From Octopus vulgaris (lineage: Eukaryota), in contig OX597823.1 of NCBI GenBank assembly GCA_951406725.2, positions 24,118,001 to 24,182,000 on the forward strand: 64,000 nt of DNA, in the 5' to 3' direction. The translations under genes and the position numbers were made by a program. Below, piece by piece: positions 1 through 64,000 of this stretch (positions are counted from its first letter, which is position 1; each line of letters opens with the position of its first letter). Under the pieces are notes generated by a model, which worked only from the letters and a program-made list of their open reading frames with translations, was not told where the DNA came from and made no database searches.

Positions 1-317
1 TAGTTTCCATCCACCAGATTTCATTCACAATGCCTGGTTTTTAAGTTGACTTTTAACATGCAACCAGAAGTCCACAACAGTACCACAGCTGTTAAGTGAA
101 CTTAACACATCCACAGCTATACCTCAATTCATCTTGACCATTTTTCTCTTCATTTCTATGTTGACCTTTCTCTTCAATACATTGTGTCATCTTCGAAAAT
201 TGTACAATACAATGCTCTGAGTCCTTCTTTACCAGAATTCAGTAATAATTTGAAGCTGACTTTGATACTTTAGTTATCATCTGGTCCAAAATCTTAAATG
301 ATACAAATAATAATAAA

Positions 318-3300
318 TCTTCGTGGCTGGAGACTTTAATGGGCATGTTGGGCGGGAATCAGGTATCTTCACTGGGGTACATGGTGGCCAAGGTATTGCA
401 CCTGAAATGATGAGGAAACTAGACTACTGGAATTCTGTGATGCATGTAACCTTTTAATCTGCAACACTAACATCAGGAAGCCAGACAGCCACCTTATAAC
501 CTATCAGTCAGGGGACTCTGCTAGCCAGATAGATTTCATCCTCACCAGACAGCGGGATGCAGGGTTGCTCTTAAATACAAAGACCCTCCCGGGTGAAGAA
601 TGAGATCCTCAGCATAGGCTAGTCATTAGTGACTTTAGGCGTGAAGCCAGAAGATACCAAGAAGCAGACCAATCCAGAAAAGAAGGATTTGGAAGCTAAA
701 GAACCCTTCACATGGTCAGAGATTTAGGGACATCTTCATCAAGAAATTTGATGAGAGGGAGGAGGACCTACAGATGTCGGACATAGAAGGTAGCTGGAAA
801 TTCCTACGGGACAGCTTGCTGAGTGCCACAGACCAAGTCTGCGGATGGTGCAAGGTCCCTTCCAGAGCTAGAGTTACGTGGTGGTGGAATAATACAGTAG
901 ACAAAGCCATTAGAGCAAAGAAACAGGCCTGGAAAGCCTGGAGAGATGGAGGTAGCAGGGAACTGTACCAGGTAGCCAAAAGGGAGGCTAGGCAGCAGGT
1001 ATACATAGCCACGAGTGAAGCAGAAAAGAAGTTTGCCAATGTCCAGCAACGTGAGGACCAAAGAACTGAGGTATTTTGGATTGCAAGACAGTGTGTGAGA
1101 GAAAATTGTGATATCACAGGAGAGAAATGCATCCACATGGATGATGGTGCACTTGCTTTCAATGTTTCTGAAAAGAAAGAGGCTTCAAGAAGCAATTATG
1201 AGAGACTGCTGAATGTGGAGAATGAATGGGAGGAGGAGAGCCTTCCAAATGTTGACCCAGTAGCGGGACCAGCTATCCGAATAGACAGCTCCCTAGTAGA
1301 TAAAGAAATTAAGGGTATGAAACCAGGAAAAGCCCCCGGCCCATCAGCAATCCCTGCTGAGATGCTTAAAACATCTGGTGGTGTGGGCTATGGCCTAGTC
1401 ACCCGCATTGTAAACCAGGTAGTTCATAATGGAGTCATACCCAATGACTGGCGTAGCAGCACCATAGTTGACTGCTACAAGAGTAAAGGTAATGCTCTAG
1501 ATAGAAATAACTACAGGGGTATTAAACTGTTATATCAGGTGATGAAGGTCACAGAGAGGGTCATAGCCCATCTCATTAGGGAGAGGGTTTGCTTAGATGA
1601 GATGCAGTTCGGTTTTGTGCCGGGTAGAAGCACCACTGATGCCATATTCCTGGTTCGACAACTGCAGGAGAAATACCTACCTAAAGATAAATCCCTCGAC
1701 ATAGCTTTCGTGGACTTGGAGAAAGCTTTTGACAGGGTCCCCTGATCCCTTATCTGGTGGCCAATGCAGAAACTGGAGATTGACGAATGGTTAATAAAAG
1801 CTGTACAGGCCCTATACAGAGAGGCCATTAGTAAGGTTAGGATTGGCAACGAGTATAGTGAAGAAATCCGAGTAGATGTAGGGGTCCACCAAGGCTCAGC
1901 CCTCAGCCACTTTTTATTCATCATAGTCCTCCAGGCAATAACAGAGGAATTCAAGTCAGGTTGCCCCTGGCAGCTCCTCTATACTGATGACCTTGCCCTA
2001 ATAGCAGAATCACTACCGGAACTAGAAAAGAAATTTTGGGTGTGGAAGCTAGGTTTAGAATCAAAAGGCCTTAGAGTCAATGTAGCAAAGACCAAAGTTC
2101 TAATAAGTAGAAAGGCGAACTCATCACACACCCCTCAGGTAGGTGGCCCTGCTCGATCTGTAGAAAAGTTGTAGGTAGAAACTCCATAAGATGTACCCAG
2201 TGTAAGCTATGGACACATAAGAGGTGCAGCACCATCAAAGGAAAATTAACTGAGAAGATAGCTTTCATGTGTGGCAGATGCACAGTGGCAATAGACACCA
2301 TTGATACTCAGAAAACAGATTCTATTACACTCCTGGGGGAGAAACTAGAAGTAGTTGATAGTTTCCGCTACCTAGGTGACCAAGTTAGTAGTGGGGGTGG
2401 ATGCTCAGAGAGTGTTACCACTAGAATAAGAATAGCCTGGGCAAAGTTCAGAAAGCTCCTACCCCTACTAGTGACAAAGGGCCTCTCACTCAGAGTGAAA
2501 GGTAGATTGTACGACGCATGTGTGCGAACTGCCATGCTTCACAGTAGTGAAACATGGACTGCGACTGCAGAGGACATGCATAGGCTTGAAAGAAATGAAG
2601 CTAGCATGATCTGCTGGATGTGTAATGTCAATGTGCATACATGACAGAGTATAAGTGCCCTGAGAGAAATGCTGGACATAAAAAGCATTGGATGTAGCAT
2701 GCAAGAGAGACGTCTGTGCTGGTATGGTCATATACTATGGATGGATGAGGAGAGATGTGTGAAGAAGTGCCACTCCCAAACAGTTGAAGGAATCTGGGGT
2801 AGAGGTATACCCAGGAAGACATGGGATGAGGTGGTCAAGCATGATCTTAGAATGTTGGGTCTCATAAAAGCAATGACGAAAGACCGAGACCTCTGGAGAT
2901 ATGCAGTGACTGCGAAGACCCATCAAATAATGTGATTTCATGGCTGTTTCCTGCACCAGCTTCACATAGAAGCCCCAGCTCTTCCAAAGTACCTTGGATC
3001 ACAGAACGGCCTGCTGTACTTACCTTGGATCGTAGGGCAACCTGCTGTGCTTGAGGAGACCTATTGAGTCAAGTACATCACCATCAACATCAAAAATCAA
3101 ATGGAAATTTTATGCACCATCCATACGTGGTCGATGCCAGTGCTGCCTTGACTGGCTTCTGTGCCAGTGGCACATAAAAAGCACCAACCAATTGTGGCTG
3201 TTGCCTGGCACAAAAAAAGCACCATTCATACGTGGCCGATACCAGCGTCGCCTTGACTGGCTTCCGTGCTGGTGGCACGTAAAAAGCACTAACTGATCAT

Positions 3301-3640
3301 GGCTGTTGCCAGCCTACCCTGGCACCTGTGCTGGTGGCACCTAAAAAGCACCATCTGTACGTGGCTGATGCCAGCGCCATCTTGACTAGCTTTCATGCCA
3401 GTGGCACATAAAAAGCACCAACCGATTGTGGCCGTTGTCATCCCCCCCCCCCCCCCGGTGGCACGTAAAAAGCACCTACTACACTCACGGAGTGGTTGGT
3501 GTTAGGAAGGGCATCCAGCTGTAGAAACACTGCCAGATCAGACTGGAGCCTGGTGCAGCCTCCTGGCTTCCCAGACCCTGGTCGAACCATCCAACCCATG
3601 CTAGCATGGAAAAAGACGTTAAACGATGATGATGATGATG
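318..3640 (+). mobile_element. 5'-truncated, inactivated RTE-clade LINE (APE remnant, RT, 3'UTR, (GAT)n tail)
   Basis: VAGDFNGHVG endonuclease motif near 325. RT motifs QFGFVPGRSTTDAIF, FVDLEKAFDRVP, GVHQGSALS, LLYTDDL, FRYLG are split over ORFs 774-1745, 1764-2174, 2267-2644 and 2669-2935 by stops and frameshifts. The 3'UTR has ~60-bp repeats and ends in (GAT)n at 3640. Confidence 0.9.
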
Positions 3641-5582
3641 TTACTCATTTACCTACAAACCAGCATTTTAAAAATAGGATGGGTTTAGTCAATATCATCG
3701 ACTCTAGTACTTGAGTGGTGTTACATGTTATTGATTCCAACAAGAAAGAAAATCAAAGTTGACATTGGATTTGAACAAAAAGCATGATGAATCTGAATAC
3801 ATGCCATAAAGCATTTCTTCAAATTTTATAATTTGTATACATTTATATATTTAAAATAAAGACGAGGATGAAGATAGAATCCTTTTGAATGCAGAAGTAC
3901 CTCTAACTGGAGCCAACTGAGAAGCTCCACCATCAAAGATCTCAAACTGCAAGGGAAAGTGTCTTCTCTGGTTATTTGTCTGTGACCTACAGGTTTATGG
4001 ACTTTGGGCCTCATCTACTCCTACCATTTTAACCACTTTTACTATGCTTTCTATAGTTTCCTTTGAGGACAGCATTTTTCTCTCCATCATCACCTTCTTT
4101 ACAGGTGAAACTTTAAAAATTCAGATGTGTGATTGACCAAAGAAGAAAGTTCCTATCATCAAACCTCACAGCCTCATCCACCAGACAACCTCTTTTGTCA
4201 TAGCTACCAGACAGAGGCAAACTTCCTTCTCTGCTTGGTTAAGGATGCAAGGCTATAATCACTATGGACTTGACTAACACCCTGACCTTACCCATGCAAA
4301 ATGACTGCTGTTTGACATAAATCTACCTGTCATTAATACCTAGACACTGAATGAGGCCTTGTAAAATAAATCTATTGCACTGTGCACATCTCAGTCTGCA
4401 CTGACTGGTGGCACTCCCTAGTATTTCCTGACAACAAGGTTTTTGAAACAAACTTACCACTTCATTCTCATTGATGCCCAGCGTGTTCTTAAGAATGTTG
4501 GTGCTCTTTAATTCACTAATCCTATATAGATTACTCCAGTGGAACACTTAGTAATTTGATTGACCATGTCAGGGTTAATACAGTAAACTTTATCATATGC
4601 AATCCTTAGGGTTACTTGAGATAACATAGCCATCCTTTTTTACGATATTAGGTTGTGATTGGAGGAGATTTTGTTAATATTTCGGGCATGTCAGATATTG
4701 ATATCAGGCCTTCCATAAGGGCTGGTTCACAATAAATGTTGAAATTAATATTGCAAGCTAACAGATCTGACACAGCTTATTGTCTGGTATAATCTGTTGT
4801 CTGATACAGCACCACCACCTGGCCCTTCAGATATCCATGTTGAATATAGTAGACAATACTTGGTTAATGTTTATATATCTATTCCAGTAATAAATTTATG
4901 CATTAACCCACAGATGCTCAAACTGGGCATAGATGTTATGAATCTCACATGTATAGGAGGGAGGATGGCATGGAAATTTCTTGACATTGCTGTTTCCATC
5001 ATGACTAACTGAAGAAATAAATATACCACTTCATTGTCATCGATTTTGTATTCATTATTTAGGTACATAGCCAAACATAATAAAAGAAAGCAATGAAATT
5101 ATGTGGTATTCATGTCTTTCTCAAAGGCTCTAATTGTCTGTAAAATGAACTGATTTAGACTGAGAATCAAACTCTGATCATTGATTCACACTACTTAGTC
5201 CACATTTATACTAAAAGAATAACTATGGGAAAATACTGAAGATCATTTCCTGCTAGGAAAACAAATAGTAATGTGGCTACATATTGAAGGAAGATATTAT
5301 GATTAATTAAAATTTCTCTGCCAATGGGTGGTAAAATCATTATGCTAATGACTTATTCTCATCATGAAATTCAGAAGAGACATCCTCATAAAGATAATCA
5401 TATTTTTATTTCATTTTAATGAATTATAATTCCTTAGATTGCTACATTAAACTGTTAGTGTCCACTTTTACTACATACATATATTAATCCACTAGATGAT
5501 GATGATGATGATAGTACTGCTGTTTTAGTTCCCAAGGACAAATCATTGCAAAATCAGTAACTAACAATACATCCTTCTGAAT

Positions 5583-8500
5583 TGTAGTATTGCACAGGCG
5601 TGCCATATTGAGATCTTGCTGGCAGCCATTAGCTGCTTGAGACTAGAGTGAGATCTCACAAACTTCCAGTGGGTATGCATAACGAGACAGTAAGCCTTTC
5701 CGGAAGGAAAGCTATATAAAGCAGGTCTTGAGCTTGTTCACTCTCTTTTCCCACGTGCCTCTCATGCTAGAAGCAGCTCATCTCACTAGCAGCAATTCAC
5801 TGCCTTACACATACAACATGGCTGACGATACACTATGCTAGAGATGGTTTACAAGAGCCAAACTTTGAGCCTGTAAATAAATGTTATTCGGATTTGTTAT
5901 CTCACTTTGTCTTTGACTTGATACTTCGTTTCACTGGATCTAAATTTTATGATGGGAGACACAAGGTACCCTACCAGTATCTTGGCCAACAATGGCCTCC
6001 CATTATAAAAATGGTGACCCCTGAATGTGAAACAAACATGCAAGCCAGTAGACGTACACAGCAACTCGCCCAAATTTTTATACAGCACTGTTTGTGAATC
6101 ATTTCACCGTCATTTTCACAGCTAAAATACAACCTGCAGGCCAGACTGTCTCTCACCACCAACGCCACCACTATACTGATGTCTCTCCACTGTCACCGTC
6201 ACTATTTTCATAACGTCAACACACAGCTCTGTTTTTTTTTCTACCACACTATTTGTGAACTTACTTCACCAAGGGGCTAACAGTGACAACTACATACAGC
6301 TAGACACCTGTTGATACAAGACAATTCATATCAGTTGAAGGCGCATGGCTCAGTGGTTAGAGCGTCGAGCTTACAATCATGAGGTTGTGAGCTCGAATCC
6401 CGGACCAGGCTGCATGTTGTGTTCTTGAGCAAGACACTTTATTTCCTGTTGCTCCAGTTCACTCAGCTGTAGAAATGAGTTGCGACGTCACTGGTGCCAA
6501 GCTGTATCGACCTTTGTCTTTCCCTTGGATAACACTGGTGGCGTGGAGAGGAGAGGCTGGTATGCATGGGCAACTGCTGGTCTTCCATAAACAACCTCGC
6601 CCGGACTTGTCTCTAGGAGGGTAACTTTCTAGGTGCAATCCCATGGTCTGTGTTGTGACCGAAGGGGGTCTCCGAATTCTTTCCAACGTGTACAACTGTC
6701 TCTGTGACCACATATAAAGACAAGTCTAAATTACCATTATAAATGGTGAACAGCTACGGAAGAATTTTTTTTTTACAGCAGTCAATCCTGAGGACATTCC
6801 AAAAACTGCCATCACTACTCCCTTTGGCAGCTTCGAGTTCCTTTTTCTGAGCTTCGGTTTTGCAGAATACCACAAGCACGTTCCAGAGATTTATCAATGA
6901 AGTTGTTCACAGACTTGATTTTGTGTTCACTTACATTGATGACATACTCATTGCAAGCAACACACGTGAGAATCATCTCTAACACTTTACTCTTTCAGTG
7001 TCTTCGCGCCTACAATGTGCGAATCAACCCCAATAAGTGTGTTTGCGGGCAGTCCTCTGTGGAATTTCTGGAGCATTATATCGACTCAAATGGTATCAGA
7101 CCTCTTTCTTCCTAAGTCAATCCAATTCAACGCATCACACCTCCTTCTTCGCTATGCCAATTGCGCCATTTTGGGGAATAGTTAACTTCTATAGATGCTT
7201 CATACACAGATATGCAAACAAGCTATTTCCCTTGACTCAGCTACTGAAAAACAACACTAAAAAAGATGCTCATCTCACTCTCTCAGCTGAGGCATTATCT
7301 GCCTTTGAATCAATCAAAAAGGAAATAGCTTCTGTTCCTTTGCTTGCACATCCGGTTCCTGATCTTCCTCTCTCTTTAACCATTGATGCATCGGATTCTG
7401 CAATTGGTGCTATTTTGCAGCACATTGTAGACAATCAGACTAAACTTTTGGCATTCTTTTCTTGTCGATTTCAACCTGGTAAACGTCGCTACAGTACGTT
7501 TGATCGTGAACTCTTGGCAATCTATCTGTCAGTTCGTCATTTTCAGCATCAGCTCAAAGGTCGTGACTTTGTGATTTACACTGATCACAAGCCTCTTATG
7601 TTTGCCCTGTCATCTCTATTGGACAAATTCTCACCTCGTGCTTTCCGTCACCTGGATTACATGTCCCAGTTCACGAGTGACATTCGCCATATACCTGGGA
7701 CAGAAAATGTGCCTGCTGATACACTCTATCATCTCCCTGTCTGTTCAAATTTATCTCCTGCTGCAATCGACATGACTACTATTGTGCAGGATCAGCCAGC
7801 CCTGGACACTTTGGCTCTAACTTCTTCCAAGCTGTCTTGCTGCAGGTTTGCCTATCTTCCACTCCTTTTGGCTGAAGGCACAATCCTTCGTGACACATCT
7901 ACTGGTTCTCACAGGCCACTTGTGCCAGAGAACCACCAACGTCCTGTATTTGATACCCTGCATTCATTGTCACATCCAGCATCACTGCATCGGTGAAGCT
8001 TATCACTGCTCAGTTTTTCTAGCCTAATATGCACTGCATAATCACCACTTGGGCACGCTCTTGTACAAAGTGCCAGTGTTCCAAAGTCCACAGGCACCTT
8101 CGCACTCCACTTGGACAGTTTTCTTCTCCGGAGACCCATTTTCGCCATGTTTACATTGATCTGGTTGGACAATAGCATGAGTTGAGGGTTCTCTTACATA
8201 TTAACATGTGTCGATTGCTTCTCCCATTGGCCAGAAGCCATTCCAATAGTGGACATTTCTACTGAATCAGTTGCTCGAGCTTTTGTCTCTCACTGGATTG
8301 CTCACTTTGGTGTTCCAACCAAAATAACTACTGCTCGTGGACGCCAGTTTGAAGCTTCCTTATTTCATGAGCTGTCACGAATCCTGGGTGTTCATCACAT
8401 TTGTACAACCAGTTACCATCCAGTCTCCAACGAGATGGTCAAATGCTTTCACAGCCAGCTTAAGGCCACTCTACGTGCCTCTCCAGATACACAGTCTTGG

Positions 8501-9455
8501 ACTGAGTTTCTGCCTATCGTTCTTCTTGGTTGTTGCACTGCTGTTAAGGCAGACTTGGGTTTCTCTTCTGCCAAACTTCTTTATGGTACCACTCTGGCAT
8601 TACCTGGTACGAAGTTGGCACATGTTTCACTGCTTTCTGATCCAATGTCGTACGTCACCAGACTTCATTCCTCTTTCTCCAGTCTTCGACCCATGCATCC
8701 TCATGACCAGTCACCAGCATCTCACATCCCACTGGACATTGACAAGTGGACTCATGTTTTTGTTTGAGATGATTCTGTCAGGGGACCTCTTCTTTCTCTC
8801 TATAAGGGACCATTTCGTGTGCTATTGCACACAAACAAAACTTTTACTATCAACATGAATGGTTGAACAGAAACCGTCTCTGTAGATAGACTTAAAAGAG
8901 CTTAATAACACCCCAGCTATGCCCACCTTTGATCCACTGTGATCACCCACACATGCACCTTTGCTCACATTTACACCTTCAACTTCATCGTTACAATCTA
9001 CCTCACAACCACAACCAAACAAACTTTATGTCACTAGGACAGGCTGCACAGTTCATTGGTCTAAGAAACTTAGTAAGACTATTTATATATGACATTTTTT
9101 TTCTTTTTCTTTCCTGTGATTTTCTTGTGTGCTGAACATTTCAATGCCTTGAACTTTGCAAAGATCACTTTGTGCATGTCTCTTGTATTTTGATTGTATT
9201 CAATTTTCTTTTTTCACATATTTCATTGTGCAACACTTATTGTTATTTGCTCTCACTGCCATTCTCTGCCTTCTTGTGCTCTCCTACAACTTTTTAATTT
9301 CGAACCTGAGTTCTCAGGGAGGAGTCCTTTGTAGTGTCGCATTTGTTATCTCACTTTGTCTTCGACTTGATACTTCGTTTGACTGAATTTAGATTTATAA
9401 TGGGAGACACAAGATACCCTACCAGTATCTTGGACAACAATGGCCTCCCATTATA
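5583..9455 (+). mobile_element. Decayed Gypsy/Ty3 LTR retrotransposon (gag largely deleted)
   Basis: 5'LTR 5583-6007 (TGTAGT...CCCATTATA); PBS TGGTGACCCC 6012-6021; RT PEDIPKTAITTPFG (~6787) and YIDD (~6931); RNase H TIDASD/YSTFDRELLAIY/YTDHKPL; integrase remnants (SHP, IDLVG, TSYHP); PPT AGGGAGGAG 9316-9324; internally deleted 3'LTR 9330-9455; probable 4-bp TSD GAAT/GACT. Confidence 0.88.
6337..6671 (+). mobile_element. tRNA-derived SINE nested in the Gypsy element
   Basis: Pol III A box TGGCTCAGTGG (6346), B-box-like GAGCTCGAATCCC (~6388), then TGTGTTCTTGAGCAAGACACTTT core-like motif and a non-tRNA body. Confidence 0.75.
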
Positions 9456-9863
9456 GACTTTTGGGTTCAAATCTCATCTGAATGCACTTCACTTTTCATA
9501 CTTCTGACGTTGGTAATGCAAGCATTAATCAGGTCTGAGATTAATTTATTCATATGCATTCTCACTGCAAAATGTGTAGCCTTGTGTTTAATTTAGAAAC
9601 GATTATCTTTAATATTGATAATTTCAGCAATAAATATAATTATTCTTGTTGCCACAGGTGAAGGATTGACAGAATTATTTAAGCCTCAGATAAAATGTAT
9701 TGTGGAAATTTTTCTGGTTCTAGAATTAAATGCCAATCAACTGTAGAGGCCAATTTAATTGCCCAACTCCAGCCTCAAAATTTTGGCCTTTTTTCTTTTA
9801 TGTTAGAAATTATGTTTATTGTTGTTGTTCTTTTCATTCATCTAAATTTTACTTTAATTCTAG

Positions 9864-10100
9864 GTAATCTGATCCAGTTTGTGAAAATAAAAGATGCATT
9901 TCTGGATACATTTGGAAAATCACCATTCAACAAGGAAAATGCAACAGAAGAGTGTGCAGCGAAATGTTTGTCTTACTCAAATTGTTTAGCAATTGAAGTA
10001 GATAATAAAAATGGGAAATGTTTCTTATCAACAAAATCTGCAGCTTCTTCCAAGACATTAAAGGCAGCGAAAAAGAAAGATTACTACCAACGTACAAAAC
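9864..10100 (+). CDS. Exon A1, PAN/apple-like domain type A
   Basis: ttctag|GT...AAAC|gtaatt; 237 nt; NLIQFVKIKDAFLDTFGKSPFNKENATEECAAKCLSYSNCLAIEVDNKNGKCFLSTKSAASSKTLKAAKKKDYYQRTK; C-x3-C-x5-C-x11-C-x-L with terminal YY as in the PAN core. Confidence 0.87.
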
Positions 10101-11004
10101 GTAATTATTCTTTGTATTTTAATATTATGATTCTCTTTCCCTCTTTTTCTAAAATTTGTGATTTCACTTGTAATATATAGTATATAGACAACTATTTCTG
10201 TAAAGGCATTGACAGGTTTAACTATAAGAACAGACATGATCCTGAAGAAAAAGCAATATTTGGAAGTGTGAATACTGTTAGGACATTCTCATACAGCATT
10301 TGTTCACCTCAAACATTTGATGTTTTCAATCATTGCTTTAAATAAGAAAGGAAACTCTTGTTGTATTTCTTAAATCAAGGTGGTGGTTGTCGTCGTCTTC
10401 ATGGCAGCACCAGTGGCATGTGTGTGTGGGGGTAACATTTTCAAATTTTGGCTGAGTGACAGTGTCTTTGAAGAGACGGTGTTAGTCAAGGCCATCACTC
10501 CCAGTTCTTGTCTGGTATAATATTGTGTCAACCCCAAAAGGCAAAGTTGACCTCCATAGAGTGTGAAATTGGAATTTAATGAATCAGAAGAAATACCACG
10601 CAGTGGCATAGCTTAAGTACAGTATCTCACTACTAGTTGCAGTCCTTCATAATCTGGTATGAAAAATAACTGGAAAAGTAATGCCAGTCTACATAGTTAT
10701 GTATCTCCTATATTTTGGCATGTTTACTTGGGATGGACACCCTTCCTATCACCAACCATTATACAACATACAGAGATTATATATTCCCATACAACTGGAG
10801 TTTGAAAAGTTGTCTGCTGGGATAAAAGGATCCTCTCAACATGAAATAAATTCCTATTCAGAATAGTTCCAAAACAAATTTACCTGTAATTTCTTGCACA
10901 CTTTGATCTCAAAGATTTTGTCCTTTCCTATCAAAATCATTAATTCTCGAATCACTGGATATCAAAGGAAATTCACTAGGCTTAGTGATCTCAATATTAG
11001 AATA

Positions 11005-11871
11005 CTCAAGAAAAGCCCTTTCATCACAAATACTGGGTTAAACTAAACAGAAAAGAAATGGACAGGGAAAAATCCCAACAATGGCTGAGAAGCTCAGAAC
11101 TCAAAGCAGAGACTGAAGGATTTTTAATTGCAGCACACAGCACAAGACCAAATCCTTCCCTCCAGAAATTACCAAAAACATGTAATGAAAAGAAATACAT
11201 GTAACTTCAGAATATGTGAAGATGGACAAGAAACAATAAATCATATTGTCTCTGGCTGCTCAGTCCTGTGTGCTAAGGAATATATTCACAGACACGACAG
11301 TTGGAACCTATGTACACTGGAATCTATGCCAACACTATGAAACAACAGAAAAATGATGGTATAGGCACATGCCAGAAAAGGTCACTGAAAATGAGAACAC
11401 AACCATACTCTGGGATATACCAATACATACAGACAGAGAAATTAAGATCAATAGGCTGGATATAGTTGTCAGAGATCACCATGAAAAAAAAAATACTTTC
11501 TAATTGATGTCAATACCAACTGGTGACAATGTCTCTCTAAAAGAAATGGAGAAACTTTCAAAATACAAAGACCTGGAAATAGAGGTAACTTGAATGTAGA
11601 GTCTAAAAACAGAAACAATTCCTATCACAGTAGGTACATTAGGTATAGTAAAAAAATATTCAGACAAATACAAAGCAAAAACACTAGGACTAATAAGTAT
11701 GTATAACATACATGAAATAGCATTACTAGGCACCACACACACAACCTACCTAAAACATTTTCAATACAGTAAAAATAAGAGCACCACAACAAACCACAGC
11801 ACATACCCAAGACACAGACCTGCACTCAGTAGTGCAGTGAAAGCACGTGATAAAAATAAGACTACTGAATT

Positions 11872-11899
<28 letters not shown>
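11005..11899 (+). mobile_element. 3' fragment of R4/Dong-like (REL endonuclease) non-LTR retrotransposon ending in (TAA)n
   Basis: LKAETEGFLIAA; zinc knuckle RICEDGQETINHIVSGC; YIHRHD; ILWDIPIHTDREIK; KEMEKLSKYKDL; (TAA)n at 11871-11899. Confidence 0.8.
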
Positions 11900-11902
<3 letters not shown>

Positions 11903-12266
11903 GAGCACTCAGAGTGCAAACCTCCACCAAGGCAATACCAACATCCTCTCAATGATTAGCCAGAGCTGATTTTTTAAATGAGAATATCTGAAATAAACTC
12001 GACTGCTCTCACAAACGAGAATACTAAAAATGAACTCGAACTCTCTCAAAAATTAAGTAAAAAATCAAGAAAAATAATCCAGACACCTTGTGCAGTGCCA
12101 GATCATCTCCAAAATCTAATTAGTTTGTACCAGTCACGTGGCCAAAGATCCCTGAAAGTTTCATCTGAATCCACCCAATGGTTCTTGAGATATCTTGTCC
12201 ACGGACAAACAAACAAACACGACTGAAAACAATAACTCTGCCTTCACTAAGGAGAAGGTAATAATG

Positions 12267-12298
<32 letters not shown>

Positions 12299-12711
12299 TT
12301 TGTCAGATGGTGAGAGGGAAGAACCATTAACACACTGGACAGAATGTTTACAGGCATTTCATCCATATTTATGTTCTGAGTTCAAACTCTGTCAATGTTG
12401 CCTTTGGCTCTCATCCTTGTAGAGTTGATGAATTAAGTAACGATCAAGTACTCAGGCCAATGTAATCTGTTAGTCCCTTCCACAAAATTTCAGGCCTCAA
12501 AACATTAGATAATTATGTAGAAGTAGCATATAAGGAAATTATAAATAAAATATTAGAAAGCCTTCTGGTTCAGTACTTTTTATATGAACAATTTATTGTG
12601 GAAACACAATCCATCCACAACAATAATTTTCAGAGCATGAAATCCATCTCAAAATTCATTTGAATTAAACAGTAGCTGCACAACATCGTGAAATATATTT
12701 GCCACTTAAAC

Positions 12712-12987
12712 GTGGCTAACCCTTGAGGGTGGATGCTACTGTGGTTAACCTTTGAGGGTGGATGCTACTGTGGCTAACCCTTGAGGGGGGATACTACTGT
12801 GGCTAACTCTTGAGGGTGGATGCTACTGTGGCTAACCCTCGAGGGTGGATGCTACTGTGGCTAACCCTTGAGGGTGGATGCTACTGTGGCTAACTCTTGA
12901 GGGTGGATGCTACTGTGGCTAACCCTTGAGGGTGGATGCTACTGTGGCTAACCCTTGAGGGTGGATGCTGCTGTGGCTAACCCTTGA
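12712..12987. repeat. Minisatellite, 9.5 x 29 bp (GTGGCTAACCCTTGAGGGTGGATGCTACT)
   Basis: Units start at 12712, 12741, 12770, 12799, 12828, 12857, 12886, 12915, 12944 and 12973 (partial); 0-2 substitutions each; no spacers. Confidence 0.95.
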
Positions 12988-13369
12988 AGCTCACCTCATT
13001 CTTTAGATTGTAGATAAATTATATGTACATTCTACTTCTGCTGGTAAGATTAAATGGCCTTAACAACACTTGACAAATTGGGTGACTATCAATTGAACAG
13101 TACTTAGACTATACAAAAATTCCCCACTAGTAGAGGAATGCACTAATAAATTATATGCACCTTAAATTTTGAAACAGCTTTTCAAATGTTTTTTGAAGAT
13201 GTGCTACAACTCGTATGAATTCTGATTAAGTAGTCATTTTGTAGACCACTTACTTTTTAAAAATAAATTGTCCATTTAAATCACATTAGACACCACATGT
13301 TTTATAATGTTTAATATGTCTGTGTTTGAATATAAATTGTATTTCTTGTTTTCTTTCTTTTTGATCTAG

Positions 13370-13603
13370 TTTTTAGTGACATTTTTATATTTAAAAATGC
13401 TTACATACCAAAGCATGATACTTTTGGACAACTGAAAAATGTGAGCTTAGATGAGTGCAAACATGTTTGTTATCAGACTTCAGGGTGTAACTCTTATGAG
13501 TATAATGAAATAAATTCGCTATGTGATCTAAGTAATGTAACTCACCTGACTCATGAACTTCAACACAACAATGAAGGTTGGGATATTTACATAATTAACC
13601 CAG
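13370..13603 (+). CDS. Exon B1, PAN/apple-like domain type B (absent from ORF track)
   Basis: Pyrimidine tract + tctag|TT...CCAG|gttagt; 234 nt; FSDIFIFKNAYIPKHDTFGQLKNVSLDECKHVCYQTSGCNSYEYNEINSLCDLSNVTHLTHELQHNNEGWDIYIINP. Confidence 0.88.
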
Positions 13604-14680
13604 GTTAGTAGAGAGTTTTCATTTTATTTCATTGCGTGTGTGTGTGTGCATGCATGAGTCTGTGTGTTGGTGTATAATATATATATGTGCATGTACATAC
13701 ATGCATATGTAAAATTTATGTAATGTGTACAAGTAGATGTACAACTGCTACTGTTAATTTTGGAGCTCCTCATAGATTATCATGGTCCAGTCTGCTTCAA
13801 GTATAATGGTTAAGAATCTGCTATACTTAGTAGTTGAAGAAATTACAATGAACACAGGTTTACATTATTAGCTCCAATGTACATCTTACCATTGTGGTAG
13901 CTTGAAACACTGCTTTAGATGTTTTGGTATATTTGAATGCTTAACCAGAATGCATTAAATTGTTGAAAACTAAATGCAATAGTGTTTCCTGATGATCCAA
14001 ATGCACTTGGAATGCAGGGCTCAAAACAACCATAATGATGAATTATACATAGGAACTAATAATATAAACTTGTGTTTGTTGTAATTTCTCTTTCACCCCC
14101 TCCCCACACACAAATTAACCCAAAAAGTAAAGTTGATAGGCAAATAGCTTTAATATTTCCATTGAAGTTGTAGAATTTTCATAATTTATTCAGAATTACA
14201 TTATGAACTTCAATGTATTATCATCATTGCTTTAATGTTCACTTTTCCATGTTTGCATGGATCAGACAAAATTTGTTGATGTGAAATTTCTATGGCCAGG
14301 TGTACTTCCTGTTGCCAACACTCACCTGTTTGTTTATATTAGTAAAATAATGCTTCTTCATGACCAGACAAGCTTTTCATTGAATATTGGAAATAAAGGA
14401 TATGCTAGTGGAACTCATTTACAACTAACACAGGATGTCAAGACATGGAGACAATAACACAAAGACACGCGCACACACACACACACACATGCACACACCC
14501 ATATACTTATAGATATGTTGGGTTCTTTCAGTTTTGTTCTGTTAAATCAATTCACAAGGCTTTGATCAGCCCATGGTTGTAGTAGAAGACATTTGCAGAA
14601 GGTGCAACATAGTGGAACTGAATCCAGAACCAAGTAGCTGTAAACATATATATATACATACATACATACATATATATATG

Positions 14681-14733
<53 letters not shown>

Positions 14734-15181
14734 ATATATAAAACTGAGAATGTGTGCCTGTCTGTGTGTCTGTGTGAATCCCTAACACTTGAGAAATACA
14801 CAACCAATTTCATTCAAATTTTACACATGCCTTACTTAGGGTCCATGTAGTGTCATGGACAAAAAATGTTTAACTTCTTGCCTAGGGTGAGCCCACAGCA
14901 ATATCATATCTTCTCCACTATTTCAGTATTATGTGTATTATGTGAAACAAAAACATCTCTGTATTGTAACGTCAGATACTTACATTTTAATAATGAAACT
15001 AGTAAAGTCAAACTATTATATAACAGGGATGAACCATTAACAGTGGACATCCATTTTGCTAGAAGAAGATCTGCTATGGTCTTATATGCTACACCAGTAG
15101 TTTTCAATTCATATTAATCAAATTAATATTCAATTTCTCACCCTTATTATTTTGAATTTAAATTTACATGTATATATAGGG

Positions 15182-15218
<37 letters not shown>

Positions 15219-15281
15219 GATGTATATATATGGTTGTGTATATATATATACATGTATATGTATACATGTATGTATACATGT

Positions 15282-15748
15282 CGTTCGTGGCCGTTTGCCA
15301 GCTCCGTCTGGCCCCGTGTCGGTGGCATGTAAAAGCACCATCCGTTCGTGTCCGTTACCAGCCTCGCCTGGCTCCCGTGCCAGTGACACGTAAAAGCACC
15401 ATCCGTTCGTGGCCGTTTGCCACCTCTGACTGGCCCCGTGTCGGTGGCACGTAAAAGCACCATCCGTTTGTGTCCATTGCCAGCATCGCCTGGCCCCGTG
15501 CCGGTGAGACGTAAAAGCACCGTTCGTTCGTGGCCGTTTGCCAGCTCTGTCTGGCACCTGTGCAGGTGGCACGTAAAAAGCACCCACTACACTCATGGAG
15601 TGGTTGGCGTTAGGAAGGGCATCCAGCCGTAGAAACACTGCCAGATCTGACTGGGCCGTCCAGCTTCACAGACCCCAGTTGAACTGTCCAACCCATGCTA
15701 GCATGGAAAGCGGACGCTAAATGATGATGATGATGATGATGATGATGT
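15282..15748 (+). mobile_element. 3'-end copy of the RTE LINE tail (five ~60-bp units, conserved tail, (GAT)n)
   Basis: Matches 3115-3640: GGCACGTAAAAGCACC units, GGAGTGGTTGGCGTTAGGAAGGGCATCCAGC, CCCATGCTAGCATGGAAAG, (GAT)n. Confidence 0.85.
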
Positions 15749-15888
15749 ATATGTATAGCTGTATATGTATACATGTAGATGTATATATATATATATAGAT
15801 GTACATGTAATATGTACACATATATATACACATATATACATGCATACATATATAACCCATACACACACAAACACACACACATACATAG

Positions 15889-16195
15889 GTGCAGGTGTGG
15901 CTGTGTGGTAACAAACTTGGTTCCAAAACACATGGTCCTCAGTTCAGTCCCACTGTGTGGTACTTGGCATGTGTCTTCTGCTATAGCCTCAGAACAACCA
16001 AAGCCTTGTCAGTGGATTTTTTAGACAGAAACTGAAATAAATCAATTGTATATATATGCATGTATATATGTAAGTCTATGTGTGTGTCTTTGTGTTTTGC
16101 CTTTATCACTGCTTCACAACTGCTGTTCATTTATTTACATCCCCATGACTTACTGGTTTCACAAGAACTAATAGAATAAGTACCAGGCTTATCTA
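15889..16195 (+). mobile_element. tRNA-derived SINE; related copy on - strand at ~14500-14640
   Basis: TGGCTGTGTGG A-box-like, GTTCAGTCCC B-box-like; body AAAGCCTTG...GGATTT..GACAGAAACTGAA is shared in reverse with 14520-14640. Confidence 0.65.
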
Positions 16196-17630
16196 CATAA
16201 AAAAACACTAGGCTGTGTCTCATATTTTTGTTTGCCCACTCAGTTGTATCTATCAATTTATCATTGTATGTGTGTGTGTGTGTGTGTATATAAAACACCC
16301 TAATGGGGGGGCCTTAACTCCCAAATTTTAGTAATTTCTTTTATGATCCAAAACTAGTTCAAAAGTACTGAATGGATCTTTATGAAATTTGGAAATTATA
16401 TTCTATGCATAAGAGCCATAACCCCCATGACAATTCATATATTTTTCCTGTTGATAATATTTTTACCATAGATATTAGACACAAATAAAGTAATATTTAT
16501 AAAATTTCATCTTCTTACAAGTTAGAAAGACCCCTCCATGGGAAATTAACACCCACAATTTTGTCATTCTATCTAAGCAAAAATTAATATAGTTGTGCTC
16601 TTGGAAGCTGTAGGGTTACCCGAGCATAAAAGATGAGCATTATTTCTAATTCAGTGGTACAACAGTGTAACAGTTTTCTTTGACATACACTTACATTGTG
16701 ATTTCTTCAATGTGGTGCATAAATTGTCAAGTAAATGAGAGGTATCTTTGCCTCCACTGATTCAGTTGCAAAGTGTTGAGTAAAGTTATTTGATTGCAGA
16801 CCTCCTTTCAGTCTTTTTATTATCACTGAGTCACACATAGTCCCCAGATGCTAACATTGATTTCAAGGCCTTCCCAGATGAGTGACTTGTTATTCAAAGA
16901 CATTTATAGATTGTAAATTTATTCTGTCCAGCTACGTATAATTATAGTGATTATTTGCAAACTTCAGAGGTGACACTTTCATTTCTCCTTAGCCCTCACG
17001 TCACACAGTTGTTAATGTTTATTTCAGTTGGGTCATGCCCTTCCAATTGCTATAGATTCATAATGCAATTGCTATAGTTCATAATGCCTGTCACCTGGAT
17101 GGTGACAAATACTACATTGGGAGTGGTAATGACTAGGGTAGGGTAGCTGACTGCTTATTGTGATCATTTGTCTTTTGGTTTCCTGTAGCTTTGCTCTCTT
17201 TTACAAACCCAGTGAACATATATTTCCTATTTCAAAGAAATTCAAACAAAATATATAAGACCCAAGTTAAAAAGAATCTCAACAATTCAACTTCTCTGCT
17301 TGACATTAAGATGCCCATCCCCAACAAGGGCCTTAACTCTCACATTTTAGAGCTCCATGACCTTCATTTTTCTGGGGCAAAATCTTTTTAACAGGTTCCA
17401 TAAGACTGGAATTTTGGAATATGCGCATAAAAATCAGTAGATACATGTGGCACGATTACAATTTTTTTAGGGTGTGTAAAGAGAGAAAATAACCCTCATC
17501 TGCAATTTTGATGAAATTCGAAACAGATATTCCAGTTCATTACAGAAAATATAACAGAAAAGTCTAATTCTTCAATTGAATGTAACATGGGCAACGCTGG
17601 GTATCTCTGCTAGTATATATATATATATAG

Positions 17631-17691
<61 letters not shown>

Positions 17692-18239
17692 ATATACTCC
17701 CTTTTATGTACGTCATTGTACATAAACGAGAGTAACAACTTAAAATCGCTGGACATAGAACAAAATCCATTAATGACGTTGAATGGATAAAACTGAGTAA
17801 ATTAGTAGCCTAGATATTTATTAACCGAAGCTGGCTAAAACTTGTTGATGTCACGTTTTGGTTTACATGAAGTTGGTAATGATGTTGGTTATAAGCAAAA
17901 TCAAATGAAGTGGATAGGGAACAAAATGACATTCCTTGAAGGTATTGGGGTTTGTATGAACTGGGTGGTATAACTACTGCTGACAGGCACTGGAACTACA
18001 AATACTAAAATTACTAAAACATTTATGCATGAATCCCCACAAAATGGTCAGGTACTATTGCATATACATGCTTTCTAATTGGTCATTATTCACACTCACA
18101 TGTTGGCACCCAGTTGAATATTCTGTAAACAAATTCTCTCACATATACATACATACACACAACCTCACAATAGAGATATATCAATACACACATGCACACA
18201 TATGTATAAACATTAAAACATACATACCTCTCCAACACT

Positions 18240-18600
18240 ACCCTCCTCACCAGCACCCACCATCGACCATATCACATCACCGACTCCTTCACCTGCACTT
18301 CTACCAATATCATCTATTGCATCTCCTGCTCTCTCTGTACATCAGACAAACGGGATGCCGCTTGGCTGACCGGTTCATGGAACACCTCCAAGACATTCGC
18401 CTCTGCAATGTCAGCCTGGTCTCACACATTTCCGCTCTACTGGTCACTCTTTCCAACACCTGTCTGTCTTCGGATTGTCCTTGCACAGAAGCCATCCAGA
18501 CTCCCGTTTGCGCCGTAAACAGAGATTAATCTTCTCTCTTCACTCCTTTGCACCACGTGGGCTCAACTCTCCTCCCCTCTTCATCTAACCTCCTCTCCTT
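18240..18600 (+). mobile_element. Penelope-like element GIY-YIG endonuclease fragment
   Basis: ITDSFTCTSTNIIYCISC...LYIRQTGCRLADRFMEHLQDI (frameshifted GIY-YIG signature). Confidence 0.75.
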
Positions 18601-19111
18601 GCCTCTCTCCCCCTCACTCCTACTTCCTCCCACCCACCTCTCCTCTCTTGCTCCAACTCTTATCTTCACTCCTACTTCTCTTCACCCCTACTCTGTCTCT
18701 CTTACTCTCTTTCTCTTTTCTCTCATAACCATCTTCTCCTTCTCCCTTCATCGTCAACCCTCCCCCATAAACCCACCCCATCCCTACACATTCCTACCCC
18801 ACCTTCCCTATCCTTCCCATCCCATCCCTTACAACCTCTCCCACATACCCCACCTCTACCCCACCCTCTGGTTCACCAGTCCTCAGTCAAATCGTCCAAT
18901 CCATACAGGGTTACATACATGCATCCATCCAGCCAGCCATACCTACATACATATATGCATACATGTATGTATATATTTGTACCTGTATAATAATTTTCTT
19001 TGATTTGGTTCACTTAATATCTTTTCTTGTAATATTATCATCATTTGCTTGTTCTCATCCTCCTCCTAACATGTGCATACCATTGTTATCAATTTCTGTT
19101 ATCTATTTCAG

Positions 19112-19282
19112 TTTTCCTGTCTGTTGACTGTGGACCTCCAAAAGATGTAGGTGGTGCATTGAAATCCTATAAAACTACCACCTTTAAATCTGAAGTGTTG
19201 TACACTTGTGAAAATGGAGACCAACTTAAGTCGACTTGTGAAAGGAACAGCAGATGGTCTCCTGTTGTGGATGCCTGTAACG
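19112..19282 (+). CDS. Exon C1, short Sushi/CCP-like domain
   Basis: tttcag|TT...AACG|gtaaca; 171 nt; FLSVDCGPPKDVGGALKSYKTTTFKSEVLYTCENGDQLKSTCERNSRWSPVVDACN; C-x-PP...V-x-Y-x-C-x2-G...C...W...C Sushi motif. Confidence 0.87.
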
Positions 19283-20482
19283 GTAACATAAATAGAGTCC
19301 CTTTTGTCATATATGTAATTTTTTTATATGTTTGTATTAATAGACACATCTGAAATTTGACTAGTGATCGTCATTACTGTCGCTGCCACCATCTGCAGTT
19401 GTTTTCAGCTTAAGAGGCAGAGAAAAATAGGTTTGCTAAGAAATATAAGATGGGGAGAAATTTCCCTCAAGGGGAGAGAATTGCTGTGAGAGAGATTTTA
19501 TTTTTTATATACTTATTTTATTATGTGAGTAGATATTTCTATATAATTCACTCTTTTTTTTTATATTTTGGTTGTTCTAGTAGCTGCAAGTAGATGCAGA
19601 TAAATTCATTCCACTCTGATTTGGAGCTTGTCAATGCACTACAACTTGGGATAAAACTACACGGTCATTTAAAACATTTAGGAACTGTGTAAACTATCGA
19701 CTTATCTTTTTTTTTTGTTTGTTTTAAATAGTAGAGAAAAGTGGTGAGAGAGTGAGGACATTAAAAGCCCAAGTCACAATTGAGATTAACATTATGCAAA
19801 TTACAATCGATATGTTCTATTTTTTTGCTTTTAACAGTGGAGGAGAGCTTAACTGATAGAAAGTATTAATGTTATCGATAAAAGACTATTAAAATGAGTG
19901 GTTGTATACTGTTAACATAACGTGACAGTCCTGTATGGGAATTACACCAACACTGTTTCGCTTGTGAAATTCTTTTGTGCGATATTATAATCACAAGGAA
20001 TACTCATGTCAGTCAATAAACAGACTTTATTGTTTTTATCTTTCACAACAATATCTGGTTTATTAGCTTTGATGGTTTGGTCTGTATGTAATGGAAAGTC
20101 CCAAAGAACCATTACCATTTCTCCCTCAGTTACAGTCTCAGGGTGGGGATGAATATCACTTGTCAGCAGTTTTGATTTTATAATTCTGACATATTAACCA
20201 ATGCAGATATTAGCCAACTCTGTCATGTCTTGATTTATACTCCACTGGTCCTAAGATTTTTACACCTAGAGATTTGGTGGGATACTGTTTCAGTCATATC
20301 ATTGCAGAATCAGCATGTTAAATCTAATCTGTTTTTTATCACATTGGCTTGGTAGTTCTTGGTCAATAAGCTTTGATCTTGTGCACCTAAAATGAAGTCT
20401 TCACTCTCTGCCTGTAGCCTTGAACTCCTTAGACACTAATAGGTATTATCATAATTGTAATAATAATAATTATTATTATTAT

Positions 20483-20690
20483 GCCAGCCCCGTCTGGCAT
20501 CTGTGCGGGTGGCACGTAAAAGCACCCACTACATTCACGGAGTGGTTGGCGTTAGGAAGGGCATCCAGCCGTAGAAACACTGCCAGATCAGACTGGGCCT
20601 GGTGCAGCCTTCTGGCTTCCCAGACCCCAGTTGAACCATCCAACCCATGCTAGCATGGAAAGTGGACGCTAAATGATGATGATGATGATG
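20483..20690 (+). mobile_element. RTE-tail copy with (GAT)n
   Basis: Near-identical to 3460-3640. Confidence 0.85.
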
Positions 20691-20694
20691 ATTA

Positions 20695-21235
20695 TTATAT
20701 GTTTGGATTTTGCTTTGTATTTGTACATGTTGACTCCAAGTCTCATCCAGACAACAAGTTAGAAAATTAAAGTCGGGGTACTATATTTTTGGTTTTGCAC
20801 TAAGTATTGTTCTAGATAGTGTCTGTCAAAACAAGAAAATTATAAGTTTTTTCTAATAGTAATTTGATGGTAAGAATACAGTAAAAGGTATTTGCTATTA
20901 TGTACATTCAAAAGCACTTTTGATAATGTTCAAATGAATATCCTGGTATCTGAGACAGGGAGCAGTCAGCCCCTTTTGTTAACATCCCTGGGGTGCCTAT
21001 GACAAGAGGTATTGGTCTAGTCTTCAGGTTCTACATTATTACCAATTTCTTTTCCAAAATCTTTATATTTTCTGTTTTTAGTAGGTCTTGACAGATATAT
21101 TTATGTTGATTAGGACAGTGATATTGATGAGGAGGCATGATTTTTATCTGAGATCCTTCAGTATAATTTCTGGCTTATTGGCATCTATCTTTGTCTGAGA
21201 TCCTTCAGTGTAATGTCTGGCCTATTTGCATCTAT
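20695..21235 (-). mobile_element. Diverged R4/Dong-like 3' fragment
   Basis: Reverse strand resembles the RPDIILKD...LINI..KIxKYKDL end and shares 3' sequence with 39945-40200. Confidence 0.5.
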
Positions 21236-21243
21236 TATTATTT

Positions 21244-21960
21244 AAAGCGGCAAGCTGGTAGAATTGTTAGCACACCAGGCAAAATGCATACTAGTGTTTC
21301 GGCTATCGGTACAATCTGAGTTTAAATTCTGCTGAGGTCGGCTTTGCTTTTCACCCTTTCAGATCAATAAATTAAGTACCAGTGAAACACTGGGGTTAAT
21401 GCAAACAATTTATCCCTTCCCCTCAAAACTGTTGGCCTTGGGCCAAAATTTGAAATTATTATTGTTATTATTATCATCAAGTGTGAGAGCAGTATATGCC
21501 ATCAAAGTGGCACTGGAGTACAAATATACAAAGCCCAATATACCCATCATGACTTCTTGTCTGATAAGGGTACAGCAGGCACATGCATCACAACTGTATG
21601 TGCATGACATGGTGATTTCATATCAAAATAAACAGCACATGACCTTGCAGGTAAGACCCAGTTAGAATTTTCTTCAGGTCAAGTAGCTCATCCTGCTCAA
21701 AAAGTCCCTGAACAAGGATTATGGAATTTGAATAAAACACCCATGTTTCCTGAGGTGAATTATTCAAACACCAAAGAATTCCTCTCAACACATGGCTATG
21801 ATGCTTCCCAGCTACTTCTGCTCATGATCAGAGATGAACATATTGTAAGCCACCAAAGGACATGCTTAACTGATTAAGATCAAGCAACTAACAAGCAAAT
21901 TTGTGATATTGAACAGAATATTTGCTGTAGCCCATCTTTTACATCCAGAAAAAACATGCC
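21244..21960. mobile_element. SINE (21244-21460, +) followed by a second interspersed repeat (21480-21960) also found at 37708-38060 and, inverted, at 31980-32110
   Basis: GGCAAGCTGGTAGAATTGTTAGCA...TTAAGTACCAGT SINE family; CCAAAGAATTCCTCTCAACACATGGCTAT...GATCAGAGATG shared among the three loci. Confidence 0.7.
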
Positions 21961-22064
21961 CATATTATTATTATTATTGTTGTTGTTACTGTTATTGTTA
22001 TTGTTGTTGTTGCTATAGTAATAGTTGTTGTTTTTCATTCATCTAAATTTTTCTCAAATTCCAG

Positions 22065-22304
22065 TTTCTATATTACATTTTGTGAAAATAAAAAATGCAC
22101 TACTAGATGTACCCAAGAAAACATTGTTGGAGAAGAAAAATGTAACACCAGATGCCTGTGCAGAAAAATGTTTGTCTGACAAACGCTGTTTATCATTTGA
22201 AATAATTGAAAAAAGTGGAAAATGTTACTTATCAAAGAAAACTGCAGCTACCTCCAAGAAAATAAAACCATCCAAACACAGGGATTATTACCAACGAGTG
22301 AAAT
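22065..22304 (+). CDS. Exon A2, PAN/apple-like type A
   Basis: ttccag|TT...AAAT|gtaatt; 240 nt; SILHFVKIKNALLDVPKKTLLEKKNVTPDACAEKCLSDKRCLSFEIIEKSGKCYLSKKTAATSKKIKPSKHRDYYQRVK. Confidence 0.89.
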
Positions 22305-24630
22305 GTAATTGTTATTTGTATTTTATTATAAGAATACTCTTTTCCACTTTTTGTAAAATTCGTGATTCCATTCGAAATTGGCGATATATAGACAACTGTG
22401 AAGATTTGACAGGTTTACCTAGAGGACAAATGAAAAAAATCAAAGGCATATTAAGAACTGTAAATACTGTTATGACATTCTTATGCCAAATTTGTTCACC
22501 TTGAAAACTTTTATTGCATGCTTATAATTGCATTTTTATGTTAGAAAGGAAACTCATTTTGTTTTTCTTAAACCTGAGTAATAGTAATAGTAGCAGTAGC
22601 ATCAGTGGTGGTGGTGGTGGTGGTGGTGGTAGTGGCAACGGCAGCTGCAATAGTGGCTATGGTGGTAGCAGGAATGTTGGTGGTGGTTGCAGTGGTAGCA
22701 GTAATGTTGGTGGTAGTAGTGGTGGTGATGGCAATACTAGTAGTAGCAGCAGCAACAGCTCTTCATTTGTCTATATTGACCTGGCTCAGATGGTACGATT
22801 ATAGCACAGTGTCTCACCACTAGTTGCTGTCCTTCAGAATCCAATATACAAAATAACAGAAAAAGCAATGCCAATTTATGAAATTGTATATATATATATA
22901 TATATATTTGTCATGGTTAATGTAACAAGATGCTCTTCCTATCACCACATGAAGAGAGTACATTTTCCCATGCTACTAAGATTTGAGAAATAGTCTGCTG
23001 GGACTAAAGAATTCTCTCTGCCTAAAATTAGCTTCTATTCAGAATAGTTCCAGAGTATTAAGAACTGAACAGCCAGCAAATTCACTCAAGTTTATTTCAA
23101 GAAGTTTGTCCTTTCCTGTTGAAATCTTTAAACATCAAGGGAATTTCACTGAATTGTTGATCTCAGTTTTAGCATACTTGTGTACACTAGAATGTCATTT
23201 CTACAAAGATTAACTTTTCCGGGTCAAAAAGAAAAGCAAGCCATTTCTCTGTATATCTATGAGGATGTTTAACAGAGATGAAATTGCAGACCTCACTGCA
23301 ATATTTATCTTGTGCACATTAATGAAATTCAAGTACATTCACAGATCAAGTTTATATAGAGAAAATAGCCTGGCAATTTCAATAAGAAGAAGAGCCATAC
23401 CATGAATCAATTTAGGAAGAAATTGACATGAATCTTCAAGAAGTTTGATTTAAACAAAATGACTACCACCAACCTAACTACATTCAACAAAGTGGACATT
23501 ATTTTAGACATGAAATCAGGTATTAAACATATAATACTCCTACAGAAAGCTTAAGAAGGAGCACAAACACCTTCATAGGTATTTCAACTACTTCTCCCAA
23601 GCTATAATAATAAACTTAGTGACTGGTATATTATAGAATCATCACTTTCTCCATCGATAAATATATTTCTGACAGCATTTTTTACAGTGCAAGGTGTTAA
23701 GATTGACTTTAGTGAGAGGTTAGAATGAACAGAGCATTTTCCACTACCACACCTGAAAACAATGAGAAAGAGGTTAAGTTGATTCGATCCACCCTTCAAC
23801 CTAAATAACAAGGGGATGTTTTCATGTATTACAAACATTTTTCAACCACACAAAAGTACCACAAACTTATGAATGTGTATATTGTTATGGTTTATTACAC
23901 ATGTGTAGGTTAAATGACATCCAGCATTGTATGTTTCGATAGAAAATGCATACACTTATCCAGACTTTATCCCAGTCACCCACCTGTAACTACCAAAATC
24001 AATCCATCCTTCTTCTAAGAGAATTCTACTTTTCTATAACAGTGGTTTATAGAGCAGCTCTTATTCTATGTATAAGGGAAGGAAGGTTCATTATACCAGC
24101 TGAGTATCACCTTCTCCCATTAAAATTATTTTCTGTCTTAAGGATTCTGGATGGCAAAAGAAGAAGCTCGTGAGTGGCTGCAATTCAATAATTGTTTATT
24201 GTGATTCCCGATCTTGTGTCCTGTTCTAGGTGTCCATCTTCATGGCAGTGTATGGCTTGTGATATCTCCATTCACATGAAGTACATTACCTCTGGAGAAT
24301 AACATACATGGCTAGAGCGGGTTAGAATCTTCTGTAGCTGCCTGCTTTGTAGTGTCACTCAGTGTAAGCAAGCTGGAGAAGACTAAGAGGTTGAATGTCT
24401 TTTGCACCAGCTTAAATATCCATTGTTGAGGATGGCCTCATTGCGGTGTAGTGCATGGCAATGGTTGTACGCGATATCTCGCTCTTGTCTTGGACAACAT
24501 AATGGCTGCCACGAGGTCTTGTTCAAAATGGCACTGGCTACTTGTGCCACACTACATATGTTATAGTTTCCCAATGAATTACATGGGACTCACAACCAAT
24601 GACTTCAAGGAAATTTTCACTCGGCTCATT

Positions 24631-25770
24631 GGAGGGTTGGCTGAAAAGTTCATAAGTTGATCAAGATATTCTCATGGAATGTGGCCAAATGAGGTTTATT
24701 TTTCAACATACTCTCCCTTGCGGTCCACAGACTTCTATAGCTGTTGCAGTGCTTGGATCCCATTTCTAAAGAAAATTTCATCCTATTGGTCAAAAAAGTC
24801 TTCAACAGCAGGTATGTCATCATCACTGTGATATTCATTCCCAGCCAAGTGTTTTTTTTTCATGTTGGGAAACAGATGATAGTTATATGGGGTCAAATCA
24901 GGAGAATAGGGAAGCATATCAACTAGTTGTATGCAGCAGTCATTAAAAGCAAGGACTTGTGTGCTGGAGGATTATTCTGATGAAACAAACCACTTTCAGT
25001 TTCCCTGGATGTTCGTTTTTATAGTCTTTTGTAACTGCCTCAGGAAGCTGGCATAGAAATCTCCTTTGATGGTGTGGCCCTTTTGAGGACAGTCAATTAA
25101 CACAACGCCTTTTGTATCCCAAAATGCTATGGTCATCACCTTCCCAGCAGATGAAATGATCTTGGCCTTTTTTGGAGCAGGTCTCTTTGTCTCCGGCTCA
25201 AAGTAATGAAGCCAATACTCATCCTCAGTTAGCAAACATTCAAGGAAACCAGCTGGATTTGTCCCAAACAATGTCAGATTTTCCCATGATGTCATCAAAC
25301 TGGAACACTTTTGATCAGGTGTCAGAAGATGTGGCACCCACAAAGTAGAAACCTTCATCATGTCAAGTTCATTAAGCAGAATATTCTCAACTCTATCATG
25401 GGATATGCTAATAGCATTAGCTATTTGATTTAAAGTCAATCACCTGTCATCGATCACCATGTGGTGAATACAATCAATGTTTCCCTCGGTGGTGGCAGTT
25501 GCAGGACACCTAGATCTTCTGTCATTTTCAAGACTCATTGTTCTCCTCCTAAATTCAGCTGCTCACATTTGCACTGTTGATAAAGCTGGAATATCATTCC
25601 CTAATATAGCAGACATGCCAGTATGACAGTCAATGGGGGATAAACCCTTTTTTTGAAGGTACTTGTAAACAGCACAATGCCAAATTTTGTCCATTTTCAA
25701 AAGAAGTCACTACTTGTTACTTTTGAAGTCTTCTTTGAACATTCAGATGTCAATTTACCTTGCAAAATTA
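24631..25770 (-). mobile_element. Decayed mariner (Tc1/mariner) DNA transposon
   Basis: ORF 24996-25439: WVPHLLT, LTEDEYWLHYFEPETK, SAGKVMTIAFWDTKGVVLID; TIR-like GAGGGTTGGCTGAAAAGTTC at ~24632. Confidence 0.85.
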
Positions 25771-25904
25771 TGCTCCATTAGAGAGAAGAGATGTACAAAT
25801 GTATTGTCTAGAATCTAAGTAATGAGACAAGATTTCAAATTAGTCTGAAGATGTTCTACATCTGACATGAATTCTGATTATGGAGTAATTTTGTGAATCT
25901 CTTA

Positions 25905-26956
25905 TCTATATATATATATAAGGCAGGATGTGTGTGTGTGTGTACGTGATTGTAATTTATGCACATCCACAAATTAGCACGCATGTCGCTCCAATTTTAG
26001 GAGGACATTCGTCAACATCCTACCTGGTTTTTGTCAACTTATTTTTTGCCAAACACACCCACAGATACAGGTAAAAATCTATTTTCAGCCATTGCTTTTA
26101 CCGATTTTGAAGGTTGCTAACATGAGTTAAGTTCCTTCTAGCCATAGCCAAGCGAAAATGTGAGTGTGAGGGAGAGAGAGAAGTTGTGTGCTGATGTATG
26201 TGTGTGTGTGTGTGTGTGAGGGAGAGTGTTTCACAATGTCTAACAAAAATAGTAAAGAAAAAGTATGTGTAAAGAAGAGAGGCAGAGGGTTTGACAGCGA
26301 TCTAACAAAAAAAGTGGTAAAGACAAAGTGAGAGAGTGAGGGGAGGAGGGAGAGTTAGTCACAGCATTCATAAAAAATAAAATGTAAAATGTTTTGTTTT
26401 TTCTTAAACACGAGATATAGTGTTCAAATTTAGGATGTTTTTGAAAGACACTATATTTTATAATCAGAGTATATATACTTTCTTGCACAACAATTACAAT
26501 ATATTTATTTATTTTAAATCGTTCATCTTTCTCCCCCATCTCCCTCACACATATATTACTTTGGGTGCGAAAGAGTTTTCTTTTTATTTTACGCCATCAT
26601 TTATTTATTTTAAATCGTTCATCTTTGTCCCTCCCCTCTCTCTCACACATATTACTTTGGGTGCAAAAGAGTTTTGTTTTTATTTTACGCCGAGTAAAAA
26701 AGTGTTTTGTTGAGAATCCATTTATTTAACATATCATCACTGCCTTTCAAATATCTCATGAACATTACAAACACCTGACAGCAGAGCCTTCAAGTATATA
26801 ACAGAAGTTATCTTTATTTCCTTAAATAACCCTATTAATTTCAACAGATTTTGCCCACATTTGACGTCGATATTACTTAGTTTGGTTTGAAATAAAAAAC
26901 TTGATTAGCTTAATAATCATAACTTAATCCCGAGCAAGGCCGAGTTATACTTCTAG
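25905..26956 (+). mobile_element. Non-autonomous Helitron
   Basis: A|TC start, CTAG|T end with a GC-rich subterminal motif (CCCGAGCAAGGCCGAG), no TSD. Flanks join to match the uninterrupted paralogous intron (~13245-13280). Internal ~96-bp tandem duplication at 26503-26690. Confidence 0.75.
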
Positions 26957-27100
26957 TTTATAATAAATTGTCCATTTACATAATTATGTGTGAAAATGTT
27001 TTACAATATCTAATATATGAGTGGTGTCTGCATGGATGTGTATGTGTGTGTTTGGTAGTTGGATAAATATAAAATGTATTTCTTTTCTATTTTTGGTCAG

Positions 27101-27325
27101 ATGATGGGAAACCTATTAAATTTATAAAAGTTACATTACGAAAAAGAGATATTTTTGGACGGCTTAAGAATAAGAACTTAAAGGAGTGTGATCAAGCTTG
27201 CCATGACTATCCAGGATGTATTACTTATGAATACCATGCGAAAGATAAGTTCTGTGACCTGAGTAATGAGACTCATTATCTTATACCCAATGGTGTAGGT
27301 TGGGAAACGTACCTCATAAATAAAG
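27101..27325 (+). CDS. Exon B2, PAN/apple-like type B (absent from ORF track)
   Basis: ggtcag|AT...AAAG|gtcagt; 225 nt; DGKPIKFIKVTLRKRDIFGRLKNKNLKECDQACHDYPGCITYEYHAKDKFCDLSNETHYLIPNGVGWETYLINK. Confidence 0.87.
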
Positions 27326-27464
27326 GTCAGTAGTATTTCCATGTTATTTATAGCATACATTTGTGTATACTTATATACTCATATAAGTATATATGTATAT
27401 AATGTATCATATCTATCTATTTTCTCTCTCTCTCTTTCTCTCTGCATATACAAATATAAATATA

Positions 27465-27504
<40 letters not shown>

Positions 27505-27511
27505 CCTATAT

Positions 27512-28165
27512 ATCATCATCATCATCATCATTTAACATCTGTTTTCCATGCTGGCATGGGTTGGAAGGTTTGACTGGGGAATGGTAAGCCAGGAGGCTGC
27601 ACAGGGCTCCAATCTGACCTGTCACTGTTTCTACAGCTGGGTGCCCTTCCAAATGCCAACCACTCCGAGAGTGTAGTGGGTGCTTTTTACGTGCCACTGA
27701 CATGGGAGCCAGTCTGGCAGCACTGGCATTTGCCACATTTGGATGGTACTTTTTACATGCTACCGGCACAGAAGGCAGTCAGAGCAGGGGTTGCTGGCAT
27801 TGACCACACTTGGATGGTACTTTTTACATGCCACTGGCTTGGGGAGCCAGTCAGGCAGCACTGGTAATGACCGACACATGAATGGTGCTTATTGCAAGCC
27901 ACCAGCATGAGAGCCAGTCAGTGATTGTGATTTTGATTTACCTGACTCAATTGGTCTCCTTAAGCACGGCATGTTGCCCAGTGATTCAAAGGTACTTTTT
28001 AAATAGGCTGGTTATGTGACACTGGTGTAGCTATGACTGTGATCTCACTTTCTTTGCCGGGTCTTCTCAATCACAGTATATCTCCAGAGGTCTTGGTCTT
28101 TTGTCATTGCTTCTGTGAGGCCCAACATTCGGAGGTCATGCTTCACCTTCTCATTCCATGTCTTC
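27512..28165 (-). mobile_element. 5'-truncated copy of the same RTE LINE (C-terminal coding end, 3'UTR, tail)
   Basis: 28055-28165 is the reverse complement of 2816-2925; (ATC)n at 27512-27530. Confidence 0.85.
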
Positions 28166-28179
28166 TATATATATAAGAA

Positions 28180-29383
28180 GTTGATTTGGAGAAGGTGTTT
28201 GATAGTATTCCAAGGAAGGTGACTGAGTAGGCATTGGCAAAGAGAGGTGTACTAGAGGTAATAGTGAGGGCAGTGATGAATTTGTATGAGGGAGTAAAGA
28301 GAAGAGTCAGAATTGGATCAGAGCTGTTGGAGGAGTTTGCAGTGAAAGTTGTTGTGCATCAGGGATCTGTTTGTGGTGACAGAGAATGCAAGAGAGGGAT
28401 TGATAATGGGGATACTGTATGCAAATGACCTTGTTCTGATGAATAAGATGATGGAGGGATTGAGGGAGAAGTTTTGGAAATGGAAGGAGGTGTTTGAAAG
28501 CAAGCATTTGAAGGTAAACCTCGAGAAGATAAAGGTGATGGTGAGCAGAGTGGAAGAAGTGTTAGTAAGGTGGATCCATGTGGTGTATGTGGGAGGAGGG
28601 TAATGGCAAATGCAGTGTTGTGTACGAGATGTGAGAAATGGATTCATGGTAGATGTACAAAAATGAAGAAGGTGACCCCCAAGACTGGTGAGAGAGTTTG
28701 TTTGTGGAAGATGTAAGAAAGGAGCTGGAGGGCTGCCAAAACTAGTGAAAATGCTATGTGATGAGGTGGAAATGGTGAGAGGGTTTTGTTACTTGGGAGA
28801 TAGGGTGGATGTAAGTGGTAGATGTGAAGCAGCTGTGACAGCAAGAGCGAAACTTGACTGGGTGAAATTCAAGGAATGTGGAGCAATGTTATATGGGAAA
28901 AGGTCCTCATTATAGATGAATGGAAGGGTATATAAGAGTTGTGTGTGAGCTGCAATGTTGTATGGGAGTGAGACATGGTATCTGAGAGAGAGAGAGAGAG
29001 AGAGATGGTAATTTTGAGAAGGATTGGGAGAGCAATGGTGAGAGAAATATGTGGGATGGGGATTTGATGATAATGCTGGGGTTGGAGGAATCAGTAGAAT
29101 GGTTGGCAAGAGTGAATGGAATGAGGTGGTTTGGGCATGTGTTGATGAGGGATGGAGAGCATGTTCTGAGGAGGGTGATTGCATTTGAGGTAAATAGAAC
29201 ACAAAAGCAAGGTAGACTGAGGAAAAGGTGGAGGAGATTGGAAGGATTGGTTTGAGAAAAGAGGATGCCCAAAACCGGGCAAGATAGTGTGTGTGGGTGG
29301 TTGCTATGGCATTGAGGTAGATCCGGCCATCTCTGTTAATGGAGACAAAACCCAGATTTAAAGCATTGAATGATGATGATAAT
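28180..29383 (+). mobile_element. Diverged RTE-clade LINE fragment
   Basis: VDLEKVFDSIPRKV, VVHQGSV, ILYANDLVL, FCYLGD, RWFGHVL; ends GATGATGAT. Confidence 0.8.
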
Positions 29384-31009
29384 GACTTAATAGCCCTACT
29401 GGATGAAATAATTGCAAGGTGATAACTAAAGTTATCTGAGACATGGACTTTTTCATCTTGATAAGTATATATTTTGTCTAACAAAATTACTGTATTTTCT
29501 GAGGTATTTTCAAACATATTCAAAAATCCAGATGATTGGAATGCTTCGAGATTCACTGCAGTCCTAAAAGATTTTCAATTAAAATTTTTTTGTGGTTTTT
29601 AAAACCATATTGAGTGACTCAGAGATTCTGTTTTTGATTCTTTAAAGAAGTTTGCTTGATGTTTCAAGGTGTATTTATGAGGTTGAGAACTTCAAAAAAC
29701 AATAGGTTGATATTGTCATGGTAGATGTATTTGTTGTATTCATTGTGGTGTGAGATTAGGCTTGCTGCGTATATTACAAACAGAAGCAAAACTCTTGAAT
29801 ATTTAACATCAGATTTAAGGGAAGGATGAACCTGAATACATACATAAATCAGCAAATCGTCATTGGTAGAGAGACTAGGAATTAGGGATCGACTTAACTG
29901 TGATTGCTCAGCCATTAGTTATCTTCAAGATGCAAGACTTCCAAATCTTGTTGAAACTTTGTCCTTGATATGCTAGGTGAGAGCCGAGTTATGTTTTCTT
30001 CAGATGCCATGAGGGATCAGGTTGATACTTAACACCAAACTGCCTAAATGAAGAAAAGGTGTGAACCCAAGGAAACTTGAGATGATGTTCTACCTGGAAG
30101 TGTACTCTCCTGCAAACTGGTTGGTTAAACAAAAGTGGTGTCCATCTGAAGATTGCATGTCCCAACTGTGGTTCACTTATGAGAGTGAACTGATAATTTA
30201 GTGAAATGGGTTCAAATCCTAGGGCTCACTGCAATATCAAGAACAGCAAGTTTGAAGAATTTTACCACCAGGTTTTGGATGGTGTTGCTGAACTATCAGA
30301 GAAGTGTGGTTAATGTCAAACATCCAAGAAGTCACAGACATAATATTGGTGCTTGAAGTAAATCAGTTTCTGGCCAAAGTAATAAAATTTTCGTCTGATT
30401 CTAACCATACCTGCCACATCTGCTTCCTGAGAGAAATTGCTTTCTTCATTAAAGTGAGTAAATAATTACATGAGGTGTTCTCAAAGTGAAGAAGAGAGAT
30501 TAAGTAATTTGGTCTTCATTTCCATGAATAAAAGAACTTTTGAAGAAGATGAAGGTAGAGTGTGGTGCTGATACATTTTATATCAAAGTGATCAATGAAT
30601 CTACCAAAAAATATCAAGAATTGAACTGATTTACAAATAGATTTTAAGGAGCTCATTGTTTGTAGGTTCTATTATTTTCTCAGATTTCTGTCATAAACAA
30701 TAATGGTCATCATGGCAGGCCCATCACTAGAATATTGCTAATGGGGGAAAATCATGTCCAGCAGAGAGGAGTATCAAGCCCAAAGTGTAGCCTGTTGATG
30801 GAAGTACATTTCCTCACATTAAAATTATTTCATGTCACATTCACTGATGGAGTGGGGGGTTGGTTAGGTTTTGGTGAGTGGAAGAGTAAGGCTCCACTTC
30901 CCCAGTTTCTGCCTAGGTATTAGCTTGTATTATAGACTGCACACCCTGATTTCTAAGTTACCTTTTCCACTGGCTCACAACTGATAACAATTTCTCCTTT
31001 CCATTCCAG

Positions 31010-31180
31010 CTTACACAAAAGTTGACTGTGGACCTCCAAAAGACATTGCTGTTGCAACAAAATCCTACAAAACTACTTCCTACAAATCTGAAGTGATCTA
31101 TTCTTGTCCAGGAGGACTTGAATTTAAAGCAGTATGTAATGAATACCGTAAATGGGCTCCAGCAGTGACTGCTTGTAAAG
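31010..31180 (+). CDS. Exon C2, short Sushi/CCP-like (absent from ORF track)
   Basis: ttccag|CT...AAAG|gtaatc; 171 nt; YTKVDCGPPKDIAVATKSYKTTSYKSEVIYSCPGGLEFKAVCNEYRKWAPAVTACK. Confidence 0.88.
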
Positions 31181-33733
31181 GTAATCTAATAGGTTCTTGC
31201 TTTTTGTTTTTTCTCTGTCAAGTTAATTTTGTTTTATTTATGTGTTAAATGTCTTTGTCAGAGGAAGTCTGGCTGAGTTCATAAAAACTTCAATTGTATT
31301 TGTGGTTTGTGGAAGGGAGAGAAAATGCTATCCTCCGACCAGAGACTTTCCCTAATACTTGCAACAGAGTGAACTTCATTAAATCTATCCAAGGGCCAGG
31401 TAATTATATTGATTTGGTTGAAGCACAGGAAGCATGGAAGAACAGGAGCATGTTTTTTTTCCAGCAGGCTTCCACATAGTTCCCATTCACCAAATAAATT
31501 TTATCCACAAGATGTAATTTACAGTTGTAAGGCAAATTTTTAACCTCACAGCCAAAAGACCACCCAATACTCCATTATTAAGTAAACTTATTAACTCCAC
31601 AATTATACCTTGGCTCATCTTTATAGTTTTCCTCTTAATTTCTAACTTGACCATTCTCATACATACTTTATGTCATCATCCAAAATTCTGTGCAATTCAA
31701 TGCATTGAGTCCTTCTTTATTAGAATTCAACAATAACATTGTGTAACAAATTTTCAATTAATTTTTTGTCTTTGGTTTGTAAGCACTATTTCTTATTTGC
31801 TTCTATCTATAAATCAAAAGAAATGACAACTATTCCCTTCAAGCTTTGCTTTTGTGACTGGGATATCAATGTTTTGACACAACTATTTTCCATTACATTT
31901 CATACAGATTCACCACTGAGTTGCTGAAGCAGAAATATTGTTTTAGCAAAATATTCTGCTCCATACCACAGATTTACTCAACATTTGCTTGACCTTAATC
32001 ACTTGAGCATGTCCCTCAGTGGCTGACAATATGTGCATCTCTGATCATGAGCAAAAGTAGTGGGTGAGCATCACAGCCATGTGCTGAAAGGGATTCTTTA
32101 GGGTTTAAATAAACGTAACAAAAGTGAAGTTTGAAGGAGATATTAGCTATTTTTCATACTTTCTAGGGGTAAGCAAACAGGAAGTAACAGTTACTACCCA
32201 AGGACAAAATTTCTGTTACACAGTGTAATGTGAAACACACTTCTGATGCTCTAAGTATCTTCCATTTCACTCTTCTAAATTATAATAATAAAAATAATAG
32301 TGGTTGTTTCTAATTTGGGGGAAATAAATCAGTTTATGAAAGTAGGGATCTAGTCAATATCATCAATTTCATTACTTGACTGTCAGTTTGTTATTGAACC
32401 CCATAATATTAATAGGCAAAGTTTCCATTAGGTGGAGTTGTGAAGCATTTCTTCGCAAGCAGTAACTAGTATACATTTATACATTTAAAGCAATGATGAG
32501 AATGATGATGCAATCCTTTTGAATGTCTCAGAATCTCTATCTAGAGTCATTTCAAGAACTCCACCATCACTCTGTATTCCAAAGACATGTATGCTCTCCA
32601 ATTATTGTTATCTGATGTATAGGTTTATGCACTATGGGCCTCAAACACTTTCACTATTTTTGCCACTCTCATATCACTTTTAATAATTTTGAGGAGAGTA
32701 TCATCCTCTTCATCCTCACCTTCTTTATAAGAAAAACTTTAAAAATGCAGTTGAAGGATTGACCAAGATGGAAGGTTCCCATTGTCAGACCTTTCAACCT
32801 CATCCACAGCACAGCCTCTTTTGCTATAGCTACTGGACAGAGGAAAACTGCCTTCTCTGATCAATAAAAGGAGGGTATGGAGCAATCCTGTCCCTCACAC
32901 AATAGCAGCAGCTTGACATATCATTACAAGTCAATAATGCCTAGGCACTGAACAAGTACATGTAAAATTGCTTTGTTGCTTAGTGCACTTCTTGGATATC
33001 ACCGTCTGATGGCAGTTTTATGACTGGATTTTTTTCTTGGTTTCAGAGAGCCATTTGATAGCACTGCCAAGAACTCCAGGAAGTCACTCTTAGTATTCCT
33101 TAACCAAAGACCTTTTTGAAACAAACTTGCCACCTCATTCACATCAAAACCCAGGGTATCCCTGAGATTTTTAGTGCTCTTACCTCTCCACTAATTTTCT
33201 ATAGACTGCTAGAATGTAACAACCACCAATTCCATTGCCCAAGTCAGATTTGATTCACTATACTTTGAATTACATTAGATAATCTGGCCTTCCCTTTTTA
33301 TGATAGTGATGTGTGATTGAGAGAAATTTTGCTAATATATCTCATATGTTGGGCTTCCACAGTGATAGTCCACAGTAAATGTTGAACTTAAAATTGCAAA
33401 CTAACAGATCTAATGCAGCTTATCCTCTGGTATAATTTGTTGTCTTGTTCAACACCACCACCACCTTGCTCTTCAAGTGATGGTGTTGATGGTGGTGGAC
33501 AATACTTGGTCCAATGTTAATATATCTATTATAAAATTAAACACTTGCATTGACCCACAGTTGCTCATGCTCAGCATAGACCACATATATTGCACAAGTG
33601 TAAATAGGAGGATAGCCTAAGAATTTCATAACATAACTGCTTCTGAATGGCCAAATTATTAATAAATAAAAATAGCCCCACATTTTAATAAGTTATATAT
33701 TCATTATTTAGGCACAAGAGCAAGCATAATTAA

Positions 33734-33941
33734 CCCAGCTGAAACTGCTTCAGGCTCTATAGTACAAATGTCTTATTTTCATAAGTTCTGAATTAAAATC
33801 TTCCATCAATACCTTAGTCACAATTTATGTTCATAACACTAACTTAATGATAACTAAGTTATTCTACTAAATTCTTTGTTATATGTAAAATTACTTAATA
33901 GAAACACAGAGCATCTCAACAGAAATATAGTAACAAAAGGG
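33734..33941. mobile_element. TTAA-flanked (piggyBac-type) non-autonomous element
   Basis: TTAA|CCC...GGG|TTAA; absent at the paralogous intron sites ~5080 and ~48470. Confidence 0.65.
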
Positions 33942-34769
33942 TTAAAGAAGCAATGACATTTTGCAATGTTCATGTCTTTCTCAAGGGCAGTACCTGTTTA
34001 TATAAAGTGAACTAAGACTGAGAATCAAACCCAAATCATTGAATCACACCACTTTGTCCACATTTGTACTAATAGAAAAACTGGAAAAGAACAGCCAGGG
34101 TCACTTCCTGCATGGAAAACAAATAGGAAAATGACTTCTTTTTTAACCAAGTTGTTAGCACTAATTAAAATTACACCCTCAATGGCTGGTGAAATCATTA
34201 TGTTAATGATATGTTCTAGTTGTTTAATTCAGAAGACACATCCCTATGAAGATAAAAGAGATGGATTTTAGTTCTTGCCATGAGTAGCCATATTTTTTCA
34301 CATGCTTTTACATTCAGGATTCAAATCCTATCTGGGTGTACTTTATCCTTCATACTTCTGTGATTGATTAAACAACCACTATTCAGGTACTGAGGCCAAT
34401 TTATTTTCATGTAACCCTGCTGCAGAATATGTAGCCTTGTGTTTACATTAGAAGCCATTATCATAAATATTGGTAACATCAACAATAATTATGATTATTT
34501 TTGTTGTTAATGGTGATGGCTTGGGTGAATCAACAGAGAATCAGACAAAATTTGTTGTGGTATTTGTTCTAGCTCTTTAACTTCTTTGTTAAAATTTGGC
34601 TTTTGTGAACTTTGGCTTTCCAGGGACAGTAAAATAAAACACCATCAAGTGTAGAGGCCAATTTAATTGGCCACTTCTGATCTCAAAGATTTGACCTACA
34701 GTCTATGTCAGAAATTATTATTTTTAATGTTGTTATTTTTCATTGGTCTAAATTTTACTTTAATTCCAG

Positions 34770-35009
34770 TTGCTGAGACCCATTTTGTGAAAGTAAAACA
34801 TGCAGCTCTAGATGTACCCAAGAAAGCATTATGGAATAAGAAAAATGTAACAGTAGAAGGTTGTGCAGAAAATTGTGTGTCTGACGAAACTTGTTTATCA
34901 TTTGAATTAATTAAAAAAAGTGGGAAATGTTTCTTATCAAAGGAAAGTGCAGCTGCCTCTAGGAAAATTAAAGTAGACAATAGCAGAGATTATTATCAAC
35001 TAATAAATC
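34770..35009 (+). CDS. Exon A3, PAN/apple-like type A
   Basis: ttccag|TT...AATC|gtaatt; 240 nt; AETHFVKVKHAALDVPKKALWNKKNVTVEGCAENCVSDETCLSFELIKKSGKCFLSKESAAASRKIKVDNSRDYYQLIN. Confidence 0.89.
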
Positions 35010-35283
35010 GTAATTATTCTTTGTGCTTTATTCTTGAAATTCTCTTTTCCGGTTTTTTTTTTTTCCTGAAATTTGTGATTTCATTTGTACTTCATAGTAT
35101 ACAGATAACCATTTCTGTAAAGACATTGACAGGTTAACTTTAAGGAGAGACAAACACCTGCTCCTGAGAAAAAACTAATATTAAGAATTGTAAATACTGT
35201 TAGAACATTCTCATACCACATTTGTGCACTTGGAAAAATTTTTGTATTTTTATATATGGAAACTGGCTTTTCTTAAACCTGTA

Positions 35284-35315
<32 letters not shown>

Positions 35316-36639
35316 ACTTATATATAGCACGTTAGCATGGCTTTTTCACAGTATCTTGCCCTTTGTTGCTCTCCTCCATAATCTGGGACACAAAATAACA
35401 GAAAAAAGTAATGCTAATCTATTTAGTTGTGTATCTCTTAAATTTTGACATCGTTATTATGGCTGGATGCCCTTCTTATTCACCTATCATTGTACCATTA
35501 TACCACATGAAGAGTATATTCTTCCATACCACTAGAATTAGAGATAATTCTCTGCTGGGATGAAAAGAAAACAGCTAGCATATTTTGATCTCAAGTTCAT
35601 TTAGAGCTCAGGTTTAAACAGATATAATTGCCAAACAGTTTCAAGTATTATGAATAGACATGTCATCAACAGATTTAAGGTTAAATTATCGAGATTCTAC
35701 AAGAAGTTTGATATTTATATAAGGATTATTACCAATATAACTACATTCAACTAACTGAACATTGCTTTAAGCTTTAAGTCAGGTATCACACAAAGTATAC
35801 TCTCACAAAATGCCTAATAAAGAGAACAGACACTTTCACAGGAATTTCAAAACCTATTCTCATACTATAATATGAAACTTAATAGTTGGCATTACTCAAA
35901 GAATCTCCAGTTAATGTCAAAATAAGATATTTTAAACTATCTCCCTACCCCTAAAAATAACTGTTCTTCTACCAAAATTTGAAGCAATTATCATTACTGA
36001 AGTTGTGAACATCTTTTTGAAATTCCATAAGTTTGTGTATTGTCTTTCTTTCCATTGAGTTGTATTTGTTAATTTTATTGCTTTATTTGGATGTAAGGGA
36101 AATGTTGATTCCCTTTTGTTAATTGTCCCACAAGGGTAATTTTGAAAAAGGTATATTTGAAGATGAAACAGTTGTTCACTCTCAGCACCTACCACAGCAT
36201 CAGAGCAGTTGTAATGACCAGTAACAGTAGCATCGGTAACAATAACAATAAGAACAGTAACAACAACAACAGTACCAACAACCATCAACAATGTGATACA
36301 TCATAGAGAGTGGGATATGCAAGCTTATGTGGGTTGGGCCCTGATTAATTAATACCAGTTCAAAGTTTCTGATAGTGTTGAAAATAGTACTTGGCTGCTG
36401 TTGTCACAACAACTGGCTTTAATCTTTTTTTTCTGTAGTTGCATCACCAACAGCAATAGTTATGGTAAATGGCCACCTGTTGGAACCACTCAGCATCATA
36501 AAGTCAGTCTGCCAAAGTTGTCCTTTCACAGCTCTTTTGTATGATCCAGAGGAGAGTGGACAGCAGACTGCTGTCAGAGGTCTCACAGGGTCTCTTTCCA
36601 CACATTATAAGCTTTGATACTTGGTTGTTAATTGTCACG

Positions 36640-37690
36640 GGAGACATTCAACATCCAAGTACCAAACTCAAAATCCTAGCTGTCCCCAGCAAATCAGTTT
36701 TTTGGGGCTTGCTCTGCTCTTATGTCAATTCCAGTTTCTCTGACATATTTCTTGAACTTGGTTGTTAGTGCTCTGAGTGCCTCTACAACTGTTGGAATGA
36801 CAGACAATCTCCTCATAGTCCACATTCTTGCAATTTTGTCTTTTAGTAGTCTGTACTTTTCAGTCCTTTCTAGTTATTTGTCACTTATTCATGCATCTCC
36901 AGGTATTGCAATATCTATGATCTTGGTTTCCTTTTTTTCCTTTACCTACTGCTACAATATATGGTCTGAGCCTTGTTTAGGGAGTCACATTGGATTGTAA
37001 AATCCCACAGTATCTTATGTTCGTTATTCTCAGTGACTCCTTCTGGTTCATGTTTATACCATTTCTGTGCTTTATTCAGACCATACTTTTCACATAGCCT
37101 CCAGTAGAACAAATTTGACCATGTAATCATGCCTCCTTTTGTAGTGCTTTTGGGCCAGCTTGCTACACTCACTCACAATGTGAGATTGTTTCGTTTCTGC
37201 TGCCAGGTCTTCAATTTCCCTATCTGAAAAGTGACCTTGGCACATTTATCAAGACCAAATTCCATCCCAATGTCATCACTGAATGTTTTCACAGTATGTA
37301 GTAGTCCTTCAAGCTTATTATCATCTTTGCCATAGAGTTTAAAGTCATCCATATAAAATAGATATCTTATTTTCTTGTTGCCAATTTCATATTTATATCC
37401 TGTTCTGTTAAACTCCCTTGTAGGGCTATGCAAAAAATTAAAGGTGAAAGTGAGTTACCTTGGAAAATGCTGTAGTTGATATTAATATTTATTTTTTGTG
37501 GTCATTACTCCATTAGAGTGGTATAATTTGAGGTTTGTATTCCATACTGACATGTTGTACTTCAGGAAGTTTAAAATCACAGGAGAAATTTTGAAGATAT
37601 CCAGCAATTTCAAGATCCATGAATGCAGTATGCTCTCAAAGGCCATTTTATAATCAATCCATGTGGAACTTCGATTTCTGCATTTTTTAT
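36640..37690 (-). mobile_element. Internally deleted R4/Dong-like LINE
   Basis: WIDYKMAFESILHSWI, LFYMDDFKLYG...IGMEFGLDKCA, WYKHEPEGVTEN..KILWDF. Confidence 0.8.
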
Positions 37691-38065
37691 GACTGTTCTC
37701 AAAGATCATGCAAGGATCACTCAAATGGTCCTTGAATAAGAATTGTTTAAGGATGTTGAATAAAATACCCATGTTTCCAGATGTGAATTATTCAAACTCC
37801 AAAGAATTCCTCTCAACACATGGCTATCATGCTCCCCCACTACTTCTGCTCATGATCAGAGATGCACATATCATCAGCCACCAAGGGGCATGCTCAACTG
37901 GTTACGGTCAAACAACTGAGAAGCAAATCTGTAGTATTGAACAGAATATTTGCTGTAGCCCATCTTTTATACCAAGACAAAACAATGTGTATGATAACAC
38001 TTCCAATCAGTTAAGATCAGAAGCCATGAGAGCCACTGCCTGGTACTTCATCAGTGCATTTACTA

Positions 38066-39700
38066 CATTATTATTATTTTTTTTTTTTGGTAGTCTTATT
38101 TTTAATACATCGTTTCACTGCTCTACTGAGTGCAACTCTGTGTGCCTTGAGATGGGCTGTGGTTTGTTGTGGTGTGCTTATTTTCACTGTATTGCAAATG
38201 CTATATGTAGGTTGTGTGCAGTGCCTAGTAGTGTTGTTTTCTGTATGTTATAATCATCATAAGTCCTAGTATTTTTGTTATATATTTGTCTGAATGTTTT
38301 TTAATCATAGCTGATGCACCTATTATTACAGGGATTGTTTCTCTTTTAAGGTTCCACTTTGAGTTACCTCTACTTCTTCCAGATCTTTGTATTTTGAGAG
38401 TTTCTCCATTTCTTTTAGAGATACATTGTCATCTGTTGGTACTGATACATCGATTAGAAGGCATATCTTTTTCTTGGTGATCTCTATATCTGGTCTATTA
38501 TCCTTGATTTCTCTATCTGTTTGTATTGGCATATCCCAGAGTCTGGTTCCTTTACCATGTTCTGAGACCTTTTCTGGGGTGTACCTATACCATCTTTTTT
38601 CTGTTGCCATTCCACAGTGTTGGCATAGCTTCCAGTGTATATATGTCTCAACTCTGTCATGTTTGTGGATCTATTCCTTCTTAGCCAGGAGTGGGCAACC
38701 AGACACAATATGATTTATCGTTTTTCATATCACCACATATTCTGCAGCTACTTGTATTTCTCTTCATTATGTGTTTCTGGTAATTTCTGGTGGGGAAGCT
38801 TTGATATTGTGCTGCTAATAAAAACCCTTCAATCACTGCTTTGAGTCCTGAGCTTCTCAACCATTGTTGGGATTTTGCTTTGTGTATTATTTTTTCTGTT
38901 TAGCATATCCCTATATTTGCCATGTAAGGACTTTTCTTGCCATTATTTTATCATGATAATTTGTTGTTCAAGTTTTAGTTTGGATTTCAGTTGTTTTACA
39001 GCTTTTGTTGCTTCTTCTTTCTCTTCATAGTTATTAGCTGCTATGACTTCTCTTTCGTATTTGTCAGCTTCCTTAAAGACAGAAAATAGTTTTTTGTTTT
39101 GCTCATGTTTTGTAACTGTTTATACCACTTTTCCTTGCTTCTGAGTTAGGTATTTCTGTAATCTTATGGTGGTTCTTTTGTAATGGTTTTCTAGATGTAT
39201 AAGGCCTCCACTACCTTTGATAAGTTGTGTATATAAACTTTCTGTGTCAGATTTTAGGTTTGGGTGGTGCATCCTAAATTGTCATTATTTTTCTTGTTTT
39301 CCTCTCTATTTTGATTAGTTCATTTAGAGTCCAGTTAAGAATATTGTAGCGATAACTTATAACTAGGATGCCTAGAGTGTTGATACTTATTATTTTGTTT
39401 TTCCCATAGAACTCAGCTTTAATTATTAATCTCAGCTATAGTATTCCTGTCTTATTTTCTCTTTCATTCGTGTGTTGTACCATATCTAGTTCATTGATTC
39501 CTATATATCTGTATGTCTGGCTTTCGTATAATTTTCTTATTTCATTTGCTTTATCTAGTGTGATACCGTTACTCTTAACTAGTTTTCTTTTTTACAAGGT
39601 GGCTATGGCACATTTTCTTAGCTAAATTTTATGCTTATTTCTTTGATAAATCTATGCACTGCCTGTTGTAATGTTTCCAATTGTTTGTCATTTGCACATT
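38066..39700 (-). mobile_element. R4/Dong-like LINE 3' part, same family as 11005-11899
   Basis: LWDMPIQTDREIKDNRPDI...LIDVSVP..KEMEKLSKYKDL; 3'UTR is the reverse complement of 11770-11870; ends in (TAA)n. Confidence 0.82.
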
Positions 39701-39879
39701 AGCATGCGGGATGAAATGTTAAGCGGTATTTTGCCCATCACTACTTTCTGGGTTCAAATTCTGCCGAAGTTGACTTTATCTCTCATCATTTCGAGGTTGA
39801 TAAAATAAGTACCAGTGAAACACTGGGATTGATATAATCGACCAAAATTTCAGTCCTTGTGCTTTTAGTAGAAAGGATT

Positions 39880-39898
39880 ATTGTTGTTGTTGTTGTTA

Positions 39899-39943
<45 letters not shown>

Positions 39944-40200
39944 TATGTTTGACTTTTGTTTTACATTTGCACAAGCTGGCTCCAAGTCTCACCCAGAGAC
40001 CTCAAGAGACAACAAGTTGGAAGTTCATGTTGGTGCTATGCCTAGGGTGCCATATATTTGGTTTTGTACTTAGTGTTGTACTAGTGAATGCCTAAAAGAC
40101 CATATGAAAATTATGTTTGTTTTAAAACTTGAGATTACATAGAAAGTATTTTGCGTAGGATATGAGCAGTTCCCATGAGTACTATCTTTTGAATTTCTGC

Positions 40201-40258
<58 letters not shown>

Positions 40259-40268
40259 CATTATTATT

Positions 40269-40290
<22 letters not shown>
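39880..40290. repeat. Long (ATT)n microsatellites flanking a ~250-bp R4/Dong-like 3' fragment (- strand)
   Basis: (ATT)n at 39899-39942 and 40201-40308; the intervening reverse strand reads like IQKIVLMGTAHILRK. Confidence 0.75.
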
Positions 40291-40310
<20 letters not shown>

Positions 40311-40517
40311 TCATCTGTGTTTATGTTCTGGGTTTAAAATCTGCCAAGGCTGTTTTTGCCTTTTATTCTTTTGGAATTGATGAAATATGTACCAGTTGAG
40401 CACTGTCGTTGATGTAATTGACATACCTCATTTACCCAAAAAATTCAGGCTTTGTACCATAGTAGAAAGGTTTATTACTAGTTTGCTGCTACTGCTGCTG
40501 CTGCTATAAAAAATACG

Positions 40518-40569
<52 letters not shown>

Positions 40570-41133
40570 TGTTTTAAGGTTAGTTAATTATGTAGATGTA
40601 CCATGTAACCCAAATATGAAATAAAATATTAGAAACCCATCTGGTTCAATATCTTTTCTACATACAATTTCTTATGTAAGCACAATTCATTCACAAAGCC
40701 ATTTTTCAGCATAGTCGTTTTCAAAATTCATGTGAATTCTACTTCATCATGAAACATACTCGGAAGCTTGCCTCATTCTTTAGGTTTTCGATAAATTCTA
40801 TGTACATCTATCTTCTACTGATGTACTTTTCTTTAAAATTAAATGACCTTAAGAACACTTAACACATTGGTCAGCCATCTGTTGAACAGCACTTAGACCA
40901 TTAGAAGAGGTATGTACTCATGGATTACGTGCATCTTAAATGTTGAAACAAAGTTTCAAATGAGTCTGAAGATGTTCTACGCACACTGGAATTCTAAGTT
41001 GTCATTTTGTGGATCAATTATATGTTTATAATATATTGTCTTTTTAAAACAAATTATGCACCAGATGCTATATAATATTTAATGTGTGTTGAGTATAAAA
41101 TTTATTTCTTATTTTCTTTCTTTGTTTTTCTAG

Positions 41134-41367
41134 CCAAAGCTGATCTTTTTACATTTAAAAACATTATCATAATTGAGCCAGATACTTTGGAAACACAGAA
41201 AAATGTGAGCTTGCAGGAGTGTTATAAAACTTGCATTCAAAATCCATTGTGTAACTCTTTTAAGTATAATAAAGAGACAAAGATCTGTTATCATAGTACT
41301 GACAATCACTTGACTCATGACCTTAAACCAAGCAAAGATAATTGGGATACTTACATCATTAACCCAG
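41134..41367 (+). CDS. Exon B3, PAN/apple-like type B
   Basis: ttctag|CC...CCAG|gtcagt; 234 nt; KADLFTFKNIIIIEPDTLETQKNVSLQECYKTCIQNPLCNSFKYNKETKICYHSTDNHLTHDLKPSKDNWDTYIINP. Confidence 0.88.
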
Positions 41368-41435
41368 GTCAGTAGTGTTTTCATTTTAATTATTATGTAT
41401 GTGTATGCATCTACATGTGTGTATAATATATTTAG

Positions 41436-41517
<82 letters not shown>

Positions 41518-41635
41518 CGGGAAGCCTTATGAAAATAGACAAAAGACGAAGGCAGGTGGAAAACAAACAAACAATTGTATTAGTATGGCGCTCAGGAAAT
41601 ATAAATAAAACAAGTCTTTAACGTTTCGAGCCTAC

Positions 41636-41669
<34 letters not shown>

Positions 41670-42369
41670 ATTCTGTTGCACAGAAGTATTTTTGACTACT
41701 ATTTTTAGTGATGTAGGGCTGATAATTCGCTTGCCACTTGTGATGATATTTTAATAATACTATCACTCTTATATTTATTTATAAATAATTTCATGCATTT
41801 CGTTTATTTAAATAGTGTTTGGTCACTTCAAACGAACTTTTGCAGGCATGGTAGAGGAAAATTTTAGTAGTAGTTTGCTGGTAGACTTTGACTGAAGAGA
41901 AAAAGGCACCTATTTGGTGCACATTTCAAAACCGGTACCAAGTAAACAAGCATTACTTGAAATAATGTACAAAATTAAATGTAGATTACATGTAAATTGT
42001 GTATGAAGAGTAAAAATGTATTTGAAAAATGATGTATAAATATAAGAAATGTTAGGAATATAAAAATTTATAAAAGATATAAAGGATAAAAAATAAACTT
42101 AAAAAATAAAAACTAAAATAAAGGAAGAAAAAAACTATATTAGTAAGCAATCTAACTCCCTTAGTCTTTAAATGATAAGGGCGGTGGGATGTCAAATTAA
42201 TCTGGGATGGGTGGAATTGCCTTACCTTAATGTTTGTTGTCCTCTTTAACATTTATATATCCACTGCATCGGAAATCTGTAATGGCTCCATAACTACTGT
42301 CTCAGCTATAACCTTGGAACCCTAGTAATCCATTACAACACTTACCTAGCATACCTAATTATTTAGTTC

Positions 42370-42850
42370 TGCTATCTTGGGGACCAAATTAGTGGTGGGG
42401 GAAGTTGTACAGAGAGTGTAATAACTAGAATAGAAATATAATGTATAAAATTCAGAGAGCTCTTACCTTTGTCAGCAACCAAATTTTTCTGTTTCCAAGT
42501 GAAAGGAAGATTGTATGAGGTATGCACACAAACAGCAATTCTACTGGGTAGTGAGATGTGGGCCTGGAATGCAGAGGATGTGAAATGAGAGAAATGAGGC
42601 TAGTATGCCCCATTGGGTGTGCAATGTAGGTGTATGTGTGTGACAGAGTGCTAGTATACTGAGAGAGAAGTTAGGCATAAGAGGAATTAGATGCAGTGAG
42701 CATGAGAGAAGATTGCATTGGTTTGGTCATGTGATGCGGATGGGTACCAACTGCTCTATAGAAGTGCCATTCACACTAAGTGGATCAAACTCATGGAAGG
42801 AGGAGATCCAAGAAGACATTGGGATGAAGTCCTGAAGGATGACCTCAGAA
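42370..42850 (+). mobile_element. Old RTE LINE fragment
   Basis: YLGDQISGGG..ESVITRI, VKGRLYE, LHWFGHVMRM; similar to 2370-2840. Confidence 0.75.
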
Positions 42851-42859
42851 CTTTCTGAA

Positions 42860-45290
42860 CTTTTCGAACTTTTGAACTTCTTGTAAACTTTGTACGTTAA
42901 TAACTTTGCCATTTTCTCCTTTTTATTCTTTTTTAATCTCTTATTCCTCATTCCAGCATGCCTAATCACAAATGTCTCCTCTTCCACCTACACCACCATC
43001 TCAAACATTACCTTACCTTCTTTCCTATCTGCCTGCAAGCTTCTCTCAACCTTTACCTACTCATTAAAAAAAAAAAATCATTTCTCCAGTGACATTTCCT
43101 GCCTCAGTTGCTGCTACTATCTCAAACTCATCCCAAAAGTTTTCACTGCCATTTCCACCCTACTTCCCATTCTGCCTCCACTATATTACCCACCCCACTC
43201 CACTTTCTTTCACCTCACTCATGCCACCATCTATTCTAATCTCTCCAAAATATGCATCCTTGACTACCTTCTCTCTCTTGCTTACTCTATCTTCTCCTGT
43301 TGCACAACCTTCATCACTTACTCCATCCTACATTTCATTCTCCATCTCAACCGCATTCCCAATTTTCTTTCTTACACTAAACACTACAAACTTCAATCAC
43401 TCCTTCATCCTGACCCACCTGATGCCATCACACCCACCCCTTCCGTGCCCTTCCTTACCCCTCTCCCTCCCTCAACCCATCCATTACCCCACCCTCCCAC
43501 ATACATCTTTCTCCTCTCTCTCCTTCCATCCTACCACTACTTCCACCACCCCTTCCCCACCTGACTCACCTTCCTCTACTTCACTCTGCTGTTACCATTT
43601 CTCCTGATCTCCCTATCTCTGAAGCAGAGCATTCTCTCTTTAACAGAGGTCTCTGTTTTATACTATTCACTCTGTCCAGTAACAAGTTTCCATATTGATA
43701 TCCAACACTTTGTGTGCTGTGTCAGGCTGCATGCTCTATTCCACAATACTCCACCTGCATCTAATGAAGACTGCTTCACTAATCTGTCCCACTAACCATC
43801 CACTGGATGCCATCTCCTAGCCAGTTCCAGGCAGTTGATAAATTTGCAAGTGTCTGTTGTGCTGTGGACTGGTTTAACTTTCACAGGCCTCCCCAACATC
43901 ACCTAGGCCTTTTGATGTTTCTGACGCCACCAAGATATCATCATCAAACTAGCTGACAAAGGTGGAATTTTGGTGGTGTGGTATGCAGACCTCTATATGC
44001 CTGAAGCACTCAACCATACTTCAAGTCACCTCCTTCTATCGCCCTTTGCCCTCCAACCCCATGCTACACTATCAACAGATCATGTTTACCACAATTCATA
44101 ACCTCATTTCCTCCTCCTGTCTATCTCTCACCATCTCCAACCTCATTGTCTATACTCCACATACCCTCACCATTTACTTCCTTCTTAAGATCTATAAGAC
44201 CAACAACCCTGGTTGCCCAATTGTTTCAACCCACAGTCACCCCACTAAACTCATCTCCAAGCACCTTGACCTTGTCCTTGCCCCCTTGTGGCTTTTTTCC
44301 CATCACACATTCATGACACCAACCATGCTCTTCATTTATTAAATTCTTTCTGCTTCCGTCCTTGTCCCTCCTGACTCCTGTTTACCTTCAGCATTAAGTC
44401 ATTATACACTGTCATCACACACAATGAAAGCTTCCTTGTTCTAAAATACTTTGTCTTCATCCAGATCTTGAACCCACATGTCCTCTCTCCTCTGTTAAGC
44501 TGAACTCATCTCTCTCAATAACTTCTTGTTTACAGGGGATTTTTTTACCACCAGTTCTCAAGAGTGGCCATGGGAACAAGAATGGGTCTCAAATATGCAA
44601 ACCTGTTCCTCAGCTATATGGAGGCCCAAATACTCTCACGATTAACAGGTCTTACTCCTGAGCAATATGGTCATTATATTGAAGACTGTATTGATGTGAC
44701 CTCACTCTCCCATGAACATCTTGACACCTTCCTCTCCTTTGTCAAGACCGTCTAGCCTGCTCTCAAATTCTTTTGTACTGTCTCCAATTCCTCCATCGAC
44801 TTTTTCAACATTTCTGTTCATATTCACCACTCCTCTCTTGCCACCTCTATCCACAACAAACACACAGACTCACACTCCAATCTCAACTTCTCCTCCTCCC
44901 ACCCTAACCACACCAAACTGTCTATCTCCTACTCTCAGTTCATCCATCTCCACCAGCTCTGCAGTGATGACAGTCTAAACTTATGGCTCGCCATTTCACC
45001 CTACATGAATACCTCCTTACCATTATCCAAACTGCCATTGCTCTCTCTCTCAACTTCCACCCCATTCTTACATGCCTTCCTTTCCCCTTCATCTACCATC
45101 CTTCATTCTCTCACAACTCCCTCCCCCCCTTCTCTCCTTCAAACGTGCCCATAACCTATATGACTTTCTGGTCTGTAGTTTCTAGTCCACTGCAACATTT
45201 GTTGGCTTTTTAATTGTCCTTGTACAGAGGCCACCCACACTCCCACCTCTGCTGAGGAATTGATTTTCTTTCTTCATTTCTTTGCTCCTT
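42860..45290 (+). mobile_element. Decayed Penelope-like retroelement (RT region)
   Basis: IIIKLADKGGILVV, KIYKTNNPGCPIVS, VAMGTRMGLKYANLFLSYME, YGHYIED; pyrimidine-rich; 3' part similar to 18480-18560. Confidence 0.75.
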
Positions 45291-45335
45291 ATATATATGT
45301 GTGTGTGTGTGCCTGTGAATATGTATATGTATATA

Positions 45336-45652
45336 TCATCATCATCATCATCATCATCGTTTAACGTCCGCTTTCCATGCTAGCATGGGTTGGACGGTTC
45401 AACTGGGGTCTGAGGAGCCTGAAGGCTGCACCAGGCCAGTCAGATCTGGCAGTGTTTCTACAGCTGGATGCCCTTCCTAATGCCAACCACTCCGAGAGTG
45501 TAGTGGGTGATTTTATGTGCCACCAACACAAGTGCCAGACGAGGCTGGCGAACGGCCACGCTTGGATGGTGTTTTTTATGTGCCACCAACACAGGTGCCA
45601 GACGAGGCTGGCGGACGGCCACGCTCGGATGGTGTTTTTTATGTGCCACCAA
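45336..45652 (-). mobile_element. RTE-tail copy
   Basis: Reverse complement of the 3480-3640 tail plus ~64-bp units; (ATC)n. Confidence 0.85.
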
Positions 45653-45855
45653 CATACACATACAAATACATTTATTTATGCATCCATACAGACATACATA
45701 TGTATATGCATCAATGTATGTATGTATTTATATCTGTGCAAATTTTTTCAATTTGAGTCACCCAATATATTGTATTGTAACATAGTCATTTTCTCCATGT
45801 TCTCATCTTTTTCCTAACATGCACTCTTGACACCAGTTTCTATTATTACTTCCAG

Positions 45856-46026
45856 TTCATGAAAAAATTAACTGTGGAGTTCCAAAAGATATTCCTGGTA
45901 TATTGAAGTTCTACAAAACCACCTACTATAAATCTGAAGTAATCTATACCTGTTCAAAAGGAGAACAATTAAAGTCAACATGTGAAATGAACAAAGAATG
46001 GACTCCTATAGTATCAAACTGTAAAG
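45856..46026 (+). CDS. Exon C3, short Sushi/CCP-like (absent from ORF track)
   Basis: ttccag|TT...AAAG|gtaatg; 171 nt; HEKINCGVPKDIPGILKFYKTTYYKSEVIYTCSKGEQLKSTCEMNKEWTPIVSNCK. Confidence 0.88.
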
Positions 46027-47770
46027 GTAATGTAAATAGCTTCTTTCTTGTCTCTAGGTAATCTTTTTTCTTTTCGTGTTAAACACTTTTGTCAAAAGAA
46101 GTCTGACTGACTCCATGACACTTTAGATGATATTTGGTGTTTGTGGCTGGTGGAGGGTGAGAGCTAGTTATATTCTGACCAGAGACTTTTCCAAATGCTT
46201 GCAACAGAGGGAGCATCCTTGATTCTACACAAGAAGCAGGTAATGATATGAATTTGGGTGATAGATTATGTCTGCCGACCAAGAGCTGGAAGAGTAGAAA
46301 CTTCTTGTCTTCACCAGGCTTCCACATAGTTTCCATCTACCAAATTTTATCCACAAGGCTTAGTTGTGAAGCAAATTTTTAACTACACAGACAAAATTCA
46401 ACCCACTTCCATATTATTGTTATGTAAAATTATATCCACAGGTATACCTCAGTTCATCCTGGCTATTTTTCTCTTATGCACTGAGTCCTAGATTTCAGTA
46501 ATCATCTAAAACAGACATCTGATGCTCTTTTTCTCTTCCAATTTGCCATCCTTAATGTTTCCTGATTTATGCATGATGTCCACAATTTTTTGTGGGAGGC
46601 GTTTAGTCAGTATCATCAACCTACAATTTAACTGATACTTTATGTTTTCTGTCCCTGCATAAAGGAAAGCAACTGTAAGCATTTCATCCATATACATTGA
46701 AATTAAAGATAAAGGTAATCATACAATCCTCTTGAATGTGAAAGGATCTTTCTCTAAGACTAATTGAAGAACCCCTTACTACTGAAGATCATCCTGATCT
46801 CAAAGGATAACTATCCTCTCTGATTATTGCTCTCTGACCTACAGATTTATGCACTGTGGTCTTCATCATCTCTCACTATTTTTACCATTTTCACTTCATT
46901 TTCAATAATTTTTCTTGAGGACAGCACCTTCCTCTCTATCATCAACCTCTTTATAACTGAAATTTGAAATACGTGGATGAGGTATTTACCAAAATGGAAA
47001 GGCAGTGCCATCTGATTTTTCATCCTCATCCACCATATAACATCTTTTGCTGTAGATATTAGAGAGAGAAAAACTGCCTTCTTTCCTTGGTTAAAGGTAG
47101 ATGTGGGGCAATCACCATGATGGACTTGGCTAATAGTCAAATCCATCATGCCATACAACAGCAGTTGTCTGACTTAAATCCATAAATCAGCAATGTGTGA
47201 ACTATGAATGAATGAATGCATGCAAAATGATTTTGTTTTGTGAAGGTACCTCATAGAGGCTTAGCTGATGATACTTTCATGACTATGGATTCTATCTTGC
47301 ACCAGTGGATTCCTTTGATTGCTCTTCCTAGCCAAGCACTTTAGAAAGTTGTCAATAGTATTGTGAACAAAAATCTTCCAAAACAATCTTGTCAGTTCAT
47401 TTTCCATTAATGCCCACAACAGTTTTAGAGATGTCAGTGAACTGTCCCTCCACTTACCCTCAAGAGATTGTTAGAGTGAAACATCCAATATCCCCTTGCT
47501 CAAGTCAGGTTTAATCCAACTTCTATATCCTCTGAAATTCTTAGTATTGCATTAGATAATGTATCCTACACTTTTAAAGAAGTTTGGGTGTGATTGAGGG
47601 AGATGGTGTTAATATTTGTAACATATTGGATGTCCATATCTACAGTGGCTGGGTGACAGTAAATTTTTTGCTTAATATTAAAAGATCAAACACAGCTTAT
47701 GTTCCAGTTTGGTTTCTTGTCTAGTTGAACACCACCACCTGGCCATGGACAACGCTTGGCCTAATGTTAA

Positions 47771-48267
47771 CCCTGTCAGGCCCAGACCCCTGTGTCTAAC
47801 TTTATCAGCTACCTGGGCTCCTGAGCAAAATAATAAATAGTTGCATATACAGCTCAAGAGTAATGATTGCAGTCAAATTAAAGGGCAGAATCACAAAAAT
47901 GCTTAGGAAAGTAACAATAATAGACCTATCTCTCAACTACTGCATTTGTTCAATCCAGGCAAACTAGTGACAGAATAAAAATCTCAGGAGAACAACTGTA
48001 TTTGTCCAACCAAATCACTACTTTCCTCATCACTTTCACCAGTTCGATTGTCTGAATCACTCTCATTGTCCACATAAGGGTCATCTGAAAAATAAATGTC
48101 ATCAATAATTTCCTCATCTGTAAAGAGTTTAGGCCTTGCTTGCTTACTAAGGTGCTGGGTTCATTACATGTTCTTTCATCTCAAAAACTTTTTTTTTTTA
48201 TTAAAAACAAAAGTATGAGACTTCTTTTAGGCTAGTCCTACTACATGAGGGACACAACATGATAAGG
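47771..48267. mobile_element. TTAA-flanked (piggyBac-type) non-autonomous insertion
   Basis: TTAA|CCCTGTCA...TGATAAGG|TTAA; the empty site CCAATGTTAATATATC is present in the paralogous intron at ~33511. Confidence 0.65.
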
Positions 48268-48576
48268 TTAATATACATACATTACAGAAACAAGCACTCA
48301 CATTAACCCACAGTTATTGAGGCTGGGCATGGACCACATTAAGGAGGGAGAGTGGCATGAGCATTTCTTAACATTGCTGTTTTGCTATGACTGCTTCTTA
48401 AAAGATGTATGTACCACTTCATTGTAAACAGTTATGAATTCATTGTTTGGGACCATGACCAAACATGATTAGAAAAAGCATCAAAAGCAACAAAATTGTA
48501 CGACATTCATGTCTTTCTCAAGGGCATTAACTATCTTTGTAAAAGTGAATTTATTTAGACTGAGAATCAAACCCAT

Positions 48577-48752
48577 TACACTCCTGGAGTGGTTGGTGTT
48601 AGGAAGGGCATCCAGCTGTAGAGACCATGCCAAATCAGACCAGAACCTGGTGTGGCTCTCCAGTTCATTAGCTCCAGTTTAACCCATGCCATCATGGAGA
48701 TTGAATGTTAAATGATGATGATGATGATCATCATCATCATCATCATCATCAT
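48577..48752 (+). mobile_element. RTE-tail copy
   Basis: GGAGTGGTTGGTGTTAGGAAGGGCATCCAGCTGTAG...(GAT)n followed by (ATC)n. Confidence 0.8.
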
Positions 48753-49289
48753 TGACTCACACCATTCAATCCATATTTATACTAAAAGAACAACTAGGGA
48801 AAAATAAACATGGTCCATTCTACTTTTTGAACCAAGATATTATGACTGACTAAAATTTCACCCTCAGTGGATAGTAAAACTATTATGTTTATGGCTTATT
48901 CTGGTCATGAAATTCAAAAGAGGCAACCTTGTAAAGATAATCACTTTTTTCTTCATTTCATTAATAGTACAATTTTGATGAATTAAATTTTTTTTTAGCT
49001 AGCTACATTAATTTCTGAATTTATTTTATATTTATTCACTAGAGGATGATGGAAAGAAAATTATTTTAGTTTTCCAGGGTAACACATTGTAAAATCACTA
49101 AAGTGATGGTTGTTGCAATGACTAGCATTATTAGTTACATTCTGGTTTCAAATCCCAGCAGAGTACACTTTTTCTTTCATATTTCTGATGTTGATTAAAT
49201 GAGCACTATCATGAACTGAAGCTGATTTATTTTCATACTGCAGAATCTGTGGCCTTGTGTTTACAATAAAAACTACTGTTGTAAATATT

Positions 49290-49962
49290 GCCAAGATGGC
49301 TGAGGGTGTCTTGGCATCACTTACCAAGTCCTTTGTGAGCCACTCTCCTGCTATCTGTCTGAGGCTTTATATAGCTATGGTTTGGCCTCACCTGTAATTT
49401 GCATCAGTGGTCTGGAACCCCTATCTTGCCCAGGATATTAATCGTTTGGAAACTGATCAACAACGTGCAACCAAGAGAATACCCTCCATCAGGCACTTGC
49501 CATATTCTGAACGCCTTACTTTCCTTGGCATGGATACATTGAAACTCCGATATCTGGTATTAAATTATTAACCATCTTACCAACAATAACGCTGAACACC
49601 TTTTCAAACTCCACCTGTCTAACATCCGTGGACATGTTTACAAAGTCAGAAAACAGCACAGCTCCCATGACTTTCGGAAACAATTTTTCATGCTAAGAGT
49701 TGCTAAAGTATGGAACAAATTGCTGGCATCAGTCGTTAGTTGTCAGAGCACTGCATCCTTCAAAACTTCCATGCTTCCTGAGATTCACCAACACTACACC
49801 TGATTTTCTCCCCTCCATACACACACAAGCATGTATCTGATTCATAAACTGTTCACTTTCCAGACATTTGTACATTACTGCATATGCTTTATGTGTACTT
49901 TTGACAAGTTGTGGTGCACCTGAGCACTGTATACAATAATTTCATTATTATTATTATTATAT
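49290..49962 (+). mobile_element. CR1-clade LINE 3' fragment
   Basis: LYIAMVWPHL.FASVVWNPY, QRATK, LPYSERL, IRGHVYKV, FFMLRVAKVWNKL; (ATT)n tail. Confidence 0.8.
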
Positions 49963-50166
49963 TGGTAACACCAACAATGATTATAATTATTAGTGTTGTT
50001 AAGGGCAAAGGATTGATAGAATCATTAGAGCATCAGACAACATATGTTGTAGTGTTTGTTATGGCTTTTTAACTTCTTAGCTCAAATCCTGCTGATATTT
50101 AATTGACCAATTCTGATCTCAAAGATTTAGCCTGCTATTTCTATTGTTATTTTACTTTAATTCCAG

Positions 50167-50403
50167 TTGCTCAGATCCATTTTGTGAAAGTAAATGGTGC
50201 AGCTCTGGGTGTACCAGGGAAAATATTGTGGAAGAAGAAAAATGTAACAGCAGAAGCCTGTGCAGAAAAATGTTTGTCTGAAGAAACTTGTTCATCATTT
50301 GAAATAACTAAAGGTGGGAAATGTTACTTATCAAAGGGAAGTGCAGCTGCCTCTACGAAAATAAAATCAGCCAAAGACAGAGATTACTACCAACAAGTAA
50401 AAC
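50167..50403 (+). CDS. Exon A4, PAN/apple-like type A
   Basis: ttccag|TT...AAAC|gtaatt; 237 nt; AQIHFVKVNGAALGVPGKILWKKKNVTAEACAEKCLSEETCSSFEITKGGKCYLSKGSAAASTKIKSAKDRDYYQQVK. Confidence 0.89.
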
Positions 50404-50964
50404 GTAATTGTTTTGTGTTTTATTGTTCAAATTTTCTTTTCCTTTTTTTTTATGAAATTTCTGATTCCATTTGTACTTCATACATTTCTGTAATGACATA
50501 GACAGATTTACCTTAAGAGACAAACACATGCTCCTGAAGAAAAAAAGTATTAAGAATTGTAAATATTGTTAGGGCATCCTCATACCGAATTTATTCACCT
50601 TGAATAAATTTATGCATGCTTTCAATCATATTTTCTGTGTAAGAAAGGAAACATTATTTTCTGAAACCTGAATAGTAGTAGTAGTAGTAGTAGTAGCAGT
50701 AGCAGCAGCAGCAGCAGCAGCAGCTGTTGTTGTTGTTGTTGTTGTTGTAGCCGTAGTAGCAGTGGTAATGATAAATGTGACAATAGTGCCAACAGGCCAT
50801 GGCAGTAGTGGTGTCAGTTGCCATTGGAGGAGAAGGAGGGAGAAAGTAGCAGCAGCAGCAACAACTTTCTTTTCATTTGTCTATGTTGATATGGCTTAGA
50901 CAGTGCTGTTATAGCACATTGTCTCACATAATTTAATCTACAAATAAAAAGAAATGTAATGCCA

Positions 50965-52160
50965 AACTACACTAACTGATGGTGACATTGCCCACTCAAT
51001 CCATTAATCCTTCAGTCTCTGGTACCTGGATAACATAACTCTGGGTGGCTCAGTTGAGTCTGTTGTTGAAGATCTTCAGTAAGTCATGCCAGTTCTAAAG
51101 CTCTTAGTAGTTGAAACCAAGCCATTCAAGTTTGAGGTTGTTAATGTGAGTTACAGAAAAGCTGAATTCCAAGGCACTGTACTAAGCATTCAATCTACCT
51201 TGACTGGGGCTTATCTAGTGCTGAAAGATGCTGTCTATATTCCCTTTTGAGATTGCCTGGAGACCAAGCATACAAAGCTGACAAGAATGACAGAGAGATT
51301 GCAGACATTAAGGCACACACAGCACTCTTCTTCCTGAGGAACTGCTTTATCCTCCCCAAACTCCTTTTCAGGCTGCATAGTGACATAGTTGTCACTCTTT
51401 TGAAAATGACCTTGTTGAATTTGTTGCTACCAGTCAATGTTGAACTGAACTCATATGCAATTTTAGTAGTGCCAACTGGCAACAGATGAAGCTCCTTTGG
51501 AAATTTAGTGACCTCAGCGTCTCATCTGCTTCAGACCTGGCATTGACAGTCTATCTCTTCTCAATTTCCTCCAACTGCACCCTCATTAGCGAGGTTCTCC
51601 CCAAGACATTAGAACCTAATGTATCCTGGGAACTAGAATCAGCGCTGGCCATCTAAACTGATTAAGGCTGTGCCATCCCCCAGTATACAGATGTCCAACA
51701 TAACTGGGATAACATGAAGTGCAGGTCTTATTTCAGGCAGACTGAGTCTTCCTCGTACCAACACCACCTTGCATGCTACTGCTTTGTCTCACAACCAGAA
51801 AGTACTGCATGGATCATTTTAGTGCCCTTCTCATCAACCAGCACCCTTCATAATTATGAGTGCACTTGCAGTGGTGTAACCCAGTGCCTTGGCCTCTGTA
51901 TGTGCAAGCCATACAAATGCTGTTGCAGGATTGTTGTTGACAAGTTTGGCCTGACCCCAATATTGTGTCAGTTTAGGGCAGGCAAATTCTCTCGACACAC
52001 AGCTCTGAACAACATCATCAAGGGGAACCTCAACACAGCCTGCTTCCTCTCACAACTGAAGCCAGCTGGCCTTGACTGATGCAATGGTAAGTACACTAAT
52101 GGAATTACCTTCTTCCCATTCAAGGGAGATAAATCCCTAATCTGGGATGTGACATGTTGC
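50965..52160 (+). mobile_element. CRE-like (REL endonuclease) non-LTR retrotransposon fragment
   Basis: ALFFLRNCFILPKLLF; Cys cluster then SRHTALNNII...KPAGLD..GK...GITFFPFKGDKSLIWDVT. Confidence 0.65.
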
Positions 52161-54240
52161 CCTCCAGAAGTTCAAGCACATTTACAGCTCAGGTTTATAC
52201 GAAGACAGTAACCCACCAGTTTCAAGTAATATGAACAGCCTTGCCATCAATAGATTTAGGAAGAAATTAACATAAACCTTCAACAAGTTAGATTTTTATA
52301 GAATGATTAATACCAATCTAACTACATTCTGCAAAGTAGTTATTATTTTAGAATTGATGTCTGGTATCAGGTAAGCCTAACAAAGAGAACAGACACTTTC
52401 ATTGGAATTTCAACTACTATTTCCAAGCTGTAACAAGAAACTTAGGAGGGAGCACTGCAAAGTTAATCGCCAATTTATCCACAGATAGAGATTTGTGACA
52501 GTGTTTTTACTGTACAACAACAAAGTACTAGCTAGTATTAGTTTTAGTGTGAAATTAGTATAAACAGAACATTTTCTTCTTCCATACTTGAAAGTAATTA
52601 GAAAGAGGATAACTTGATTCATTCCACTGTAAAAATGTCCATGTCTACATGGACATTTTTATCCTCCATTAGACACCACTTTTTCCTCCGTTAAACACAC
52701 ACAAATATCACAAGCTTATGAAAGTACATAGTATTAGGGTTTGTTACTCCTGTGTAGTAAACATAATTTCTAGCATTGTGTATTATAATGGGAAATCCAC
52801 CCTTTTTTTGCAGACACCCACTTGTGACTGTCAAAATTAATCACCCTTCTCTAAGAGAAATGTACCTTTCTACAACAGTGGTTTATAGAGCCACCATGAC
52901 TCCACCTGATGATTTACCATGGGATTCACAGCCAATAACTTCAATGGAAGTTCCACTCAGCAGATATACTCCTTCAATTTCATGTAGAGGAATATATCCA
53001 CTTCCCTGTCCTGTCTCATCTGGAGACTTTAAAATCAGGAAAATGATCTTCATCGCATAAGTTCAAACAACTCACCAAACCCACTTCCTAGTCAGAAGAC
53101 AATTTTTCTGTATCTAACTAGGCCACAGAAAGCACTTTCCACTGATCACCAGCTCCATTTCGTATGAAAACTCACTGAGTGGAAGATTGATAAAATTATG
53201 GTTGATGATGCACAGATATGTGCTGAGGCTGAGATATGCCCAACAGTTCTTTGATGGTGAACACATATGGTTAGTGTTTGTCCAAGGATGAACTGGGGAA
53301 AAAGCAGCTTGTCTCTTCAGGGAACTGCAGTCCTTGATCAATTGACGATTGAGACTGGGTGCTTGTCATACGAAATGTCATCACAACACTGTACCATCAG
53401 GTTATGTGATTGATGGAACTTCCATTTTGGTGTTCTATTGAAGATTAATGGATGGTAAAAGCAACGACATTCTCAGGAAAAATTTGTGAATTGGTTGGTC
53501 TGTTCCCGGACAGAGCTCATGGATAAATTCCAGAAATCGTTGGCCTGCCAATTCTACTAATGAGTATTGCCACTTTGTGATAAGTTCTAAAACAAATTGA
53601 ACTGCTGTTCAGCCACACATGTTAAAGACATAGGCAAAGTGACAAAACTGTTCTGCATGCACTTGTCCAGTCCTTGAGCCTTGCTGACATGAAGCTATGT
53701 TGTCACATTTAAGATGGATCTGGCTGTCGCTTGAATCCCTCATGATCATTCTTTTGCCTACATTTGACTTGGAGGAACAAACAATCTTTATCTTTGGTGG
53801 CGTTGGTGAAAGTTGTATGGAGGTAAACAACATAGAATGGGCTGTAGATATGACATACTCATCATTAGCTAAGATCTCAAAAACATTTTTAAGGTTTCAC
53901 TTGAAAAGAAAAGAAGTGATGCCTATCAAAAAAGTCTTTGTTAGGTGGATGAACAGGACAGTTCTGAGTATACAGCTGTAAACTGGAGACAGACTACTGA
54001 AAAAGGGAACTTGTCTTAGTGGTTTGGGTGACTTTAGCTTTGTGGATTTCCACAAATAACCATTGGATGTTTCCCATAATTTGGGGAAAATTTACTTTGA
54101 AATTTTTGATTGTTTGGTATTTTACATTTTACATGCTCTTTTACATAATCCCACATTGCATCATCCTCTACCATCCCAGTGTCATTTACTACTCTTAGTG
54201 ATTAATAAAGAAAACATCATCATCATCATTATTATTATTC

Positions 54241-55270
54241 AAGTGGTGAGCTGGAAGAATTGTTAGCATGCTGGATAAAATGCTTAGCACCATTTCATTT
54301 GTCTATGTGTTCTGAGTTCAAATACTACCGGTATTGAATTTGCTTTTCATAATTTCAGGATCAATAAAATAAATACCAGTTGAATGCTGGGTTGATGTAA
54401 TTGACTTACCCCTTCTTCTGAAATTGCTTGCCTTGAGCAAAATTTGAAACTACACTTTTAAGGTAGTGACTGGCAGAATTATTAGCATGCCAGACAAGAT
54501 GCTCAACAGAATTTCATCCATCTTTATATTTTGAGTTCAAATTCCACCAAGGTCAACTCTACCATTCATTCTTTTGGAATCTATGTAATTCACTATCCTG
54601 TTGCCTCAAAATTTCAGGCCTTGTGCCAACAATAAAAAGGATTATTATTATTATTATTTGAGGCAGGGAGCTGGCAGAATTGTTAGCACACCAGACAAAA
54701 TGTATGATGACATTTTTTCTAGCTTTATGTTTTGAATTTAAATTCTACCAAAGGTTATCTTGACCATTCAAGATGACACACTCCCCTAAAATTTGTGCCA
54801 GTATTATCACCGTTATCATTATTGAGGCAGTGAGCTGGCAGAATTGTTAGCACATTGAGCAAAATACTTTGTGGTATTTCATCTGTCTTTACGTTGTGAG
54901 TTCAAATTCTGCCAAGGTCAACTTTACCTTTCATCCTTTTGGGGTTGATAAAATAAGTACCAGTTGAACACTAGGGTCGATGTAATCAATTCATCCCCTC
55001 CCCCAAAATTGCTGCCCTTGTGGAAAACTTTGAAACCATTATTATTATTATTATTGTTGTTTGATAAAGTCAGTGAGCAAGGAGAATCATTAGCACTCCA
55101 GGCAAAATGCTTTGCGGCATTTCATCCACCATGTTCTGAGGTTGACTTTGCCGTTCATCCTTACAGGGTCAATAAATTAAGTACCAGTGAAATACTGGGG
55201 TCGATATGACTGACTAGACTGCTCCCCCAAAATTTCAGGCCCTGTGCCTTTAGTAGAAAGGATTATTATT
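54241..55270 (+). mobile_element. Cluster of five head-to-tail SINE copies separated by (ATT)n
   Basis: Starts at ~54241, 54460, 54661, 54825 and 55067 (GAGCTGGCAGAATTGTTAGCA...GAGTTCAAAT...TTTCATCCTTT..GGGTxGATAAA.TAAGTACCAGT); other copies at ~12305, 21244, 39700, 40310. Confidence 0.8.
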
Positions 55271-56429
55271 TGATGGAAACTCCCAGCTTATTTTGCTGGC
55301 AATGGTGGCAAGTGTCAACTGTCCACAACCAGCAAACTAATGCAATGCTTGTTTATTGGTCCTGCTTTGAGAACCCTACTATTATTATTATTATCATTAT
55401 TTTCATTAGTATTTTCTTTCAGTTCTGTTTCCATTTCTTGCCAAGTGTCTTCTTGACACCCAGAACAGAGAAACATACTGTATACATTGGTAGGTCATTA
55501 AAACAAATGTACCAGATTGTTCATTTACAGAGCCATGTGATAGAGAAAAAGGAGAAAACAGAGAGGAAAGGGAAAAAATAAAAAAATAGAAAAGTAAACA
55601 AATGAAATAAAAGGGAAAAGGAAAGAAAATTCACAGTGACTAATATTGTTGATGTTGTTGTTATTATTATTATTATTGCCGTCATCCTGGCAAGCTTTGC
55701 TTGACCTCACTCTGTAGATTTTATGTAGAAAAAAATCACAAAATAATGTATTTGCACCCTTCAAGTTCATACCATTGTAGACAAGTTTTTGCTGTTGAGC
55801 GGTATGTTTATTTACCTGTTTTGTCTCCCAGTTTTGGGGGACAGGTCAATTGATTTTGGTTTTTAATCATAGTTGTTTGCATTTTCCCTACCAACATGGA
55901 GAAAACACTTTAAAACACAGTGATGCTCGCATGTGATAGAAGGGGAGAGAGTGAGGAGCATCACCAAACATCAATGAGAGAGAATGCGAGCATGGGGAAG
56001 TGATTTCACGCTGATAAAATGAACTAATGATAGTTGTATTTTTGTCACAAAAAGGACAAAAAGGCCAACAGGGCCAATTTTTCGCAAAGGATCTCTTAGA
56101 AGATCTTCAGAAAAGCGAAGGCTCCAGTTTTGACAACATTGTTCGAAATAAAAACAGCAATTTCGAAAATGTAAACGATGAGTGTCCTTTCAATGAGAGT
56201 CAATGGATGAGTTGAGCATCAACAACAACACCAACAACAGCAGTAACAGCAACAACAACAACATCAGCAGTACCATCAACGACCACAACAACAACAATAA
56301 CAAAGGTGACAATAATGGCAGCAACAAAAGCAACAACAACAATGATGAAGCTGGAATAACTCTTCTAAACTTACTTTCTCTGGAGCAGCCAAGTCATCTC
56401 TTCAGAGAACACAATTCTCTGAAGAGGAA

Positions 56430-57300
56430 CTTAAAATGCTAGACAGCTAGTCGAAAGAGACGGAATAGCTGTAAAGTTAAATACCGCCGCCCACCCCATC
56501 TGAGACAATCTAGGATAAAATATGCCGCACAGTGACATACTGTACAATCAATTTAAAATCAAGGTGGGTGGAAAGAGCCACAGAGGCTCAAATACAAAAA
56601 GCTTTAGGTTCTGTCTGGAATCTAAAAAAATATATACAGAAAAGAAGGGCCTATGGAATGGTGGACATTTGATTCTGCACTGAGGAAGAAGCCAAACATC
56701 ACTCTCTAAATCCCCTCCAAAGCAAGGCACTGTTGTTAGTTCCTTTCCACTGCAGTCAGAGACTGGCTAAAATCATCATTCAACAGGTGCCACCAGAAAT
56801 AGCTATTCTTTGGCAAATTGCTGCAGTGACAATAGACATTGAGGAAAACTCAAAAATCCTTGAAGCTTATCAGACCAAAAAAGAGAACTGGTACAGGATG
56901 ACCATAGAACTTATACAAATGACACAAAAGAATGTGGATCTCATCCCAGACCAGATCCTTCTTCCTGGGGGCAGCATAAATCCAATCAGGGTAGATGGAA
57001 GGAAAGCAATGTGCCACATTTGCTTTTCAACTAACCAGTTAAAAGTCTTCTGCCCTAGACTGAAGGAAAAAGAGAGACAGGCACCTCTCCTCCCTACACA
57101 AACAATGGCCTCCAGAACTCCAGCAACAACAGCACCATCATCATCAGCAGATTCAGCTGTGGCAACATCAACAACAATACCGATGCCGAGTTTCCCCAAA
57201 CACTTTTCAACACCCGAAGATATTCCACTTCCCGATGGGGAGCAGGTGGACATCACAGGTGGAGTCAGACCATGATGAGGAGTGGAAGTTGAAAACTGAA
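56430..57300 (+). mobile_element. Decayed gag-like ORF1 of a non-LTR element (Tx1/L1-like)
   Basis: ORF 56733-57275: IRVDGRKAMCHICFSTNQLKVFCP, a degenerate CX2CX4HX4C knuckle after a V-x-G-R motif; upstream frame is interrupted. Confidence 0.5.
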
Positions 57301-57654
57301 AAAAGAAAAAGAGACAGAAAAAAAACCCAAACATATAGACAAATAACAACAATCCTCATCCACACAAGAAGCAGAAAAAAAATCAAAACAAAAACAAATA
57401 CACCCAAAACAGTCACTGTATCAACAACCACAACCATCATCACAGCAACAACAACAAACACAAATTAAAGAGACTAACATTACAAACTGCTTGGCAATAA
57501 GCACAAAAAACAATGAATTAATGAAGTACATCATGACACACAAAAACATTACACCAGACGATTTTGTCACAACCACAATCTCCCTACCTGCACACATACA
57601 AATCATTCAAACAACATAAAACACATACACATTCTTAAAAACGCAATTCACACA

Positions 57655-58065
57655 GGAAATTGGAGACTTGATCGCACTGCTTGTTAAAATTCCTGAGTAT
57701 TTTGTAATGTTCATTTCCCATTACTCCCTCTGGCTTGTGTTCATAACTTTGTTCAGCTCTCTCAAGGTTTGCTTTATTGCACAGCAGCCAGTGGACATAT
57801 CTGGCCACATTGTTATGTCTCCTTTTATATTCACATTGTGCATACAGCACTCACTAACAATATGGCTTATACTTTCTCCTTTCTCAAGGTACATCCTACA
57901 CTGTAGTGAGTCAATGCTTTTATTAATGTTATATTTGGAGTAGTTTGTTCTGAGATCTTGTTTCTGAGTGCTGCACACTAATGCCTCATTGGGCCCTTTT
58001 AAGCCTCCTTTCTGCAGCCATTGCCATGTTCTATTCCTTTTATTCTTCAAAAGCTGATTATGCAT
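57655..58065 (-). mobile_element. R4/Dong-like LINE fragment
   Basis: TWQWLQKGGLK..EALV, CRMYLEKGESISHIVSEC, YKRRHNNVARYVHW, YEHKPEGV; adjacent (ATT)n. Confidence 0.78.
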
Positions 58066-58652
58066 TATTATTATTATTATTATTATTTCTTTATAGATAA
58101 ATATGTAAAAGTACCAGCAATTGATATCTGGTGCATTATTTTATAATTGTTTTATACAAACATAACCCAGCCACAAAATTATTTTTCAGCATAACACACA
58201 CTTCTCAGAATTGATTTGAATTGCTGTACATCATGACACATACACAAAAGCTCACCTGAATGTTTCAGCTGTAGATAATTCATTTATATATACCTCTATT
58301 GGTAGTGTTTGTTTAACATTGAATGGCCATAATAATGCTTGATATTTTGGTTGACCACCTGTTTAAGGTCATACTAACCATATAAATGCACACCATGAGA
58401 GAGGAGATGTATAGATGTATTGTCTTCAGCCAAAATATTGGGACAAGTTTTCAATTAATTCTTATGATGTTATATAACTCACATGAATCATGACTAGGGT
58501 ATCATTTGTACATCAATTATCTGTTTTGTCCATTTTCAAAATTATGCACTAGATGCCTTACAATAATTATCGTATGGAGCATCTGGGTATATTTGTGTTT
58601 GGGTGGATGGATGGATGAGTTAAAAATAAACTGGTTATTTTTTTTTTTGCAG

Positions 58653-58883
58653 CTAATGATAAGCCTATTGTGTTGAAAAAAGTTAGCATGGCAAAGCAGG
58701 ATATTTTGAAACGGTTTAAGAATGTGAACTTAAAGAAGTGTAATGAAGCTTGCTATCAATATCTAGAATGTAATTCTTATCAGTACAATGAGGAGGAGAA
58801 GTTATGTGAGCTGAGTAATGTGACTCAGTTGACTGATAAACTTAAACCCAATGGAAGTTGGGATGTATACATTATTAATCCAG
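58653..58883 (+). CDS. Exon B4, PAN/apple-like type B
   Basis: ttgcag|CT...CCAG|gtcagt; 231 nt; NDKPIVLKKVSMAKQDILKRFKNVNLKKCNEACYQYLECNSYQYNEEEKLCELSNVTQLTDKLKPNGSWDVYIINP. Confidence 0.88.
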
Positions 58884-60005
58884 GTCAGTAGAGTGTTTCC
58901 ATCTAATTTATTGCTTGCATTGCTATGTTTATATATATATATATATATGCATATTACATCTATGTGTGTGTGATCATCATCATTTAAGGTCAGTCTTCCA
59001 TGCTGGCATGAGTTGGCCATTTTCACAGGAGCTAGACAACCTGGAGAGCTGCACTAGGTTTCATTGTCTGCTTTGGCCTGGTTTCTACTGCTTGATGCCT
59101 TCCCTAATGTCAACCACTTTATAGAGTGCTTTTTAATGTGATACCAGCATTGGCGCTTTTTATGTAGCACCGACTGCAGTGGGGTCACCAAGTAAATTGT
59201 GAGACTAAGACATCTCTCCTTGGAGAGAAGTGGAAACAAAGTAGATGACTTCATGTCAGCTTAGAGTTAAAGGTATAATAGAGAGATAGAGATAGGTGTC
59301 TTACTATAGAAGAAATAGGGAGAGTTTACGAAAAAAACAAAAGACAAAGACAGGTGGTGTACAAAACAAACAGATGTATTAGTATAACGCTCAGGAATAG
59401 AAAAATTCTTTTACGTTTTGGGCCTACACTCTTCTACAGAAAGGGATACAGAAAAAAACAAGGAGAGAAAAAAATGTGTGTAGTGGCTAATGATCTATCA
59501 TGGCGACAATAGATCGTTAGCCACTACATGAAATTTTTTTTAACGAAAGTTTCAACAAATACTGCACAGATGCTGTGGGTTCAGAGTATGTAGGGATTTA
59601 TGGGAAAGAATTTTTCCTAGAGGTTAGGGAGAGGAGTTTTGGAAAATTCACATGACCCGACTGTTTTCCCCTCATAACTTTCAAGAAAATGGATTTCTTT
59701 TAATGAAATTTTATACAAATACCTTTCAAGTTAACATAGATTATGATTATGAAGAAATGTGTGGGGAAGAGAGGGCATGGAGAGAGGAGTTTCAAAAAAC
59801 AGTTTTGGATCAGGAACACCAAATAAGTTGGAACTATTCCATTTTGATGGGGATTTTTCACATTTTTTTAACCACAGCCTTCTAAAAGATGTGTACAGGT
59901 AACATCTTTTTATGAAAAAAAGGTTTTTAACATTTTTTGTACAACCCCCTTCCCCTTTCACTTTCACTTCGCTTCTCTTCATATATATATATACATACAT
60001 ACATA

Positions 60006-60066
<61 letters not shown>

Positions 60067-60729
60067 ATTTACTTAATTTATTTTGACTTATTTTTTTAAA
60101 ATTATGTATTTCTACATTTTTATCCCTTTTATTGTTATTCACTTTAGTTTATGCTTGTATTCTTCTTTCATTATAGTCTTGTCCTTTCTCCCTTTTCCTT
60201 GACATTTTCTCTTTCTAGTTTTGTCTTCCATTTGTTCGCTATCTACTTTTCTCGTAACACACATAGAAAAAGTCTCCTCATCTTCACAACCTCAGACGTC
60301 TGATCTCCATAACATAATGCAATAAAGGTTTTTACTTATAATCCATTATAGTTAAGCATCAAATTGCAACCACAACAGTGAAACATATGAGAACAGATGA
60401 TACAAATTTGTGCACTTCATAATTCCTTCAACATTTGTTGTGTGTATCACAAACAGTAACACCACAAGTTAAAACAGTAACTAATCAATTATAATCTAAG
60501 TAGATGGGATGTTCATCATTTATGTGATGCTTTAAATTCAAGAGTAGCAGTCATTCATCTAACTATACACACAAGATAGTATGTGTGTGTGCACATGCAC
60601 GCAGGTGTGAAAATGTCTTCAGTTTGTTCACTCAATATCTTTTATGCTAAATTTATCACTATCTCCTCATTCTCCCTCTCTTTCTAACATATTCTCAAAA
60701 TTGATATCAATTTCTCTTATCACTTCTAG

Positions 60730-60900
60730 TTTACACAGAAACTGACTGTGGACAGCCAAAAGATATTGCTAGAGCATCAAAATCTTACAACACCACTACC
60801 TTTCATTCTGAAGTGACTTATTCTTGTCCAGGAGGACATAAATTAAAAGCTATATGTAAAGAAGGCAATAGATGGCTTCCAGTAATGACTTCTTGTAAAG
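60730..60900 (+). CDS. Exon C4, short Sushi/CCP-like (absent from ORF track)
   Basis: ttctag|TT...AAAG|gtaaaa; 171 nt; YTETDCGQPKDIARASKSYNTTTFHSEVTYSCPGGHKLKAICKEGNRWLPVMTSCK. Confidence 0.88.
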
Positions 60901-61329
60901 GTAAAAGGTTCTCACTTTTTCCTCTGTCTAGATAATTTTGTTTTATTTTTGTGTTAAGTTTCTTTATCAGTGAAAGACTGGCTATACCCATGTCAGTTTT
61001 CATGGTCTTTGTGGTTGGTTGGAGGGAGAGAAGAATTTACATAACCTCAGACCAGAAAACTTTGCAAATGCTTGCAACAGAGTAGATTTCATTAAATCTA
61101 TTCAAAGGCAAGGTAATGATATCAAATTTAGTTGATGCATTAAGTTTTCCACTAAAAACAGGAAGCAATTAGAGCATGTTCTTTCCAGACGGTTTCCACA
61201 TAGTTTCCATCCATTAAATTTCATCCACAAGTACAAGTTGTCCTTATATTTTCGAACAAGGGAATCGATTCCCTTGTTTGAAAATATAAGGACACAGATC
61301 ATGTCATATAGCCAAATGGAGACGATGTC

Positions 61330-62222
61330 TCCTGGAGCTAAATTACAGCAACACTTATCCTAAATCAGGACTGCCATATTATATTGGCAAACAATCTTTA
61401 CACCAAAGTACTGTCATTGAATATCTCTCGCTGTGAGATTTACTGTGGTTACTGTGCAAGTTGTGAAATTTGTGTTTTTGTGATCACATGTTTGAAAGGC
61501 CTGCGATTTTGTCATGGACAGGAACAAAGAGCCAACGTGAAATTTTGCGTTAAACTTGGAATGTATGTTATAGAGACATTGAGCATGCTTTGGAAGGCCT
61601 ACAGCGATGAGGCAATAGGTCATACTCAATGTTTTGAGGGGCATGGGTGCTTCAAAAATGGAAGAATGTTCCTAGAAGACAATGAATGATCCTAGATGAT
61701 CTGTCACGAGTGTCACCCTCGGAAATGTGGTATTGTGCATCAAGAATTCATCCCCCAAGGGCAGATTGTCAATTGAGGGTCCTACCACGATGTTTTGAAA
61801 TGTTTGAGGGAGGACATTCAGCAAAAGCAACCGGATTTGTATAGTATGAAGAATTGGATTCTTCACCAAACTCTTCTCAATCATGAGTTTCTTGCCAAAA
61901 ATAACATGGTACTGCTTCCACACCCACCCTATTCTCCAAATTTAGCACTTGCAGACTTCCACCTCTTCCTCAAGATGAAAATGAAGCTCAAAAGTCACTA
62001 TTTTAACACTGTTGTCAAGATCAAGAGTGAATCACAGAAGATCTTCTACCTGCTTACAGAAAATGACTTCCAGGTGAGATTCCAAGAGTGAGAGGAATGC
62101 TGGGACTGAGGTATTACTGCACAAGGTGACTATTTATAAGTAGATGATGTTAAAACTTAGGTAAATTATTTATTTTTTATTAAACATAACTAATCTGGGA
62201 ACCTTTTGATACCACCTCATAT
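61330..62222 (+). mobile_element. Decayed, internally deleted mariner transposon
   Basis: EQRANVKFCVKLG N-terminus, WILH, HPPYSPNLALADFHLF; TIR-like TTTTGATACCACCTCATA at ~62204-62221. Confidence 0.85.
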
Positions 62223-62823
62223 TCCATTATTTGACTGTTAGTTTGAGTTATTGACCCCCCACAAGATTAACAGGAAAAGTTTTCATTAGTTAGACTTGTG
62301 AAGCATTTCTTCCAAAGCTGTAACTAGTATACATTTATTCATTTAAAGCAAAGATGAGAATGATCAGGCAATTTTTTGACTGTTGAGGGATCTCTATTTA
62401 GGACATTTGAAGAACTCCATCATTGCTCTGTATTCCAAGGACAAGAGTCCTATCAAATTATTGTTCTTTGATGTACAGGTTTATGCACCCTGGGACCCAA
62501 CAACTTTCACTATTTTTGCCCCTCTCACACCATTTAGAACATTTTCCTTGTGGAGAGTATCTTCCTCTCCATCCTCATCTTTATAAATGAAACTTTAAAA
62601 ATGTCTTGTGCTATTTGCTCTGGCTCTTTAATATCTGATTTCAAATCTTGCTAATATTAACATTGCTCTTCCTGAGCCAACAAAGTGGAAAACCAATCAA
62701 GTGTAGAGACCAATTTAATTGACCAATTCAGACCTCAAATTTTTGTTCTTTTGTCTCTGTTAGAAATTATTTCTTTTATTGTTGCCGTTGTTTTCATTGG
62801 TGTAAATTTTATTTTAATTCCAG

Positions 62824-63063
62824 TTGCTGAGAACCATTTTGTGAAAATAGTAAGTGCAGCTCTAGATATATCTGGGAAAATATTGTGGAAAAAGGAAAGA
62901 GTAACAGCAGAAGCCTGTGCAGAAAAATGTGTGTCTGATGAAACTTGTATATCATTTGAAATAATGAAAAAAACTGAGCAATGTTACTTATCAAAGGAAA
63001 GTGCAGCTACCTCTAAGGAAATAAAAGCAGACAATAGCAGAAACTACTATCAACAAGTAAAAC
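62824..63063 (+). CDS. Exon A5, PAN/apple-like type A
   Basis: ttccag|TT...AAAC|gtaatt; 240 nt; AENHFVKIVSAALDISGKILWKKERVTAEACAEKCVSDETCISFEIMKKTEQCYLSKESAATSKEIKADNSRNYYQQVK. Confidence 0.89.
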
Positions 63064-64000
63064 GTAATTATTTTTTGTTCTTTATTATTGGAATTTTCTT
63101 TTCTTTTTTTTTTCTTGGAATTTGTTATTCCATTTGTAATCCATAGTATGTAGACAACCATTTCTGTAAAGACATTGACAGGTTTACCTATAATGAAAGG
63201 CATAGAGACATTCTAAAAAAAAAAACAGTATTAAGAATTATAAATACTGAGCAGCAACAGGAGTAACAGTAGTAGCATCAGTAGTGGTGGTGGTAGAAGA
63301 AGAAGATGAAGAAATGATGCCAAATTTTGACACATACATAGCAGTTCTAAGGGGAGTGGTAATTCATACCACTTACCACAATTCATGATTAGTATTATAT
63401 AGTATCTGCACCAGAAGGATGAAAGACAGTTTTTTTTCCTGACGGAGTTTGAACTTGGAGTGTAATAAGACAGAAGACATAAGCAAGGTAGCATGTCTTT
63501 TGCACAGTATTTCACCTTTGTTGCATTCCTCTATAATATGACATGTAAAATAACAGAATAAAGTAATGCTAATTTATTTAGTCATGTATCTCCTATATTT
63601 TGGTATGGTTATTATGGATGGATGCCTTTCCTGTAACCAGCCATTATACCCACATAAAAAGAGTTCCTTTTTCCATGCTACTAGAATTCGAGAAAATAGG
63701 AATATTTCCATAGTATCAAATAGAAAACAGCCAGCAAATTCACTGGAATTGATCACAAGGGTTTTGTCTTTGCTACCAAGACCCTTTCTTCTTGATATGC
63801 TGTGCTCAGGGCAAACATTAGATTTAGTGACTTCAATGGTTGAATACTCATGAATGCCTGCATGCCATTTCTATCATGATGAATCTTTCTTGTCAAAAAT
63901 AAATGAGAGTCATTTCTTTGTATATCTATGAGACAACTCTAATGGGCCAAAATTGCCAACCTCACTACAATTTGTATTCAGTGTACAATCAAGAATTTCA

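Follow-up and report, generated by a model that had tools for sequence, protein, structure and literature searches.

The stretch of Octopus vulgaris DNA analyzed here (64,000 nt of contig C10, hereafter the window) lies inside a giant gene model and contains 13 exons, each coding for one PAN-A (A), PAN-B (B), or Sushi/CCP (C) module (Table 1). All 13 exons placed at 9864-63063 by the initial annotation proved real: they follow the order ABCABCABCABCA with AG before and GT after each, their lengths are multiples of 3 in phase 1-1, and, when joined, they give 2,802 nt, that is, 934 codons, without a stop. PAN_1 scored above the curated Pfam cut-off in 9/9 A and B exons, and Sushi did so in three of the four C exons. 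Together with the HGF N-like fold predicted for PAN-A, these matches uphold the assignment to PAN and Sushi modules, and the reading as a long, multivalent, lineage-restricted extracellular protein is likewise supported. No extra A, B, or C copy was found in the window by tblastn with all 13 exons.

Table 1 Position of the window and of the exons of the giant gene model
Feature	Position in the window	Position on C10	Strand	Remark
Whole window	1..64000	24,118,001-24,182,000	+	Inside the giant gene model
PAN-A exon, unit 44/105	9864..10100		+	PAN_1 36.2 bits; protein residue 10,028 onward
PAN-B exon, unit 44	13370..13603		+	PAN_1 30.4 bits
Sushi/CCP exon C58 of 133	19112..19282		+	Sushi 24.9 bits
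PAN-A exon, unit 45	22065..22304		+	PAN_1 44.2 bits
PAN-B exon, unit 45	27101..27325		+	PAN_1 26.4 bits
Sushi/CCP exon C59	31010..31180		+	19.6 bits, E 0.0013, slightly below cut-off 20.7; 4 Cys aligned with other C exons
PAN-A exon, unit 46	34770..35009		+	PAN_1 40.4 bits
PAN-B exon, unit 46	41134..41367		+	PAN_1 43.5 bits
Sushi/CCP exon C60	45856..46026		+	Sushi 22.2 bits
PAN-A exon, unit 47	50167..50403		+	PAN_1 36.6 bits
PAN-B exon, unit 47	58653..58883		+	PAN_1 36.8 bits
Sushi/CCP exon C61	60730..60900		+	Sushi 23.7 bits
PAN-A exon, unit 48	62824..63063		+	PAN_1 37.3 bits; exon end at protein residue 10,961
Signal exon		23,362,495-549		Outside the window
Micro-exon		23,363,457-486		Outside the window
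4 GON exons		24,990,060-331; 24,994,551-727; 24,997,435-576; 25,002,974-3,050 (stop)		Outside the window

The giant gene model and its public annotations

The exon array is present as first described, but it continues far past both window ends, the 13 exons being units 44-48 and ~4% of a 1.64-million-base locus. The model spans C10 23,362,495-25,003,050 (1.64 Mb) and runs from a signal-peptide exon and a micro-exon through 105 PAN-A, 105 PAN-B, and 133 Sushi exons (330 of these A/B/C exons lying outside the window) to 4 GON exons. Its 349 spliced exons amount to 73,059 nt and encode 24,352 aa (2.75 MDa, 344 modules), with the sole stop at the end. The 346/346 A/B/C matches on C10 are on the same strand, free of stops, and callable as AG..GT exons of phase 1-1. 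Strict ABC order holds inside the window but not gene-wide, where 73 ABC, 27 ABCC, 2 ABCCC, and 3 AB units occur; the grammar is (A-B-C0-3)n, uninterrupted along the array, with the A>B>C order broken in none of 342 neighbor pairs as against at least 115 breaks in 2,000 shuffles. A four-unit super-repeat is evident from a lag-4 identity peak (0.66 vs 0.58 for A, 0.57 vs 0.43 for B), and double-Sushi units are spaced four apart in 14/28 intervals. In a profile scan covering 46% of the gene span, the only further match was one decayed PAN-B fragment.

A pseudogene array is ruled out by the absence of stops in 343 exons, where ~170-420 would be expected if unconstrained. An assembly artifact is also ruled out: identity among the copies varies over 18-99% (means 46-58%), their introns have diverged, and pieces from O. 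sinensis and O. bimaculoides, which map along the giant locus, match consecutive modules at 96-100% and 72-93%, respectively.

Public annotations split the locus into pieces labeled 'uncharacterized', 'SVEP1-like', and 'ADAMTS20-like', with several models each in O. vulgaris, O. sinensis, and O. bimaculoides. Read literally, they describe a cluster of several separate genes, and, with 46% of the span read, introns might still contain a first or last exon of some other type. However, the annotated models begin at internal methionines within domains and mostly end in intron read-through, and neither the signal exon nor the micro-exon nor GON was found again inside the array. The grammar, moreover, is intact over 343 exons, and no gap or intron inside the array is longer than 19.4 kb, compared with 68 kb between true paralogues. 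Such a cluster is, in our judgment, highly improbable. If it is a single gene, it lay hidden in three octopus annotations and may have gone unnoticed because every annotation cuts it up.

Short single-exon ORFs with 54-84% identity to giant modules were also found. Among the best 150 of 685 matches (20 + 1 looked up by name), there was no named squid or cuttlefish giant, a weak null result because such genes are mis-annotated. A literature search returned no report on an octopus PAN-Sushi or GON-domain locus, its LOC/XP identifiers, or the names GON-Abd/GON-Sep, although subscription papers and bioRxiv supplements, which lay outside the search, may mention pieces; the word 'GON' is absent from the main text of the cephalopod venom papers checked.

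Array ends, a small paralogue, and the GON-domain family

Extension of the locus on both sides revealed one signal exon upstream and four terminal GON exons, including the stop, downstream. The predicted chain is long, as originally supposed, but the part seen in the window is only about 1/26 of it; the 24,352-aa model starts with a signal exon, ends in a GON domain, and contains no membrane anchor. The best-scoring hydrophobic window of the model is the N-terminus, and the giant is predicted, by hydropathy and paralogy, to start with a signal peptide. At the C-terminus, the GON domain (PF08685) was detected at E 1.5e-32 in the O. vulgaris C-terminal piece, and the GON N-terminus gave a weak, below-cut-off match to COLFI, a fibrinogen-like start. 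For the GON fold, Foldseek yielded no PDB match at E <= 0.001, and a wider structural search returned mainly Sushi-module matches.

A one-unit paralogue of 465 aa lies 68 kb upstream of the giant. Only two copies of the signal exon, of the micro-exon, and of the first GON exon occur in the genome, one set at the giant's ends and the other in the small paralogue. The 5' exons of the two genes are 71-72% identical in DNA and their 5' flanking blocks 71-75%, and the giant A, B, and C modules reach 58, 57, and 64% identity, respectively, to the small paralogue. The latter is the orthologue of GON-Abd-1 of Abdopus aculeatus (UniProt R4G2C1), to which it is identical at 398/465 residues (85.6%) without gaps; the splice model of the giant, made by the same exon calling, has its positive control in this match.

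GON-Abd-1 has the same order of signal exon, micro-exon, PAN-A, PAN-B, Sushi, and GON as the giant. The giant GON is 58.8% identical to that of GON-Abd-1 and 44.6% identical to that of GON-Sep-2 (R4FJA6, Acanthosepion pharaonis); both names reportedly originate in a venom-gland cDNA study by Ruder et al. in 2013. GON-Abd-1 consists of one unit in 465 aa and GON-Sep-2 of Sushi-GON only in 291 aa, whereas the giant, known from genome sequence, has 105 units in 24,352 aa. It combines a C-terminal GON without a protease with a signal exon, PAN-A/PAN-B, and short Sushi before the GON, as in coleoid GON-domain proteins, and is, on the ground of sequence, a member of that family (GON-Abd/GON-Sep type). 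The initial view of an undescribed architecture stands in that no characterized full-length protein was found, but gives way in that a named family, GON-Abd-1/GON-Sep-2, applies.

Module properties and comparison with known systems

Four cysteines are invariant in 105/105 A, 105/105 B, and 133/133 C modules, and the PAN core C-x3-C-x5-C...C is present in the array. The dN/dS of the modules is 0.71-0.76; for close pairs, simple counting gives ~1. The mean net charge is +7 for PAN-A and +10 for an A-B-C unit. The predicted PAN-A fold (PAN model pLDDT 85) is nearest to the HGF N domain (Z 11.9, rmsd 2.3, 77 aligned), of which heparin complexes are among the listed structures, followed by leech anti-platelet protein (Z 10.2), and the predicted PAN-B fold is nearest to TgMIC4 apple 5 (Z 8.9); identities in these structural alignments are 12-25%. 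Fold and cysteine pattern are thus like those of PAN/apple proteins (HGF N domain, plasminogen, factor XI/prekallikrein, leech anti-platelet protein, TgMIC4, and SML-2), from which the giant differs by having four cysteines per module and 210 copies in one chain, with no protease and no kringle.

The misleading labels of the locus can now be corrected. With ADAMTS9/ADAMTS20/GON-1, the giant has the C-terminal GON (PF08685) in common, the source of 'ADAMTS20-like', and with SVEP1/polydom the Sushi modules, the source of 'SVEP1-like'. Neither the metalloprotease (reprolysin), disintegrin, and thrombospondin domains nor the vWA, EGF, and pentraxin domains of SVEP1 were found in the 349-exon model or in Pfam scans of four protein pieces (P0001, P0005, P0007, and P0174), and the lone HExxH-like word of the giant sits within a PAN-B module. 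Another GON locus, at 49.33 Mb on C1, would be the likelier ADAMTS9/20/GON-1 orthologue. Unlike gel-forming mucins, the giant lacks Ser/Thr/Pro-rich tracts (S+T+P fraction at most 0.38 in any 50-aa window), and the scans of the same four pieces showed no VWD.

Drosophila Dumpy carries a ZP domain and a membrane anchor. It is a 2.5-MDa extracellular protein of three-module cysteine-rich repeats (EGF-DPY-EGF) with 78 coding exons and a higher-order, six-unit super-repeat (PMC10895422). The giant is likewise a triad repeat of MDa size (2.75 MDa in the model) with a super-repeat; unlike Dumpy, it is built of PAN-PAN-Sushi with one module per exon, 349 exons, a four-unit period, and a GON end, without an anchor or ZP domain. 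The likeness is one of analogy, not homology. If spliced and translated whole, the gene would be in the class of titin, with 349 coding exons and a reading frame of 73 kb, and its secreted protein would be larger than Dumpy (2.5 MDa; PMC10895422). Two testable questions follow: what keeps the splicing of 348 introns in order, and by what route a cell secretes a 2.7-MDa chain that has ~690 predicted disulfides.

Proposed product and tissue

We tentatively propose, with a confidence slightly short of an even chance, that one gene of 1.64 Mb with 349 in-phase exons gives a secreted, disulfide-rich chain of ~24,350 residues, a long, positively charged, multivalent fiber that would cross-link acidic glycans or glycoproteins. 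The gel or matrix in which it does so would most likely be the secretion of a gland, for example the posterior salivary gland. The observations behind this proposal are the exon map and phases, the single open frame, the single 5' and 3' ends by homology, the invariant cysteines, the lack of an anchor, the basic PAN-A, and descent from the adjacent one-unit paralogue. A small SP-A-B-C-GON gene may have duplicated in tandem, after which unequal crossing-over would have multiplied the phase 1-1 A-B-C cassette of one copy, later in blocks of four units. The one-unit ancestor still adjoins the giant, and it may be possible to trace directly how a small gland protein turned into a megadalton fiber with super-repeats. 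With all 349 exons presumably spliced in order, the chain would resemble beads on a string, ~1 micrometre when extended (our estimate from 3-3.5 nm/module). PAN-A may bind polyanions by analogy with the HGF N domain, which binds heparin; PAN-B may bind sugars like apple lectins, the likeness being in predicted fold only; Sushi modules would act as spacers; and GON would cap the chain, perhaps for assembly or ER passage. Length and fold would weigh more than surface sequence. We give an even chance to the broader statement that a 24,352-residue, 2.75-MDa, 344-module chain, encoded by a 349-exon, 1.64-Mb gene that annotations cut up, derives from a venom-gland protein that expanded internally 105-fold, is among the largest animal proteins and possibly the largest freely secreted one, and takes the place of mucin, but with folded domains, in saliva or some other secretion.

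Since every array exon is of phase 1-1, any exon skipping stays in frame, and the same gene could serve as a cassette library, in which long-range skipping yields many shorter isoforms of SP, some units, and GON, full length being rare. The fast change of surface residues and the single unit of the ancestral product also fit such skipping. In Dscam-type mutually exclusive clusters, alternative exons of one type are grouped side by side, whereas here the types are interleaved, with no AA or BB neighbors in 342 pairs. The O. bimaculoides models show the four-unit super-repeat again, along with positional oddities such as a short B module and the Sushi-less units 86 and 98, which suits a linear protein, and public models of two other species, which do not state transcript support, run through consecutive exons. 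A cassette library is unlikely, though worth keeping in view beside the full-length fiber.

Among contigs of putative RNA runs, one error-free contig piece begins at 45852, next to exon C60, with 88 other letters before it; another departs from the genome exactly at 50403, a PAN-A exon end, and continues for 44 letters; and contigs from two runs stop exactly at 63063, also a PAN-A exon end. These ends at exon borders are at depth 2-7, in runs the RNA nature of which is guessed (none of the runs listed as containing the sequence is recorded as RNA), and one run also has intron pieces. No full-length transcript of the giant turned up, and the read joints displayed, a list filled by repeats and followed by 785 more, included no exon-exon joint. 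In posterior salivary gland proteomics of O. vulgaris (PMC7693380, row 1238 of Table S1), the protein group of the small paralogue is represented by 18 peptides with 43% coverage; five identifiers of the giant's O. bimaculoides pieces had no match among the salivary table rows searched. The tissue assignment of the giant accordingly rests on its paralogue.

The absence of a match in the rows searched, the low depth in the four runs, and the architectural parallel with Dumpy would suit a real fiber that belongs to a tissue or reproductive matrix (skin, sucker, egg string, or spermatophore), a molluscan Dumpy counterpart unrelated to saliva. We consider this quite unlikely: the giant has neither a membrane anchor nor a ZP domain, and the sister gene, to which it is related in 5' flanking sequence as well, is salivary. 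Immune recognition and gamete or egg-coat binding, suggested at the outset, found no direct support, the sole tissue lead being a secretory gland. A secreted pattern-recognition net that would catch microbes or parasites in mucus or hemolymph by means of its 210 diversified PAN modules is decidedly unlikely: the apple/PAN lectins TgMIC4 and SML-2 are among the structural neighbors, and fast surface change, basic charge, and the sub-cut-off COLFI match are compatible with it, but the nearest fold to PAN-A is a heparin-binding domain rather than a lectin, and fast change is equally consistent with relaxed constraint. The giant model yields 1,043 unique tryptic peptides, which allow octopus proteomes that already exist to be searched for it anew.

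Exon array and its extent

Self-comparison and six-frame translation of the window revealed three classes of short cysteine-rich frames recurring along it, namely PAN-A (A), PAN-B (B), and Sushi (C) modules, which over the whole array form units of A, then B, then zero to three C. All 13 exons have AG before and GT after, are in phase 1 at both ends, and measure 171–240 nt in multiples of three; spliced, they give 2,802 nt, or the 934 stop-free codons read by the initial annotation, and a public O. vulgaris protein matches them at 100%. The PAN and Sushi identities proposed there were also upheld, with Pfam PAN_1 above cut-off in all nine A/B exons (five A and four B) and Sushi in three of the four C exons (the fourth scoring 19.6 vs 20.7 bits). 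The array thus stands as described within the window, whereas its extent is 1.7 Mb, not 53 kb.

Single-exon searches of the 2.8-Gb genome located A at 106, B at 106, and C at 134 sites on contig OX597823.1 (C10), all on the + strand at 23.27–24.98 Mb. Excluded from these counts were one A match (of 107) and six B matches (of 112), of which one was a stop-bearing intronic fragment and the other six lay on contigs C13 and C17. All 346 could be called as stop-free AG..GT exons in phase 1-1, with four borders corrected by hand; five use a weaker AAG acceptor, so that an error of a few residues in the predicted length is possible. A profile scan of 757,514 bases (46% of the gene span) detected no further modules except one decayed PAN-B fragment, the sole broken copy found. 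The irregular PAN-B exon of unit 42 also occurs in an O. bimaculoides model, indicating a conserved irregularity.

Predicted giant gene and its relatives

On C10, exons encoding the C-terminal GON domain follow the first A-B-C unit and, 1.7 Mb further along, the final unit, and are found nowhere else on the contig. Comparison of the DNA upstream of both first A exons disclosed two more exons per gene, one signal-peptide-like and the other a 30-nt micro-exon; each of these has just two copies at the locus, one per gene, and the micro-exon query gave an additional short match on C13, in the flank only. Very probably, the array is one gene; its partition into several separate genes, set beside these terminal exons, appears highly improbable. 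The giant model comprises 349 exons (one signal exon, one micro-exon, 105 A, 105 B, 133 C, and 4 GON exons), compared with 363 in titin, over 1,640,556 nt, with introns of 132–19,355 nt. Its 73,059 nt, with the sole stop at the end, encode 24,352 aa (2.75 MDa; pI 8.9) containing 1,390 cysteines and 272 N-glycosylation sequons; the most hydrophobic 19-residue stretch lies at the N-terminus, and the window covers units 44–48 (residues 10,028–10,961).

The one-unit small paralogue, 68 kb upstream, shares 398 of 465 residues with GON-Abd-1 of Abdopus aculeatus and, judged by sequence, is its orthologue; this gap-free match validates the exon calling. Its public model, CAI9728787.1, is without the signal exon and PAN-A. 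By membership, the giant is assigned as a paralogue of coleoid GON-domain proteins; candidacies as an ADAMTS, SVEP1, mucin, or Dscam-like locus were rejected on membership. Named database entries for it are fragments only, which begin within domains and are mostly ended by intron read-through. Relatives comprise Sushi-GON (GON-Sep-2 of Acanthosepion pharaonis) and PAN-Sushi-Sushi-GON proteins in cuttlefish, a secreted four-PAN protein in Argonauta, and small PAN-GON proteins in limpet and other invertebrates, which mark the family as old; Octopus is the only genus for which the giant form can be taken as established here. The GON locus on contig C1 is the probable true orthologue of ADAMTS9/20.

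The openly accessible literature that was searched contained no account of the giant; PMC4280546 and PMC4619613 cite Ruder et al. 2013. The array is real, and its predicted product belongs to a known family in a form not described in that literature.

Features and database entries of the PAN-Sushi-GON family (C1, C10, C13, and C17, contigs of the O. vulgaris assembly)
Feature	Species	Position	Strand	Description
Small paralogue	O. vulgaris	C10 23,269,851-23,294,202		9 exons, 465 aa, intact; SP-PAN-PAN-Sushi-GON
Unit 42 PAN-B exon	O. vulgaris	C10 about 24,093,507-24,093,707		short (201 nt), divergent
Unit 47 PAN-A exon	O. vulgaris	window 50167-50403		
Decayed PAN-B fragment	O. vulgaris	C10 24,207,898-24,207,969		unit 49 intron; two TAG stops
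Unit 52 PAN-A exon	O. vulgaris	C10 24,248,709		
Broken retrotransposon	O. vulgaris	window 645-2932	+	reverse transcriptase and PHD-like frames; intron before A1
Broken retrotransposon	O. vulgaris	window 7037-8764	+	RNase H and integrase frames; intron before A1
Intronic repeats	O. vulgaris	window 3114-3476, 12712-12987, 15282-15584, 45511-45654		29-bp minisatellite and 61-67-bp tandem units
PAN-A and PAN-B exon pair	O. vulgaris	C13 19.980-19.982 Mb	+	distant relative
PAN-A and PAN-B exon pair	O. vulgaris	C13 76.174-76.175 Mb	-	distant relative
Four PAN-B-like exons	O. vulgaris	C17 45.985-46.000 Mb	two per strand	facing one another
Third GON-domain locus	O. vulgaris	C1 49.327-49.334 Mb		
CAI9728790.1	O. 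vulgaris	B14-C49		labelled 'SVEP1-like'
CAI9728792.1	O. vulgaris			giant fragment
CAI9728796.1	O. vulgaris	B87-GON		labelled 'ADAMTS20-like'
XP_036361601.1	O. sinensis	A52-C80		98-100% identical
LOC128248837-40, LOC106869390, LOC106869402	O. bimaculoides			72-93% per module; GON 85.5%

Module order and divergence

None of the 342 neighbour pairs breaks the order of A, B, and zero to three C, vs at least 115 breaks in shuffles. In 14 of 28 intervals, units carrying an extra Sushi recur at a distance of four, and identity between modules is maximal at lags 4, 8, and 12, which together indicate a four-unit super-repeat from block duplications. In design (triad-module repeats with a super-repeat), the giant parallels Drosophila Dumpy, presented in PMC10895422 as a 2.5-MDa matrix protein with three-module repeats, a super-repeat, and 78 coding exons; PKZILLA-1 (45,212 aa) and titin are both larger, according to 10.1101/2024.01.29.577497.

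Mean identity between copies is 58% for A, 46% for B, and 58% for C, with four cysteines invariant in every module. No stops have been kept, vs about 170–420 expected from tree lengths, and the paralogue trees give dN/dS values of 0.76, 0.76, and 0.71 under a one-ratio model uncorrected for gene conversion. Frame and fold are tightly held, with surfaces loose or diversifying. The PAN-A exons of units 47 and 52 are 95–96% identical while their neighbours are not, which suggests recent local conversion or duplication.

Predicted folds, expression, and proposed function

The predicted fold of an O. bimaculoides B-C-A-B piece (mean pLDDT 85) has a pTM of 0.57, so that domain packing is uncertain. 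The nearest fold neighbour of PAN-A is the HGF N domain at Z 11.9, followed by plasminogen (11.8) and leech anti-platelet protein (10.2); the closest to PAN-B is TgMIC4 apple 5 (Z 8.9), and the C module resembles CCP modules (Z up to 4.7 in the octopus and 6.5 in the cuttlefish model). For the GON domain predicted from a cuttlefish relative (pLDDT 85.5), solved structures offered no clear match. The GON domain of ADAMTS9/GON-1 reportedly acts in ER-to-Golgi transport (PMC3338439), which by analogy might be a lead for the export of so large a chain.

Mean net charge is +7 for PAN-A, with conserved basic columns, about 0 for PAN-B, and +10 for the unit. In PMC7693380, on the O. vulgaris posterior salivary gland proteome, the protein group of the small paralogue has 18 peptides and 43% coverage, and none of the supplement rows listed carried an identifier belonging to a piece of the giant. 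Tentatively, we prefer a single secreted chain that would form a long, positively charged, multivalent fibre and might cross-link acidic glycans or glycoproteins in a gel or matrix that most likely belongs to a gland; we infer both tissue and ligand. A fibre of a tissue or egg matrix seems unlikely, and a microbe-trapping net slightly more so.

Contigs of four runs, none recorded as RNA, were aligned to window positions 45,700–63,300 at a depth of 2–7, with intron pieces also present in one run. Error-free contigs from two runs stop exactly at donor 63063; one departs from the genome at donor 50403 and runs on for 44 letters, another carries 88 other letters before joining it at the C3 acceptor, and several contigs of 88–95% identity also begin near exon borders. 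These ends suggest splicing short of any proven junction, and the alignment displayed no exon–exon joints in this interval. Production of the full-length single chain is somewhat probable; a repertoire generated by exon skipping from one locus, whose array exons all share phase 1-1, seems rather unlikely. The tandem units in the window introns belong to a common interspersed repeat family, and such repeats dominate read depth.
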